Counted from the stretch's first letter, positions 1-64,000 are shown. The stretch is DNA of 64,000 nt from a virus (IMGVR_UViG_3300020403_002374:37582-101581), one strand, 5' to 3'. Program-made: numbers and translations. The notes: generated by a model from the letters alone, not told the origin.

Positions 1-1
1 T

Positions 2-517
2 ATAGCTAAAAAGTACCCAGTAATTATTGCTGATAGAAGCGAGAGGGTTTGTGATGAGAAACTGTCTACAGCAAATGATATGATATTTGATTTGGCTAGT
101 AGGGCAGACTCATCCGTTACAAACATTGTATGGGCACATTGCACAAATCCACTTATTGATGAGAAAATTTATGATGAAGCAATCGACATTTTTATCAAAG
201 GACAGTCAATGACGATGTTCGATTCGTTAGTTTCCGCATCAGAACTACGCAGTCATGTTTGGCAAGATTATGAACCTCTTAACTTTAACCCATACGGTGA
301 TCGTCATCCATTAGCTTCAGAGCTTGAACCATACTGTTATCAGAACGGTGGTATTTTCATTCAACCCAGAAAACAAATGGTGGATAATAAATATTTCTAC
401 GGCCAAAACCCACACTTATTTTTAATCGACGAATACGATGCAATTGACATAGATACACCAAAAGATTTTAAAATAGCTGAACTTTTATATGAGGACAAAT
501 ATGGAAACGCAAGATAA
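2..517 (+). CDS. Acylneuraminate cytidylyltransferase (CMP-nonulosonic acid synthetase, NeuA/PseF-like), 5'-truncated by window edge
   Basis: Frame is open from position 2 (IAKKYPVIIADRSER...). It carries the HCTNPL, YQNGGIFI and C-terminal AIDIDTPKDFKIAE motifs typical of NeuA-family enzymes. Confidence 0.85.
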   Translation: MAKKYPVIIADRSERVCDEKLSTANDMIFDLASRADSSVTNIVWAHCTNPLIDEKIYDEAIDIFIKGQSMTMFDSLVSASELRSHVWQDYEPLNFNPYGDRHPLASELEPYCYQNGGIFIQPRKQMVDNKYFYGQNPHLFLIDEYDAIDIDTPKDFKIAELLYEDKYGNAR

Positions 518-869
518 AACTTGGGGCAAAAATACGGTAATTCACAGTAGTGAAAATTCTATTGTTTGTTTTGCAGAAATAGATCCCGGTGGATTTTGTT
601 CGGTTCATATTCATGAGGACAGGCACAATTGGTTTCAGGTAGCAGAAGGTTCTGTTACCATCCATATATGGAATCATACCGATCAAGATGCAGAAGGTAT
701 ACCAGCAAATTATGAACTAACGTCAGATAGTGATCCAATTTGCCTTGAGGCTGGAATACCACACCAATTTTACAGTGAAGAAGGGTGCAAGCTAGTTGAA
801 GTTTATACGCCCGCATCTGACAGCCCTATTAATTTCGACGACATAATTAGACTGAGGTTAAATTTATGA
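501..869 (+). CDS. Cupin-fold protein (RmlC-like / type II mannose-6-phosphate isomerase-like), probable sugar isomerase or epimerase
   Basis: N-terminal KTWG, CSVHIH...NWFQV and GIPHQF cupin His motifs. Start moved to ATG 501, which follows a GAGGA RBS. Confidence 0.75.
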   Translation: METQDKTWGKNTVIHSSENSIVCFAEIDPGGFCSVHIHEDRHNWFQVAEGSVTIHIWNHTDQDAEGIPANYELTSDSDPICLEAGIPHQFYSEEGCKLVEVYTPASDSPINFDDIIRLRLNL

Positions 870-1456
870 GTGTAGATCAATACTACAACATGGAGCTTGA
901 GAGAGCAAGCGACATCAATGAGCACCTTCCGGTTTTGCTAGAACTTGCAAATGATTGTGATACAATTGTAGAGCTAGGAACAAGGTGGGTGGTAAGTACA
1001 TGGGCGTTTTTAAAATCTTCCGCAACAAGAATTACAATGTGCGACTTAAAAGAGCCAGATGTTTGGCATGATAGTCCAGAAAATCCAAGCCCAACACCTT
1101 GTAAGCTAGAAGAAGTCATCCAGTCTGCACCCGACAAAGATGTTAATTTTATTAAGGGTAGTAGCCTAGATTTAGAGATTACAGATACAGACCTGCTTTT
1201 TATCGACACTTGGCACTGTTACGATCAATTAAAAGCAGAATTGGACAAGCACGCTCACGCAGTAAATAAATATATTGTACTACACGATGTAGTGTTATTT
1301 AAATATGTTGGCGAAAACTTTTACGGTGATCAAACTCGTCAGTATGAAGGTCTGCAAAAAGCTGTAGATGAGTTCCTAGAAGAAAACAAGAACTGGTCTG
1401 TTCATCAATGGCATACAAACAATAATGGATTGGGAGTGCTAAAAAGAAATGACTAA
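866..1456 (+). CDS. Class I SAM-dependent methyltransferase (Methyltransf_24-like)
   Basis: IVELGTR motif I, DLLFIDTWHCYDQL, IVLHD and NNNGLGVL motifs. Confidence 0.85.
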   Translation: MSVDQYYNMELERASDINEHLPVLLELANDCDTIVELGTRWVVSTWAFLKSSATRITMCDLKEPDVWHDSPENPSPTPCKLEEVIQSAPDKDVNFIKGSSLDLEITDTDLLFIDTWHCYDQLKAELDKHAHAVNKYIVLHDVVLFKYVGENFYGDQTRQYEGLQKAVDEFLEENKNWSVHQWHTNNNGLGVLKRND

Positions 1457-2198
1457 ATTACAACTGCCTGATGTAGCAATTTTTACTTTCTGTTGGGGTA
1501 CAGAGCATGTAGAGAAGTCTCTTAGAGCCATGCTAATCGCAATGGATCAGGTAGATTTTAAGCGTAGCGTTCTAATTACTGATAGTGATAAAACTGATTT
1601 GTCGTTATTCGGTCAAGCTATTGACAAACACAATATCGAAGTCTGTGATATGAGTGTCGATCTCAATAGCAATTTACAGAATGATGATAAGAATCGAAGC
1701 GGTTTCTGTGAATCATTCGTTCAACAAACAAATAAATACATTTTGGATGATTTCTGTTTGAATGTTCAGCATGACTCGACTATAATAGATAGTACCAAGT
1801 GGGACAATCGTTTTTTGGATTACGACTACATCGGTGCCCCTTGGCCCATGAACATTATTCAAGCAAGCGATATGGTTGCTGGACGCATACAAGAGATACC
1901 GAACGTTGTTGGCAACGGAGGGTTCTCTTTGAGAACACGTAAGTTTGTAGAAGAATCGGCAAAGCTAGGTTGGGAACATAAGAACGAAGACCTCAATATT
2001 TGTGTTTTCAATTATGACACAATGACTTCAGCAGGAATCAAATTTGCACCACCTAGTTTAGCGGCTAAATTCTCAAAAGAACATCCAACGCCATATGGCA
2101 TGTTTTCCAGATCGTTACTATTTACATACGAGTCGTTTGGATTTCATGGCGACTTTAACGTAGCTGGCATGGATTTTATTGAACATTACAATTTATAA
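1449..2198 (+). CDS. DUF5672-like putative GT-A glycosyltransferase
   Basis: VQHDS, YDYIGAPW, VGNGGFSLR, NED and FGFH motifs are characteristic of this family. Confidence 0.8.
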   Translation: MTKLQLPDVAIFTFCWGTEHVEKSLRAMLIAMDQVDFKRSVLITDSDKTDLSLFGQAIDKHNIEVCDMSVDLNSNLQNDDKNRSGFCESFVQQTNKYILDDFCLNVQHDSTIIDSTKWDNRFLDYDYIGAPWPMNIIQASDMVAGRIQEIPNVVGNGGFSLRTRKFVEESAKLGWEHKNEDLNICVFNYDTMTSAGIKFAPPSLAAKFSKEHPTPYGMFSRSLLFTYESFGFHGDFNVAGMDFIEHYNL

Positions 2199-2206
2199 GG
2201 AATAAA

Positions 2207-2836
2207 ATGAAGGTTTTAGACACTAGAGATGATTATCTAGACTATGTAAAAACACTGTTACCACAAAACCCAAAGGTTCTAGAAATTGGTGTTGAATATG
2301 GTCATTTTTCGGAAAAGATTTTGAAGGTTCTACAACCCTCAGAATTGCATTTGCTAGACCCTTGGGAGTGGAATCCCGGCAACGGGTTGGTGTATCAGGA
2401 GGGGCATATGACAGGAACCCCTACTGCACACAGTAATGTGACAATGCAAATCAATATAGAAAGAAAATATGAGGCACAGATCTCTGCGGGACAAATCTAC
2501 GTTCATAGAGGTTACTCACATGAACTAGTCGATACCTTTGATACAGCCTACTTTGACTTTATCTATTTAGACGGGTGTCATTTGTACGAGTCTGTCAAGA
2601 AAGATATTGAGGGTTACATCAAAAAAGTCCAGCCAGATGGTATTTTGGGTGGTCACGATTATATTAGTCAAGAAACAAAGTTTGTGCAACAAGGTGTCGA
2701 GTACACAAACCAACTTGGTTACGGTATTAAACAAGCACTAGATGAATTTCTAGAGGTCAACCCTCAATTAGAATTGTGTGCGTTGGTCAGTAGTGACATG
2801 CCGTTTCCAGATTGGGCAATTAGGAGGAAAAGCTAA
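2207..2836 (+). CDS. Class I SAM-dependent methyltransferase (Methyltransf_24-like)
   Basis: VLEIGVEYG, LLDPW, FDFIYLDGCHLYE and GGHDY motifs. Confidence 0.88.
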   Translation: MKVLDTRDDYLDYVKTLLPQNPKVLEIGVEYGHFSEKILKVLQPSELHLLDPWEWNPGNGLVYQEGHMTGTPTAHSNVTMQINIERKYEAQISAGQIYVHRGYSHELVDTFDTAYFDFIYLDGCHLYESVKKDIEGYIKKVQPDGILGGHDYISQETKFVQQGVEYTNQLGYGIKQALDEFLEVNPQLELCALVSSDMPFPDWAIRRKS

Positions 2837-3903
2837 TGAAGGTTCTTTATATTGGATATTACAGAGAGCATAGTGATTGGTCGGAATCGGCTATAAATAA
2901 TATGCTTGCTCTAGAAAAGGCTGGGTGCGATGTTGTCGCAAGGTGCATAGAATTCAGTAAGGGTGAAACACCTAATGAAATTAAACATCTAGAAAACAAA
3001 GACCTAGAAGGTGTGGAGTACTGTATTCAACACGTATTCCCCCATCATATGATTGGAACTAATAAATTTAAAAAGAATGTCGGATATTTTTGTAATGAGC
3101 ATGTCGATATTCAACACTCTACTTGGGTAGAAAAACTTGAACTGATGGATGAGGTGTGGACACCGACTGGATCGGTAGGGGTCAAAATGCCTCACGCTGT
3201 TAGTCATGAAAAGTTTAGCAACAATTATTCTGGCATGTCCGTCCCAGCACTAGACGCTACATTTAAATTTTATAATATAGTAAATACAAACTCGCTACCT
3301 AGTGTTATCAAGGCTTTCCATAGTGAATTTAGCACATTTGAGCCAGTCAACCTGATTTTACAAGTAGACTCATTTCAACAAGACCAAGAACTTCACAATA
3401 CTCTAGAGTCTAAGATCACAGATATAAAAACAGGACTAGGTTTACAACCAGATCCTAGAATGTACAAGAGAGACTTTATCTCCACCAGTTGGGCATCACC
3501 GTTAAGTAAATTTCAGTTACACGACTATGCAGACTGTTACATTTCTAACAATAATCCATCTATCACTAGTCATGACATTGAAGCTGTGGCATTTGGAAAT
3601 ACACCTTTGGTAGCATCCTTAAATCCAATTGTTGACATTTTTGATTCTGTGCAAAAAATTAATAGTATTTATGTTTCAAAATCACGGTCAGAATCATCGT
3701 TGTTTAGAGATATGAATAACTCTCTAGACTTTTCAATTTCTGTGTGCGAAAGAGATTTGAGACAAAAAATGAGAGACACCTATGAAAAATGGAAACAAGA
3801 TCCAATGACTTCTATAGAAAATAGAAAAAATGGAATCAATGCTGTTGCAGAACTATCTCTAGAAAAAACAGGAGAAAAAATGAAGGAGGCTTTAAGTGTT
3901 TAA
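2836..3903 (+). CDS. GT-B fold glycosyltransferase-like protein (GT4-related, degenerate)
   Basis: MKVLYIG start, MDEVWTP, KAFHSEF...VNLIL and ADCYIS...DIEAVAFGNTP, which resembles the EAmaxGxP motif. The first Glu of the EX7E signature is absent. Confidence 0.65.
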   Translation: MKVLYIGYYREHSDWSESAINNMLALEKAGCDVVARCIEFSKGETPNEIKHLENKDLEGVEYCIQHVFPHHMIGTNKFKKNVGYFCNEHVDIQHSTWVEKLELMDEVWTPTGSVGVKMPHAVSHEKFSNNYSGMSVPALDATFKFYNIVNTNSLPSVIKAFHSEFSTFEPVNLILQVDSFQQDQELHNTLESKITDIKTGLGLQPDPRMYKRDFISTSWASPLSKFQLHDYADCYISNNNPSITSHDIEAVAFGNTPLVASLNPIVDIFDSVQKINSIYVSKSRSESSLFRDMNNSLDFSISVCERDLRQKMRDTYEKWKQDPMTSIENRKNGINAVAELSLEKTGEKMKEALSV

Positions 3904-4867
3904 AACTTTAAATATACTAGATTCTACAAACACGGGGCGTAAAGAAAAACTAAATATCTTGACTTTTAATACTCATGAGAGATATCAAACTCAGCTATCT
4001 AAAACTGGGCACGACTTTTATTGTTTTAATTTTGATCAAGGCAAAGAATGGTTTTCTGAACACGCACCGATGCCAGAAAATCACTATCAGCTACCGAAAA
4101 ACTCTGTTTACCCCGGAATTGTTTTTGATTTAATTCTAGTCCAAAGCAAATTTGGTCAGTTTCAAACGGCATCTAATATAAACTCAAAACTGCAACTACC
4201 AGTAGTGGTTTTAGAACATACTCTTCCGCACAAAAACTGGCCTCAAAACCATACGGATCAGTTCAGGTCAATGGTAGGTGAGAAAAATGTTTTTATCACA
4301 GAATACTCTAAAGGTAAGTGGGGTATTCCGGGTGATGTAATTTATCATTCTGTTGATACAAATGTGTTTAAACCAGCGAGTGGCGAGTCAAAAGCACAGG
4401 TTCTGACTGTTGCTCACGACTTCATCAATCGGGATTATGCTCTGAACTTTAAAGGGTGGGATCGGATTACTCAGGGGTTGAATAGGGTTGTTGTTGGAGA
4501 AACAGAGGGGTTATCTAAAGCAGCAGAATCTGTAGACGAGCTAGTAAAAGCGTATCAACAGTCTTTGGTATATATTAATCCAAGCACGCTCAGTCCTGTT
4601 CCTACGTCCATGCTAGAGGCTATGGCTTGCGGCTGTGCGGTCGTAACAACAGAAACGTGTGAGATTCCTAATTTTATTAAACACGGCGAGAATGGCTTTA
4701 TGTCGAACGATGAGACAGAACTAAGGGGGTACATCGAGAAACTACTTGCCGATCCCGAACTTGCAATACACATTGGTAATAATGCAAGACAAACTATTAA
4801 AGAAAAGTTTTCAGAAGAACGATTTATTAATGAATGGAACAAAATATTTTATGGAGTAGTAAAATGA
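3896..4867 (+). CDS. GT4-family glycosyltransferase
   Basis: HSVDTNVFKP, VYINPS...MLEAMACGCAVVTT, HGENGF and GNNARQTI...FSEERF form a classic GT4 C-terminal domain. Confidence 0.9.
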   Translation: MFKTLNILDSTNTGRKEKLNILTFNTHERYQTQLSKTGHDFYCFNFDQGKEWFSEHAPMPENHYQLPKNSVYPGIVFDLILVQSKFGQFQTASNINSKLQLPVVVLEHTLPHKNWPQNHTDQFRSMVGEKNVFITEYSKGKWGIPGDVIYHSVDTNVFKPASGESKAQVLTVAHDFINRDYALNFKGWDRITQGLNRVVVGETEGLSKAAESVDELVKAYQQSLVYINPSTLSPVPTSMLEAMACGCAVVTTETCEIPNFIKHGENGFMSNDETELRGYIEKLLADPELAIHIGNNARQTIKEKFSEERFINEWNKIFYGVVK

Positions 4868-5277
4868 AATTACAGGTTATTAAACCAAACCAAGAACCAA
4901 TTAGCGGTTATGAGACAGTTGTATTGACAGACACTCTAGATCTTTCGCATGTTATAGCCAATTCTTGTGAAAGTGTTTTTTGTCCAGATATCTGCGACAT
5001 GTTCCCAGCAGTGGACTTGGCTAAAGGTATTGAAGCGTTAGTTTCTAAAATGAGGATTGGTGCTAGTATTGTTTTAGGGGGTACAGACATTAGAGCTTTT
5101 AGTAAAAATGTTTCTAACGGACTTGTGCCACTGTTAGAAGCATCAAATATTATTGGTATCTGTCGTTCTATGACAACTCCAGATTCAATTATTCAGGTCT
5201 TTTCGTCTTTGGGTTTAAATATTGAATCTGTAAATATAGACGGTATTCATTACGAAGTAAAAGCTAGGAGATCCTAA
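4864..5277 (+). CDS. Truncated/degenerate methyltransferase-fold protein
   Basis: DLSHVIANSCESVFC...LVSKMRIGASIVL resembles the post-motif-I half of class I MTases, but no glycine-rich motif I is present. Start placed at the ATG overlapping the previous stop. Confidence 0.45.
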   Translation: MKLQVIKPNQEPISGYETVVLTDTLDLSHVIANSCESVFCPDICDMFPAVDLAKGIEALVSKMRIGASIVLGGTDIRAFSKNVSNGLVPLLEASNIIGICRSMTTPDSIIQVFSSLGLNIESVNIDGIHYEVKARRS

Positions 5278-6014
5278 TGGATTGTGATGGTTGCGTATTC
5301 AACATTATGGACAACAACCCTCCGTCCAGTGGTGGTCCTTGGGCTGGAAACCAAATTGGGTGCAAGGCGGGTAGAATTGAAAAGTATATTGAAAGAGGTG
5401 AAGCTACACTTTCTTTAGGTAGAAAATTCTATGAACTAAAGCGATTTTGCAATATGTACAGAGATGAGGATGGCGTAACCCCAGAGAAAGCAAGAAAGCA
5501 AGTAAAGCAAAATTTTGGGGTTGTTATCGAAGATAGTTTGGATGCAAACACTTGGGAAGAACTTTTAGAGTTAGTAGACAGGGTTTTGCAGATTGACTAT
5601 GATCCAGCACATATAAAAATCATTATCTCTACAAATAGAAAGCGTGGAGTTAACAACGTATGCACCTTGGTCGATAAAATGCGGAAAACCTTTAGGCACT
5701 CAAGAGCAGTCTTTCACGAACACGATGTACAAGATTTAAAGGAGTACGAAGATTTTTCTCAAATTACAAACGCTACCTATTTTGTAAACCTTAAAACTTG
5801 GAAGAATCCAAAATTTCAAAATGGATTTTTACAAGATATTGATGAAAGAACTAATGACCAACTGATACCTATTGTTATAGAAAAATTCGATGGGTTCTAC
5901 GTAGTTCTAAAACAAGCTGTCAACTCTGTATACTTAGACTTTTATGATTACGAAAAAACAGTAGAGGCTATTTATAAAGTAGCTCAGGAGGGCGACAGTG
6001 GGAAAGCGGAATAA
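5277..6014 (+). CDS. Hypothetical protein with Cys-rich N-terminus and a degenerate GT-A-like alpha/beta domain
   Basis: CDGC...C...FC cluster, then FGVVI...LQIDY...IKIIIS, reminiscent of a GT2 N-terminus. No DXD motif. Confidence 0.4.
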   Translation: MDCDGCVFNIMDNNPPSSGGPWAGNQIGCKAGRIEKYIERGEATLSLGRKFYELKRFCNMYRDEDGVTPEKARKQVKQNFGVVIEDSLDANTWEELLELVDRVLQIDYDPAHIKIIISTNRKRGVNNVCTLVDKMRKTFRHSRAVFHEHDVQDLKEYEDFSQITNATYFVNLKTWKNPKFQNGFLQDIDERTNDQLIPIVIEKFDGFYVVLKQAVNSVYLDFYDYEKTVEAIYKVAQEGDSGKAE

Positions 6015-6756
6015 CTCAACCTTCGTAGTCAGTCCCAAATCTAACGATAGCAATGGGAAAAGAGAAGAAAAAGTAACATTTATATTGCTTGCGGAAAACT
6101 ATGGGTACAGAATGAAATCTTATGGACCGCTTTCTTTGATAGATATACATGGTAAAACACTTTTAGAGCATCAAATTCAAGCAATCTCGTCAACATTTAT
6201 AAATTTTGAGATTATTCTTTGCTCTGGATTTGAAACAAATAAAGTATACCATTTTATACAAAACAATTTTCCACCAAGTTTGCCAATCAGAATTGTAGAA
6301 AATCAAGTATATTACCATTCAAACTGCTGCGAAGGTTTAAGGCTTTGCATGAATAACACTATGAACGATAAGATAGTCGTATGCGGTGGCGGTGTATTAC
6401 TAACAACGGACTATCTAAGGTCTTTAAATACTAGAAGATCTTCAATAATGTATCAGCTATCTGACAAGAAAGAAAATTTTGAAGTAGGTATAGTCAAAAA
6501 TGAAGCCAATAGATTAGAAAATCTTTCACTCGCAGTTAGGGACAGAGTTTGGACTGAGCTATTGTATATAACTGGAACACCACTTGTGAAATCCTTTTAC
6601 AATATGGTTTCTAAACCGGAACTAAAAAACAAATTCTTGTTTGAAGCAATAAATAATTGGAGGGGTAGAAAAAGTTTACACCTAGAAGAAAATGCAAATA
6701 ACTCTATAATTAAAATAGACAATATTAAAACACTGAAAAGGATCAAAAAGAAATGA
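5998..6756 (+). CDS. Nucleotidyltransferase-fold protein (NTP_transferase/LicC-like), degenerate signature
   Basis: ILLAENYGYRMKSYGPLSLIDIHGKTLLEHQI aligns by eye with LAAGxGxRM...PKxL. It also has IILCSGF and C-terminal KIDNIKTL. Key Gly, Lys and Asp residues are substituted. Confidence 0.7.
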   Translation: MGKRNNSTFVVSPKSNDSNGKREEKVTFILLAENYGYRMKSYGPLSLIDIHGKTLLEHQIQAISSTFINFEIILCSGFETNKVYHFIQNNFPPSLPIRIVENQVYYHSNCCEGLRLCMNNTMNDKIVVCGGGVLLTTDYLRSLNTRRSSIMYQLSDKKENFEVGIVKNEANRLENLSLAVRDRVWTELLYITGTPLVKSFYNMVSKPELKNKFLFEAINNWRGRKSLHLEENANNSIIKIDNIKTLKRIKKK

Positions 6757-7631
6757 AATTATTAATTCACAATTACGCTGACCACAAATCTTCGGAACCT
6801 ATATATCTTTATCAAGCACTTCAATATGCGAATATTGATGTTGCAATTTGGTCTGATCCAAACGCCAGTGCTTTTGATGTATTTGACAGGGCAAAGCCAG
6901 ATGTGTTTATCACACACTATAGGTTTATCACTAATGACATTCTAACTTATTTGAATCAATCATCAAAAAATATAAGATTGGTTGTTAATGTTACAGATGC
7001 CTCGGAAACACAACTAGATTCAATTAAATCCGTACTTCCTGAAAATTATTTGTTGTTCACTAATAGTTTTAATGGGCCAAGCGGTGTTGAAACCATTTAC
7101 CCAGCAGCAGATATTTTCCAACAACCGTCCAATGACTTTAATCTTCCCAACCTGAAAAAACTCAGCGTTGGTTTAATTTCTGATAAAAATTCCGATACAT
7201 TACAGGAAATTGCTGGTAAAAATAGCGTTTACCATATACTATATATGGGCGAAGATAAGGACTATGCAGACTTTGATCTTAGAGCAGATGTTAGATCGTT
7301 AAAGAGAATTATGAAATTGTATGAGCAAATTCACTTGGTTGGAGATTCTAATCTGTGTACATCACAGCTATTCTTTGACTTGTGCTTGTTCTCTGATAAT
7401 CTTAGGGTAACATCTACTGAGCAAGAAAAATTTAACAAAACCATGTCTAAGATATTTGATGATGTTTCAGATGTTGAAGATGTACAGAAAGAGATGAAGT
7501 CTCAAGTCAAATTAAAGCACACCCCGTTCCATAGAGCCGCTAGGTTGATGAAAATGTTAGGAGAAAAACGGGCTATGCAATCGTTAGAAACTATTAAATC
7601 TCAACTAGGCGAACTAATGAAGGATCTCTAA
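6753..7631 (+). CDS. Hypothetical protein, possibly degenerate GT-B (CgeB-like)
   Basis: FDRAKPDVFI, PAADIF and C-terminal KHTPFHRAARL resemble the CgeB-type HTYxHRa motif. Confidence 0.4.
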   Translation: MKLLIHNYADHKSSEPIYLYQALQYANIDVAIWSDPNASAFDVFDRAKPDVFITHYRFITNDILTYLNQSSKNIRLVVNVTDASETQLDSIKSVLPENYLLFTNSFNGPSGVETIYPAADIFQQPSNDFNLPNLKKLSVGLISDKNSDTLQEIAGKNSVYHILYMGEDKDYADFDLRADVRSLKRIMKLYEQIHLVGDSNLCTSQLFFDLCLFSDNLRVTSTEQEKFNKTMSKIFDDVSDVEDVQKEMKSQVKLKHTPFHRAARLMKMLGEKRAMQSLETIKSQLGELMKDL

Positions 7632-8341
7632 TGAAATTGTTGATTCAATTCCCGACTTATGCAAGACCCGAAAAGTTTCTTCGGGTTTTAAATAAGTACG
7701 TCGAAACAGTCAGTAATCATAATACAGTATTTTTTAACATCAATTGTGATGCGGCTGATTTAACTATGACAAATGCGTACATTCAAGAAAGAATCAAATT
7801 CATACTGGGTAAGATACCCAATGTAGATGGTGTGATTAATTATGATCAGAATACTACCAAGATTAGTGCAATCAACGACCACGTTGAAGAGCAAGAGTTT
7901 GACATTGTAGTTTGTGCCAGTGACGACATGGTTCCAAAGGCTTGGGGTTGGGACAATGAGATTGTTATTGCTATGCAAGAACACTTTCCAAATCTAGATG
8001 GGTGTGTTCATTTTAATGATGGAAATACAGATGGAAAACTTATTACTTTTTCTATTCTTGGCAAAGAACTGTATAACCACTTTGGTTATATCTATCACCC
8101 GGACTATAAAAGCCTTTATTGCGATGATGAGTTCACGCAGGAGGTAAGAGCTATGGGTAAAGAGAAATATATCAATAAGGTTATTATTAGTCACGAACAT
8201 TGGAGCATTGAAGGCTCTGAAAATCATAACGAAACAGATATGGCTGTTCAAAAAACACTACACTTTTCAGGTCGAGATCAAGAGGTGTTTAATAGAAGAA
8301 AAAGTCTTGGATTTCCAAAACAAAGGATTACAAATGACTAA
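7631..8341 (+). CDS. GT-A (GT2-like) glycosyltransferase
   Basis: FPTYARP, KISAIN, DIVVCASDDM, GYIYHPDYKSLYCDDE and HEHW motifs. Confidence 0.8.
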   Translation: MKLLIQFPTYARPEKFLRVLNKYVETVSNHNTVFFNINCDAADLTMTNAYIQERIKFILGKIPNVDGVINYDQNTTKISAINDHVEEQEFDIVVCASDDMVPKAWGWDNEIVIAMQEHFPNLDGCVHFNDGNTDGKLITFSILGKELYNHFGYIYHPDYKSLYCDDEFTQEVRAMGKEKYINKVIISHEHWSIEGSENHNETDMAVQKTLHFSGRDQEVFNRRKSLGFPKQRITND

Positions 8342-9005
8342 AGTTATATCTTTTAGTTTGTGGGGTAATGACCCAAGATACACACAGGGTATGGTAAGAA
8401 ATGCAGAACTGGCTAAAGAAGTCTACCCAGACTGGACTGTAACTCTTTACGCACATCAAGATGTAAACCAAGACATATTGCAAGTTTTAGAAAACTTAGA
8501 TGTTCAGATTCGCTTGATGACTACTCAGAATTGGAAAGCAAGTATGTGGAGATTCTATCAAGCCGATGGGCCAAACACGGTTATCGTTAGAGATGCCGAT
8601 AGTAGAATTTCTTACAGGGAAAAATTTGCTGTCGATGAATGGCTTGCAAGTGACAAAGATTTTCATATCATAAGAGATCATCCTTATCACGCTGTACCAA
8701 TTATGGCTGGTATGTGGGGTGCAAGAAATGGAATCTTAAAAGGAATAACCGATCAGATTGAAAGATACGAAGTAGACAAATTCGGTGTAGATCAAGACTT
8801 TCTTAAAGATGTAGTTTTCCCCAAGGTTGTAAAAGAATCTTTTGTACATGATACCTTTTACGGTCATAACCCAATACCCATCGCACAAAGACATCCAGAT
8901 TTTTTCGTTGGGCAAGCGTATGATGGAGCCGACAAAATACTAGATGCCGATGGTAACTTCCAGAAATATTTTGAAGTGGAGAAAATAAATGCGGGTATTC
9001 GCTAA
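8334..9005 (+). CDS. GT-A-like glycosyltransferase
   Basis: KVISFSLWG...YPDW, MWRF, IVRDADSR (DXD), RDHPYH, AGMWG and DQDFL motifs. True start is probably ATG 8334. Confidence 0.7.
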   Translation: MTKVISFSLWGNDPRYTQGMVRNAELAKEVYPDWTVTLYAHQDVNQDILQVLENLDVQIRLMTTQNWKASMWRFYQADGPNTVIVRDADSRISYREKFAVDEWLASDKDFHIIRDHPYHAVPIMAGMWGARNGILKGITDQIERYEVDKFGVDQDFLKDVVFPKVVKESFVHDTFYGHNPIPIAQRHPDFFVGQAYDGADKILDADGNFQKYFEVEKINAGIR

Positions 9006-9801
9006 TGTAATGATACAAAACGAGGCTCTGATTCTACCGCTTGTCTATGAGTACTGGAAGGATTACCCTATTGACCAGTGGGTTTTCTACAACGATAATT
9101 CTACAGATGCCACTCTAGAAGTTATAAACAGTTTGTTTCCAACCGCTATGGTCTTTGACAACAAAGATCCAAACTTTAGCGAAGCTAGAAATAGAGGAAC
9201 AATGTTCGAGTATTCTAGGCAAAATGGTGCAGACTATGTACTTGCTATAGATGTGGATGAACTTCTTAGTGCTAATCTTGTAAATCATTGGTCGGAGCTT
9301 ACAAACTGCGAATCTGAGTGTCAATTGTATTGGTATAATGTCGTGGGATCTGTAAATAAAATGCGGCAAGATCCGAGTTATTTAGAAAACTACAGAACGT
9401 TCTTTGTTCCTACCGCAAAAGCTGGAATGTTTAACCCCGGACATGTGACGTATCATACACCGAGAACACCACCTGTGTTTTTACCACAAACCAAAAGGAA
9501 AGACGTTGGAGTTATCCATTTACAGTCTATAAATAAAAAATACTACGCTTTGAAACAGCTTTGGTATAAGCACTATGAGTGGGTAACTTGGAAAAAAGAT
9601 CCTAATTATTTAAACGCAATGTACGATGTGGTGGTTAATGGGTTGGATTTTTGTGAGCAAAATACCCCCGAAGAAATTGCTGGTGATTTAAAGTTCGATG
9701 CGTCTGTATACGACGAAATAGCTGAAATCAAAGGCTATAGACAATTTATTCTAAATAATTATAATCCAACACTTGTAACATTTGGAGAACAATACCTGTG
9801 A
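8989..9801 (+). CDS. GT2-like glycosyltransferase (Glyco_tranf_2_4 type)
   Basis: IQNEA, NDNSTDAT, ADYVLAIDVDE (DXD) and VIHL motifs. Confidence 0.85.
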   Translation: MRVFANVMIQNEALILPLVYEYWKDYPIDQWVFYNDNSTDATLEVINSLFPTAMVFDNKDPNFSEARNRGTMFEYSRQNGADYVLAIDVDELLSANLVNHWSELTNCESECQLYWYNVVGSVNKMRQDPSYLENYRTFFVPTAKAGMFNPGHVTYHTPRTPPVFLPQTKRKDVGVIHLQSINKKYYALKQLWYKHYEWVTWKKDPNYLNAMYDVVVNGLDFCEQNTPEEIAGDLKFDASVYDEIAEIKGYRQFILNNYNPTLVTFGEQYL

Positions 9802-10514
9802 AAATAATTGGTTTGATGCTTGCGTCGAATAATCAGGAAAATGGCCGGTCATATCTGGATATGGTCACTGCCTGTAAAGAGACGTGGATAAAAAAGAGAC
9901 ATCCTAATGTAGAGGTCATCTCCACTTGGGGAAAAACGTTTAATCCATACCTCACAGAAAAACTAAATAATAATGAGTGGATGTTAACTCAAGAAAATGA
10001 CCTATTGATAAACACTGAAGAGCATAGGGCAAACCTTTTAATTAAAACAGTTAAAGGTATGGAATGTGCCCTATTGAAATATCCAGATTTAGATTACGTC
10101 TTTAGGCCAAATTGCGGTAGCTATATCTGTACAGAACTGCTGTATGATTTTTTAAAAGATCAACCAGATAAGAACTACTATTCTGGAATGTTCGGAGATT
10201 ATAAGGGGGTAGAGTTTTGTTCAGGGTCTTGTACATTATACAGTAAAGATGTTGTAGAGCATATCGTAGAAAACCAATCTAAGTTACAGTACGATGGTTG
10301 GGATATGATGGACGATGTTAGTATGGGGAAATTCTTAAAAGAATCTGGTTACAAGCGAACTGACGGTGCAAAAAGAGTTATGATTCAAACAGAGCAACAG
10401 TTAGTAGAAAAATGGGACAAAAAATGCTATCATCATTATTTCTGTCATACTATAAATCCACAACTCATATACAAATGTCATGAATTATTCGAGGGGGTAA
10501 CAAATGAAAATTGA
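9798..10514 (+). CDS. Putative GT31/Fringe-like glycosyltransferase
   Basis: ACKETW, LLIKT..GM, DYVFR, FCSGS..LYSKD and MDDVSMG match by eye the GT31 order of motifs (TW...KT...xxG.GYvlS...EDV..G). The canonical DDD is replaced. Confidence 0.55.
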   Translation: MKIIGLMLASNNQENGRSYLDMVTACKETWIKKRHPNVEVISTWGKTFNPYLTEKLNNNEWMLTQENDLLINTEEHRANLLIKTVKGMECALLKYPDLDYVFRPNCGSYICTELLYDFLKDQPDKNYYSGMFGDYKGVEFCSGSCTLYSKDVVEHIVENQSKLQYDGWDMMDDVSMGKFLKESGYKRTDGAKRVMIQTEQQLVEKWDKKCYHHYFCHTINPQLIYKCHELFEGVTNEN

Positions 10515-11289
10515 TAGAATTGTTACGTCTATAAATGAGAACCCAGACTACGTTTCATTTGCACAGTCTACGTGTTGGATATGGCACAAGTTGGGGTATG
10601 CGGTCACACTAAATATTGTTGGGAACCATACGGTTGACGTAGGCGACACAGCAGAGGTTATCAATTGGGATAATCTACCGTCTGTAGAAAGCAACAAACA
10701 ATCTCAATTTATTAGAATGTATAATGCTAGTACATATGGCGATGAAAACTGTATGATTGCAGACATTGATATGATTCCTCTAAGTGATGCACCACTTTTG
10801 GCCTACAATAAAGTTCCAGAGGATCATCTAGCTCAATTCGGTTATGAACACCCAGCGTTTCAAGTATATCCAGATGTTGGAAAATGGCCCATGCATGGGA
10901 CCGCTGCAAAAGGTAATACATTTAAAGAAATTATTAATCCTCACAACAAGAGTCTGGAACAACTTGCGTTTGAATGGAATATTTCTATGTTAGACCATCG
11001 AGCAAGACCTATGGCTAATGGGTATTTTTGTGACGAATCTTTAATTAAGTGTCTTCTAGATAAATGGGTGGGAAAAACTAATAGAGTCAGTAGGATACGA
11101 AGAGAACAAGCTGGAGATTTTAAACAGCATGAAGATGGAGGCTATACTGTCTACGGAAGAATAGATAAAGAAAAATGGGACACCATAGAGGGTGAAAATT
11201 TACGGGATTATTTTGAAATTCATGGACCAAGACCGTTCACAAAAGAATGGTATGGTACAGTCATTGATTTTATAGGAGAAAACAAGTGA
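10504..11289 (+). CDS. GT-A glycosyltransferase-like protein
   Basis: SQFIRMY, MIADIDMIP (DXD), DESL and HGPRP motifs. Confidence 0.65.
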   Translation: MKIDRIVTSINENPDYVSFAQSTCWIWHKLGYAVTLNIVGNHTVDVGDTAEVINWDNLPSVESNKQSQFIRMYNASTYGDENCMIADIDMIPLSDAPLLAYNKVPEDHLAQFGYEHPAFQVYPDVGKWPMHGTAAKGNTFKEIINPHNKSLEQLAFEWNISMLDHRARPMANGYFCDESLIKCLLDKWVGKTNRVSRIRREQAGDFKQHEDGGYTVYGRIDKEKWDTIEGENLRDYFEIHGPRPFTKEWYGTVIDFIGENK

Positions 11290-11939
11290 TTTATACTCAC
11301 CCATTATTTACAAAATTTTTAGACAGAAATAACGTATCCACAATCGTAGAAGCTGGTGCTAGGTGGGGTGCGGAGTCTAGAGATTTGAGTGAATTTTATA
11401 GGCAGGCCGATATATATTCTTTTGAACCAAACCCTAACACAAGAGAAGATTGTAGAAATGAACTTGAGTCTTTGAGCAATGTAAAGTTCTACGATTTCGG
11501 ACTTGGTGACAAAAATGATGAACTTCCATTCTTTTCTACCCCAACCGGACACGAGGGCTCATCTTCTTTTTTGAAGCGAATAGATTTTGAAAGTTTTCAA
11601 GAGCAGACTGGTGTTATTAAAACTCTTAGGCTTGATGATTTTATGAGAAATGAAGGTATTCAGCATATCGACCTATTATGTATGGATGTTCAAGGTTTTG
11701 AACTAAACATATTAAAGGGTGCTGGAGAATTTATTGATAAGATTAAGTTTGTCATTATGGAAGAACCTACATCAGAGAAGTGGCCTGCATTTTTACCACA
11801 AGATATCCATTCTTTTTATGTGGGAGCACCGCCCGCATCAGAAATTCAACGTTTTATGATTGATAACGGATTTCAAGAAATTGCAAGAATAAGAGAAAAC
11901 GATGTAGAAGATAACGTTATGTATGGGAGAATCAAATGA
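11286..11939 (+). CDS. FkbM-family methyltransferase
   Basis: VEAGARWG, YSFEPNP, LDDF and IDLLCMDVQGFELNILKG motifs. Confidence 0.92.
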   Translation: MIYTHPLFTKFLDRNNVSTIVEAGARWGAESRDLSEFYRQADIYSFEPNPNTREDCRNELESLSNVKFYDFGLGDKNDELPFFSTPTGHEGSSSFLKRIDFESFQEQTGVIKTLRLDDFMRNEGIQHIDLLCMDVQGFELNILKGAGEFIDKIKFVIMEEPTSEKWPAFLPQDIHSFYVGAPPASEIQRFMIDNGFQEIARIRENDVEDNVMYGRIK

Positions 11940-12871
11940 AGGTATTACTAACTGGCGGATCAGGATTTCTGGGAAAGAATATTAGGCAAAACTTTCAAGA
12001 TAAACAGTATAGCCTTACATCTCTAAGTAGCAAGGTATATGACCTTAGAGATAGTTATGCCTGCAAGAAAGTAATAGAAAATTATAGCCCTGACGTTATT
12101 GTTCATGCTGCTGGCAGCGTTGGTGGTATTCAGGCAAATAAAGAAAATCCCGGTAAATTCATGTACGATAACCTTTCTATGGGTATGAACATGATTGAAC
12201 GCACCCGTCAATACCGAGATAAAACACAGAAAGATATAAAGTTTATTATGTTGGGCACAGTTTGTGCATATCCAAAATATACACCTACCCCATTTTTGGA
12301 AAGCCACCTCTGGGAAGGTTATCCAGAAGAAACCAACGCACCTTATGGCATCGCTAAGAAAACTTTGATGAAGATGGGCGAGACTTACCATGAACAATAT
12401 GGGATGAATATTGTAAATATTATTCCTGTTAATATGTATGGTCCATACGATCATTTTAATCTTACTAGTAGCCATGTAATACCTGCCCTTATTTTAAAGT
12501 TTTATAATGCCATCAAGAATAATCAGAAAGAAGTAGAGGTTTGGGGTACGGGTAGAGCATCAAGAGAGTTTTTATATGCTGATGATTGTGCCCAAGCAAT
12601 TCATTGTGCTATTCATGCCAATGTCGGACCTGAACCAATCAATATTGGGACCGGAAAAGAGATTACTATTATGGATCTAGCTTTTGAAATTGCTGAACAA
12701 ATGGCTTACGAAGGCGTTATTAAATGGCAATCCGACAAGCCGGATGGTCAGCCCCGCCGTTGCCTGAACACTCATCAGGCTACTGAGAAGTTAAACTTTC
12801 GAGCTTCAACGGATTTACAAACTGGACTTAAACATACCATCGAATGGTTTTTAAAGGAGAATCAAAAATGA
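11936..12871 (+). CDS. fcl: GDP-L-fucose synthase (GDP-4-keto-6-deoxymannose epimerase/reductase)
   Basis: TGGSGFLG, VGGIQAN, GTVCAYPK, PEETNAPYGIAK (YxxxK), SHVIPALI, WGTGRASREFLY and KPDGQPRR motifs. Confidence 0.93.
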   Translation: MKVLLTGGSGFLGKNIRQNFQDKQYSLTSLSSKVYDLRDSYACKKVIENYSPDVIVHAAGSVGGIQANKENPGKFMYDNLSMGMNMIERTRQYRDKTQKDIKFIMLGTVCAYPKYTPTPFLESHLWEGYPEETNAPYGIAKKTLMKMGETYHEQYGMNIVNIIPVNMYGPYDHFNLTSSHVIPALILKFYNAIKNNQKEVEVWGTGRASREFLYADDCAQAIHCAIHANVGPEPINIGTGKEITIMDLAFEIAEQMAYEGVIKWQSDKPDGQPRRCLNTHQATEKLNFRASTDLQTGLKHTIEWFLKENQK

Positions 12872-13305
12872 AACTAGCATTTTATGTTGACACAAATGGT
12901 GGAACACCTCTAAACACAGAAATATACAATTTTCTAAATGAGAATATTGATGAGCTAGAAGATGCGGCAGTGTTTTTTGAGAACACAAACTTTAATCCTG
13001 TGCAGGTAAAGTTTGGGATGTTTGATGCTGCGGATATTTGGAGTTTTAGTGGAGACCTTGTTTGTACTTCTCCAAGCTCATTTGCTAAAGCAAGAAATGT
13101 GGTTAACGACCAAAAGATATGTTATATGTTTGACTCTAGTCAAAAAAGAGAAGAATCCTTATTTGATTTATTCTGGATCTCTCAAAGCGTTAAGGTATTT
13201 GTGAACAATGAAACAGATGCAAATATTTTTTACAGAATTACGGGTGTTAAGCCTGTAAATATAGAAGGTTTTAATTTAAGTAAGCTAAAAGAGGTATTCC
13301 AATGA
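12868..13305 (+). CDS. Hypothetical protein (small alpha/beta, possibly a GT-B half domain)
   Basis: ATG 12868 follows AAGGAG and overlaps the fcl stop. No recognisable motif. Confidence 0.5.
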   Translation: MKLAFYVDTNGGTPLNTEIYNFLNENIDELEDAAVFFENTNFNPVQVKFGMFDAADIWSFSGDLVCTSPSSFAKARNVVNDQKICYMFDSSQKREESLFDLFWISQSVKVFVNNETDANIFYRITGVKPVNIEGFNLSKLKEVFQ

Positions 13306-14066
13306 ATGATTTTGATAAACAAGTCATCGAACTCTACAACGAAAAGAACAAGAGTACTTATGAGATAGCTAAACAGTTGGAGACATATCCTAACAAGATT
13401 AGACGAACGCTAATCAAACACGGTTATGAATTGAAGGATAAAAGTGCGGCACAAAAAGCTGCACTAAACTCTGGTCGTAGCCTACATCCAACTGCGGGTA
13501 AAAAAAGAACTGAGCAGCAAAAAATAGCTATCAGTAAAGGGTTGGTAAGTTATTGGGAAGAAATGAGTGATAAAGAAAAAGCAAGAAGAGTTAGGCAAGC
13601 AAAAAATAATTGGAAAAATATGTCGTCAGAACAAAGAGAAGTTATGAGATCTAAGGGAATCGCTGCTATTCGTGCCGCAGCGAAAGAAGGGTCGAAGATG
13701 GAAAAATGGGTAAAAGATAGGCTGGAAGAGGCTGGGTTTTTTGTTCGTATGCATGTTTTGATAATTCCTGCTGAAAATCTAGAAATTGACTTGTATATTC
13801 CTGAATTGAAGACTATAATAGAGGTAGATGGGCCTAGTCATTTTTTACCAATCTGGGGAGAGGACAAACTCCAGAAACAGGTAAATGCTGACTTGAGGAA
13901 GTCAGGTTCTCTCCTATCTAAAGGATACGCAGTGATCCGTTTGAAGTCACTGGGACAGGAAAGTTTGGCGAAACGTGAAGAAATGTTATCGTCCGTAGTA
14001 GACGAAGTAATTAAGATTTCAAAGAAGTTCCCGCCAAAGGCAAAGCGTTTTATAGAGGTTGAATAA
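13302..14066 (+). CDS. HTH + NUMOD3-like + DUF559/Vsr-type PD-(D/E)XK endonuclease (homing-endonuclease-like)
   Basis: N-terminal STYEIAKQL HTH, GKKRTEQQKIAIS basic repeat, and EIDLYIPELKTIIEVDGPSH...GYAVIRL nuclease domain. Confidence 0.8.
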   Translation: MNDFDKQVIELYNEKNKSTYEIAKQLETYPNKIRRTLIKHGYELKDKSAAQKAALNSGRSLHPTAGKKRTEQQKIAISKGLVSYWEEMSDKEKARRVRQAKNNWKNMSSEQREVMRSKGIAAIRAAAKEGSKMEKWVKDRLEEAGFFVRMHVLIIPAENLEIDLYIPELKTIIEVDGPSHFLPIWGEDKLQKQVNADLRKSGSLLSKGYAVIRLKSLGQESLAKREEMLSSVVDEVIKISKKFPPKAKRFIEVE

Positions 14067-14824
14067 TGAGTGATGATATGTTTGAGGGCGTTGCTCTTGA
14101 GACTCCAGTAAGTGTTGACACTAGCGTAAAAGATGAGATTGTGGCAGATGGTCCAGACCCCACATCTCCAGAATGGAACGACTATGTTCTTGGTTTATTT
14201 GCTGAAAACGAGTTGTACGATGGTAGACCATTGTGTGCTGGTCTCAGGAGAGTAGCAGAACTTCTGCTAGGAAGGATCGTTATCAGTAGACCTACTCAGG
14301 TTTTCCCCCCTACAGCGGGGGACACTATTGGTAGAGCTACTGTTATTTGGGAAGTGGTATTTGAAGATGGTAGTATTTTCAGTGACGTTGCAGACTGCTG
14401 GGAAGGTAACACAGACGACACATTTTGCGTCTTTAACACTGCTACAGCAGCAACCAGAGCAGAGGGTAGGGCTTTAAGAAAGGCTCTTAGACTCAAGACT
14501 GTGGCCGCAGAAGAGATGACCAAGAAGAATACCGCAAGTATTGTACGTAGTATTAGCCAAACTAAGGCGATGGAAGCGACAGAAGGCGAGTATAATGATT
14601 CGCAGAGAATGACTGACCCACAAGCCAACTTCATTGATGTCAAGTGTAAGCAGTTGAACCTTAACGTCGCGGAATTCTTTAAGGTGGTATTCGACGTAAA
14701 TGTAAAGAGAAAAGTAGATAAGGGTCAAGCGAGTGCTGCGATCCAAAAACTTAATGATTTCCAAGCTGACAAGGGTCTCATTCCAGACTCTATCAACTCT
14801 TACTCATCCGATTGGAGGGATTAA
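14066..14824 (+). CDS. Probable Rad52/Sak-like single-strand annealing recombinase
   Basis: RATVIWEV...SDVAD...ATAATRAEGRALRKAL...AAEEM, plus C-terminal MTDPQANFI and ASAAIQKL helices seen in phage SSAPs. Confidence 0.6.
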   Translation: MSDDMFEGVALETPVSVDTSVKDEIVADGPDPTSPEWNDYVLGLFAENELYDGRPLCAGLRRVAELLLGRIVISRPTQVFPPTAGDTIGRATVIWEVVFEDGSIFSDVADCWEGNTDDTFCVFNTATAATRAEGRALRKALRLKTVAAEEMTKKNTASIVRSISQTKAMEATEGEYNDSQRMTDPQANFIDVKCKQLNLNVAEFFKVVFDVNVKRKVDKGQASAAIQKLNDFQADKGLIPDSINSYSSDWRD

Positions 14825-15156
14825 TGAAAGTAAATTATACTTCAAAAAATGGTCGCATTTCAGTTGAATTGGAAGGCGATGGTCAAAGAGAGATTTTCGA
14901 GCAGATCTCAAGATTTCAAGAGGTTTTTGAAGAAGCCTCATGTGGAAAATGTGGCTCTGACAATATTAAATTCGTTGTTCGTAATGTAGATGATAACATG
15001 TACTATGAACTTCGTTGTCAAGATTGTGGAGCAAGGTTGTCCTTTGGTTCTCATAAGAAAGGGGGTGGTTTGTTTCCAAAACGTAAAGATGGCGACAACT
15101 GGCTACCTGACCGTGGTTGGGTAAAGTGGAATCCCAAGACTGAAAAGAACGAATAA
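14824..15156 (+). CDS. Zn-ribbon protein, possible ssDNA-binding or recombination accessory
   Basis: CGKC...CQDC. Translationally coupled to the SSAP-like gene (TAATG). Confidence 0.6.
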   Translation: MKVNYTSKNGRISVELEGDGQREIFEQISRFQEVFEEASCGKCGSDNIKFVVRNVDDNMYYELRCQDCGARLSFGSHKKGGGLFPKRKDGDNWLPDRGWVKWNPKTEKNE

Positions 15157-15164
15157 AGGAGGAT

Positions 15165-15200
15165 AAAAGAAAAGGGGTGGCAAAAACCACCCCTTTTTTC
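15165..15200. terminator. Bidirectional rho-independent terminator between the convergent operons
   Basis: AAAAGGGGTGG-caaaaa-CCACCCCTTTT perfect inverted repeat, with an A-tract on the left and a T-tract on the right. Confidence 0.92.
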
Positions 15201-15219
15201 TATTTCTACACTAAAATTA

Positions 15220-15684
15220 TTAGGTAGGTGTAGATTCAATCAAAACTCTGGCAGTAAGAGTACCGGTAGCACTTACAGTCTGACCTTGGTGTGCATACCA
15301 CTGCAAGTCAGTCATTGCATCTTGCAACTTATTCGCTCCCCACTTATCGGTGTTACCAGCTTGCCAAACAAACGGTTCGCCACGGGTCAAGTTAACAATA
15401 ACATTTGTTCCGCCATCATCCATGAGATAGCCAGAAGCGGCACTTGCACCTGTAATTTGAGCGGCAGTCTGCTCCCACAGAAACAATACAGATTGTGCGT
15501 CAGCAGCAGTCTCAAGATTAAAGCCGGGAATCGTTTTTGCTGATGTGATAGTGCCGTGTCCTACTACTTCAGCAGAGATATTAATCTCTAAATTACCAGT
15601 CTTTGAATAGTTCTCTGTAATAGATTTAGTTGAACCACCGGCTGTGTAATTTGTAGTTTGAGCAATAACGTGTGTAAAAGACAT
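15220..15684 (-). CDS. Hypothetical protein, probably a small virion protein
   Basis: Thr/Ala/Gly-rich with beta character. AGGAG RBS. Last gene of the structural block. Confidence 0.55.
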   Translation of the reverse strand: MSFTHVIAQTTNYTAGGSTKSITENYSKTGNLEINISAEVVGHGTITSAKTIPGFNLETAADAQSVLFLWEQTAAQITGASAASGYLMDDGGTNVIVNLTRGEPFVWQAGNTDKWGANKLQDAMTDLQWYAHQGQTVSATGTLTARVLIESTPT

Positions 15685-15711
15685 GTCAAAATCTCCTATT
15701 TAAAATATTCG

Positions 15712-16503
15712 TTATAGGTATTCTAGTGTAAAGTAAAGTCCAAAATCAGTTTTGCTTCCAATACTATCGGGGGAAGCACTCAAGGCTACGTACCAGTCGT
15801 GACGTGTTGCACGACAAGAGTTGCCAGATCTTGCAATATAATTAGTATATCCGCCCGCTGTGGAAACATTTGAACCCGGACTATCTTCTGCAATTCTTGT
15901 TTCGTCACCGCTAGTATTCAATCCACTTGGCCCCGGACCGGGAGTCATTACCAAGTCTGCCATAGCAGTTCCATCTGTATACTCACTCCATTGATGAACG
16001 TCATCTTCGCCCCTAAATTTTAATGGGCCAATATCAGAGTCGTAATCGACTCCTTCTGTGGGATTAGGATGCCTAATCTCATAGACTTGAGTAGTAACAC
16101 CAACCGCATGTGTATTGATGTCGTTCCTGTCGAAGATTCTTAATTTGCAGTTCTGAACCCTTACACCAGCAGCATCATCATGCTCGAATCTAATATTCAA
16201 TGGTGCTTGAAAGTTTGGAATTCCAGAAACTCCAATTGGAGTCGTAGAGGATTGGATAAGACAAGTATTCTCATCGGCAGTTTCTACGTACTTAATATTT
16301 GAGCATCTAACACCAGAGGCGGTTCCTGCGGCGTTTGTTACGTATGTCGAGGTTTGATATTCACCAACTGGCACAGAGATACCAAATCCACCACCAAAAA
16401 AGCCAAGACCGGACCCGGCAGTGTGGTTGATAGTATCTGGCGAAGTCGAATGATCGGATACAAGCCAATCGTTATTATTCGCATGAAATGTAATTGTAGG
16501 CAT
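15712..16503 (-). CDS. Putative virion structural protein (beta-rich)
   Basis: AGGAG RBS and a candidate late promoter directly upstream. Contains 6 Ser-Gly sites. Confidence 0.6.
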   Translation of the reverse strand: MPTITFHANNNDWLVSDHSTSPDTINHTAGSGLGFFGGGFGISVPVGEYQTSTYVTNAAGTASGVRCSNIKYVETADENTCLIQSSTTPIGVSGIPNFQAPLNIRFEHDDAAGVRVQNCKLRIFDRNDINTHAVGVTTQVYEIRHPNPTEGVDYDSDIGPLKFRGEDDVHQWSEYTDGTAMADLVMTPGPGPSGLNTSGDETRIAEDSPGSNVSTAGGYTNYIARSGNSCRATRHDWYVALSASPDSIGSKTDFGLYFTLEYL

Positions 16504-16536
16504 TATTTTGATCTCCTATTAAAAGATATCCGTATT

Positions 16537-16551
16537 ATTATACACAAAAAT
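16537..16551 (-). promoter_or_regulatory. Candidate late promoter ATTTTTGTGTATAAT, copy 1
   Basis: Intergenic, 34 nt upstream of the 16503 start. An identical 15-mer lies at 52803-52817. Confidence 0.7.
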
Positions 16552-16553
16552 GG

Positions 16554-19500
16554 TTAAGATGTTGAAATAGAGGCGGAAATAAATTGCTCCGTAAGTTTCA
16601 TAGACGCAGAACCTCCGGCAGGACCAGCACCGTGAAACTTTGCATCGTAATCACCAGCAAGCCAAGTCATAGATGTATCGTTGTGGAAACGGTAAAAAAC
16701 GTCATATGCATTATTTTCTGATAAGAAATTAGGATCTAACACAATCTCAGTCTCGTTCTGTTCTACAACAAAGGCATCAGCCGCTCCGGTGTCTTGATCG
16801 TTGTAAGTCCCCTGTGTAAATTGTGGTGCTGTTTTTGATGATGAAACTATAAATTCCGTTTGGTTTTGTGCGTCAATTACTTGACGAGGTTTAGGGTCAG
16901 TAACTACATAGGATTGAATTTGTGGAGCTAAGAAAGAAAGATCCAAATCTTTCCCATTTGTAGACTCTATAATGTCTAATCTAATTGGTCCTTTAAATCC
17001 ACTACTCAAAATAGTGCCGCTAGAAATTGTGTTTGTAACGTTGACCCCAATACCCTCATATTTGAGTTTTACTGGGACACCCTCACCTACACCAGCAATA
17101 TCAGCAACCTCAGTGACACGTAATACCACGTTTTTACTTTCTATTCCAACCTTATCTCCCACACTAAATCCCGTACCAAATCCATTACCATTGTAAATGA
17201 TTGATTTGATTTGATTACTAGTCAAATCAGTGATAAATGAAGGGTTTTCATTAAATGGGGCCTGTGTCTTTGGAAACATTTGGTGATCCAGTCCATCTAG
17301 TAATATGTTGATTTCCGATTCATGCCAATTATCTGCAACTGATGGGACACCTTGTTCGTAAGAAAAATATCTATATGGTAATAGTTTACCAACCCGCGAG
17401 GTGACAATAGGCCAAAATTGCTCATCTGCCAAGGGTGGATCGAAAAACGATGGTGTTGGATTTGTCAGGTCTATAGTAGCATTAGAGAACATAAGAGAGC
17501 CAGATTCCAAGTATTGTGTAACATAATAACCGTCGTTTGCATGTACTTCTGCTCCTGCATACGAGGTATCTTCATGCAACAACCATCTAGCCGGTCTTTT
17601 AAAGTCCACTGTGCTACTTGGTACAGGTGCGAAATAATTCCAAACAATCGGTTCTCCTGCTGCATTTTGACCAGATAGCTCTTTCTTCAAACCATTTCGA
17701 TTCGATAGTGTTACTGAAGAACCGGTATCATCGTAAGCAATTATTCTATTCCAGCTAAAAGCACTGTTGTTGTTAAAGTTTGTAGTATTACTTGTTCTGT
17801 CTAAATACATGTCATAGGCATAATCTATATCTGGATTGTAATGGTGGACTGCAAATACTCTTGGATCATATACAGTTTGATTTCTTGGATGTTCATGGAA
17901 TATTCTAGCGGCAAGCAAAGCATAGCCTATTTTTTGGTAGTCTGGCAGAGGACCAGCCGCTCCCCAAGTATGTGTAATGTCAAAGGAAACACCCCCGCCA
18001 AATTTAAATTCTGCTGATACATCATTTCCCATGCCATACTTGTTGTCAGTGGTAATTGTAATAGACTTTGTTGCTCTAACTGTTGTGAATGTACTAATTA
18101 CACCAAACGCATTAGGACCAAGCCGCATGGATGGCGGTGCCCACTGAAACGCACCGTCACCAGTTTGACCCAGAAACGAACCGATAATATTCTTCTCTGT
18201 AGCCCAATAACACTGCTTGCTCAAACCATTATAGCTATATTTGTATATATCATCTATATCTGATCCATACTTAAGTCCGTTTTGAATGTCAAATAACTGA
18301 TTTTTATAATTAAATTTATCTTGAAACTCTCTGGTTTCAAAACATCTAGTAACTGGTCTACTGAAGTCAAATTGGGTTCTGTGAATTTCAGATTCCATCC
18401 CCGTTCTCACTTCTTTGGTCGTTGTAGTAAGATTTTGAGGGCTACTAGTATTGTCTGGATCTTGAGGTGGATTTGCCTTTTTGCTTCCAAATTGCTGATA
18501 AGCCTCGATCTTTAATGGTCTAAACATTAATGTTCCGCCAATAGGTTTAAAATCAAAGGCACTATCATTTTCAGAATATTTAGGTGTCTCACCCTGTACG
18601 GCTTCTACCTTTCTAAGGTATTCGTTTGCACCCTTGTATATGTTTGTATCTCTAGCTGGAACCCCAGCCTCATACATATCAGCCAATTTATGAATACTGT
18701 AAAGCGGGCTACCATTGACACCAGAGGGTGAAGCGTTAAGAGCTATATCTGCTGGTAACTGTACTAAAGCTGTTGATCCGTTGACAGTTTCCTGAAAAAA
18801 CATAGAACCTTCTGGATGAAAATGACATCTTGACCATCTGTGGTCTATGTCGCCATCAAGATCTTGCCTTGGTTCATTGGCAGGTTTAGAGTTTGCATGA
18901 CGACAATTGTTTCTGTTAGTACCTGCGTTAACGTCAAAACCTTCTGGATCTCCAACTTGAAAAGGTTTTGCATCTGCTGCTATCTGACCCGCTGTGAAAG
19001 ATTGCAAATTAGACTCACGAGAAGCTCTAAGACCTGTAAAATAAGACCAAGGTTGTGCTACATAATCTCTACTCTCACCAAAATAATCACTATTACTGGC
19101 GTATCCGCCTTCAACAAGCAAACCAAAAAAGCCTCCGGTGTATGCACCATTCCTACCGTAAATGCGATTCCCCGGATTTGCATTAATATTTATGCCGCAA
19201 GAATTCGTTTTAGGGTTGGTGGTAGCGATAGTGCAAATATCGGATTCGCCTGCTGCACGACCTCTAATTCCGCAAACTTTTGAATCAAGACAATCAAAAC
19301 TAGTGGTTTGAACATATCCTCGTGCTGGAATCCAATAATGTCTATTCTCAGGTATCTTATTGCTGAACGGTTTTATATGGTTATATCCACCATCTTGTCC
19401 GTAGTCAATATCATAATTTAATTCGTAATCATATTGATGTGAACCATAAAATGGATATTTACCAAAAAGAGCGTTGGTGTGTTCATTAAACCTGTTATAA

Positions 19501-21092
19501 TAATAGGCGTGGAATCTTTCTTCAATATCTCTTGGGCCTACGTTATAGTCCACGGCATTTGACTCGTCAGAACTAGCTTTGTACCAAGAAGCACTATTGG
19601 TCATAAGCTGATAGATTTCTCCAATCTTACCAACATCGCCCGCACGCACATCGACTTCTGGCTCACCGGAAGGGTCAATACCTAACTGAGACACAATCCA
19701 GCGACCGTCTATTCTTGTCAACATAACATCTTCATTTTTACGGAATGTTCGATCCGTAGTCATGTTGTAAACGATCAATGTTTCTTTCTTTTTATCGTTT
19801 TCGTCTTCACATCTTGTTTCTTCTGAATTAAGATAGTTTGGTTGCCACTGTAATTTATTACCATTCTGCATACGTATGGGCATTGCTTCACCACTACTCA
19901 ATACAAATCTATCCTTCTCACTAATATTATCTAAAGCCTCTTTAATGTCTAGCTCTATAAGCCTATCTACATCTGGACTGTTAGCTTTGGGAGGTAAATC
20001 ACTAACCATTTTAGCGATTAGATTTGAGTTACCAGCTTCAAACTTCCCGGTATTTGAATTGTAAGACATGTCTAATTCACCAGCAGCTTTGTTTACAGAT
20101 GCCTCTCCTTCATCTACATCTGTCCAAGCTCCATCAGCAGATGCTTCATAAGCCTTACCAGTCACATCACGTCTAACCCCTACAAATGTAGAACTATTTA
20201 GTGCGATACCTTGATTGGTGGTGGGTAAAGTTTTGTCATCATATAGGTACATTTTGAAGTTTACCCATTCTGTAATTGGGCACTCTTCTATAAGTCCATC
20301 ATTAACATTCACATAAAAAGTTACTTGACCACTCCAACTAACAACTGGTAAACCACCCTTTGCAGCTTTGATGTCTGCTAAAAGTTCGTGTTCACCCCAA
20401 ATATCGCTTTTGTTTTCTTTACCAAAAGTAGTATCATCATCTTTGTCCCAAAGTGTTCTTGGGAAGAACTTATCAAAACCTACATGCCACCTGTTCATCT
20501 GTATGAGGTTGTACAGGGGTTCAATTTCTGAACTCATAGATGGATCTGAATTTAATTCAAACTTATCTTGTGCTGTCGTGTCTTTAAAAATTAAATCACC
20601 ATCAAGCTCATCCAAAGTTCCACCGATAATAGGGTTTGCGGAATTGTAGTAATCCCAATTTACATTACCTAAATTAACAGTTCCAATTTGACTTTTGAAT
20701 TCAAAAGAACCTCCATCACCTTTTAAGTCTCCGGGTGCATCATTGCCGTACTTATCACTTAAATTCTGCCTTAAATATCTACCGTCATTTTTTACACCGT
20801 CTGTAGGTTTCCATCCGTACCAAAAGAATTCAGTGTTATCAAAACTCGATTCAGTTGAGTCATTTTCATAAAATCCAAGAATTCCACCATAACCAACATT
20901 TGGGTTATCAAAAGTGTCATCAATGCCTTGTTTCTTGTTGAGGTGTCTTCGGTTTACGTAAACACCATCTCCATTTTTAGTATTCCACCAGTCATAAAGA
21001 GATCCCGTAGTCATAGTAGACAAGCCCAACTCAGCAAAATATGGGTGGTTGGTTTGTATAATATGATAATCTTTTGTAATTGGTTTTTTCAT
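16554..21092 (-). CDS. Large tail tip/baseplate-associated virion protein (1512 aa)
   Basis: Lies downstream of the TMP, Asn/Asp/Gly-rich. Near the C-terminus, NGNGFGTGFSVGD resembles phage GxGYxxGD structural repeats. Confidence 0.55.
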   Translation of the reverse strand: MKKPITKDYHIIQTNHPYFAELGLSTMTTGSLYDWWNTKNGDGVYVNRRHLNKKQGIDDTFDNPNVGYGGILGFYENDSTESSFDNTEFFWYGWKPTDGVKNDGRYLRQNLSDKYGNDAPGDLKGDGGSFEFKSQIGTVNLGNVNWDYYNSANPIIGGTLDELDGDLIFKDTTAQDKFELNSDPSMSSEIEPLYNLIQMNRWHVGFDKFFPRTLWDKDDDTTFGKENKSDIWGEHELLADIKAAKGGLPVVSWSGQVTFYVNVNDGLIEECPITEWVNFKMYLYDDKTLPTTNQGIALNSSTFVGVRRDVTGKAYEASADGAWTDVDEGEASVNKAAGELDMSYNSNTGKFEAGNSNLIAKMVSDLPPKANSPDVDRLIELDIKEALDNISEKDRFVLSSGEAMPIRMQNGNKLQWQPNYLNSEETRCEDENDKKKETLIVYNMTTDRTFRKNEDVMLTRIDGRWIVSQLGIDPSGEPEVDVRAGDVGKIGEIYQLMTNSASWYKASSDESNAVDYNVGPRDIEERFHAYYYNRFNEHTNALFGKYPFYGSHQYDYELNYDIDYGQDGGYNHIKPFSNKIPENRHYWIPARGYVQTTSFDCLDSKVCGIRGRAAGESDICTIATTNPKTNSCGININANPGNRIYGRNGAYTGGFFGLLVEGGYASNSDYFGESRDYVAQPWSYFTGLRASRESNLQSFTAGQIAADAKPFQVGDPEGFDVNAGTNRNNCRHANSKPANEPRQDLDGDIDHRWSRCHFHPEGSMFFQETVNGSTALVQLPADIALNASPSGVNGSPLYSIHKLADMYEAGVPARDTNIYKGANEYLRKVEAVQGETPKYSENDSAFDFKPIGGTLMFRPLKIEAYQQFGSKKANPPQDPDNTSSPQNLTTTTKEVRTGMESEIHRTQFDFSRPVTRCFETREFQDKFNYKNQLFDIQNGLKYGSDIDDIYKYSYNGLSKQCYWATEKNIIGSFLGQTGDGAFQWAPPSMRLGPNAFGVISTFTTVRATKSITITTDNKYGMGNDVSAEFKFGGGVSFDITHTWGAAGPLPDYQKIGYALLAARIFHEHPRNQTVYDPRVFAVHHYNPDIDYAYDMYLDRTSNTTNFNNNSAFSWNRIIAYDDTGSSVTLSNRNGLKKELSGQNAAGEPIVWNYFAPVPSSTVDFKRPARWLLHEDTSYAGAEVHANDGYYVTQYLESGSLMFSNATIDLTNPTPSFFDPPLADEQFWPIVTSRVGKLLPYRYFSYEQGVPSVADNWHESEINILLDGLDHQMFPKTQAPFNENPSFITDLTSNQIKSIIYNGNGFGTGFSVGDKVGIESKNVVLRVTEVADIAGVGEGVPVKLKYEGIGVNVTNTISSGTILSSGFKGPIRLDIIESTNGKDLDLSFLAPQIQSYVVTDPKPRQVIDAQNQTEFIVSSSKTAPQFTQGTYNDQDTGAADAFVVEQNETEIVLDPNFLSENNAYDVFYRFHNDTSMTWLAGDYDAKFHGAGPAGGSASMKLTEQFISASISTS

Positions 21093-21093
21093 C

Positions 21094-24000
21094 CTAGTTC
21101 TCCCGATTTAATCCGTCGTTTGTTCTATTGTCCATGTGCTCATTGTTTTTATCCACCTTGTTTGGTAAAAACTCACTTGGTGTTGTAGAGTACCCCAAGA
21201 ACATACTTGCTAAAGATCCTACAGAATTTTTAGATAGGTTTTGCATAGTTTTCCCCGGCTCATCGCTTTGTAAGACACGTTGCATATCTCTTGTAGTCAT
21301 CATAGTTCCCCCCTCTGACCCTACAATTAATACCTGTTCATCTAGTTCCTCGCCTAGTTCTCTATTGGCCTCTCTTTGTGCTGAATTTTTCTCCACGGTA
21401 TCTAATAGTGTTTTTCCTCCAGCCTGCATCACAGAATTTACTAAATCAGAACTTGTTGATCTTTTTCCAAGACCCCTTCTTGTTGCAGCATTTTTCTCAT
21501 CGGTAAGTTTTTGTCTTTCTCTTGCAATTTGACTTATAGCCATTTCTTTTTGTTTAGCTAGTTTTCCGAATTGAGAAGTGTACAGGTCTAATTTGACAGT
21601 TGTCTTTACTCCACCCTCACTGACGGATATACCAATTGATGTAATTAGTGGTCCTTCATTTTGTAGTGCTGTTGCTAAAGCAATCCCAGTCGGTGCATCT
21701 GGTATTACAAAACCCCCACGCTCACTAAATAACAACAAGCTATTAGAAAAGTTTGCCTTCGTGCTACCCGCCTCATTTAGTAATTGATACCCCGCATAAT
21801 TCCAAGGTGTCAACTCTTCGTCTTTCACAAACTCAACTTTACCACCTATATCAGAAAACTTTATTCTTGCGTCTGCACCGGGATCTAATTGTGATGCGGA
21901 AACCCAAGGACCATAACATCTTTCCATTGACATCAAGGGTATAACAAATAGGTCAGGAACAATTGGAGATGGTGATGAGTAACCGAGAGAAACTTGAGGT
22001 TGACCGGCTATAAAGCCCTGATTAATTATCTTAGTTTGCTTTCTAGCCTCTGTAATCTGTCCTAGAGTAAGCTGGAGCCAGTTTTCTGGCTTTCCCGGTC
22101 TATAACCCGACTCTGGTAGATTGTACCCCCCGCCAAAAATCTTAGCCTTACCAAGTTCAACATAATCCAGAAGGCTAGGTAGGTAATGACTACCAGTTAG
22201 TCCATATCCACTAGCTGCTGCTTCTGCTTCATCTTGAGTGTCAAATACTGGTGCTGGTCCACAAGCAAGTGGTATTCCAGAGTTCGTTTCCGCAAGGTTC
22301 GGTTTGCTAAACGCAGGATTCATAAATACAACATCTTGCATCATTAAGTGTTTTTTCTCCACAGATTTAAATGCTTGCAGAGGTCCATCTTTCCACCTTA
22401 TGTCTGCTGTGCTTTTAATTCTTCCGGGCACAGTAACCAAAGCGTAGACATGTTCATCATCTAGGTTTTTAGTGTCTGACTCTATGATATCTGCTTCTAA
22501 CACAGGGTCATAATTTCTTTTGAAACACCACCAATCTTCAGCGTACCCATCTTTACCACCATCTTTTGGAACTGAAAAAATGGGATTAACATCAGGATAA
22601 TCTGTAATATACTTAGTGGTGCAGTTGTTAGAATCTTTTACTGCTCTAATCTCCGGTTCAGGGACAGTCAACTTCATCTCGTATTCTCTAGCCCAAACGT
22701 CAGTAGACTTTTTCTCTAGTTTTGGAGGCATATAAAACTTTTCATCTAATTCGCACCTAACAAAGGCCATAGACGGAGGCTGTCTTTCTTTCAGTCTTTG
22801 ACCCTTTTCATATTCTTCTAATGAGGAAAATGATAGATCCGGTTTGCTTTCATTATTATTTGGAAGCTGCTCAACAACATCTGGCATGAATGTTCCGCCA
22901 TAAGAAATTGTTTGTTGTGACATTTCTCCACCATTAACACCGCCAAACTCTAGCAGATGACTGTTCTCATACTTGACATAACATTGCATCCGATTAGACT
23001 GAGACATAAAATTAGTGACATCCATCGGGCACAACCCCTGCTGTATAGCAAGCGGTAACTTTGACCAATTACCAAGAATATCAGTGTAATCTAAGGCGGT
23101 GGTATTTATACCAAATTGATCATATGTAAAATACCCACCCTGTGGTTCAGGTTTATAATTCCATTCCCACTGTTCACTGAACGGGTTGTAGTTCCCCTTT
23201 AATGCTCCACCGTCCCAACTAGCAGCAATAGGTAATCTATCGTTTAAGTTTTTAGGATGATCTAACGGGTCTTGGTAATCTTTTAGGTAATGATGTACAA
23301 CGTCACCTTCATCCACCCTTAGCATTTGTCTAATTAATTCTAGACGAATCAAAAATTCTGGAGAGGTTTCAACATTAGGATTATAGTCTACTGCTCTAGG
23401 TTTGAAACCAAAGGGTCCAAATTGAATATTATTTAGAGCTTCAGAACCATCAAAGATTTTTATTCTATTTTTAAAATTAACATTTGCTCGTTTAGGAATT
23501 CTAACTAGGAATTTTTTACCTAAGCACTCTTCAGCCACCTTTCGGACAAACTCGTATACCTTCTTAGCATTTTCATCATGCTTCTTTGCCGTCTTATCTA
23601 TATTGTACAGGAATTTATCTAATAATCCGCCCTCTCCGTCTGCACCGCCTGTTATAGCTTCTACCTCGGCAATTCTATCTTCATTGCCCGACAAATTATT
23701 TTGCAAAGCATCCCAATTCTTATAGACTTTTTTTGCCTCTTCTATATTTTTGACAAATTCTTTGTATTTAGAGGTTGTCTTATATTCTTGATTTGTATCG
23801 GATTTTTGTTGTACAAACTTTCTAAGCTGTGTTTCTAATTTATCTATTCTCTTTTTAAGAATATTTTTAGATGGCACCTCCAGTAAGGGACTTCCACTAT
23901 TTTCAAACTCTTTTTTAAGTTCAACCGTGTCAGTTACCAGCTTCGTTTTGGCGTTTATGATCTTACCAACACCAGCCTCAAGAATTCCAATTCTAGTTGC

Positions 24001-26415
24001 TCTCTTGTAATAAAGAGGATAGCCAAATGGTGGGGAGCAAGGGCTTGCTAGAGTATCGGTATACTCATTCAGGTACTCTTTATCTGATCTGAATACACAT
24101 CTAGGGACAGTAACCGCATATTGTTTACCCTTAATTCTATTCAAAATACCTTCAACAACATCTTTATCTGACCCACTATCAAGTCCATCAAAATCAACAG
24201 CGGTCTTGAAATCATTCATAACGTCATCAATCTGATCATTAACGGAGTTTAACGAAGAAAGAAAAGCAGAATGTTCAGACACATCTTCTATAAAAGTGTC
24301 ATTGTATGAAAGAAGAAAGTTTTTCCAAGACTTGTAACTAACTAATGCAGCCCTAAGTTCCATCTCTGTAGCTATGTATTGATTACCAACACCAAAAGCA
24401 TTTAGTGAAGAAGAGTCCAAAAGAATCTGTTGATACCCGCCAAAACCTCTAGGAATAGTTACAGCCTTTTCTCCAATCATTCCGTAGTAAGGTATTGCCT
24501 GCTGTTGCAACATAGTCGTCAGATCCCACTGTCTCTGACCTATCAGCCTAACCTTTTCTGTATCGAAACGTTGAACCTGTAATTCATCCCTATCTCTCTC
24601 GGTAGAAAAATAGTACATGTCAACTTCTTGACCACCAACCAAAAATTTATCTGTCACAACGTTAGAAAGCTCAAATCCAATATCTCTATTTTCTACGAAT
24701 ACGCCTCTGCTATTTAAATTATCTAGATAAGATTTGATTGCACCGTATCTTGGTTGTTGAGTTTTATCAATAGCATCTAACCTAATAATCCCAGCAACAA
24801 TATTTTCTTTTTTACCAAGCAAAACCTGTTGCTTGTTGTAATTATATAAAAATTCACAAGATGGGTGGTCAATAACAGGTAGTAGAGAGACAAAAAGTTC
24901 ATGACTAATAATGTCACAAAGCTCTTGTGCAAAACTAAGAAGATCCAACTTGTCGAAATCCATGTAATAAAGCAATGGAATTTTTTCTGTAGGAATTCCA
25001 CCAAAATCTACCACATAATTAAAACCTCTAAAGTTTATTTGACTGCCAAACCCCGCATTGAGAAACTCATTGTCTTCTGGTGTGCCTGCACTAAACGGTG
25101 TACCAGTTAATGGATACTCTCCGTAGTACCTAAACATGGCAGCAAGACCTTGTGATATTCTATACCAAGGCATACCTTTTTCGCTACGTCGAGAAAAACC
25201 TTGACCGGTGATAGGCCAGAATTCAGGAGGATTTTTACCGTCTGGTTTTCCTCGTTTTGGAATATAGTACTGATCTAATAGCGTAACTTCTTGCTGTGGA
25301 AACTCTACCTGTCGGCCTTGACCTTCAGAAACATTCCAAGTATACGATGGAATTGTGATCTTAGCTTCAGGACCATCGGTTTTCCAACCTTCAACTCTAT
25401 CCCAATACGATGAAAATCCGTTGTACAAAACCCTGCCGTTATCAAGGACTCGTTTTTCTACAATCCCGGCTCGTGCCGAATTGCCTGCTAGAAACTCCAA
25501 CATCTCTACGGACGGGTCGTGTTCCAAAAAACCATATAAATTTAATATATTCTTATTGTTAAACGTAGTACCCTGATAGTTATTAAACAATATCTGCACA
25601 TTAGATAGGATTTCTCTAGGGTCATTAACGTTTACAGCATATACTGGTTTACCCCCTTGTCCCCTATTTTCTGTATAGCTTTGTAGAATACCGCCAAAAA
25701 CAAAATGATTCCTACCTCTCCAATAGGTATCTTTGTCCCAAAGTAAACTTCTATCTTCTATTGTTCCAGTAATTTCGTCGTATAAAAAATATGGCTGAAG
25801 ATCTACTTTGCTAAAATCTGGTCCAAAACCATCTGCATGTAATTGCTCCACTGTGATTCTGGGGAACTCATAATTAAATGCATTTTCAGAAGCTGGCCCA
25901 ACCTCAATCCTATCTGGTAAAGTTTTTACTTTGTATAGATCGTCAAAAGTCTGTCTATAAGCCTGTTCTACAGACGCTGGATTTTTACCAAACTTAAAAT
26001 AGACAGGTGTGCCAACCGGTGGTGGCTTAAACTGATCTGCTTTAGGAACATATTTTGCGTTAGCTGTTTCTGTGCCATGATAATGATCATCACCTTCACC
26101 AAGTCTGCTTCTATCAGATAAATTATATTCATCGTTGACTAAATTTAGACTTAATGTAGATGTTGAATCACCAAAACCTGCATTTAGATTAAAGTCTCTG
26201 ATTGAAGCACCCAGAAAAGTTTGCTGTATAAACCCCTCGTTACCTACATTTGCTGCTCTTAAATTGTCCCTTGTCCAACCGGCACTAGATAGTAGTCCAC
26301 TAATACCTTGTGGTAGTACGAAATGTTCATACCAATACCCCTCTTGATCATTCGGCTCGTTGTATTGACCACTAGAAGGTATCATCCCAAAGTGGAAATC
26401 ATTTTTATCTGTCAT
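21094..26415 (-). CDS. Putative tail hub / central tail-tip protein (1773 aa)
   Basis: N-terminal FLGASIRDFNLNAGFG...STLSLNLV and C-terminal ITSIGISVSEGGVKTTVKL resemble hub (Tal/gp27-like) strands. Downstream of the TMP. Confidence 0.55.
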   Translation of the reverse strand: MTDKNDFHFGMIPSSGQYNEPNDQEGYWYEHFVLPQGISGLLSSAGWTRDNLRAANVGNEGFIQQTFLGASIRDFNLNAGFGDSTSTLSLNLVNDEYNLSDRSRLGEGDDHYHGTETANAKYVPKADQFKPPPVGTPVYFKFGKNPASVEQAYRQTFDDLYKVKTLPDRIEVGPASENAFNYEFPRITVEQLHADGFGPDFSKVDLQPYFLYDEITGTIEDRSLLWDKDTYWRGRNHFVFGGILQSYTENRGQGGKPVYAVNVNDPREILSNVQILFNNYQGTTFNNKNILNLYGFLEHDPSVEMLEFLAGNSARAGIVEKRVLDNGRVLYNGFSSYWDRVEGWKTDGPEAKITIPSYTWNVSEGQGRQVEFPQQEVTLLDQYYIPKRGKPDGKNPPEFWPITGQGFSRRSEKGMPWYRISQGLAAMFRYYGEYPLTGTPFSAGTPEDNEFLNAGFGSQINFRGFNYVVDFGGIPTEKIPLLYYMDFDKLDLLSFAQELCDIISHELFVSLLPVIDHPSCEFLYNYNKQQVLLGKKENIVAGIIRLDAIDKTQQPRYGAIKSYLDNLNSRGVFVENRDIGFELSNVVTDKFLVGGQEVDMYYFSTERDRDELQVQRFDTEKVRLIGQRQWDLTTMLQQQAIPYYGMIGEKAVTIPRGFGGYQQILLDSSSLNAFGVGNQYIATEMELRAALVSYKSWKNFLLSYNDTFIEDVSEHSAFLSSLNSVNDQIDDVMNDFKTAVDFDGLDSGSDKDVVEGILNRIKGKQYAVTVPRCVFRSDKEYLNEYTDTLASPCSPPFGYPLYYKRATRIGILEAGVGKIINAKTKLVTDTVELKKEFENSGSPLLEVPSKNILKKRIDKLETQLRKFVQQKSDTNQEYKTTSKYKEFVKNIEEAKKVYKNWDALQNNLSGNEDRIAEVEAITGGADGEGGLLDKFLYNIDKTAKKHDENAKKVYEFVRKVAEECLGKKFLVRIPKRANVNFKNRIKIFDGSEALNNIQFGPFGFKPRAVDYNPNVETSPEFLIRLELIRQMLRVDEGDVVHHYLKDYQDPLDHPKNLNDRLPIAASWDGGALKGNYNPFSEQWEWNYKPEPQGGYFTYDQFGINTTALDYTDILGNWSKLPLAIQQGLCPMDVTNFMSQSNRMQCYVKYENSHLLEFGGVNGGEMSQQTISYGGTFMPDVVEQLPNNNESKPDLSFSSLEEYEKGQRLKERQPPSMAFVRCELDEKFYMPPKLEKKSTDVWAREYEMKLTVPEPEIRAVKDSNNCTTKYITDYPDVNPIFSVPKDGGKDGYAEDWWCFKRNYDPVLEADIIESDTKNLDDEHVYALVTVPGRIKSTADIRWKDGPLQAFKSVEKKHLMMQDVVFMNPAFSKPNLAETNSGIPLACGPAPVFDTQDEAEAAASGYGLTGSHYLPSLLDYVELGKAKIFGGGYNLPESGYRPGKPENWLQLTLGQITEARKQTKIINQGFIAGQPQVSLGYSSPSPIVPDLFVIPLMSMERCYGPWVSASQLDPGADARIKFSDIGGKVEFVKDEELTPWNYAGYQLLNEAGSTKANFSNSLLLFSERGGFVIPDAPTGIALATALQNEGPLITSIGISVSEGGVKTTVKLDLYTSQFGKLAKQKEMAISQIARERQKLTDEKNAATRRGLGKRSTSSDLVNSVMQAGGKTLLDTVEKNSAQREANRELGEELDEQVLIVGSEGGTMMTTRDMQRVLQSDEPGKTMQNLSKNSVGSLASMFLGYSTTPSEFLPNKVDKNNEHMDNRTNDGLNREN

Positions 26416-26426
26416 TTCCGTTTTCC

Positions 26427-27155
26427 TTATCCGTAAGCGTTCCAGTCAATAGAAACTTTGTAAGTCGATATGTATGGAATTTTAATAGGTTCTTTGTTTA
26501 TAAAATGATGATGTACATAATCATTGAATATATCAAAATCCTTTATCTGGTTTGATTTAGCTCGTTCACCATTTGAAAATAATGAACCTTTGTATATAAA
26601 TGGTGGTTCACTGGGCTGTGTAACATTTGGATCAAGTTCGCCATTCCAATGAAAAACTCCAGATTCTCTGTTGTTAGCGGCAGGATTCCCCCGTGTGTAA
26701 CCGCTAATGTCCGGTGAGTATGTTTTCAATATTCCAGAAACAGCCCACCAACCAGTAGGAAAGCCACCTACTTCATAGTAACTAAACATGTCTTGAAAAT
26801 CTGTTGGTTTATAACCTGAAAGATAAGCAAACCCCGGAGTGTTAGTCGCAACCCTTCGGTTGGGGTAAGGCCAAGGTTGATTGATGCCTGAAGGTGGATC
26901 TTGCAAGGCAAAAATTCTGTCTTCACCTCTTCTGAGATGGCTCTGATTGTTATCAAAAAAATGTGCTTCAGCAGAGGGCATGATTGAAGAAGGCATAGAG
27001 CTTTCAGGAGCAACTAACTCTAAATCCACACCGAGAAAATTGTGCTGCTGATCAGACTGAATAGTTTCGCCTGTACCTAGCGGTAGCGATGGACCCTTAC
27101 GGGGGACTTCGTTGTAAAAGTCATTCCATGTTTTCCTTCTTCTTGGATCTGACAT
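26427..27155 (-). CDS. Hypothetical virion-associated protein
   Basis: In the tail operon. Contains 5 Ser-Gly sites in about 80 central residues. Confidence 0.5.
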   Translation of the reverse strand: MSDPRRRKTWNDFYNEVPRKGPSLPLGTGETIQSDQQHNFLGVDLELVAPESSMPSSIMPSAEAHFFDNNQSHLRRGEDRIFALQDPPSGINQPWPYPNRRVATNTPGFAYLSGYKPTDFQDMFSYYEVGGFPTGWWAVSGILKTYSPDISGYTRGNPAANNRESGVFHWNGELDPNVTQPSEPPFIYKGSLFSNGERAKSNQIKDFDIFNDYVHHHFINKEPIKIPYISTYKVSIDWNAYG

Positions 27156-27157
27156 GA

Positions 27158-29077
27158 CTACCTATCTAACTCATAAGTCCATGAAATGTTAAAAGAATAC
27201 GCCCCCTCTTTTGGGCTCCAACTCTCAGAAGGCGGGCTTATAAAATACTTACGAACCCCCGGCTCTCCTTGTGGGCTTAGTTCATTCAACAATTCTGCAA
27301 TCTGTGTAGCAGTTGGCTCGACTAAGCTAGGTTTTTTTAACAGCAGTGGGTTTCTCTCTTTTCCGTAAGGTATTTTCGTATAATCCATAGTTAAATTTAT
27401 AGAAACATCTCTTTTGTACTCTGATCTTCCTCCTACGTACTGTAAGATAGGTCCAGTGGCCCTTCCTAGCACTGGAATGACAGCAAAAATATCTCCGGGG
27501 TAAGTGTCATTTACTTGGATACTCTCAGCAAGAACTCCAGAAATGATGTTGGTAGGTCTATTATTAAACGCTAGGTTGTATGATATCTCACCCGCAATCT
27601 GATTTGTAGATAGCGAGATAGAAACAGGTTGTGAATTTAACTCAACAGCGACTATATTATTTGCCCTTTTAAATATTTCGCTACTAAGACCAAATTGACC
27701 ACTGTTTGTGACTGAGTTGTATCTTCTTAAAGCGTTAGTGTAAGCACCACTAGCAATGTTCAACTTTGGATTACCTTGAGTACCGCTAGGATGACCGCCT
27801 TGACCAAAGAATGGCGGCAAATTATTCAGACCTTTTATATTACCATCAATGCTAACATTTATAAATGGATCAGTATTAGATGTTGATGTACTCAATGAGA
27901 AGTTTTCATAAGAGTTACCACTGGCTAACAACCAGTTTTCCGTAACAGAAAAACTACCATTTGTTACATCTATATTTTCTGTTCTAACATGATTATATCC
28001 TCGGTAAGATTCTACTAGGTCCATAGTTCCAGAACCTAAGTGACCAGCAAAGTTGGGATATGATCCACTTGGTTGGCTTGCAAGCCTACTCATAACAAAT
28101 TTTTTAGCCTGAACCCAAGCCGGATTTTTAGCACTTACAGCATTACCGGATTTATCTTTTTCTGGATCATCGTACATATTTTGAGGGCGAACCGTGTTAG
28201 CGATTCTTGGATCAAAATAAGTGCTTTTACCTGTAGCATTTAATGTATGGCTAATTCTGTACGTTCTAGGATTTATATCTGATTCGGCTTGGTTGTCGTC
28301 AACCTCCAAGCTCCAAGTTTCAGAATAGTCTTCTATAAACGCAGTATACTTATCGTTGTAAAGTAGACCTATAGATGTGGAAGATGAATCATTGTTTGGT
28401 CTTCTAATTCCCAGTGTATGATCTGGATTATGGTTTACTACCAAGTCTGCATAATCTACAATGGCATTTGACGCATCTGCCGCACTATCAAAACTACCTC
28501 TAAGTAAGTAATCAGCCTCAAGGACTATTGTATACTCACATTTTGTTATGTAATTACCCTCAGTAAAATCAATATTGACAACCCTTGGAAAACAAGTGAC
28601 TGTAGAACCAGTATTTCCTAGAACGTCTGAAATTTCTACTCTCTGACCATCATCTGCGAACAATGCTCTTAGTGCTCTTTGTTTGCTGAGAATTGCAGAA
28701 GCTGGCTTGTTCACAAGGTTATTATTGCTGTCAGGTGCATCGCCAGTTATTTTTTGTGTAACAGGCTTGTAGTTAGAATTAGAACCAAGCCCAACGTTGT
28801 CAAACGCCTTGTATGGCCCAATAGTGGGTCCGACATGATGTTCAACACTGTTTCCATCAAATGCATCAAATAAAGGACTACTAATAGCCTTAGCTGGATC
28901 TACTGCGTATGGTGTACCATGTTTAGCTAAAAGCGTACCAGTAAGCGTAATATTATATGTGACACCAAATGAACCCTCTTTATTTTTGAGCACATTTTCA
29001 GATATCTGCACAAAGGGTGTTGGTCTTATTGTGCAAGGTTGATTTTCTTGATTTCTATAAAAAACTTTGATTGGCAT
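27158..29077 (-). CDS. Putative distal-tail/baseplate-like protein (639 aa)
   Basis: Recurring beta-strand units (YNITLTG, YRISHTLNATG, VSIDG, ESWSPKEGAYSFNISW) suggest tandem tube-like domains. Context supports a tail role. Confidence 0.5.
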   Translation of the reverse strand: MPIKVFYRNQENQPCTIRPTPFVQISENVLKNKEGSFGVTYNITLTGTLLAKHGTPYAVDPAKAISSPLFDAFDGNSVEHHVGPTIGPYKAFDNVGLGSNSNYKPVTQKITGDAPDSNNNLVNKPASAILSKQRALRALFADDGQRVEISDVLGNTGSTVTCFPRVVNIDFTEGNYITKCEYTIVLEADYLLRGSFDSAADASNAIVDYADLVVNHNPDHTLGIRRPNNDSSSTSIGLLYNDKYTAFIEDYSETWSLEVDDNQAESDINPRTYRISHTLNATGKSTYFDPRIANTVRPQNMYDDPEKDKSGNAVSAKNPAWVQAKKFVMSRLASQPSGSYPNFAGHLGSGTMDLVESYRGYNHVRTENIDVTNGSFSVTENWLLASGNSYENFSLSTSTSNTDPFINVSIDGNIKGLNNLPPFFGQGGHPSGTQGNPKLNIASGAYTNALRRYNSVTNSGQFGLSSEIFKRANNIVAVELNSQPVSISLSTNQIAGEISYNLAFNNRPTNIISGVLAESIQVNDTYPGDIFAVIPVLGRATGPILQYVGGRSEYKRDVSINLTMDYTKIPYGKERNPLLLKKPSLVEPTATQIAELLNELSPQGEPGVRKYFISPPSESWSPKEGAYSFNISWTYELDR

Positions 29078-32000
29078 TAGAATCCTCTCATCCGTAATGG
29101 TAATGAGCCTGTAGACTGTGTGGAAGTCAAACTCAGGTTCAGACTGCTTGCTACTGGGCCGCTTGGTGCCGTAATGTTTAAGAATAATCCACTCTGATCT
29201 ATCGCGTCTGCATACACTATCCCACTAACTCCAAAGTTATACATTCCTAGATTATTATACACATTTGCCATGTCTGCACCCAAGAGAGCAAGATTCATGT
29301 CTCCAGAGCGGGGGGTTGGTCTACCGGAAATATTTAGGTTTAATAATTCGTTTACTTCCACTGCTGGTCGAAGAGTAAATTTAATATTATCAATATAAGG
29401 TCGATGCCCAATAAATCCTTTCTCAGCAGGATCAAATCCAGAAACTTCTAGGAAAATATCACCCACAGAGTTTGTAAATACTAGCCCGGAAACCTTGTAT
29501 TCTTCTACTGGACCCGTCTCATTCTGATACACTCTAGTAGCAACTCTATCATTGTCACCTCGATCCTTCTTGGTTCCAAACACATGAGCATCTATCCACC
29601 CACCACTGTTAGGTATTGCTTCTGGCTGTTCTCTGAGCATAGCATCATAAGTAAATGCAGCACCAGCATCTCTAAGGTCTTTAGAGAAGTGATCTCCACT
29701 TACAGGCCAGATGTGATTTGGTGCTCCAATTACAGTTGTGTAGTCGCTGTCTCCCCTACCCGCTCTATGTATAGATACAGATTTTCCATAATTATCAAAT
29801 TCATTTCCACTAGTCTTATGAATAATTGGTGCCCCCGGAGCAGGACTCTTAATAGACCAGTTGCCCTGCTCTCTACCTTTGTAGCCACTTTGAGCAACAA
29901 GTTTTTGAGCAAATACCCAAGACTGTTCTCGTTTTTGGAAATCAACTAATTTATTTCTGTAATTATAAACTGCACCGGCATTTAGAACCATTACACCGCT
30001 GGTATTTTCAAACCTGTCAACCCTAGTGCCAGAATCTCCTAAGTCAAAGAACTTGTGTAGAGGTATATCAAACGCTCCGGTGAAGTTCTTTCTGGTAAAC
30101 GCTGTGTTTAATCCATTAGGATCAATATTATTTGGATCTTCAAGTCCACCGCCACTATAAATGTGCTGGTGAATTGTCTGGAAATCGTGATTGGGAGCAC
30201 CGATAACGCACATGTCGCAGTCTATAGATACAGCAAGACCAAACCGATCAGATTGTTTTGCCCCACTAATAATCACAGTCGGATCTGATATTTGGTGTGG
30301 TCCCCTAACTGCTGTAAGTGCTTCAGCGGCGGTTGGTCTAAAGTCGTATATGCCAACATTCAAGCTACTAGGTCTGATTTTTTGAGTGAATTCCCAAGCT
30401 AATCTTTCAGCTATTAAGTTCTCACCACTGGTCGTTCTATCGAATATAAATGCCGCACCAGCACCCCCATCTTCTGCAACGATCATATTTTCTTTATTAG
30501 AAACATTATCTTGCATGTAATGCCAAGGTGTGACGCCACTAATGCCGCTAGGGTTGTAGAATCCATTAAATGGTGTTCCAACTATGAGTCTACCTTGCGA
30601 AAGATCAATTGAGTATCCAAACAAATCACCGGCACAACCAGAGTTATAAACATCAAAATCTAGATAGTCGGTGTTTGTTGCTTTCATCAAATCACTCATA
30701 CCACCTCGAATTTGAGCATCAGCAATAGTACCCTTTTGATCTCTATCAATTGGTGGTTCTTCTCCTAACAATTCATTATAAAATTCTGGAGATACAGGGT
30801 TATCTGCAATAATGTCTAAGAAGTCACCACTAAATCTAGGCCACATTCCGTAATCGTCTAGTACATTGTCATTAAATTGCTCTTTCCTGACTGCTATTTC
30901 TATAGGATCTCTAACTTCATCTGGTCTTCCGGCTGTCACAGTAGGATTCAGAGCATAATCTTCATTATCATAGAATTCGCTTAAATCGTATGATTCTAAA
31001 CCGGCTCCTCCACCGCCATAAAGTTTTTCAAATATCATATCTTGAACAGATTGACCGCTGACAGCATTATACTTACCGGGACTACCTACTTCAGGGGCAC
31101 GAATTTTTTGAGCAAAATACCAGTTTCTTGTATTGTCAAACGATAATTCTTCTGGGCCAGATTGTGAACCGCCCAAACCGTCTGGGAAGAAGTCACCATC
31201 ATCCTGTGGTTTATCATAATCCTCTGGGCTTGGTGGGTATAGACTTCTAATAAACTTCTGATTGCCTTCTATGGCATCACTACCACGGTATTGTGGGCAA
31301 AGACCTTGAATTATTGTGGAGTCTGATACGACAATAATATGAGATTTTCTTCTACCGGCTGGGAAGCTAGAAAATTGCTCTGGCTCTTCTGCTACAATAA
31401 CCGGACCGTCTTGTATATACTCTTGACCAAAGTTAGCATTTTCACACTTATCCTCTGCCCAACCTCCCGGTATGCAGTAAGGATTACTTAGATGTTGTAC
31501 AGGTCTTGAGAATCCGGGGATCTCTCCTGATTGTGCAGGGTTTACGATCCATTCACACTCCTCGTTGTATCCAACTATCTTCTTGCCACTTGTTGTGGTG
31601 ATAACAGTTTCGCTTATGATTTCTAAAGGACAACCTGAAATTGACAGGAATCTTGGGGTGGTTGGTAAAACACCTTCTTTAATTTTATCTCTAGGTATAC
31701 CGTTTGCCCATACGTCTGTATTTAGTTTAACCTTGAACGAAGTTTCTGTCGCCCTAAAATCTATAATTGTTTGCTGTGGAACCCTTCGTGTTGTACGCTC
31801 TAAATCAATTGGAGATCCACAAACCTCGCTGTCGCCAAATATTCCATCAAAACCTCCATCTGGATCAGGGTCATCGGAACCACCTTCGGTAAATCCGCAA
31901 ATATTAAATTCTTCTGTGTCGGTTTCTGACACCCAGTTTATAAACATTCTATATCCAGAATTTTTGACTACCGGGAAGTCTACAACCGCCTCACCATCTA

Positions 32001-35000
32001 TCTTATACCTATTAGTTGGATATATGGTAAATGTTTCTGTAATATCATCTGGGAACCAGATAATCTTTTCATAATCTTGACCACCAGATAATGGAACAAA
32101 TACCTTCATAGTAACTTCATTATCAAGACCAACTGGGTCTTTTGGTGTAGTTGCTGGACTAAACTCTACTCCGCTCATACTTGTAGCAAAATTGTAACCA
32201 TCTTGAGCAAATCCATAGCCAAAGTCACAACCGCTAACTGGGTCTGTAGAAGTATCAACAAACTGTGTCGAACCCTCTAATCTATCGTAGCCGGTAATGA
32301 TTTGATCTGTGTCCCAATATTCTCCCCTACTAGGTATGAAAAATGGTCTACTTGTCAAGTTTACGCCACTTACTAAGTGGTCTACATTCTCTGCAATATC
32401 TTGGCGACTATTTGGATCTACACCATTATATGTGACAACAAGTTTTTTATTGCCTCGATTTAACCAAGTCTTTATTTTTTCAACATCGCTTTCAGAAGCC
32501 TTACTCAGTGGTTGAGCAATCCAAGCAAAGTCAACAGTGTCTCGTAAATCATCTAGGGTTTTATTCTCAAGAAAATATCCGCCATTGTTGTTTTTGGAAA
32601 ATTCAAAGTTTAACTTATCTGCAAGACCGTGATCGTTTTCATTAGCAGCACCAGTATAGTAAGCACTGCTTAGAGATTCGTGACCTGTAAAGCCATTTAT
32701 TTGAATACCTCTAGGTGCGTCATCACAGTTCTTGCGAACCATATTGATGTAAAATTCTGTATTCTTGTCGTCGTTTAGTGTTGGTGAATCAATACCGCGA
32801 GAGTTATCATCTTCGCTCCATTGAGATCCAATGACATAGACTTGCGAATTATTATGATCGCCAGAATCGAACCGTCCAGACTCGACAAGTGCTAAAATAC
32901 TTATTGGATAAACTACTTTTGTCTCTTTTCTTTCTTCGTCCTCTGGGTAGTAAGATCTACCAATACCTTGGACCAATCCATCCCTGTTATTCTTCACGTC
33001 TGGATCAATAAAGTCTGGCCCACTAACGTTCCAAGAATTAAGAATACCTTCTACGTTGCTATTCTCATCTTCCTGTATATTAAATTCTACATAATCAACG
33101 TTGTGATCAGCAAATTCATACGTAGTAGATCCTCTAGTCTTTTTAATCCATTTGTAGATAGGGGTGTAGGTACAGAACAATCCAGATGTTGCTGGTCTAT
33201 ACCAGCTACTTGGAGGAACATGTTCCATAGTTGTTAATACAGGAACCGGCTCATTACCCTGTTTTCTAAACATTGGGACCGGTGGATCATCGCAAGGTGG
33301 TGTAAAGTTACCAAACTGGAAAGGCCAGTTTTTGACATAAGTAATAACCTTGCAACCTCTAGGTGTGGTTTTAATACACTGTTCCAACCATCTAGCACGA
33401 AGGTCTCCGTGATGGGCAAGTGGGAACTCGCACTTATCATTTATTACTGGTGGTCCATCATCTTCGCATCCGTCACAACAAATACCCTCTGGACAACCAA
33501 AGTATTCTTTGTAATCTTCTAGGTTGTCTTGGGACAAGTCTATTCGGATGTCCCCAAAACCTTTCCCATAAAAATTACCGTAAGATACAGTAGGACCAGT
33601 GGTGTATGAAGGTGCTGGAACAGAGGTGATATTAAAGAGATCGTTATTTATATCCTCTTGACTGACACATATACCACTAGGTGTACCTTGCATCGCATAA
33701 GATTCATCTTTAGCAGCAAATATTCTCATTCTAGAATCTAGCTTATTGAGAACTTTGTTGATAACATCATTAGACTTTTTATACAGTCCGTTTTCTTCCC
33801 AGACAGGATCGTTACCTACTAAAACAAGGTTTCTGTCTCCAAGTGCCAACCAATCTTTAATGTTTTCTATAATTTCATCACTAGCGGAATCAAGTTCTGG
33901 CGTAGTAATAAAACAAAGACCGGCATCTGTTGGAATAGATATTTCAGAGAAATCCATCCTTCTAAATGGTTTTGCTTTGTAATTAGAAGTACCATCAGAG
34001 TTTTCACCAAATATTTGATCCCACTGATCATAAAGCCCTTGCCGTTTCTCTTCGGGGTGACTGTTCATGTCAAGGTTGCCAAATCTTCCAAATTCAACAA
34101 TCTTGTCGTGCGGATAATACTTTCTAGATTCAAAGATTCTTACAGCACCACCGTGTTGGAACGAATTCCATCTTTCTAAACCTGTTCCCCAGACATTCAC
34201 ATCCTCAAACAAGTTAAATGAGTCTGTTGGTGCTCCAAATGCAGCAATGTTTCCATCTTCACTTACAGCAGTACTCCAACCAAGTCTAGACGTGGGAGCA
34301 AACTCGCTTGCTAACCATTTGTTTGTACCCACGTAGTTGATACTAGAGTAGTTGTATCCAAAGGAAAGTTTGTATGGCTGTGGTAAGTTCGGACCCCAAT
34401 AATTGACTTCGTTTCTAAACCTAAATCTTTCAGAAGATCCGATGTGGTCGTATGTAGAAACCTTGGCTATGCTTTCTCCAGATTGCGACAGAATTGTATC
34501 ATAGTGAATCACAGCATCTGTCAAGCCGCCACTTTCACAGTATTTTCTAATATTGTCATAAACTCGTTGATTTGCTGAATCATCTCTCTCGTAGATTCTA
34601 ACCGGCGTTGTTTTCCAAGGACTACCGATTGTAACAACCTCAGAGTTTGCACTTATACCTACAGAGTGACCGAACCTATCATTGGGTGTAAAGCTGTACA
34701 TTTCTGACATAAGATCTTCTGGTTCGTCTGAAAGATCTGATATGTCATCTGGAGATACAATAACTTGGATACAGTTAAATTCATCTCTTTCTTTTTCAAA
34801 TATGTAAACGCGACCACCCGACGCTGGAGGTATCTGGAAGCTGTTTCTAATTTGAGTGTGTGTATCGCCCCACTCCTGACCAACACCACTTGCTATGAAA
34901 TCTCTATTAAGTGTTTCATTGGTAAATGTTCGAGAAAGTCTACCTGAATCAAAAGTATCGCTAATTAACTGTCTAGTTGTAAGGTAGACATCTTCTGATT

Positions 35001-38000
35001 TTCCAACAATGGTATTTAAGTGACCGCTTTGCTTAATCTCTTGTACAAAGTCTTGAACGCCACTAGAATATGTCCAATTTACATAATAATCTTCTATTCT
35101 GTCATATAGACTTCTAACGGTATTGGTCGTTACGTCTGTATATCTTAATGCACCGGCAGTCGATCCCGTTTGCTCTTTGAACATACCCATGATTGGGGGT
35201 AGTCCGCTGTAAATTACATTTTGTCTAACAGGGAATAATGCATCTAAACATTCGACAACACCACTAAACTGTGTATCAAAGATAACAGGCTGTGCAGCTT
35301 CAATCTTATCTGAAACACTAGCGTCTGAACCAACAAGACCACCACCAACTTCAAGCAACAAGTCTAAGTCGTCAAGTCTAGGAATATACTTGTGTTGGAA
35401 CCAACTAGCTTCGTCTTTAGGAACATCTTTGTATTCTTTATCCGCATAAGTTAACTGTAAAACTATAACTTTGGTATTTACTTGAGGATACCATTCATCT
35501 GCTCCGGGGTTCCAAGGTGGAGTAAAGTATTTCCAAAGAACGTTAAATCTTTGAGCAGCACCAGCAACACCTTGTAGTTTTTTCTTGTCATAGCTAAACA
35601 AGTCAGCAACCATTAAAGTTGCACAATCAATACCAGACGTAGGAATATCAACGAAATCTCTTTCCCATTTAGCCCTTGGTGCTCCAATTATTAAGGTTTG
35701 TCTATCACCGCTATTGCACATATCAAGCGACTCACCAAACCGACGACCTTCTTGACCTAATTGCCACTTAACCCCAGAGATTGTAAGATTATCGAACCTT
35801 AATACATTTTGTACTGATCTTTGAACGTAGTCTTTTCTAAATCCGGTTGGAAGCATAATTTGGTGCTCAAATGTCCAATTAGCTTTTTGGCCCGGAACAT
35901 CTTCTCCCCGTCTGTACAAGAATACAGAACCAGCACCAGATACGTCTACTTGACCCGGATCAATAGCTGGAGAACCTTCAGCATAGTAATCTTCTATACC
36001 TCTATTTGGATCAAAGTCTGGAATTGTAAGATCTGGAGCAGATACAGCCATTAAGTCATCTTTTACAGAAACAGCCGATCCAAACCTTGCGTGAGCTTGT
36101 CGTCCAGAGGCTATTAAAGATTCTGGATCGTATTCTATACCGTCTATAGATATACCAGAATCATCTCCAACCAACTTAATTCCTGAGAAGACAATGTTCT
36201 GTTGACAAACCTCGTTGCAACACCCACTATTATCTGTCCCCGGAGCTATATGTGTGTACCAATCAGGACCACACATTCCGTATTCCCACTCTTCAAATTC
36301 TCTTGGGACTGGAATTGGCTTAGTGTTGCCTGTCTTAATTGTCATTACCGCATCGTACCCAACAGCGGGAAGCAATTGAGTGTATTTTCTAATACCGTAG
36401 TAGTTTCCACTGTATCCAATTCCGCCCTCAAAGTTTGTAGCGGTAGGATTTGTGTATGTGTCTTTTGCCCTAAATGCACCACCTTCGTTGCAAGTTTCTT
36501 CTCTCCAAACTGTACAATCTGTAATCAATGCATCGTCGATAGCTTTACTTGGGCTATCGCCAGTGCAAGTACCGAAGGCTGTAAGATCTACACCCCTAAT
36601 CTCATTAGACACAAGAATAGATGCTAAATAATTGTCCTCTAATTCTATACCCGTTCCATATTCAACACCATCCCACAAGCCGTAAGCAGATCCAAAACCC
36701 TTAGACCCAACATTATAACTAGCGGTATACAAATTCATTACACCGCTATCAAGAGCTTCGATCTCTGGATTATGAACGTATAGATTTAGATTTTCTTCTA
36801 GCTTGTCTAGTGGTTTTATAATGAGCGGCATAGAAGCCGAAGATTTATTTCTTCCAGTTTTACTTCCACCAAGCAGTGTTAGTGTGACATCACCACTGGC
36901 AACAATCGGTGAATCATCACTAGGAAGTTGATCAAAGTTATTAAATAGAAGCGTGTTTAGTTGTGCCAATACGCCGGTAAGCCCTTCTGTTTGTGGAGCA
37001 AACAATGAAAGACTTAGATATGGATCTCCGCTAACTGGGAAAGATACTTCTGTATTTAAAAGCGTCAGATTAATACCATTAAGATTATTTGGATTTGGAT
37101 TTCCAACAACTTGAGCATTGGAAGATCCGGCGGTAGCACTACCATCCCCAGCAGATGACGCACCCTCTGCTCTAAAACCTTTTATATTATTGATCTGAGA
37201 TTGAATGTCTAGGGCGTTGAGTTTAGAATTAGATATGTCTCCAGATATTGTAAGTACCCCACCACTTACTGATACAGAGCCGCTACCATCATTTTCATTA
37301 TCAACAATCGTCACACTTGTAAAATCAGTTGCTAAAGCATCTATAAGAATATCTTCGCCACCAATTAATACGATGACTTGTCCACGTTCCGCACCCGGAG
37401 TTGTGAGCGGATCTTGGTCTTGCGATGAATCTGACCTTCCAAATACCTTGGGTAGTGCAAGATTCATATCTCCAGAAGATATCGGTGGGATCTGACCAGC
37501 GACATTCAAATTTAGAATAGCGTTGCCAGATTGTGGTGGTATAAATAATGGTAAACTACCATCAGCAATAATTGCACCACTAACACTTAGGTGGAACCCA
37601 CTAGGCATAGTTTGGAACAAATTACCCAAATTGTCTTCTTCATATTCATCAAAGACGCCATGAGGGAACGGAACTTGAATCTGAAGAGGTAAGATTCCAT
37701 TTTCTTCTCTAGGGAACCCTCCAATATTCAGTGTTAGCTCAGTCTCTGGGCGGAAAGCACCACTGACGTTAAGATGTAGTCCAGAAGGTAACGCACCGCT
37801 TAGTGGCACGCTACAGATATTGACATCTGACATTCTAACATGAGAAGAGTGCATCTCTAATCTAGATTCAAATGCGGGACCAGATGGGTAAACCAAATCA
37901 TACTGAACAAACATGTCATTGACATCTTTAGAGAAGTATGTTTCTTTAAACTCTCTTAGTCTCGGCTCTTCTGGGAATAAAGCCCAAGATTCAGTTTCGT

Positions 38001-41000
38001 CACAAAGGTCATCATAAGAGAAAGTAGAATCAAGTCGAATTAAACAACTAGAAGGCTTAATATAGTGAACCTTTCTGTTTACCAATCCCCAGTTAGGTTC
38101 ATCAGCGGTCCAGTAAGGCTCCTTAGATTTAGTATACAAGCTAACAATCATCCTTGGTCCTGATGGTGGTATATCTTCACAAGATTCCCACTTCATACCA
38201 GAAGCAAAATCGTGATTCAAAACCGTTTCCACAACCAAAGCACGATCTGAGAATTTATAACCGCAAGGTATATTTTTGGTGATACGCTTATTTACAGAAT
38301 AAAAACTATTTGGAACATCTGTTAAATGGAATCTTAAGAAATCATTTTCCATCTGGGTATGATACGCAACACCACTATCTACTTCTGACAGCAAAGGTAG
38401 AGTATTTAGTTGACTATATCCAGAGCCATGATGATTGATATGAAATACAATTTGCTCAGTGTTGGGCCTCTTTTGAAGTTGACTGAACCCAAATCCAAAC
38501 TGTGGCTGCTTGAAATCTCCAATTTCCCACTCGTTATAAGTGTCTTCGTTTACCCTATCCCAAAGTTTGTATCTATCTTGTAGATACGTTTCTCCGGGCT
38601 CAAAATACTTAACACGACTATTCTCAAAGAACTTATCTACTGTAACCTGTCTATAAGTTCTATCAGCATTATTTTCTACAATGTTTGTACCAGAACCATA
38701 CGTTATGCCCGACCCGCCAGTTGATATTCCAAACTCACTTACTAGCATGTTTATTCCAACGCCAGAACCAGTAGAGTATCCTAATATGACATCATCAGAC
38801 GTATTTATCTTTCTGTATAGTGGGTTTTGATTGAATTGATCCGAAGTAGCTCTAAGTACTTCCCAATCACCACTAGCAAATTCATTTTCAGTATATAATT
38901 TTAATCGTTGGTTACTGTGCTCATTGTAAGTCAGTAAGACATTTAGTGGGTATTGATATCCACTAAACATTACAGTGTCTTTGGCTTTAATTATCTGTGG
39001 TTGTGGATATGGGATAGGGGCTACCCCTCCATCCCCTACATACTCTTCTTGGGCTTGACCGCAAAGATACCCATCTTCGTAACCCAGAGAAAATTCCATA
39101 CCGTTCCCGTCACCGGCATTGTTGACAGAACCAAACTTAGATACTATCACGCCACTGTTAAATAAGTCGTAGTCTACTCCAGAAATATTAGAGTCCGGTG
39201 TAAATCTTACAAAGATAGCAAACCCGCTTGCAGTAGCAATATCACCGAAATCAATATACTGACCACCAGCTTCGCCACTAATTCTAATTACACTATCAAA
39301 AGCATCGGCAATCTTTCCGTACATAGGATTGTCAGCAAATGTAGTGCTACCTCTAGAAAGAGCAGTCCAATCTGTGGAGGTGTAATTACCACTAAATCCG
39401 GGTAAATGATCGTTAAAGAGTGTGCCACTAGCAAATCTCCAACCGATGTTTTGGTAAACCTCTGGTTCTCCCGGTACACCGGCAATCGTATGGAGACCAC
39501 TTACTGTACCATAACCACTAGGTAATGATGGACCCATATCAACAGATAAGACATATCTATTTTCTGGACCAAACTTATCAAACTTAAAATATCCAGATAA
39601 AAATGGATAATCTATAACTGGGTTTTCGTAGGCCAAGCTAAACTGATCAATATCATATGGTCCACGGACTGTGCCCTCTACCCCACGCCAACGTCTTGAG
39701 TAATTCGTCTTGAGTGAAGTTGTATCACCGCCACTATAAAGATGAGGCAGTTCTTCTAGGTGAGATATTGGTTTAAATCCAGACCCGTAGTTAAGTATGC
39801 TATCATTTCCAGACATTCCAGACGGAAAGAGTCTACCTTCTAATCTTCCATCTTGTGCTTTTCCAAACTTCTCTCCACCTTGAGAATACATATTAAAGGC
39901 AGACTGCGGCGTGTATTTTACGCATAACTCTGCGTAAGCAAGTGCAGCACCACTTGGGAATGGGAAAATGTCAAGATAAATTCTTTCTAAATTAGAACTC
40001 ATCTTGTAGTCTTTGGGTTGACCAAATCTTACATTTTCATCAAGTATCTCTAATGGGACTTCATACCATTGGAACTCAGTTGTATTCACGGTTGGGTACT
40101 GCGTCAGCCGGTAGTGATCATTCCCGCTGGCCTCAAAGTAATCGTCGAGTTCTGATAGAGACTGTGCAGATAAAGGCCAGTCGTTTCCATGAAAGCCAGA
40201 TACAACTGGATAATTACCCACACTTCCATAAGAACCATGAACAGAAGTATCGTTTAAGGCAATTCCAGATGGGTTTTGTAAGAATCCACCAGATGGTGAG
40301 GTCACATTTAATAGTTTATCATTACTGTATCCCACTACATCTATGATAAAATCTCTATCGTCTGCACTTGCTTTCTTAGCTAAAACTTTAAGTGTTACAG
40401 ACTCAAAATTGTAAAATATAGAATCTTGATCTACGTTTTCGTTTCTATTTTGAACATTAAATGCACCGCTTGGTTCCCACCAAATATTTTTAGTGCTTTG
40501 GTCAAATTCAAAGTTGAAAGCACCGTCTGTTATTTCATCGACATCGCTGTGGCAATCACCGAACCTAAGTACAAGTTTACCTGAATCAGCTATTCCCCCA
40601 CCCGTCTGCTCAGATAGCTCAATATATCTTTTAAGATTTTTGTCTCTTAGTATTTTTATTAATTCATCGGTTCCGCATGTTGTTGTATTATCATTATCGG
40701 AAGGTAATTGATAACCCCCTGCACGCCAAACAGAAGATACAGGTGGGTATAACGTTGTATCAAAAGTGTTGAGTCCAATAAAGTTAGGTTTTATGCAACG
40801 TTCTAGCCGTATACCCTTGTCTCTGACCGGAACACGCATACCCAGATAATCTTCTCTGGAAGGTCCAAAACCACCGCTATTACAAATCTCAAACGAAGAT
40901 AGTCTAAATCCGTATGTTGGGTTTATAAATTTAGTTTCCTGCGTAGACAGCGGTTGACCATCTAGAGCTAAATACCTATTACCAGCCTCATCGGTGATAA

Positions 41001-42399
41001 TGTCTGGTAGAATAAAGTTTTCTTCAAATCCTTCGTCAAAACCGGGGTCAAAAGGATCGTCTAAAGATACGGCACGAATACTAAAAGAAATCTGATAACC
41101 ACTTACCATATTCATATGTGGTTTGAATCTTCTGTTCCAATCATATATGTCGGATACATTAGTTTCTGGCAACGAAGAATATGTTGTGAAATTAGGGTCT
41201 GTGTCTAAAGAATCGCCCTTCAATTGTATGTCGTTATATTTTACTATCAGATTTCCTGAAGGGTCAGATAGTCGTATATTGTAGACAGTGTAAAGGGGAG
41301 GTACTTGAGATTCGTAGTTTTTAAGCGGTGCAGCAACACGCATCCTAAAAGCAGAGTGTTCGGGTTTTATATTGAACTCTGTTAGTTCGGCTTTATATTG
41401 AAAAAGACCTTCAGTATGAACAGTGTTTGGCTGTATAAAACTATTCTCATCGTCACTAAGAAGTGAAGAATTACCCCTATCTTTAAGTATACCTTCGTAT
41501 ACGCCCTCATCAATATAGGAATAAAGCTCAGTCTCTTCTTTAAATGGCCCAACAAATGATCCAAACCCTTCTGCTATAGGTAAATCACCAGATGGGTAAA
41601 GTTTTTGAAGACAATAAAAATCTCCAAAATCACCAGCAATCTTATCTGTCTCTAATGTATTTAATTCTGCATTAAATGTTAAGTCTTCTCCAGCAGAATA
41701 TACGGCGATCATATCTTCTTCAATTTCAGCTTGACCAATCAGTTCTTGGTCGGAAAAAGTTAGATCTGCTCCGAGTATTGGGTTTCTATTTTCTACTATG
41801 GGATCTTCATCAATATCTCCATCAGGAGGATCGAGATCTCCACCGCCGGGACCGTCTAGGTCATCGTCTTCTTCTACAGGTGGATCATCTTTTCTCTGCA
41901 AAAGTCCCTCACCAACCATGTCTTGGAGAGGAAAGCCTAGATTTCTAGTTCTAATAATTGTAGGCGGTGTTGGGCTTGCCAAGCCGCTGGCAACAATAGA
42001 TAGGATAACTGTATCAGAGTTTACTAGTCGAGCATCATTAGAAAATATTAAGAATGTTCCGTTATTGTATACAAACTCAATTTCCGATGTTATGGAAAAT
42101 GCTTCGTCATCGAGGGTGGCATTTATAGTAACTTGCCAGCCAGTCTCAACTAATTCACAATGTACCCCAGAACAATCTTTAAGAATAAAATAAGGGCCGT
42201 CGCCCTCTATGGTATTAGAGAAGGATACACTTATTGTTTCTGGTGGAGAAGTTAATTTAGAATGTGTTGCAACATCGGCAAAGAGGGCAGCACCATCAAC
42301 TAGAAGTTGGGCAGAAAGCTCACCGCCAGATGCACAACTCTGCTCTCCAAGAGTTTCTATGCACATACATTCTAGAGATTTTACATTTAATTCCGACAT
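29077..42399 (-). CDS. Giant virion protein (4440 aa) with LamG/ConA-like domain, beta-stalk repeats and a 7-blade FG-GAP (integrin alpha-like) propeller with large inserts
   Basis: Seven FG...GAP blades (e.g. DRFGLAVSIDCDMCVIGAP) with GAVYxF partners. YIDFGD...FAIFVRFTP...IVSK LamG-like segment. About 100 Ser-Gly sites. Confidence 0.75.
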   Translation of the reverse strand: MSELNVKSLECMCIETLGEQSCASGGELSAQLLVDGAALFADVATHSKLTSPPETISVSFSNTIEGDGPYFILKDCSGVHCELVETGWQVTINATLDDEAFSITSEIEFVYNNGTFLIFSNDARLVNSDTVILSIVASGLASPTPPTIIRTRNLGFPLQDMVGEGLLQRKDDPPVEEDDDLDGPGGGDLDPPDGDIDEDPIVENRNPILGADLTFSDQELIGQAEIEEDMIAVYSAGEDLTFNAELNTLETDKIAGDFGDFYCLQKLYPSGDLPIAEGFGSFVGPFKEETELYSYIDEGVYEGILKDRGNSSLLSDDENSFIQPNTVHTEGLFQYKAELTEFNIKPEHSAFRMRVAAPLKNYESQVPPLYTVYNIRLSDPSGNLIVKYNDIQLKGDSLDTDPNFTTYSSLPETNVSDIYDWNRRFKPHMNMVSGYQISFSIRAVSLDDPFDPGFDEGFEENFILPDIITDEAGNRYLALDGQPLSTQETKFINPTYGFRLSSFEICNSGGFGPSREDYLGMRVPVRDKGIRLERCIKPNFIGLNTFDTTLYPPVSSVWRAGGYQLPSDNDNTTTCGTDELIKILRDKNLKRYIELSEQTGGGIADSGKLVLRFGDCHSDVDEITDGAFNFEFDQSTKNIWWEPSGAFNVQNRNENVDQDSIFYNFESVTLKVLAKKASADDRDFIIDVVGYSNDKLLNVTSPSGGFLQNPSGIALNDTSVHGSYGSVGNYPVVSGFHGNDWPLSAQSLSELDDYFEASGNDHYRLTQYPTVNTTEFQWYEVPLEILDENVRFGQPKDYKMSSNLERIYLDIFPFPSGAALAYAELCVKYTPQSAFNMYSQGGEKFGKAQDGRLEGRLFPSGMSGNDSILNYGSGFKPISHLEELPHLYSGGDTTSLKTNYSRRWRGVEGTVRGPYDIDQFSLAYENPVIDYPFLSGYFKFDKFGPENRYVLSVDMGPSLPSGYGTVSGLHTIAGVPGEPEVYQNIGWRFASGTLFNDHLPGFSGNYTSTDWTALSRGSTTFADNPMYGKIADAFDSVIRISGEAGGQYIDFGDIATASGFAIFVRFTPDSNISGVDYDLFNSGVIVSKFGSVNNAGDGNGMEFSLGYEDGYLCGQAQEEYVGDGGVAPIPYPQPQIIKAKDTVMFSGYQYPLNVLLTYNEHSNQRLKLYTENEFASGDWEVLRATSDQFNQNPLYRKINTSDDVILGYSTGSGVGINMLVSEFGISTGGSGITYGSGTNIVENNADRTYRQVTVDKFFENSRVKYFEPGETYLQDRYKLWDRVNEDTYNEWEIGDFKQPQFGFGFSQLQKRPNTEQIVFHINHHGSGYSQLNTLPLLSEVDSGVAYHTQMENDFLRFHLTDVPNSFYSVNKRITKNIPCGYKFSDRALVVETVLNHDFASGMKWESCEDIPPSGPRMIVSLYTKSKEPYWTADEPNWGLVNRKVHYIKPSSCLIRLDSTFSYDDLCDETESWALFPEEPRLREFKETYFSKDVNDMFVQYDLVYPSGPAFESRLEMHSSHVRMSDVNICSVPLSGALPSGLHLNVSGAFRPETELTLNIGGFPREENGILPLQIQVPFPHGVFDEYEEDNLGNLFQTMPSGFHLSVSGAIIADGSLPLFIPPQSGNAILNLNVAGQIPPISSGDMNLALPKVFGRSDSSQDQDPLTTPGAERGQVIVLIGGEDILIDALATDFTSVTIVDNENDGSGSVSVSGGVLTISGDISNSKLNALDIQSQINNIKGFRAEGASSAGDGSATAGSSNAQVVGNPNPNNLNGINLTLLNTEVSFPVSGDPYLSLSLFAPQTEGLTGVLAQLNTLLFNNFDQLPSDDSPIVASGDVTLTLLGGSKTGRNKSSASMPLIIKPLDKLEENLNLYVHNPEIEALDSGVMNLYTASYNVGSKGFGSAYGLWDGVEYGTGIELEDNYLASILVSNEIRGVDLTAFGTCTGDSPSKAIDDALITDCTVWREETCNEGGAFRAKDTYTNPTATNFEGGIGYSGNYYGIRKYTQLLPAVGYDAVMTIKTGNTKPIPVPREFEEWEYGMCGPDWYTHIAPGTDNSGCCNEVCQQNIVFSGIKLVGDDSGISIDGIEYDPESLIASGRQAHARFGSAVSVKDDLMAVSAPDLTIPDFDPNRGIEDYYAEGSPAIDPGQVDVSGAGSVFLYRRGEDVPGQKANWTFEHQIMLPTGFRKDYVQRSVQNVLRFDNLTISGVKWQLGQEGRRFGESLDMCNSGDRQTLIIGAPRAKWERDFVDIPTSGIDCATLMVADLFSYDKKKLQGVAGAAQRFNVLWKYFTPPWNPGADEWYPQVNTKVIVLQLTYADKEYKDVPKDEASWFQHKYIPRLDDLDLLLEVGGGLVGSDASVSDKIEAAQPVIFDTQFSGVVECLDALFPVRQNVIYSGLPPIMGMFKEQTGSTAGALRYTDVTTNTVRSLYDRIEDYYVNWTYSSGVQDFVQEIKQSGHLNTIVGKSEDVYLTTRQLISDTFDSGRLSRTFTNETLNRDFIASGVGQEWGDTHTQIRNSFQIPPASGGRVYIFEKERDEFNCIQVIVSPDDISDLSDEPEDLMSEMYSFTPNDRFGHSVGISANSEVVTIGSPWKTTPVRIYERDDSANQRVYDNIRKYCESGGLTDAVIHYDTILSQSGESIAKVSTYDHIGSSERFRFRNEVNYWGPNLPQPYKLSFGYNYSSINYVGTNKWLASEFAPTSRLGWSTAVSEDGNIAAFGAPTDSFNLFEDVNVWGTGLERWNSFQHGGAVRIFESRKYYPHDKIVEFGRFGNLDMNSHPEEKRQGLYDQWDQIFGENSDGTSNYKAKPFRRMDFSEISIPTDAGLCFITTPELDSASDEIIENIKDWLALGDRNLVLVGNDPVWEENGLYKKSNDVINKVLNKLDSRMRIFAAKDESYAMQGTPSGICVSQEDINNDLFNITSVPAPSYTTGPTVSYGNFYGKGFGDIRIDLSQDNLEDYKEYFGCPEGICCDGCEDDGPPVINDKCEFPLAHHGDLRARWLEQCIKTTPRGCKVITYVKNWPFQFGNFTPPCDDPPVPMFRKQGNEPVPVLTTMEHVPPSSWYRPATSGLFCTYTPIYKWIKKTRGSTTYEFADHNVDYVEFNIQEDENSNVEGILNSWNVSGPDFIDPDVKNNRDGLVQGIGRSYYPEDEERKETKVVYPISILALVESGRFDSGDHNNSQVYVIGSQWSEDDNSRGIDSPTLNDDKNTEFYINMVRKNCDDAPRGIQINGFTGHESLSSAYYTGAANENDHGLADKLNFEFSKNNNGGYFLENKTLDDLRDTVDFAWIAQPLSKASESDVEKIKTWLNRGNKKLVVTYNGVDPNSRQDIAENVDHLVSGVNLTSRPFFIPSRGEYWDTDQIITGYDRLEGSTQFVDTSTDPVSGCDFGYGFAQDGYNFATSMSGVEFSPATTPKDPVGLDNEVTMKVFVPLSGGQDYEKIIWFPDDITETFTIYPTNRYKIDGEAVVDFPVVKNSGYRMFINWVSETDTEEFNICGFTEGGSDDPDPDGGFDGIFGDSEVCGSPIDLERTTRRVPQQTIIDFRATETSFKVKLNTDVWANGIPRDKIKEGVLPTTPRFLSISGCPLEIISETVITTTSGKKIVGYNEECEWIVNPAQSGEIPGFSRPVQHLSNPYCIPGGWAEDKCENANFGQEYIQDGPVIVAEEPEQFSSFPAGRRKSHIIVVSDSTIIQGLCPQYRGSDAIEGNQKFIRSLYPPSPEDYDKPQDDGDFFPDGLGGSQSGPEELSFDNTRNWYFAQKIRAPEVGSPGKYNAVSGQSVQDMIFEKLYGGGGAGLESYDLSEFYDNEDYALNPTVTAGRPDEVRDPIEIAVRKEQFNDNVLDDYGMWPRFSGDFLDIIADNPVSPEFYNELLGEEPPIDRDQKGTIADAQIRGGMSDLMKATNTDYLDFDVYNSGCAGDLFGYSIDLSQGRLIVGTPFNGFYNPSGISGVTPWHYMQDNVSNKENMIVAEDGGAGAAFIFDRTTSGENLIAERLAWEFTQKIRPSSLNVGIYDFRPTAAEALTAVRGPHQISDPTVIISGAKQSDRFGLAVSIDCDMCVIGAPNHDFQTIHQHIYSGGGLEDPNNIDPNGLNTAFTRKNFTGAFDIPLHKFFDLGDSGTRVDRFENTSGVMVLNAGAVYNYRNKLVDFQKREQSWVFAQKLVAQSGYKGREQGNWSIKSPAPGAPIIHKTSGNEFDNYGKSVSIHRAGRGDSDYTTVIGAPNHIWPVSGDHFSKDLRDAGAAFTYDAMLREQPEAIPNSGGWIDAHVFGTKKDRGDNDRVATRVYQNETGPVEEYKVSGLVFTNSVGDIFLEVSGFDPAEKGFIGHRPYIDNIKFTLRPAVEVNELLNLNISGRPTPRSGDMNLALLGADMANVYNNLGMYNFGVSGIVYADAIDQSGLFLNITAPSGPVASSLNLSLTSTQSTGSLPLRMRGF

Positions 42400-42415
42400 T
42401 TAAAATTCCTATATC

Positions 42416-45400
42416 CTAACTACCTAGTACTGAGTCTGTTTTTTGTAAGTCCCCGTTGGTATTTGGCTTAAATTTTCCAATTTCGTTTTGTACTTCTTTA
42501 AGCAATTCGTTTTTAATGTCTTCTTTCATGGACGATAAAAATGATCCGCCATTAAAGTTCACATTAACATTTGTTGTATCTAATTTTACACTAAACTGAG
42601 AATTTACTAGTTTATCTACAGCATCCGTAAATCCTGTGAATACTCCCTGTAAACCCGGAATAGCACTTGTTAATGCACTACCTATACCCTCGACTATTCC
42701 ACCTAAGTTATAATATTGTACTTGTCCACCGCCACTCATTCTGCCCGGACCACTGGCTCCACCTCCAGAATTCATAGCTCTAAGAATTTGAAGATTATTG
42801 CCACGATTTACTGCTGAACGATTAACAACAAATTCTCCCGGTGTCAACATGGCGGGAACGGTATCTGTACCACGAGGAACAAACATGCCCATACTTGCAT
42901 ATATCATACCACCATTAGCTTTATTTGTTGCCCGCTGTATAGCTAGGTCTTTTTCTTGTAGCATTACTTGAGCATCGTTTATAACAACCTGTTTGGTGAA
43001 GATTTCGGCTCTCTCAAACTCAGCCGCTTGTTGACCAAGTGCCCCAAGTGTTCTGGCTAATTCTTGTCCTTCTCCCATCTTTGCTCGCTCTTCTGCGGTA
43101 GTTCCAGTTAAAACACCGGCAGCACGAGAATCGGTTATCCCAACGCTTCCAAGAGCTAATTGACCAGCCCTGTTTAAAGTCGCAGCAGATTCACCAGTAC
43201 CTTGCAAACTCTGTAGACCCTGACCCAACGCACTAGCACTAAACAGATTTGCAAGACCAGAGTCTCCGCTTCTTAATGCTGCGGCTGCACCAGCGGTTTG
43301 TTGTCCCTCTAAGAACCCTTCAACATCACCCTCTAGTAATTTTTCTAGTGAGGATTTTTCAGCAGCGTTTTTCTTACGTATAAGATCTAGCTCTTCTTTT
43401 TTGGCTGCTATTTCTTGCTTCGTGGTAACAATTAAATCTTGTTGAAGTTGTTTTAGCTGTTGTCTCTTGTCGCTTTCTGCACCTTCTGCTCCGAGACCAG
43501 CACCAAATGCCTGCCTGTTTCCAGCAGCGACTTGTGCTCCAGATTCTAATGCCATAAATTGGCTTGAAATTTGAGCACTGACCCTTTGAATATCCGATGC
43601 ACTACCGCTCTGTAAACCTTGTATACCAGCAAAGCCAGCACCTACATTGAATTTAGCTAGGTTTGCACCACGTCTTTGCTCTGGTGTTAACGCTGCCCCA
43701 CCAAAATCTTGAAACGCTCTTCCAGCTTCTAGCTGTAGATCAATAGCTTTTCTTTGTGCTGCAACGAATTCTTGCTCTGCTTGTTTTCTATCTTGAATAG
43801 CACCTATAAGCTGTAGCTCTATTTCTTTTCTTTGTTTTAATATCTCCGAGAGACCCTTGTTTAGCTCTTGACCAACTTTGTCTAAAGTTTCTCTAAGAAC
43901 ACTAACGTCTCCACCTTTTAATCTAGCTAGATCGGCACCTTCAAATTCGGCACTCTCAATTGCTGTTTTTATTTTATCTGCGGCTTCTGGATCTAAACCT
44001 ACTGTTAGATTTTTGGCTACAGCCTCTTTAATAGCATCTAAGCCACCACCGGATGCAATAATATCTTTTCTAATTTGTTGTAATTCTGGCGAATCGTTTT
44101 GAAGTCTTTTGTTAGCTGTTGCAAAACCCCTAACACTTTGCATATTTTGATCAATTATAGATTGACTGACGCCAGACTCTTTTAATGTCCTCTCTACGTC
44201 GCTAAGAGCAGAGTCTAATTCTTTATCAGTCAACCCTTTGGCGGCTGCATTAAACGCAGAGTTTAGGTCATTAATGCTTTTATCAAATCTTGCACCCGCT
44301 TGGTCAAATGATCTTATGTTGGCTATTGAGTTCGCAGCGGCCCCTAACTGATCCGCAACGCCTGCGAGTCCAAAGTTTAGAGCCTCAATTAATTTTCTTT
44401 GCCTTTCCCCAGCTTTTGCTGCACCATCTATATTAGCATTAAACTGATCTAATTTACCTTGAGATATACTTAAAAGTCTTTTTTCATCTTCGGTTAGTTT
44501 ACGTCTTTGCTTAATTCCCTCTAATTGTTTCTTAGTTTCTTCTGCTTGTTTTAGTTCTAAATCTAATGCTTTATTATCTTGACGTAGTGACTTCTTGATG
44601 TCTTCTGGTGATCCCCCACCCGATAGAGCACGCTGTCTGGCTACATCTGCGAACACACCGCTTACAGCAGATGAAAATGCTTGTGCCCCCTTTTCTTCCG
44701 CTTCTACTCTTTCTTTTAGTGCCGCTTTTCTATCTGCTTCTCCACCATCGTCAAATACAGCACCGATCCCTGCTCCGGCGATTGCTCCTGCTGGTCCGAG
44801 TAGAGACCCATAAAGTGCTCCTTTTTGTGCTCCAGTTAATCGACCTGCAATATCAGCTTCTTTCGATTGTTGTAAAGCTCTAGCTTTTTGAACTGCCACA
44901 AGTTCGTTTTCAAAGTTGCCAGTCAAAGCACCAGACTGAAATGCCTCATCTAGAGTTTTAGCTCCACTAGCAACTTGTTGAAGTGCGGTTGCAGCCTTTC
45001 TACTTTCGATTGCTGCATTTTTATCAGCCCTCGCTCTAGCTGCCGCAGCTTCCGCACCGAGCTTGATTGTCTTAGTACTGTCACCTCCCAATGGTGCAAG
45101 AATATTATCTCTAAATGCATTTATAAGATCTTGACCAAATTCAAACTGCGAGAGTATTTTAACACCGATACCTGCAAATACACCAACTATAGCACCTATA
45201 ATAGCACCGGCAAGCGTTCCGATACCGGGAACAACACTACCAATAGCAGCACCTAGAGCGGTTGTAGCAGCAGCAGTACCCAACGCAGCTTTATTAGCAA
45301 CTTTAGCATTTGCACTCGCAACAGCAGCATCTCCAGCACCTTCTACATCACCAGTTTCAACTGCTTCTTTTGCTTTTTCATGAACTTTAGTATAAGCATC

Positions 45401-48400
45401 AATTGCTTTCACCGCTGCGTATACAACGGCGACAGCAGCAGCACCAGCAGCGGCAACACCAGCTAATGCAACAGTGGCACCACCAACGGCTGGACCCATA
45501 CCGCCCACACCTTTACCAAGGCTAGATATGCCTTTTCCAAGTTTGCCAAGCATACCCCCTTTACCAGCAAGGTTTTTACCAAAACCATCAATAGCTTTAC
45601 CAGCACCTTTAAATTTACCAGAGATGGCATCACTAAGTGCGTCAGCACCTCCACCCTTACCCCTAAGAACGCTACCAATACCTTTAAGGTTTAGTTTTAC
45701 ACCAAGAGCCTGAAGTGCAGTAATAACAAAGAATATACCATTGACCATTTTTTGAGTGCTATCAATGAGACTAGCAGCAACCCTCTCAAAACTACTACTA
45801 CTTTCATCAATGGTTGGTTTTAACAGTCCTAGTGCTGTATTTGTTGCCAAAAGACCAGCTTGGAATTTTTTAAGCGTTGCACCATCATCGGTCGCTTCTC
45901 TGATACCTGCATCTCTTTTCTTCTTTGCGTCCTGTTCTCTTTGGATCTTTGCGACTTTAGATTTCTTAAATTCTCCCGCCGGTGTACCGGTTTGTAGAGT
46001 ATCCTGTAATGCTGAAGTTGCAACCTCTTTTTGTGTTTTGGCTTGGGCAATTTTATCAGCCTTGGCTTGTTCCAAATCAGCGAGTTGTTCTTCTACATCA
46101 TTTAAATTACCCAAAGCTGCTGTCGCTTCCTGAGACGCTTTTAACCTTTCGGTTTCTACTTTTTCAATTTCGGAATATATTCTGTTAAGAGCCTTTTGTC
46201 CCTTTGCTCCCGGCACTGCCTGTTGTTCCAACCTACCCACAGCGGAACTAAGATCTGCTGACCTTTTAGCTAAATCCGCCTCTTGTTGAGAAAGTCTTTC
46301 AGCTTCTTGAGTCGCTGCTTGGACAACTTTTCTTTGTGCCCCAATATCTTTAGAAAGGCCAGCTATTTCTTGTGTCAAACCAGCTTGACCGATTTGAATC
46401 TCTGCTTTGATACCTTTTGCAGTTACGCTTCCGCCATTTTCAAATTTCTGAAAACCAACCAATCCACCAGCATTAAACCTAGCGACACCAGATTTATTCA
46501 TACTGTTTAGATTACCGTAGCCAATACTTTGTGCGGCCTTTTTATTTACAACAAATTCGCCCGGAGTCAAAAGTGCGGGTACGTTATCTTGACCACCGCC
46601 AACACCACCACCAGAAGCGAGCTTCTTTACCGATAGATCATTATATTTGAGTGCCTTGGTGTAAGTACTTGCAAGGTTACTTTTATTAAAGGCGTTTTTA
46701 AATTCGTTTGGAAATACGGCTTTATTAAATAATTGATTGAATCCTTCGACCGGTTCGGGGAAGTCAAAAAGCTCACCACTTTTACCGGCTTCTGTATTGG
46801 TGGCACGCCTTACAAACGCTTCAAACATATTACCTTTAAAAGACTCAACTATGTTTTTTTCAAGCAATTTGTCTAAAGGAACATTGTCTGGCCCACCTAA
46901 AGGCGTAGGAAAAGATTGAACCGCCTCAGTAAATGCTTCTGGAATTTTCTTGTCTAAAACATTATTGAATAAATTATTCGCGGTTGATGAGAAAGAGTCT
47001 GAAGTACCTCCACTAGCCACAATTGTTGATTTTGGTGGAAATGCACCGCTTATTAATTCTCCCCTTTTTCTAAATTGGGCTTTAATTGCGTTGATAGTTG
47101 TGTTTTGTAAACTAGCTCCTTTTTTGGAAGTCTTGGGTAAACCACCAAATTCTGAAAGCCAGCCTTGTGCATTAGAGTTGGCTTCTTTTAGAAGTGTCGA
47201 TCCTGAATTTTCTTTAAAGAATTTAAGTACCTGATCTCTACCTGATCTATTCTGGGATTGACCACCTATGGTAAACTGTTCGCCTGTAAGATTTATTTTT
47301 TTTCTTAATCTATCTTGAGCTTTACTGTCTAGAGATGAAATCAAAACATCTTGCTCTTTTAGGCTACCAACTGCCCCATCTGGCGTAGAAAGACCAAACT
47401 TACCGGTAATATCAGCAATTCTTCCTCCTTTGTTATACCTATTCTGATTCATTGCTTGTAGAGTTCCAGCACCTAACTTGGACGCACTACTTTTTTTGAT
47501 TACAAACTCACCCGGAGTAAGCATGGCGGGTACGGTGTCTCGGTTTCCAGTACCGGGAACAAAACCGCCCCTAGCAAATGCTTGTATTTTACCGCCGAGA
47601 TTCTTCTTTTGCGGATCAAAGGATTGAAGCCCACGAACGGCAGATCCAGCACCCCCAAGAAAATCTCCAAGACTTTTAGAAATCTTAATAGCTGCCAATG
47701 CAGTAATAAGTGGTAACAGGGGTTTTATCGTGTCTACTATTTTGATAAGATTGCTTGCTATCTCTAATGCAACTTTAGCAAACAGTTGAAAAGAAGTGCT
47801 TTCTGAAAAACTACGAACAAGTGCTAAAAACTCTTCTTTGACCTTGGTAATCTGGACAGCAAGAGCCTGTTGTGCAGTTGTCGAATCCTTTGTCAAGCTC
47901 TCGCCACCGGCAAGTGCCGCCTGTCTAGCACGTTCAGCAGTCTCGAACTGCTGCAACAATGGAATCACCTTACCAATCTGACGAAAACCACCAAGCTCTT
48001 CAGCAATCTGAACAAACTCTAAATCACCCTTGCCCAATCCAGCAAGAGCTTTTGACAGCTTTTTTGCGGCCTCAAACGGACCAACAAATTTACCATCTAC
48101 TGTTTCTAACTCAACACCGAACTGTCTAAGAAATTCAATCGTCTTTGGACGCTGAATACGTGTAAAGATAGTACGTAAACCAGTACTAATAGATTCAGCA
48201 CTTTCACGAGTAGTAGCACGAACAGCCGTAAAAACAGCTAAGAGTTCTTCTAGTTCACCACCAGCGGCTTGGAAGACACCACCAAACCTACGAACAGCAC
48301 CAATAAGGTCGCCAGATTCAACAGCAAACTGACCAGCAACAGCGTTGATAGCACCAAGTTGTTGTTCAAGTTTTTCTACACCAGCACCAAACTGACTAAG

Positions 48401-48964
48401 AATAGCAACAGCACCCTCTGCCGTCTCCGTAATATCATCAAACGTAGGAGCAAGGGTTGTTTTTGCAAGAGCTTTTAATGCAGTCTCAAGATCATTAGCT
48501 TTAATTCCAGCCTGAGAAAGAATTCTAGTGACCGCAAGAAGGTCTTTACTAGAAGTACCAAGACCTGTCGCCAATGAAGTAATTGTGTTTTGTAGACCTT
48601 TAAGGTCTTTAACAGCCTTGCCCGTAACCTGAGATACCTTTACAATCTCACGTTGAAAGTCAATAGCCTCATCAACTGCTTTAGCTAAATTATTGGTAAG
48701 TAAACTTACAGCACGACTAGCAACCGTAAATGCTGCAAATCGCTTGATAGCCAAGCCGAAGCTCTTGCCCATCGCGTTAGCAGCAGTTGCGGCCTTATTG
48801 GTCTCTGCTGTAATTTTTTTAATGCTATCTTGAGCTTGTTTTGCACCTTCAACCTCAACGGGAATTTTAGCCCCGCTCAGTTGTTTTCTAACTTGACCTA
48901 AAACTTTGCCAACATTATTAGGTGCTTGTAATTGTAGCTGTGCAGTCAGTACAAACTTTGACAT
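42416..48964 (-). CDS. Tail tape measure protein (TP901/PhageMin_Tail-like N-terminal core)
   Basis: Ala/Gly/Lys-rich helical protein with AVRATTRESAESISTGLRTIFTRI core, hydrophobic Gly/Ala segments and three GG...D.VPA.LTPGEFV motifs. Lies downstream of the tail tube and chaperone genes. Confidence 0.92.
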   Translation of the reverse strand: MSKFVLTAQLQLQAPNNVGKVLGQVRKQLSGAKIPVEVEGAKQAQDSIKKITAETNKAATAANAMGKSFGLAIKRFAAFTVASRAVSLLTNNLAKAVDEAIDFQREIVKVSQVTGKAVKDLKGLQNTITSLATGLGTSSKDLLAVTRILSQAGIKANDLETALKALAKTTLAPTFDDITETAEGAVAILSQFGAGVEKLEQQLGAINAVAGQFAVESGDLIGAVRRFGGVFQAAGGELEELLAVFTAVRATTRESAESISTGLRTIFTRIQRPKTIEFLRQFGVELETVDGKFVGPFEAAKKLSKALAGLGKGDLEFVQIAEELGGFRQIGKVIPLLQQFETAERARQAALAGGESLTKDSTTAQQALAVQITKVKEEFLALVRSFSESTSFQLFAKVALEIASNLIKIVDTIKPLLPLITALAAIKISKSLGDFLGGAGSAVRGLQSFDPQKKNLGGKIQAFARGGFVPGTGNRDTVPAMLTPGEFVIKKSSASKLGAGTLQAMNQNRYNKGGRIADITGKFGLSTPDGAVGSLKEQDVLISSLDSKAQDRLRKKINLTGEQFTIGGQSQNRSGRDQVLKFFKENSGSTLLKEANSNAQGWLSEFGGLPKTSKKGASLQNTTINAIKAQFRKRGELISGAFPPKSTIVASGGTSDSFSSTANNLFNNVLDKKIPEAFTEAVQSFPTPLGGPDNVPLDKLLEKNIVESFKGNMFEAFVRRATNTEAGKSGELFDFPEPVEGFNQLFNKAVFPNEFKNAFNKSNLASTYTKALKYNDLSVKKLASGGGVGGGQDNVPALLTPGEFVVNKKAAQSIGYGNLNSMNKSGVARFNAGGLVGFQKFENGGSVTAKGIKAEIQIGQAGLTQEIAGLSKDIGAQRKVVQAATQEAERLSQQEADLAKRSADLSSAVGRLEQQAVPGAKGQKALNRIYSEIEKVETERLKASQEATAALGNLNDVEEQLADLEQAKADKIAQAKTQKEVATSALQDTLQTGTPAGEFKKSKVAKIQREQDAKKKRDAGIREATDDGATLKKFQAGLLATNTALGLLKPTIDESSSSFERVAASLIDSTQKMVNGIFFVITALQALGVKLNLKGIGSVLRGKGGGADALSDAISGKFKGAGKAIDGFGKNLAGKGGMLGKLGKGISSLGKGVGGMGPAVGGATVALAGVAAAGAAAVAVVYAAVKAIDAYTKVHEKAKEAVETGDVEGAGDAAVASANAKVANKAALGTAAATTALGAAIGSVVPGIGTLAGAIIGAIVGVFAGIGVKILSQFEFGQDLINAFRDNILAPLGGDSTKTIKLGAEAAAARARADKNAAIESRKAATALQQVASGAKTLDEAFQSGALTGNFENELVAVQKARALQQSKEADIAGRLTGAQKGALYGSLLGPAGAIAGAGIGAVFDDGGEADRKAALKERVEAEEKGAQAFSSAVSGVFADVARQRALSGGGSPEDIKKSLRQDNKALDLELKQAEETKKQLEGIKQRRKLTEDEKRLLSISQGKLDQFNANIDGAAKAGERQRKLIEALNFGLAGVADQLGAAANSIANIRSFDQAGARFDKSINDLNSAFNAAAKGLTDKELDSALSDVERTLKESGVSQSIIDQNMQSVRGFATANKRLQNDSPELQQIRKDIIASGGGLDAIKEAVAKNLTVGLDPEAADKIKTAIESAEFEGADLARLKGGDVSVLRETLDKVGQELNKGLSEILKQRKEIELQLIGAIQDRKQAEQEFVAAQRKAIDLQLEAGRAFQDFGGAALTPEQRRGANLAKFNVGAGFAGIQGLQSGSASDIQRVSAQISSQFMALESGAQVAAGNRQAFGAGLGAEGAESDKRQQLKQLQQDLIVTTKQEIAAKKEELDLIRKKNAAEKSSLEKLLEGDVEGFLEGQQTAGAAAALRSGDSGLANLFSASALGQGLQSLQGTGESAATLNRAGQLALGSVGITDSRAAGVLTGTTAEERAKMGEGQELARTLGALGQQAAEFERAEIFTKQVVINDAQVMLQEKDLAIQRATNKANGGMIYASMGMFVPRGTDTVPAMLTPGEFVVNRSAVNRGNNLQILRAMNSGGGASGPGRMSGGGQVQYYNLGGIVEGIGSALTSAIPGLQGVFTGFTDAVDKLVNSQFSVKLDTTNVNVNFNGGSFLSSMKEDIKNELLKEVQNEIGKFKPNTNGDLQKTDSVLGS
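42809..47578 (-). repeat. Three dispersed copies of the D[TN]VPA[ML]LTPGEFV motif in the TMP (about 47483-47578, 46533-46622, 42809-42900)
   Basis: GGFVPGTGNRDTVPAMLTPGEFVIKKS; GGGVGGGQDNVPALLTPGEFVVNKK; GMFVPRGTDTVPAMLTPGEFVVNRS. Confidence 0.9.
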
Positions 48965-49004
48965 TTCATAACCTTATTGTATAAGACTAACTACACTATC
49001 CATT

Positions 49005-49883
49005 TTAGCTTTCCGTTGCTGTTTTTGCTTCTTTTTTAACTGGCTTCTTTCTAGTCCTTTTGGTAGGTTTTTTAACCACCAAATCGTTTTCATAATGTTC
49101 CGATATTTGATAAGTACCATCTTCTGTCAAGATGTCACCCTCTTTATCGACACGTTGACCTTCGTCATTAACATAAAACCCTTCTTTATCAATTCTGTTG
49201 CCTTCTGTGTCAATTAATACGTCTGGATCATTGGGGTCGATCAAGCTCAGATCATCATTAATTAAGTTAAAGTTGGCTAGGAATTTATTCTCTGGAAGAT
49301 TCTTCTCAAAAGAGTTATCTAGATTGTAAAGCATTTTACCTAAAAGTCCAGCGGCGGCAAATGCGATTTCATCTGCACTCTTTTGATTATACTCTTCAAA
49401 AGATTTATACACGGGTTGGCCGTTTGCGTGGAAAGTACAGTGTGCTACTAAAAAATCAAATCTGGCATTATCCGCAAGTGAGTCGGCGGTATTTTCCTCC
49501 AGAGTCAATCTTTCTGTAATTAAATCTCTAAGTTCTATTCTTTTTCGCCTAATTTGAATTGCAAGATCCCGACCCTCAGAAACTTTTGGTTTTCTGTGTC
49601 CAGCTTTTCCATGATAAAGTTCTTTTTCTAGTCTGATAATATCTTTTGTAATTTGCTCTTCTTCTTTATCTTTCTTATCATCCCAGATTCCACGTTTACG
49701 CATGATTACGCCAAGCTCTTTTTTGGTAAGAACACCATCTTGGATTGCATTACCCCAGACTTTATTCTTATGTGCGTCAGCTTTCTTGATAACACTATTT
49801 GGTGGTTGTCTTACAACAATCTCCAACTCTCTAGCATCATCATCTTTTCCAATCTTGACCGTCTCTTTCATCTCTTTTATCAT
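49005..49883 (-). CDS. Putative tail assembly chaperone
   Basis: Charged helical protein directly upstream of the TMP. DxxG tandem repeats and a basic tail. Confidence 0.55.
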   Translation of the reverse strand: MIKEMKETVKIGKDDDARELEIVVRQPPNSVIKKADAHKNKVWGNAIQDGVLTKKELGVIMRKRGIWDDKKDKEEEQITKDIIRLEKELYHGKAGHRKPKVSEGRDLAIQIRRKRIELRDLITERLTLEENTADSLADNARFDFLVAHCTFHANGQPVYKSFEEYNQKSADEIAFAAAGLLGKMLYNLDNSFEKNLPENKFLANFNLINDDLSLIDPNDPDVLIDTEGNRIDKEGFYVNDEGQRVDKEGDILTEDGTYQISEHYENDLVVKKPTKRTRKKPVKKEAKTATES

Positions 49884-49884
49884 T

Positions 49885-50253
49885 CTATTCTCCTAAACTT
49901 TCTCTATTCTTAACCGGAATGGTTGCCTGATACCTCAACCATTTCACATCGTATTGTGCCAACTCAGCATCAATGTTCCTTGCCTGTGTATTCCCTTTAT
50001 CCAAAATTTCTGATCTAACCTTTTGGAAAGCATCATACATCATTTTTTGTTCTGGTGATAGAGATTGATTATCAATTGAAGTCCACAAAAAGGCAAAATG
50101 ATCTTCGATAGAGCTAAGTGCCCCGATCATTGTTGTCTCCACCTTTTTTCTTAAAATTTTTGATAACCTATCTCTTGAGTCCTGTTTATATTTATCCTCT
50201 CTAGTAGATTTATATTCAGACTGCTGTCTAATTAAATCATTTAAATTATCCAT
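49885..50253 (-). CDS. Hypothetical helical protein (tail assembly region)
   Basis: Probable ATG start at 50253, just after the upstream stop and a GGGAG RBS. Confidence 0.55.
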   Translation of the reverse strand: MDNLNDLIRQQSEYKSTREDKYKQDSRDRLSKILRKKVETTMIGALSSIEDHFAFLWTSIDNQSLSPEQKMMYDAFQKVRSEILDKGNTQARNIDAELAQYDVKWLRYQATIPVKNRESLGE

Positions 50254-50254
50254 G

Positions 50255-51292
50255 TCATCTCCCGGTTCTTTCTTTAAAGGCTTGGTTAGCTTGAGCACGA
50301 ATCTCTAGCTTTCTATCTTGGAAGTCAGAATCCGTAGCCTTGCCTTGTCTCTTTACCTGTGCCATCCTTTGTTTTCTTATCGTTTCAGCGTGAACATTAT
50401 TCATTGACTGAATTGAAGCTGCTTCTTTTTGTGAATCAGTAACAATCATAACTTCGTCTGAGTTAGCTATTTTATCGTTACTGGTCCTACTTTCAAGCTC
50501 TTGTTTTGCTCTTTCAGATTCGCTTTTCTTCCTCTGTACTATAAACCATCCGTCCAACATGTCATCATCATTTATGACATCTTCGGTTGGGCAATCCATA
50601 GATTCTTGAATGTTGTCATACATTCTCGACCAAATCAAAATACCTTTTTGGTCGTTTGACAATTCTCTCCCCGGCTCATTTGAAAATAATGGTGCATGAT
50701 CTTTAACGTTCCAGCAAAGCCTCCAAGGGTCGTTTCTTGCCAGTTCTCTAATATCTTTTTCTGAAAGATGTAAAGAAGAAAATTGGTAGAACAGGGAATT
50801 TATGTCTACGTACTCTAAATCAAGTAATTCATTCCCAACATAACAACATCTCTCGAACAGGGCTAAGTTTTTTGCTTCTGTTGCGATGCCTTCACATGTC
50901 TTAGAAAACATAGAGTTTTTTTCTGCTCTAGCCTTAGCAATAGTTTTTTCTGTGGCCCTTATAAAAGTTCTTACCTCTTCTCTTGCTTTTACTTTGCTTC
51001 TGAAATTATAAATCTGCACCTTTAAATTTTCAAGTCCATTTTTTAGATCTTCTATCTTCTTGTCTTTATCTTTTGTCCAAATTTCTTTTTCTAGCATCCA
51101 TTCTAGGTTTTCTTCTTCTGTCATTACGCCGTTTTTTTGAGAGTCCAGCATTGACTCCATGAAAACCTCATCTGAATAAACCATGTCGTCTATTGTTGGC
51201 GTCTTAACCTGAACACTTAGGGTATTTAGTTTAAGTCTATAAACGCCAGACCTTAGTCTAGATACAAAATATTCCCGCTCATAGACATTCAT
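50255..51292 (-). CDS. Putative tail assembly chaperone-like protein
   Basis: Between tail tube and TMP. Charged coiled-coil. PTEDVINDDDMLDGW motif. Its N-terminal half parallels 49005-49883 (GVMT...IWT vs GVLT...IWD). Confidence 0.55.
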   Translation of the reverse strand: MNVYEREYFVSRLRSGVYRLKLNTLSVQVKTPTIDDMVYSDEVFMESMLDSQKNGVMTEEENLEWMLEKEIWTKDKDKKIEDLKNGLENLKVQIYNFRSKVKAREEVRTFIRATEKTIAKARAEKNSMFSKTCEGIATEAKNLALFERCCYVGNELLDLEYVDINSLFYQFSSLHLSEKDIRELARNDPWRLCWNVKDHAPLFSNEPGRELSNDQKGILIWSRMYDNIQESMDCPTEDVINDDDMLDGWFIVQRKKSESERAKQELESRTSNDKIANSDEVMIVTDSQKEAASIQSMNNVHAETIRKQRMAQVKRQGKATDSDFQDRKLEIRAQANQAFKERTGR

Positions 51293-51391
51293 ACAAACCT
51301 CTAGTATTGCGGGAATTATTATGTTTCATATTTTCCTTCCTAAAACAACCCCAAGTCACTCGCTGTCCTATATGCTATCGCAAAACGGGGT

Positions 51392-52762
51392 TTAAGGTAT
51401 TGGTTTATACCAATTCTCTGTCGCCAAGTGAGTACCTTCAACAAGTCTACTTGCACCAACAGCAAATGCTCCAGCACCTTTGTCGGCAGCGAACTTGGAA
51501 ACACCTTGCAATCCAGCACCCAGCGTTGTAATACCAAAGCCGATTCTGTTTTCATGCCTATAATCTTGAACATCAAGTTGATTAAAGTTACTATAACTAT
51601 AAGTCACGGCAGCATTTCCCCCACCGGCATCACCTCCACCGTAGGAAATACTTGAGAGCTTATTCTTGTTACCCAAGTCAAAGCCGTAGCCAGCCCTCAA
51701 GAGAACGAATATACATTCATCTTGTAGGTTGTCACCACTACTTTTCAAAAGCACTCCGGTATCTGGATCTTTCATCAAATCTGGATCTCCAAGCTCGTAA
51801 GCACCAACGAAGTCACCAGAAGTTGTGATTGCTTCAAACTCGCAAGTAACTTCGACTGGGAAGTTTGCTGGTCGGAAGTAAGGTGTTTTGCGACCCAATT
51901 CCAAGATGTCTTCACGACCAAAGTCAGTACTACATGTAAAGTTTTGGATATGAACCATCGGGCCTTTAGCTGGCTTGTTATAATCAATCAAGGCGTTACC
52001 GTAACCGGAGGCAATTGGAATGTTTAGACCATCTCCAACACCCTTGATGCTGAGTGGCAAAATACTACCTGCCAAAATAACATCTTCACGTCTTTGAATA
52101 CCACCACTAGCACCAGCAATAGCTCTTGGGGTGTCAGTTCCATCAAAGCCAGCGACTTCTGCTTGTCCAATAGCAACACTATCGTTAGCACCAGTTCCTG
52201 AGTCAAAACGCCCTTCGTCGGCACGCAACCATTCTTTGTTGTTTCCAACCAACGTCATCGACTCCGTTGCATTTCCATCAACTGGAACGGTGTAAGAAAT
52301 ACTAGAGACATACATTCCAGAGCAATACACCTCAACTTCAGCACGACTGTTTGTTGTGCTTGGCAAAGCAGGCGGCGAGCCGTCAATTAGGGCGGTGGCT
52401 ACGTTGTTCGCAGAGGCATCAAAAATTCCAAGATGAAGGTCACACTTCTTGTCTGCACGAGCAGCGATACCTGTCTGACCAAGACCATAAATACCGGTCG
52501 TAGCCAAGTGGTAAAGAAGTGGGTATCCATCAAGCAATTTTTCCAGTGTAACTTCTACATCTGGAACACCCTCGATGTTCTCGTAAATCTCAATCTGGGC
52601 AAGCTCAAAAGCCTGTTCCAAGTTAAAGTTTGTTGTGATTCCAACGCTCTGCACACCGTGTGCTATATTCGCGGCCTCAAGGCGGTCGTGATTTTCACCC
52701 GCCCCTTCTGGACAAATTGCCACAGCTTGGCAAGCGTAGAATATTCTTTTATTGTCTGACAT
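51392..52762 (-). CDS. Major tail (tube) protein
   Basis: HGVQSVGITTNFNLEQAFELAQ...PDVEVT and a second similar unit IQNFTCSTDFGREDILELG...FPVEVT form a duplicated tube fold. Has its own candidate late promoter and canonical gene order. Confidence 0.75.
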   Translation of the reverse strand: MSDNKRIFYACQAVAICPEGAGENHDRLEAANIAHGVQSVGITTNFNLEQAFELAQIEIYENIEGVPDVEVTLEKLLDGYPLLYHLATTGIYGLGQTGIAARADKKCDLHLGIFDASANNVATALIDGSPPALPSTTNSRAEVEVYCSGMYVSSISYTVPVDGNATESMTLVGNNKEWLRADEGRFDSGTGANDSVAIGQAEVAGFDGTDTPRAIAGASGGIQRREDVILAGSILPLSIKGVGDGLNIPIASGYGNALIDYNKPAKGPMVHIQNFTCSTDFGREDILELGRKTPYFRPANFPVEVTCEFEAITTSGDFVGAYELGDPDLMKDPDTGVLLKSSGDNLQDECIFVLLRAGYGFDLGNKNKLSSISYGGGDAGGGNAAVTYSYSNFNQLDVQDYRHENRIGFGITTLGAGLQGVSKFAADKGAGAFAVGASRLVEGTHLATENWYKPIP

Positions 52763-52802
52763 TAATATCTCTCCTGTTCGTAATTGAAAGATTTTCTATT
52801 AA

Positions 52803-52817
52803 ATTATACACAAAAAT
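52803..52817 (-). promoter_or_regulatory. Candidate late promoter ATTTTTGTGTATAAT, copy 2
   Basis: Intergenic, 41 nt upstream of the major tail protein start. Identical to 16537-16551. Confidence 0.7.
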
Positions 52818-52818
52818 C

Positions 52819-53799
52819 CTATATATTTGATATTATTCCCTCAGTTGTGAACCTGACGATCCCTCCAAAAAGGTTAGAGGATACCATGTCCATTCCTTCC
52901 ACAGTAGTATTCGTTATTCTAAACTGGCCTTTTATGTAGTTTTTCAATATTTCTGGATAAAGCAAGGCACTTGGAACAGGAGATCCATATTCATCTAATG
53001 GATATGCATTACTGTTGCTTAATGCGTTACTATCAATATTATACACTATTTTGTCATTTTGAAACGAAATAATGTCTACGAGCTTATTTCTGGTCATTTC
53101 ATCCTCTGCTATGCAGTGAACTAAGACATCCGTATAAACCCATTGACCGCCACCAAGTTGATAGCCCTTAAATTTCCTAGTGGGGACTATTTCTATAGCC
53201 ATTGCAGGTAGTTGTAACCTGCACTCCGGCGGTATATTCCAAGACCCCGTACTTGTCTCGTAAAACTCACTTATTGGTTGCTGCGTCTTTGTTTGTATCT
53301 CTCTCAGCCAAGGTACATTATTGGCGTATACAACATTTATATATTTATAACTAAATTCCGCTTGTAAGTTAGTTCCTGTTGGGATCGGGTTGTCAAATAC
53401 GACCCTGCCATTAAAATAATCAACATAGTGCGAATAATCACCCACACCTGAAGTAGGTTCAAATTGATCATTTACATATACGCCGGATATTCCGGGGTTG
53501 TCAACATTAGTTCCCACGATGGGTGCCGGTATATTTACACCAGAAACACCGCTTTGCCAGACCCAATTAGACCTAAAACCTTCCCAAACTTGACCAGAAA
53601 CATAAGCATCATTTGATGACATTCTGAGCCTACTCATGTCTTGACCATTTGGAGAAAGCTCCCCCTTGGTCACGTTAAAGTAGTTACCCTTTTCTAATAA
53701 AGCCCAGTCTAAATATTCAATCAAACTATCCTGAATATTATTATTCAAGATGTCATCATGAATACTTCCAAAGCCCTTTAACCCATAATAATTAGCCAT
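52819..53799 (-). CDS. Putative tail terminator/completion protein
   Basis: QLPAMAIE...YQLGG...DVLVHCIAED..TRNKLVDII resembles tail terminator folds. Immediately upstream of the tube gene. Start moved to ATG 53799. Confidence 0.6.
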   Translation of the reverse strand: MANYYGLKGFGSIHDDILNNNIQDSLIEYLDWALLEKGNYFNVTKGELSPNGQDMSRLRMSSNDAYVSGQVWEGFRSNWVWQSGVSGVNIPAPIVGTNVDNPGISGVYVNDQFEPTSGVGDYSHYVDYFNGRVVFDNPIPTGTNLQAEFSYKYINVVYANNVPWLREIQTKTQQPISEFYETSTGSWNIPPECRLQLPAMAIEIVPTRKFKGYQLGGGQWVYTDVLVHCIAEDEMTRNKLVDIISFQNDKIVYNIDSNALSNSNAYPLDEYGSPVPSALLYPEILKNYIKGQFRITNTTVEGMDMVSSNLFGGIVRFTTEGIISNI

Positions 53800-53800
53800 C

Positions 53801-54442
53801 CTAGAGTCCTGCAAAAATTGAATCAACGACCTTTGAAATTTCTTTTTCTCTTCCTACAAACATTCTAGTTATAAAGTTGTTATTATCATTGCCAGCAAAT
53901 TCTGGTGGAATCCTCCAAGCACCGCCAAAGGCCATGAAACCACCACCAGTTCTACCAAACGAGGTGTCAGGTTCATATGAGAACCCATAGACAATAGTTT
54001 TTGTGCCAGCAAATAAAAGCCAGTTTATCCACTCTAACGACTGACCACCTTCTGCAACAATACTTGCGTCTGGTATCGCTAGAATATTTTTGAAATCTGA
54101 GGGTTGGAAAGACATGTTTATCTTTATGTCTTGTAATTTTGACCCCTTTATTACTTTTACTTCTATACTTTTAGATATGGCGTTTACAATATCATTTATT
54201 GCTGATTCCGCTTTAGCGGGAACTAGTCCTATTTGTGCTCCAAGAGATTGAGGTAAATTCCCACCCCTTAGTGATTGAACCTCTGGAGAAGATTCTACCC
54301 AACTTGGAATTAAATTTTGTAACCTTTTTTTGACATTTTTTACTCTAGCATCAATGATAACACTAATCTCTTCAAACATAGCTTTCTCTATGTCTTTTTT
54401 GATTGATGCATCTGCATCTACTAGGTTTAATGAAATACTCAT
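53801..54442 (-). CDS. Putative neck/tail completion protein
   Basis: Located between the closure and terminator genes. C-terminal WLL.G...GRTG...W.IPPEFAG...NFITR. Confidence 0.5.
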   Translation of the reverse strand: MSISLNLVDADASIKKDIEKAMFEEISVIIDARVKNVKKRLQNLIPSWVESSPEVQSLRGGNLPQSLGAQIGLVPAKAESAINDIVNAISKSIEVKVIKGSKLQDIKINMSFQPSDFKNILAIPDASIVAEGGQSLEWINWLLFAGTKTIVYGFSYEPDTSFGRTGGGFMAFGGAWRIPPEFAGNDNNNFITRMFVGREKEISKVVDSIFAGL

Positions 54443-54924
54443 TGTGCCCTCTGCCAAAAACAACCAAAGTAACGATTTTGTCTTAAACCCATAGGAAATG
54501 GTTCACCAAACTTAGTAAACTTGAAGTCTCGTAGCTCCTTGATATTTTTATGAACATGCAAATATTTTGCCCTCATGACCTTATCTAAGTCAGAGGCAAA
54601 GAATATCGTTTGTATGCTGTTATCAGGAACTACTATGTCTCCACCTGCCTTAATCCAGCTTTTGCTATCCCAGTACACCTTTAGTCTTATTGTCTCTCGC
54701 TTTTCTACTTCTTTTATGGTTTTCTCTCCACGCTTATAGTTGTTTGACTTACGTCTGTGTGCATTAATAGACTTATTATGCGGAATATTATCAAAGGTAT
54801 TAGAAATTTCTTCTACCTTCTCGATAAATACTAGTTCACAGTCAATACCAAAAATGTCATTGATAGTTGAATCAATGATATCGTAGTATTTTGTGAAAAC
54901 GCTTTCTGGGATATTAATAGGCAT
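54439..54924 (-). CDS. Putative head closure (stopper) protein
   Basis: Size and position. C-terminal GEPFPMGL...YFGCFWQR. Confidence 0.5.
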   Translation of the reverse strand: MPINIPESVFTKYYDIIDSTINDIFGIDCELVFIEKVEEISNTFDNIPHNKSINAHRRKSNNYKRGEKTIKEVEKRETIRLKVYWDSKSWIKAGGDIVVPDNSIQTIFFASDLDKVMRAKYLHVHKNIKELRDFKFTKFGEPFPMGLRQNRYFGCFWQRAQ

Positions 54925-54939
54925 CTTTAAAGCTCCATG

Positions 54940-55140
54940 TTAGGAAGCACCACCACCGTAGTGTTCGTCAAATCGTCCGCTAGTTCTAACGTTCATCACG
55001 CCAGATTCTACAAACTGATTTACGTCTGGAGCACGTTTTTGTGCATTTGATCCAGACTCAAACACTAGAGTGACTAAAGAGCCATTCTGTATTCCCGCCC
55101 CTGCGGTTGTTACAGGTTTTACTGCATCTTGTGCTGGCAT
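54940..55140 (-). CDS. Small hypothetical protein
   Basis: GGAGAG RBS. Fills the gap in the operon. Confidence 0.55.
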   Translation of the reverse strand: MPAQDAVKPVTTAGAGIQNGSLVTLVFESGSNAQKRAPDVNQFVESGVMNVRTSGRFDEHYGGGAS

Positions 55141-55199
55141 TTTATTCTCTCCAAGTTATTTAAAATGATTATAAATTAAACTAAATTCCTGACTACCCA

Positions 55200-58100
55200 T
55201 TAGGTATTAACGACTTCATAATCTCCAGTGATCGGATTAAACATGTACCATCCAACGCCGTCGCCAGCGACCGCTGCAAAAGCCATCGTTGGTCCAGATC
55301 CATGAGGATTTAAAGCTGGAAATACGAGACAAACCGCCCCAATTTCTTTAGAGATTATTGCACCACGAGCATCTTTAAGTTGGAAATTGTCACCAGATCC
55401 AACCTTAGTTGTCGCCGTGGGAAGCGTTAAGTATCCGAAGTTATTTACAATAATGTTTCTACCAGAATTTTTGGTATATTCAACTACATCTTCAGTATTC
55501 TTTGCGTTACCATTAGATTGCCTATCGGTATACGTCTCAGCGACAAACATCGGCTCAACCTGAATAACTGATGCGGTTGTTGGTGTAGCGATGTCCGCAG
55601 CAACTTTTAAACGTATGTGGGCATCATTTCCATCTGGCGGTGTGATATTTAAAACAGCATTATTTATCGTTTGCAGGACTTCATTTTCATCTGCTCCATG
55701 ATCAGGTAATGGTTTACCAATATGGAGGTTTGTGCGAGTATCAAGTGGGGAAATAATACCACAAATGTGATCTCCAATATTGAGTATTCCCGGTGTGTCT
55801 TTAGGTGCCCAGCCACAATCTCTTGTTGGCTCTTCTGATTGATTTCTTATAAGGATGGAGTTTCTATTTCCATCCATTTTAAACCCAGCGTAAGACCCCA
55901 ACATTACACTGTGATCTAACTGGTGAGACTCTCGTGCTGCTGATGTACCAATAGCAACAAAATTTATTTTTTGATTGCTTCCCTCTGCAACAGATTCAGA
56001 TCCAGAAGCAGCATACGCAGCATTTCGACCAATTGCTACACAGTTAGCTGTGTAGTAAGAATCTGCTAGAGCATAAGTACCTATACCGATAGAGGCTTCA
56101 TTATTTCCAGAAGCAGACAAACCAGCCTGTAAACCCATATAAATTGACTGTTTACTATTTTGTGTGTATGCACCCGCTTCTCTACCAACTGATATTGTGT
56201 CGTCACCATTGAAACTATGCTTATTAGCTGCCGTACCTATGGAAATTGAATTTGGAGAATCCCATGTTTGTTTAGCAGCAGAGGTTCCCACTGCGATGGA
56301 ATCTTTAGAACCACTACTTGCTGAGAACGCAGAATCACCAATAGCTATAGACCTGCGATTGTAAGAAGAGGCTATAGACGCATTATTACCAATTGAAATA
56401 ACTCTTGGGCTTTCTTCCAATAATGCACCCGCATTATAGCCGATATTAACCGCCTGTGCAGATCCAGAAGCCATATGACCAGCTAGGTTTCCGATATGTA
56501 CGGAACCACCAATGTCATGATTAAGAAGGGACCAGACACTTACACTACTATCCTCAGTATTATCCGCAGTTGCTCCAACGACCAATGTCTTACCATCGCT
56601 TGTAAGGGCAACGCTTGAACCAAACCGTGTATTTGTTCCATTCCCCGCCAAATCACTAGACCAAGATGTTGCCATAGATTGGTCAACTGTTGGGTTTAGA
56701 TCTTCCCAGTCAGACCCATTCCAGCGGAAGGTATGAACTCGTCCAGTTTGTTGTCCAGAATATTGCCATACATATTCTCCAACAACGATAGTTTTACCAT
56801 CATCAGAAATGTCAACGTCGTACCCAAAGTAACTAGCGGTGGCTCCGTTCGTTGCTGTGATTGTAGAACCAAGTTGAACAAATTCACCACTCTCATTTGA
56901 TTTGTAAACTTTGACCTCTCCAGTGGAACTACTGACTTGGGAGTTTCCTATTGCTATAATGCTTCCATCTGCATTTAATGCAATAGCATACCCGTCAGTA
57001 AAGGTTGTAGCGTCATTGATCCTTTCTGTAACAGTTTGAAGGGCTGGATTAATGTCGAGAATTGCAGCACCTTTTGTGGTAGAAACAAACCCCGGCTGAA
57101 CAGCTAAGACACGACCATCACTACTTAATGCTAAGTCACCAACATCGCTAGTTCCGATAATAGTTTGATCTACTTCAGTCCAATTTGCTGAACCCGCAAA
57201 CGTGCTTGGTGCATAAGTGTTTCTAAAGGCGATTTTAACTTTATTAGTAGAATTACTTCTAAATGCAATAACATTACCATCTGCACTTACAGTCACAGCA
57301 TAACCAAAAGAAGCGTCGGTCCCCGCAAATGTTTTCTGTAAAGTATACGGGCCGTTTGTTACATCGTCTGTATCATTCCAGTAATAGACTTGTACTTGGG
57401 ATTGCCCAGTGGAGGAGCTTCCATGAGTTCTTCCAACTACTAAAGTTCTGCCATCGGCACTCAATGCCACCTGATCGTTTCTATTAAGAGCATTATCTCC
57501 ATATAATATCTTCACTAACTCAGCCCCTTTTGAGGCTAAAGAGTAACCGTCTTCTGGTTTTTTTATCTTAAATACGGCGACAGCACCCTGTGAAGATATG
57601 TCATTTTCGGTGACTGGCATTGCCGACCGTTCACTTGCACTGGCCCAGTAAGCATATCTCATACTAGCCGCGACTATACTGCCGTCTGCACTGATAGCAA
57701 CATTAGCACCAAGCTGTACATTATCAATAGAGCTTCTAATGAGCATCTCTGGAATATCAGCATTATCTAAACTACCCCAAATCTTTGTGCCAGCAGCAAA
57801 GTCACGAGAATCATCACCTTTATTGAACATGCCAGCGTTATGACCAAGTGCAACAGTTGTAGATTCATCTCTACTTCCATAACCAGCAAGTCGGCCCATA
57901 AATATACTATCGTAGGCATTGTCTACATCACCACGATCCACAGGTAATGTTTGATATAGGGCTTCAATATCTGGTTGTATAATAATATTATCGCTATTAT
58001 TTAACTCCAGTACTGATAGATGACCTGACCCATTTGGGTCCATAATATAAAATTCGTCTTTAAGAATAAGACCACTAGCACCTTGAGTTCCAACACCAAT

Positions 58101-61100
58101 TCTACCAAACTCACCAGATGCCCAAGTAGCAATACCGCTAATAGCTACTCCGCTAGTTGTATTTTCTAAAATCTGACCCCTGAGATATTGTCCAGAATCA
58201 ATTATTGTGTTATAGAGAACGCCCGATAACCCAGATGCACCAATTCTGAAATAATTAGTAGCGGGGTCATATGCAGCGTGAACACCAGAAACTCCACTAA
58301 CTGTAACAATATCATTATTTACAATTGGATCATTAGCAAATTCACCATTGGTAAGACTAAATTGATAAGTGATAGTTGGTTCATAGCCAACAACCAAGAT
58401 ACCAGAATTGTTTGTACCATCTTGTAAACGAAATGAATCCACATTAACGCCGCTAATTCCAGATACCACAATTACCGGAGGAACAGCAACATCAGTTTGA
58501 GTCATTAAGAATGGATCGTTACCAGCTATTGCAGCCGCTTCACCACTACTAGCAACTTTAAACGCATAATCATTAGAACTAATTTGAGGCTGAAGAACAC
58601 CAGACAATTCTAAAGCACCGAACTTGAAAAATCTACCTACCTGAGTAACCTCACACCCATCAACACCACTAAACGTAGCTAACTGCCCGTCTGTCCAAGT
58701 GGTGGAAGCGTCGGCGGGGATTTCTGTATCGTTTGCGACCTTTAACGTTGTAGCACCAGCAGTATCAACCTGCGTTCCATTCCAATACAAAGTACCGCCA
58801 TTATTGTATAGTTTATTTACTATACTGTCTGGAACATGATCACCCAGTCTTAATCCACCGCTTGGATTCATAAATCCACTAGAGATGACATCTCCACTAT
58901 TAGTAATATGATATATGGTGGTGCCATCACCCGATTGTAAAACCATGTAAGGCGTTGCAGATCCAGAGCCCTTATGTTGCAAAACAAAAGCTGGTTCATT
59001 CTCATCTAATGGTCTGATAAATAATGTTCCGCTAGGAGAAGCGTTATCTAAATCACCAATGCCGATTCTGGAGTTGTAAATATCTCCTGCTATGGTGTTA
59101 CCAATATTGATCTTACCACTAGCTTCGTGTGTAAAGAAACTAGCTGATGCTCCAGAAGCTATCAGTTCTATATTTTCATTTCCAGAAACCGCAACGCCAG
59201 CCCTGTAACCAAGGTAAATATTAAAGTTTCCACTCGCTTCTGATGCGGCTTTTCTACCAACAGCGACCGTATCGTTAAGCTCTAATCCAGATTGGGCGGC
59301 TGAAGAACCAATAGCAAATACATCTTTAAGACTTTCACCATATCTACCCGCATGTTGACCGAGAGCAACCACGTCTCGTAGACCAGATGCTTCTCCGACT
59401 ACAAAGCCACCAAAACCGGCAACCTGTTCAAAATCAAAAGACCCACTAGCTGGTCTATTACCAATAAGGTAAGATCTAATAATTCCACTAGCACCCTTGA
59501 GAGCGTTAGTTCCAATACCGACAACGTTGGTGATTCCAGAAGACTCTACGCCAGCATCATCGCCAATTAAGACTGCGGTATCATAATGTTCAACACCAGA
59601 GCCAGCATTTGGTCCAATTGCAACTAGTTTGTTGGCATCTTTAATGCCCCAACCAGCATTATATCCAAGAATAACAGATTCGTCAACACCACTAGCAAAC
59701 ATGCCAACGTGTGGACCTATAAATACAGAATAATCATTCAGATCACCAGAAGCTAAAGCCTCAATACCAATAGCTATAACGCCAGAGGTTTGATCTAACT
59801 TATACGCAGCTTGTTTTCCAATAAATGTACCACCGAAGTTACCGCTAGAAAGTTGACCGGCATTAACACCTAAGAATATGTTTGCAAAATTTTCTGTATA
59901 CGTGTCTGAATTAGTACCAGTAAAATTTCCAATCCTGTAATTACTATCTAGGAATAGAATTTGATTGAAATGCCCGGAGTTGGCAGCTAAGTCGCCACCT
60001 CGAACATGAAGGTTGTAAGCGGCAGAGGTACTGGAAGCATCACCCCCAATTTGAAGTCTATTGTTTGTAGCATCATAATAGATACCACTATCGTAGGTGA
60101 TAGATCCACTTCCGGCATAAATAGCAACCATACCATCTTTAAACAAACGGCCTGCTACATTTTCAGATGTTGTATCCAAACCTTTATTTTTTTGAATTAC
60201 AGCACCAATATTGTCAGCGATATCGCTTGGCAAATCTTTAAACTCTAACTGTCTAAATGTAGGTGGAGCATCTGTGCAAGGATCGCAATCAGCAGAGGGA
60301 CCAGCAAAGAACGTACCAGCGGTTTGATTTCCAAACTCTATAATTTGATCTACGACACCACTTAGATTTATAATACCATTAGAAGAAGATCCAACCCTAT
60401 TTCTTCTAAATGGCTCGTACTGTTTTCCACCAGAAGCAGTCAAAAATGTATCAGTTAATTGACCGCCAGAGAACATAATGCCAGAACCACCTTCAATAAA
60501 GCCAGAAGCTCTAATTGCTGCGGTGTTATCAAGATTACCAGCAATGTCAATTGCATATTCTGGTGACGATTGACCTATACCTAAATAACCTTGACTATCA
60601 TCAAATACAATGTCGGAAGAATAGTTTAGTATTTGTTCGTTTACCCAGAAAGCCAAGCCACTCTGTTTTGGCTCCTTTGTATTAGGCTCCAATCCATAAC
60701 CTTGGTATACAGCGGTTTTTCCGGGGTAAGTTACGAACACCTCTTTTACACCCGGAACAAAATTCACAGGCTGTCCAGATGCACTAAAATCGCCACCACT
60801 AGCACCAACAACATCTCCTACTACGATACCGTCAACATCAAGGTTTGCACGCTCTGTAATTTGATAAAAGGTTACACCGGGGTATTCGTCAAATGTGAGA
60901 CCACTAGGGTCTGTGAATGGTCCACCGTCAATACCAACACCGCTAATAGCAGCAGATCTAGTGAGCCAAAGAGGATAAAATTTTCCAGACCTACCCGATG
61001 TTGGCCCACTATTACTAGTACCATCAACAAAATAAGGACCAACTTGAATGTTAGAACTTCTAATTGGATTTCTGGTGATACTTCTGGTGCTACCGTCCAT

Positions 61101-61286
61101 AAAGTAGACGCCAGAACCAACTTCATACTTAGAATTGTCAGTTACCGCATAAAATACCGTATCGCCAGACGCATAGAAATCAGAAAACGAACTAAAGCCT
61201 GCCGCAGCACCATCTAACGATATGTTATTGGTGCCTTGGACTCTAGACGTTTCTTTAATTCTATCGCCAAGAAAAAAGTTTGACAT
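55200..61286 (-). CDS. Fibre/spike protein (2028 aa) with YadA-head-like beta-roll repeats and an inserted FG-GAP-like beta-propeller
   Basis: N-terminal DRIKETS anchor-like motif and 14-residue xxAIGxxA repeats in two blocks. The propeller has AISADG, ALSADG, TVSADG, ALSSDG, ALNADG, DISDDG and ALTSDG blades. Confidence 0.8.
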   Translation of the reverse strand: MSNFFLGDRIKETSRVQGTNNISLDGAAAGFSSFSDFYASGDTVFYAVTDNSKYEVGSGVYFMDGSTRSITRNPIRSSNIQVGPYFVDGTSNSGPTSGRSGKFYPLWLTRSAAISGVGIDGGPFTDPSGLTFDEYPGVTFYQITERANLDVDGIVVGDVVGASGGDFSASGQPVNFVPGVKEVFVTYPGKTAVYQGYGLEPNTKEPKQSGLAFWVNEQILNYSSDIVFDDSQGYLGIGQSSPEYAIDIAGNLDNTAAIRASGFIEGGSGIMFSGGQLTDTFLTASGGKQYEPFRRNRVGSSSNGIINLSGVVDQIIEFGNQTAGTFFAGPSADCDPCTDAPPTFRQLEFKDLPSDIADNIGAVIQKNKGLDTTSENVAGRLFKDGMVAIYAGSGSITYDSGIYYDATNNRLQIGGDASSTSAAYNLHVRGGDLAANSGHFNQILFLDSNYRIGNFTGTNSDTYTENFANIFLGVNAGQLSSGNFGGTFIGKQAAYKLDQTSGVIAIGIEALASGDLNDYSVFIGPHVGMFASGVDESVILGYNAGWGIKDANKLVAIGPNAGSGVEHYDTAVLIGDDAGVESSGITNVVGIGTNALKGASGIIRSYLIGNRPASGSFDFEQVAGFGGFVVGEASGLRDVVALGQHAGRYGESLKDVFAIGSSAAQSGLELNDTVAVGRKAASEASGNFNIYLGYRAGVAVSGNENIELIASGASASFFTHEASGKINIGNTIAGDIYNSRIGIGDLDNASPSGTLFIRPLDENEPAFVLQHKGSGSATPYMVLQSGDGTTIYHITNSGDVISSGFMNPSGGLRLGDHVPDSIVNKLYNNGGTLYWNGTQVDTAGATTLKVANDTEIPADASTTWTDGQLATFSGVDGCEVTQVGRFFKFGALELSGVLQPQISSNDYAFKVASSGEAAAIAGNDPFLMTQTDVAVPPVIVVSGISGVNVDSFRLQDGTNNSGILVVGYEPTITYQFSLTNGEFANDPIVNNDIVTVSGVSGVHAAYDPATNYFRIGASGLSGVLYNTIIDSGQYLRGQILENTTSGVAISGIATWASGEFGRIGVGTQGASGLILKDEFYIMDPNGSGHLSVLELNNSDNIIIQPDIEALYQTLPVDRGDVDNAYDSIFMGRLAGYGSRDESTTVALGHNAGMFNKGDDSRDFAAGTKIWGSLDNADIPEMLIRSSIDNVQLGANVAISADGSIVAASMRYAYWASASERSAMPVTENDISSQGAVAVFKIKKPEDGYSLASKGAELVKILYGDNALNRNDQVALSADGRTLVVGRTHGSSSTGQSQVQVYYWNDTDDVTNGPYTLQKTFAGTDASFGYAVTVSADGNVIAFRSNSTNKVKIAFRNTYAPSTFAGSANWTEVDQTIIGTSDVGDLALSSDGRVLAVQPGFVSTTKGAAILDINPALQTVTERINDATTFTDGYAIALNADGSIIAIGNSQVSSSTGEVKVYKSNESGEFVQLGSTITATNGATASYFGYDVDISDDGKTIVVGEYVWQYSGQQTGRVHTFRWNGSDWEDLNPTVDQSMATSWSSDLAGNGTNTRFGSSVALTSDGKTLVVGATADNTEDSSVSVWSLLNHDIGGSVHIGNLAGHMASGSAQAVNIGYNAGALLEESPRVISIGNNASIASSYNRRSIAIGDSAFSASSGSKDSIAVGTSAAKQTWDSPNSISIGTAANKHSFNGDDTISVGREAGAYTQNSKQSIYMGLQAGLSASGNNEASIGIGTYALADSYYTANCVAIGRNAAYAASGSESVAEGSNQKINFVAIGTSAARESHQLDHSVMLGSYAGFKMDGNRNSILIRNQSEEPTRDCGWAPKDTPGILNIGDHICGIISPLDTRTNLHIGKPLPDHGADENEVLQTINNAVLNITPPDGNDAHIRLKVAADIATPTTASVIQVEPMFVAETYTDRQSNGNAKNTEDVVEYTKNSGRNIIVNNFGYLTLPTATTKVGSGDNFQLKDARGAIISKEIGAVCLVFPALNPHGSGPTMAFAAVAGDGVGWYMFNPITGDYEVVNT

Positions 61287-61304
61287 TATATCCTCACTAA
61301 TCTA

Positions 61305-62339
61305 TTATGGATTGCTCTCAGTGTAAGTTGGAGACAGACTCATCGTTGGAACGACTCCAGATGATTCTCCGGGGCTATAACCGTAAAATACCAAATCTAT
61401 TCTATCGGCATCAGAATAAAGACCGGCCTGATTAATAATTGCTACAGAACAAGTTCTTGTGTTGCCACCGTGAGTGCTAATTCTATCAACAAGACCAACG
61501 GTATTGATTTCAAAGTCGGTAGGATCATCAGAGTCGGTTCTTGCATTTGCAGTTCCAACAGCAGTATATTCATTATTCTCAAATGTTTCGGGTAGGAATG
61601 TAATTGTGAATTTTCCGGGGCTGTCCCTTTGAACACCACTAATTCCATAGTAAGACCTAACAACTGGTAGATTCTCAACACCATCAAAGGTTCCACTTGC
61701 GTCAAAATTGATCCAAGCCTTCGCGAACCCCTTAGCCGTATTTGGGATAAAAGAATTATCTCTCAAAAAGTTAAGTTGACCGGACACATTGATTTCTTGT
61801 TCAATGGCGTCTGGTGAAGTTTGTACAAATTGAAGTCCCACATTTTCGATACCAGAAGTGTTGAACCAGAATTGATCCATAGCAAAATTGCCACGCATGG
61901 CGTTTCCGCGACCAACCAAGCTAACACCATCTCTATGAAGATATTGATGGTGATCATCATCTGCCAAAGATGATTGTTCTAACTCTCCATGATCAATACT
62001 TCCGGCTCCAAGCCAAGGCTCTGTTTGCCTCTTTGTTCTTAGTGATACAGTATCTGCGAACGGAAAGAAGATTCCAGACTCTACAACCAAGTCCCCATGC
62101 GTCTGACTAGCGACGATTGGATCTGGATCTCCAGCAGAGTCAGACTTACTAACCCTTAAAACGTTGAAGAACGGAAATTCTTCGTCTGTGTCACCGCTGG
62201 CAACGATTCTATTTATGGAAAACGCAATATCTTCCATGTTGTGTCGAACGTCAAAAGCAGAAATTAAACCGGCGTTGTTATCCGCTAAATCCGACGAGAT
62301 GCTGGCAATAAGTTCGCCAGATGTTTTCATAGTAGGCAT
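61305..62339 (-). CDS. Virion fibre-associated protein
   Basis: ADNNAGLISAFDVR N-terminus, DDDHHQYL motif and an AKAWINFD...SYYGISGV...GKFTITF domain often seen at fibre C-termini. Contains 8 Ser-Gly sites. Confidence 0.6.
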   Translation of the reverse strand: MPTMKTSGELIASISSDLADNNAGLISAFDVRHNMEDIAFSINRIVASGDTDEEFPFFNVLRVSKSDSAGDPDPIVASQTHGDLVVESGIFFPFADTVSLRTKRQTEPWLGAGSIDHGELEQSSLADDDHHQYLHRDGVSLVGRGNAMRGNFAMDQFWFNTSGIENVGLQFVQTSPDAIEQEINVSGQLNFLRDNSFIPNTAKGFAKAWINFDASGTFDGVENLPVVRSYYGISGVQRDSPGKFTITFLPETFENNEYTAVGTANARTDSDDPTDFEINTVGLVDRISTHGGNTRTCSVAIINQAGLYSDADRIDLVFYGYSPGESSGVVPTMSLSPTYTESNP

Positions 62340-62352
62340 TTAAAACTCTCCA

Positions 62353-62871
62353 TTAATAATCAAAAAATCCACCGGCCCTATGACCGCCATGATTGTTCCT
62401 AGAAACGTAATCTGAACCGGGGCTGTAAGGTCCAAGAATTGCTTGGCCCACAACACTACTCCCGGCTCTGTATTCAAGTAACGCTTGTTCATATTTTTCA
62501 CACAAATCTTTGTATAGTGTAGAAAGTGTAGCTGTAACCCCTCTAAGATCAATTGCAGAGGGACCATCTTTGATAGAGATAGCATTTCCAGATTCACTAC
62601 GTATTGCACTACCTACTATTATACACGCTGCACGTAAACATATCAAAGTTATGAACGCTTTGTCTTCTGTCTCAGCCGTAGGATCTGGATCGAGCGTACA
62701 GTTTTCGACATTTATGTTGTAGGTTTTATTAAAATCTACACTCATCTGTGTTAGTTGACCAGCAACAAGAATTGTAGTTTCAATCCTATGATCTGAGTAT
62801 GTGTAATTTGATGGATCTACGTCATCTATTAAGTATCTAACGATAGTTCCCATTTGACCTTGCCAAGACAT
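62353..62871 (-). CDS. Putative head-tail adaptor (connector) protein
   Basis: VRYLIDD...YSDHRI helical start and SIKDGPSAIDL hairpin resemble gp15/gp6-type adaptors. Confidence 0.6.
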   Translation of the reverse strand: MSWQGQMGTIVRYLIDDVDPSNYTYSDHRIETTILVAGQLTQMSVDFNKTYNINVENCTLDPDPTAETEDKAFITLICLRAACIIVGSAIRSESGNAISIKDGPSAIDLRGVTATLSTLYKDLCEKYEQALLEYRAGSSVVGQAILGPYSPGSDYVSRNNHGGHRAGGFFDY

Positions 62872-62879
62872 AATTTCAC

Positions 62880-63185
62880 CTATAGGTTACATTGTACTTT
62901 GAAAGTAGCGGTAGTTGTAGAAAAAGTGCCAGAACTTAGAACTACTTTTCCTTGAATCTTATAAACCCCGGCAACATCTAAGTCTCCAGAGACAACAATA
63001 TAATGCATTTTTCCATCTGTTCCATCTGTCTCTAAAGTTCCAGATCTAGTTAAGATAGTTCCATCAGGTTTTTTTATAAATATAGAGAGAGATGAGGCTG
63101 AAGATATATCTACAACTGAGCCATCATCCTTCACCGTGACAATCAGTTTTGTGCCGACATCGCCTGCGTGTATTTGGCTACTCAT
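62880..63185 (-). CDS. BppU N-terminal-like / Ig-like small virion protein
   Basis: GDVGT...VDISSA...KKPDG...DGKMHY...GDLDVAGVYKIQ...FKVQCNL pattern. Confidence 0.65.
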   Translation of the reverse strand: MSSQIHAGDVGTKLIVTVKDDGSVVDISSASSLSIFIKKPDGTILTRSGTLETDGTDGKMHYIVVSGDLDVAGVYKIQGKVVLSSGTFSTTTATFKVQCNL

Positions 63186-63430
63186 TAAGATAAACTCCAA
63201 GTTTGGTCACTATTTATATTTACTACGAAATCTAGCTCTCTACTAATATTTACACTAAAATCTTCATCTTGGCTTAGAAATAAATCCACATCTTTATCCA
63301 CCTGAAGTGGGAGATTGACGGAAAACTTAGTATCAATCAAAAGATTGTTATCTAATTCTTCTCCATTAGACTCTTGTATTTTTAGGGTTGATGTAGGCGT
63401 TTCAGACCAACTAGATGAACCATAAATCAT
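63185..63430 (-). CDS. Small hypothetical protein
   Basis: MIYGSSSWSETP start. Translationally coupled to its neighbours. Confidence 0.5.
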   Translation of the reverse strand: MIYGSSSWSETPTSTLKIQESNGEELDNNLLIDTKFSVNLPLQVDKDVDLFLSQDEDFSVNISRELDFVVNINSDQTWSLS

Positions 63431-63432
63431 TA

Positions 63433-63735
63433 TTAAACCTGTGGATCGGTAATGGTTACTCCAGCAACAGCTTCAGCAGCTTCAGAAGCGGCCTGTTTTG
63501 CCAATTTAATTTCGTATGCCTTAACATTTTCCGTTAAAAAACTTCTCACGATTTTATTTGCAAACACCGCTTTAGATTCTGGGTTGTCAATGAATCTAGT
63601 ATTTGTTTCACTTTCTGGTTGAGAATCGTCAAAGTCTGGATTTTCAACCTGTTCTGGTCTGTTATAATTTACCGCAACAGCGTCTAAAACTCTAGAAACA
63701 TCTGCGTCAGCAATTTCAACTGCAAATTGTGCCAT
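63433..63735 (-). CDS. Small hypothetical protein (fibre-region accessory)
   Basis: AGGAG RBS, 100 aa. Confidence 0.55.
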   Translation of the reverse strand: MAQFAVEIADADVSRVLDAVAVNYNRPEQVENPDFDDSQPESETNTRFIDNPESKAVFANKIVRSFLTENVKAYEIKLAKQAASEAAEAVAGVTITDPQV

Positions 63736-63756
63736 TTTTTTCTCCTATGATAAATA

Positions 63757-63999
63757 TTAACTAGCTTTTAAGCCAACTTTAAGTGCATTTAACTCACTTT
63801 GATTATAATTAGCGTCAGTTGCTGGGTTTTTTTCTTGTATTTCTTGAAAAGTAGAGAAACTGCTGCCCAATGCTATAGCGGTTCCATTGTGAACATCCCC
63901 ACTAGCGATATGATAAGCGTCGTTTGTCTTTGTAAAGAATTCTAAGTTAGTAGCACCAGTTCCATATTTAGCTGTCGTGATATATCTAATACCATTTGC
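63757..63999 (-). CDS. C-terminal fragment of a virion protein, truncated by the window edge (not in ORF track)
   Basis: Manual translation gives an open frame: ...ANGIRYITTAKYG...QEKNPATDANYNQSELNALKVGLKAS*. Confidence 0.65.
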   Translation of the reverse strand, partial: ANGIRYITTAKYGTGATNLEFFTKTNDAYHIASGDVHNGTAIALGSSFSTFQEIQEKNPATDANYNQSELNALKVGLKAS

Positions 64000-64000
64000 G

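What the first reader, a model, noticed from the sequence alone, without database searches (positions are those of the whole stretch)
2..62339. Candidate phage virion O-glycosylation system: Ser-Gly-studded structural proteins beside a soluble glycan synthesis operon
Seen (manual, approximate counts): Ser-Gly occurs about 63 times in the 2028-aa fibre, about 54 of them in the first ~1090 aa (1 per ~20 aa). It occurs about 100 times in the 4440-aa protein, 8 times in the 344-aa (against 1 Gly-Ser), 8 in the 639-aa, 6 in the 263-aa, 5 in the 242-aa and 5 in the terminator-like protein. In contrast there are only about 8 each in the 1773-aa and 1512-aa proteins and about 23 in the Gly-rich 2182-aa TMP, and it is rare in the chaperones and enzymes. 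Both TCN and AGY Ser codons are used, so the signal is at protein level and is not a DNA repeat. It recurs across unrelated folds. The facing operon encodes sugar activation, many GTs and methyltransferases, with no flippase, polymerase or initiating phosphoglycosyl transferase visible. Established: Ser-Gly is the acceptor sequon for xylosyltransferase-initiated glycosaminoglycan attachment in animals, and virus-encoded virion glycosylation is known in chloroviruses, mimiviruses and some mycobacteriophages. Inference: this phage decorates exposed virion proteins at Ser-Gly sequons with a methylated fucose/nonulosonate-containing glycan, a proteoglycan-like coat. I am not aware of such a sequon being described for phages.
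Basis: partly seen in the sequence, partly recalled or inferred. Interest (0 to 1): 0.93.

Follow-up and report, generated by a model that had tools for sequence, protein, structure and literature searches.

The report
Conserved Ser-Gly sites on phage tails
The tail-tip and fibre proteins of this uncultured marine phage family carry the dipeptide Ser-Gly about three times too often, at conserved, serine-specific sites, next to a membrane-free set of sugar-transferase genes, so these may be sugar-attachment sites, but no chemistry shows it and a purely structural turn motif is almost as likely.

Summary

- **Strength:** SG is the one extreme outlier among all 400 dipeptides (z 10-12). It is in-frame only, and GS is at expectation.
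- **Specificity:** Thr rarely replaces the Ser.
- **Breadth:** 120 orthologs of the giant protein show a median SG O/E of 2.6. T4 and T5 fibres do not (0.3-1.7).
- **Origin of the excess:** it lies in old, conserved sites (7 of 8 in the 344-aa protein are 94-100% invariant).
- **Not fold-required:** divergent orthologs of the same architecture keep only about a quarter of the sites.
- **Convergent:** sequence-unrelated tail proteins of a sister subclade are also SG-rich, with the same flanks, [A/P/V]-S-G-[V/I/L].
- **Exempt proteins:** head proteins, the tape measure, two large tail proteins and the enzymes are not enriched.

The facing gene island is real and has no predicted membrane-spanning proteins. 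Three adjacent GT-B transferase genes are conserved across the ten genomes examined. Fucose synthesis is supported; nonulosonate activation is not.

Glycosylation at SG is plausible (about 0.38) but untested. A structural turn motif is nearly as likely (about 0.35).

Unchecked earlier notes of this scan report similar Ser-Gly-type motifs in other, unrelated phages.

The parts
29077..42399 (-). 4440-aa giant tail-tip protein. It has FG-GAP_2 propeller repeats and a ConA/LamG-type lectin jelly-roll at about residues 930-1260. SG 103 against 34.6 expected.
   Evidence: Fold match Z 15.7 to 5ho0_A. 120 orthologs have a median SG O/E of 2.58.
55200..61286 (-). 2028-aa fibre-like protein. SG 63 against 25.6 expected, 54 of them in the first 1090 aa. 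Part of the SG lies in a periodic 'vaIGxxAGxxaSG' repeat. One FG-GAP_2 match.
   Evidence: Fibre-position ORFs of most of the 67 related loci are enriched 2.5-3.4x.
61305..62339 (-). 344-aa fibre-associated protein. SG 8 against 3.0 expected, GS 1. Seven of the 8 SG sites are 94-100% invariant in 119 homologs.
   Evidence: (phrog_11355, tail fiber).
27158..29077 (-). 639-aa tail protein, SG 8 against 4.7 expected. SG is 80% conserved among orthologs, against 39% for all dipeptides.
26427..27155 (-). 242-aa tail protein, SG 5 against 1.7 expected. The G002 ortholog has 5 against 1.1.
15712..16503 (-). 263-aa tail-module protein, SG 6 against 2.5 expected.
52819..53826 (-).
51392..52762 (-). 456-aa conserved tail protein, used as the family marker. 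SG 6 against 3.4 expected; weak enrichment.
42416..48964 (-). 2182-aa tape measure protein. Not SG-enriched (23 against 16.6 expected). Serves as an internal negative control.
   Evidence: PhageMin_Tail.
21094..26415 (-). 1773-aa tail protein of unknown family. Not enriched (8 against 9.5 expected); orthologs range 0.28-1.09; SG is not conserved (0.22).
16554..21092 (-). 1512-aa fast-evolving tail protein. Not enriched (8 against 9.9 expected).
2836..3903 (+). 355-aa GT-B (GT1-like) glycosyltransferase, a member of the conserved GT triad.
   Evidence: No Pfam hit for this protein itself. Its orthologs in G004, G005 and G006-G010 score over the PF00534 cut-off. Orthologs found by BLAST in all four close relatives.
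3896..4867 (+). 323-aa GT1/GT4 glycosyltransferase, a member of the conserved triad.
5998..6756 (+). 252-aa sugar-1-phosphate nucleotidyltransferase-like enzyme (sugar activation). It is not a CMP-nonulosonate synthetase.
11936..12871 (+). 311-aa GDP-L-fucose-synthase-like SDR enzyme.
   Evidence: NF047922, 274 bits, best match but below the equivalog cut-off. Absent from G004 and G005.
11286..11939 (+). 217-aa FkbM-family methyltransferase, found only in G000 among the genomes compared.
2207..2836 (+). 209-aa Methyltransf_24 methyltransferase.
1449..2198 (+). 249-aa DUF5672 protein.
8989..9801 (+). 270-aa GT2-like glycosyltransferase.

Best explanation
The serine of [A/P/V]-Ser-Gly-[V/I/L], placed at loops and strand ends of the tail-tip and fibre proteins, is the acceptor of a cytoplasmic O-glycosylation.

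Proposed mechanism:
1. One or more of the three conserved soluble GT-B (GT4-type) transferases start the glycan on folded or folding tail proteins before assembly.
2. The variable tailoring enzymes extend and modify it: further GTs, GDP-fucose-synthase-like, FkbM and Methyltransf_24 methyltransferases and, in this genome, a sulfotransferase.
3. The glycan leaves the cell on the virion at lysis, so no lipid carrier, flippase or polymerase is needed.

Shown:
- The statistical anomaly.
- Its Ser specificity and site conservation.
- Its convergence in unrelated proteins.
- The soluble GT island.

Inferred:
- That the sites are modified at all.
- Which enzyme reads them.
- What the sugar is.
For: - **Size of the anomaly.** SG is the only dipeptide outlier (z 10-12). 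It is in-frame only, GS is at expectation and TG is depleted.
- **Ser specificity.** In 119 homologs of the 344-aa protein Thr appears at only one of the seven conserved SG sites, in 3 of 119 sequences.
- **Lineage-specific constraint.** In close orthologs the S of SG is kept at 0.68, against 0.45 for other Ser. In 30%-identical orthologs of the same architecture only about 25% of the sites are SG, and they are no better kept than background. The fold therefore does not demand them.
- **Convergence.**
  - The large tail proteins of the G005/G007 subclade have no BLAST homology to the giant or the fibre, and at least one carries a different domain (YWTD repeat).
  - They are nevertheless SG-rich (2.0-2.8x) with the same flanks: P, A or V at -1 and V at +1.
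  - GS, AG and DG control sites lack these flanks.
  - The marker tree needs at least two changes of state.
- **Who is exempt.** The internal or non-virion proteins (TMP, chaperones, enzymes) are not enriched.
- **The island.**
  - It has no transmembrane protein.
  - Its GT-B triad is syntenic in 9 of 10 family genomes; two of the three members are found in the tenth, which is 81% complete.
  - The ThyA-family enzyme needed for hydroxymethyl-base DNA glycosylation is present in only 2 of 5 genomes.
- **Precedent.** TibC heptosylates serines 'but not threonine' in the TibA beta-helix in the cytoplasm. One mapped site lies in ...QNSGGAV... (PMC4358343).
Against: - No modification has been observed.
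- Exposure of the serines could not be measured, because the models were poor.
- The excess lies in ancient, nearly invariant sites, and lineage-specific SGs are only 1.2-1.5x chance. This is the pattern of structural residues rather than of a drifting glycan coat.
- The flanks are hydrophobic and strand-like. Part of the fibre's SG sits at a fixed place in a periodic beta-roll-like repeat.
- When the S is lost the G usually stays.
- Head proteins and two large tail proteins (1773 and 1512 aa) are not enriched.
- G004 and G006 have the GT core but weak SG enrichment (O/E 1.7 and 1.4).
- No gene tracks the strength of the trait.
- Three SG sites of the 344-aa protein persist in about 80% of remote homologs at 31-45% identity, as fold-intrinsic sites would.
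Confidence: 0.38

Rival explanations
1. Structural micro-motif without any modification. [A/P/V]-S-G-[V/I/L] is a favoured strand-turn-strand, beta-arc or beta-bulge element of the beta-rich fibre, propeller and jelly-roll domains of this lineage. Gly takes the positive-phi position and Ser caps the backbone. The GT island serves something else.
For: - The sites are ancient and nearly invariant, not turning over.
- The flanks are hydrophobic and strand-like.
- In the one confident domain, all 9 SG sites lie in loops or within 3 residues of a strand end.
- In the fibre, SG recurs at one position of a periodic repeat.
- G is retained when S is lost.
- Three sites of the 344-aa protein persist in remote homologs.
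- The GT core is present where SG enrichment is weak.
Against: - T4 and T5 fibres show no such excess.
- Orthologs of the same architecture at 30% identity lack about 75% of the sites.
- Thr, Asn and Asp, the usual equivalents in capping turns, rarely substitute.
- Two large tail proteins of the same virion do not use the motif.
- The same flanks recur in sequence-unrelated proteins of another subclade.
- In the low-confidence model of the 344-aa protein, the sites fall in mixed secondary-structure contexts.
Confidence: 0.35
2. Another serine-directed chemistry reads the motif, through a host or phage enzyme not recognised here. Candidates are phosphorylation, acylation, ADP-ribosylation or an ester cross-link that hardens the tail. 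The glycan island is unrelated to it.
For: The same Ser specificity, lineage-specific constraint and convergence as for the best explanation. No phage gene follows the strength of the trait, which would fit a host-encoded reader that differs between hosts.
Against: No candidate enzyme was identified. The only large enzyme set of unknown target beside the tail genes is the glycan island.
Confidence: 0.1
3. Avoidance of chemical damage. Long-lived extracellular tail proteins avoid the deamidation- and isomerisation-prone Asn-Gly and Asp-Gly turns and use Ser-Gly instead.
For: - NG is depleted in the giant orthologs (median O/E 0.67) and DG is at 0.77.
- NG is at about 0.5 across the virion proteins of this genome, against about 1.0 in its enzymes.
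- In the divergent orthologs the G position of SG often aligns with D or N.
Against: - The SG surplus in the giant protein (+68) far exceeds the NG, DG and TG deficits together (about -25).
- N and D make up only about 9 of 105 replacements of the Ser.
- The 1773-aa protein avoids NG without using SG.
- NG depletion does not follow SG strength across genomes.
Confidence: 0.07

Closest known systems
Virion O-glycosylation of mycobacteriophages by phage-encoded glycosyltransferases (Freeman et al. 2023, as summarised in PMC12619734)
   Same: Phage-encoded soluble GTs lie beside the structural genes, and the proposed product is a glycan carried on virion proteins made in the cytoplasm.
   Different: - There the glycans sit at the C-termini of capsid and tail-tube subunits. 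Here the head proteins are not enriched, and the candidate sites are internal, conserved Ser-Gly positions in tail-tip and fibre proteins.
- The island here is far larger, with about 20-30 genes.
- Nothing has been shown chemically here.
- The primary paper was not held in the library.
Bacterial autotransporter heptosyltransferases TibC/AAH acting on TibA/AIDA-I (PMC4358343)
   Same: Many serines (not threonines) of a repetitive beta-helical surface protein are O-glycosylated in the cytoplasm. One mapped site is a Ser-Gly-Gly.
   Different: - The enzyme family differs: BAHTs are heptosyltransferases, while the proteins scanned here gave GT1/GT4 and GT2 hits only.
- A second mapped TibA site is Ser-Ala, whereas SA is not enriched here.
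- The substrates here are phage tail proteins of several folds.
Xylosyltransferase-initiated glycosaminoglycan attachment at Ser-Gly in animal proteoglycans
   Same: A Ser-Gly dipeptide is the candidate acceptor. This genome also encodes a Sulfotransfer_2-family protein.
   Different: - The flanks here are A/P/V and V/I/L, not acidic, and D is depleted at -3.
- No GT14/XylT-type enzyme was found in the proteins scanned.
- The sulfotransferase occurs only in this genome, not across the family.
Capsid and fibril glycosylation of chloroviruses and mimiviruses by virus-encoded cytoplasmic pathways (from general knowledge)
   Same: A large virus-encoded glycan pathway without membrane steps, including methyltransferases and 6-deoxyhexose synthesis.
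   Different: Those are eukaryotic giant viruses with other acceptor types. No homology of acceptors or sequon is implied.

Membership tests
Phage-encoded virion glycosylation (mycobacteriophage type) | Phage-encoded soluble glycosyltransferases next to the structural genes | tested here: met
   GT1 and GT2 genes lie on the + strand and converge on the tail operon. The GT-B triad is conserved in the family.
Phage-encoded virion glycosylation (mycobacteriophage type) | Glycan shown on virion proteins by mass spectrometry or glycan staining | not testable with these tools
   The phage is uncultured and no proteomic data were available.
Phage-encoded virion glycosylation (mycobacteriophage type) | Acceptors at the C-termini of capsid and tail-tube subunits | tested here: not met
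   Head-module proteins of the complete relatives G002 and G001 are not SG-enriched. The candidate sites are internal.
BAHT (TibC/AAH)-type cytoplasmic Ser O-glycosylation | Serine-only acceptors in repetitive beta-rich surface proteins | tested here: inconclusive
   Ser-specific enrichment and conservation are shown, but modification is not.
BAHT (TibC/AAH)-type cytoplasmic Ser O-glycosylation | Enzyme of the heptosyltransferase (BAHT) family | tested here: not met
   Pfam scans of the island proteins gave only GT1/GT4, GT2 and GT8 families.
Xylosyltransferase-type proteoglycan sequon | Ser-Gly flanked by acidic residues | tested here: not met
   The -1 position is A, P or V; the +1 position is V; D is depleted at -3.
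Lipid-carrier surface-polysaccharide loci (Wzx/Wzy or ABC type) | Initiating phosphoglycosyl transferase, flippase or polymerase with several transmembrane helices | tested here: not met
   The hydropathy scan finds no multi-span protein in the island. The PAP2-family protein upstream has no segment over the threshold.
Phage DNA hydroxymethyl-base glycosylation (T4 type) | dNMP hydroxymethylase of the thymidylate-synthase family encoded by the phage | tested here: inconclusive
   PF00303 matches in only 2 of 5 genomes. None is found on this contig, which is only 61% complete. Other hydroxylase routes were not tested.
FG-GAP propeller / ConA-like lectin tail proteins | FG-GAP repeats and a lectin-type jelly-roll in the giant protein | tested here: met
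   PF14312, E 1e-19. VIA-align Z 15.7, rmsd 3.0 over 198 residues to 5ho0_A domain 4.

The most novel reading that the evidence does not exclude
[A/P/V]-Ser-Gly-[V/I/L] is a true O-glycosylation sequon, read in the cytoplasm by the conserved phage GT-B triad. It gives the tail tip and fibres of a widespread family of roughly 170-kb marine phages a virus-made, lineage-variable (methylated, fucosylated, sometimes sulfated) glycan. This would be the first defined acceptor motif for phage virion glycosylation. It may relate to the Ser-Gly-type motifs that this scan has noted in other large phages.
Probability: 0.35. Interest if true: 0.85.

Novelty: new variant of a known kind. Interest (0 to 1): 0.62.

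Why it matters
Virion glycosylation by phage-encoded enzymes has been shown only for some mycobacteriophages, and no acceptor motif is known for it. Many large environmental phages carry big, membrane-free glycan gene sets whose target is unknown.

A short, serine-specific, conserved motif that marks only the outward tail proteins gives a concrete, testable candidate for that target. The tests are peptides to look for in metaproteomes, proteins to co-express with three named transferases, and Ser-to-Ala or Ser-to-Thr variants.

If it holds, it would bear on how phages in the sea shield or tune their adhesion organelles. It would also offer a way to predict glycosylated phage proteins from sequence.

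If it fails, the motif is still an unusually strong, lineage-specific structural signature of phage fibre folds that structural biologists could explain.

Tried and rejected
- **DNA-level cause:** rejected. There is no off-frame excess of SG-encoding hexamers, and mixed codons are used.
- **Low-complexity or tandem-repeat cause:** rejected. Contexts are diverse in the giant protein, and shuffles within each protein serve as the null.
- **Generic property of fibres:** rejected. T4 and T5 give 0.3-1.7.
- **Extended motifs noted elsewhere in this scan** (TxSG, SGS, SGxT, S[AG]xT): none adds to bare SG here, and SA is not enriched.
- **A switched motif in the weak-SG lineages:** none found.
- **A gene that tracks trait strength across 7 genomes:** only an RNR subunit, a GMP-reductase-like gene and a Methyltransf_24 family partly follow it. 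None is convincing.
- **A relative without the GT core:** none among 10 genomes.
- **Structure mapping:**
  - The AF2 model of the 344-aa protein reached pLDDT 66, and giant residues 600-1300 reached 51.5. Both are too poor to measure exposure.
  - Foldseek on the 344-aa model gave no match at E <= 0.001.
- **Identity of the 1773-aa and 1512-aa proteins:** no PHROG or PDB sequence match.
- **Cultured relatives:** none in the phage collection. The tail marker gave no hit, and the terminase reached only 25% identity to Bacillus phages.
- **Host:** only mixed MAG bins (Flavobacteriales twice, SAR202, Aliivibrio).
- **Literature:**
  - Freeman 2023 is not held in the library.
  - No paper describing a Ser-Gly motif in phage tails was found.

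Full report
**What is in the window.**
- The window is the right-hand 64 kb of a single 101.6-kb phage contig, which CheckV estimates at 61% complete.
- The + strand (2-15156) ends a long early and middle region. That region holds an RNR, a DnaB-like helicase, a split DnaE, several more GTs, a sulfotransferase and a GalE-like epimerase upstream of the window.
- The - strand (15220-63735) is a tail module. It holds a PhageMin_Tail tape measure, a 4440-aa FG-GAP protein, a 2028-aa fibre-like protein and smaller tail proteins.
- Head genes are missing from the contig.
- Complete relatives are 167-176 kb.
- No cultured relative exists in the phage collection.
- MAG bins hint weakly at Flavobacteriales hosts.

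- Within-protein shuffles give z 11.8 for the giant protein and 8.7 for the fibre.
- GS is at expectation. TG is depleted in the fibre and the small SG-rich proteins, and NG is depleted in most virion proteins.
- The signal exists only in the reading frame: 103 SG-encoding hexamers in frame against 11 and 13 off-frame. It uses all Ser and Gly codons.
- Of 400 dipeptides SG is the sole extreme outlier, with z 10-12 against less than 4 for the next.
- Smaller tail proteins (344, 242, 263, 639 and 335 aa) share the excess at 1.7-2.9x.
- The tape measure, the 1773-aa and 1512-aa proteins, the chaperone-position proteins and all enzymes do not.
- T4 and T5 fibre and tail proteins lie at 0.3-1.7, so this is not a general property of fibres.

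**It is a family trait.**
- 67 related viral contigs were found. The fibre-position ORF is enriched 2.5-3.4x in most of them, and their tape measures are not.
- 120 orthologs of the giant protein have a median SG O/E of 2.58 (range 1.97-3.37). GS is 1.03, TG 0.84 and NG 0.67.
- 120 homologs of the 344-aa protein have a median of 3.31.
- In the complete genomes G002 and G001 the head-module proteins are not enriched. The virion module as a whole has 368 SG against 200 expected, and the rest of the proteome 119 against 101.

**How the sites evolve.**
- Among close orthologs SG is the best-conserved dipeptide: 0.61-0.83 against 0.21-0.39 for all dipeptides. SS, SV and SD are poorly kept.
- In the non-enriched 1773-aa protein SG is not conserved.
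- In the 344-aa protein seven of eight SG sites are 94-100% invariant in 119 homologs whose mean site identity is 52%, and Thr almost never replaces the Ser.
- The excess is carried by shared sites. Lineage-specific SGs are only 1.2-1.5x chance.
- The divergent orthologs G004 and G006 align over about 4000 residues at 30-32% identity. They keep only about a quarter of the sites, no better than background Ser and Gly, and their SG O/E is 1.7 and 1.4.
- Remote homologs of the 344-aa protein keep three deep sites in about 80% of cases and lose the others.
- Most sites are therefore a clade-specific overlay on a fold that does not need them.
- Caveat: loop misalignment at 30% identity inflates the apparent loss.

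**Convergence.**
- The G005/G007 subclade has large tail proteins with SG O/E of 2.0-2.8.
- These proteins have no BLAST homology to the giant or the fibre, and the one with a Pfam hit carries a different domain (YWTD repeats). Their tape measures are homologous to this phage's.
- Their SG sites show the same flanks as here: P, A or V at -1, V at +1, then hydrophobic residues. GS, AG and DG control sites do not.
- On a five-marker tree the order is core, then G006, then G004, then (G005, G007). Strong and weak states therefore alternate, and at least two changes are needed.

**Structure.**
- Both AF2 models were poor.
- The one confident domain, giant residues about 930-1260, is a ConA/LamG-type lectin jelly-roll with Z 15.7 to 5ho0_A.
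- All nine of its SG sites lie in loops or within three residues of a strand end.
- Part of the fibre's SG sits at one position of a periodic IG..AG...SG repeat.

**The island.**
- In the window it holds:
  - two GT-B transferases,
  - GT2-like proteins,
  - DUF5672,
  - Methyltransf_24 and FkbM methyltransferases,
  - a GDP-L-fucose-synthase-like enzyme,
  - a sugar-1-phosphate nucleotidyltransferase-like enzyme that is not a CMP-nonulosonate synthetase.
- No multi-span membrane protein is present.
- A triad of GT-B genes (567, 355 and 323 aa) is syntenic across the ten genomes examined. All three members are present in nine genomes and two of three in G006. The tailoring genes vary from genome to genome.
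- The 567-aa GT falls in virus-dominated GT4 clusters.
- ThyA-family genes occur in only 2 of 5 genomes, so DNA hydroxymethyl-base glycosylation is not a family-wide alternative.

**Reading.**
- A soluble, conserved GT core with a variable tailoring set needs a cytoplasmic acceptor that leaves with the virion.
- A Ser-specific motif that is constrained in one lineage and convergent in another, and that is confined to the outward tail proteins, is the best candidate acceptor.
- TibC/AAH give a precedent for Ser-only cytoplasmic hyperglycosylation of beta-rich surface proteins, with one Ser-Gly site (PMC4358343).
- Several findings count against this reading:
  - the sites behave like old structural residues;
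  - the head is exempt;
  - two large tail proteins are exempt;
  - the GT core is present where the trait is weak;
  - nothing chemical is known.
- I put glycosylation at SG at about 0.38, a purely structural micro-motif at about 0.35, another Ser chemistry at about 0.10 and damage avoidance at about 0.07.

**Earlier scan notes.** Unchecked AI notes of this scan report related Ser-Gly-type motifs in outer proteins of several unrelated large phages. I tested their extended motifs here, and only bare [APV]SG[VIL] applies.

Noticed in passing
window 42416-48964 (TMP) and its orthologs in G002, G001 and G006: Asn-Gly is strongly avoided in the tape measure proteins: 5 against 10.9 expected here, 1 against 12.1 in G002, 2 against 9.2 in G001 and 1 against 15.8 in G006. 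It is depleted about 2-fold across the virion proteins but not in the enzymes. The cause may be helix content or avoidance of deamidation.
   Followed up: partly
upstream of the window, L002:2628-9017 (G000 22628-29017): The glycan island extends beyond the window. It includes a DUF1501 (sulfatase-like) protein, a PAP2-family protein, a GT8+GT1 fusion (661 aa), a GT2 and a Sulfotransfer_2-family protein. Most of these are absent from the four close relatives, which hints at a sulfated glycan specific to this genome.
   Followed up: partly
window 2836-4867, plus the 567-aa gene at L002:14105-15808: Three GT-B glycosyltransferase genes form a syntenic core in 9 of the 10 family genomes examined (two of three in G006), while the surrounding sugar-tailoring genes vary. 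This is the pattern of a conserved initiating machinery with a diversifying glycan.
   Followed up: yes
window 38620-39612 (giant protein, about residues 930-1260): A ConA/LamG-type lectin jelly-roll lies inside the giant tail protein. It matches carbohydrate-binding modules and a cyanopodophage tailspike (Z 12-16) and may be a glycan-binding receptor domain.
   Followed up: partly
window 29077-42399: Ser codons in SG are AGY in 54% of cases, against 31% for other serines of the same protein. This may be a trace of Gly(GGY)-to-Ser(AGY) origins or a codon-pair preference.
   Followed up: no
window 61305-62339, residues 1-70: The N-terminal ~70 residues of the 344-aa protein recur at 55-82% identity in many short database proteins. 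These may be contig fragments, or the segment may be a modular tail-attachment domain. The motif resembles N-terminal adaptor domains of other phage fibres.
   Followed up: no
window 7760-8251, - strand: Two small ORFs (74 and 85 aa), each with one hydrophobic segment, lie antisense to or overlapping the + strand ORF 7631-8341. They are probably spurious.
   Followed up: no
window 54925-55199: A 275-nt gap without an ORF separates the fibre gene from the next tail gene in an otherwise tightly packed operon. It could be an internal promoter or terminator.
   Followed up: no
window 16554-26415: The 1773-aa and 1512-aa tail proteins match no Pfam, PHROG or PDB sequence. The 1512-aa protein evolves fast (28-36% identity among close relatives), as expected of a distal receptor-binding protein.
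   Followed up: partly
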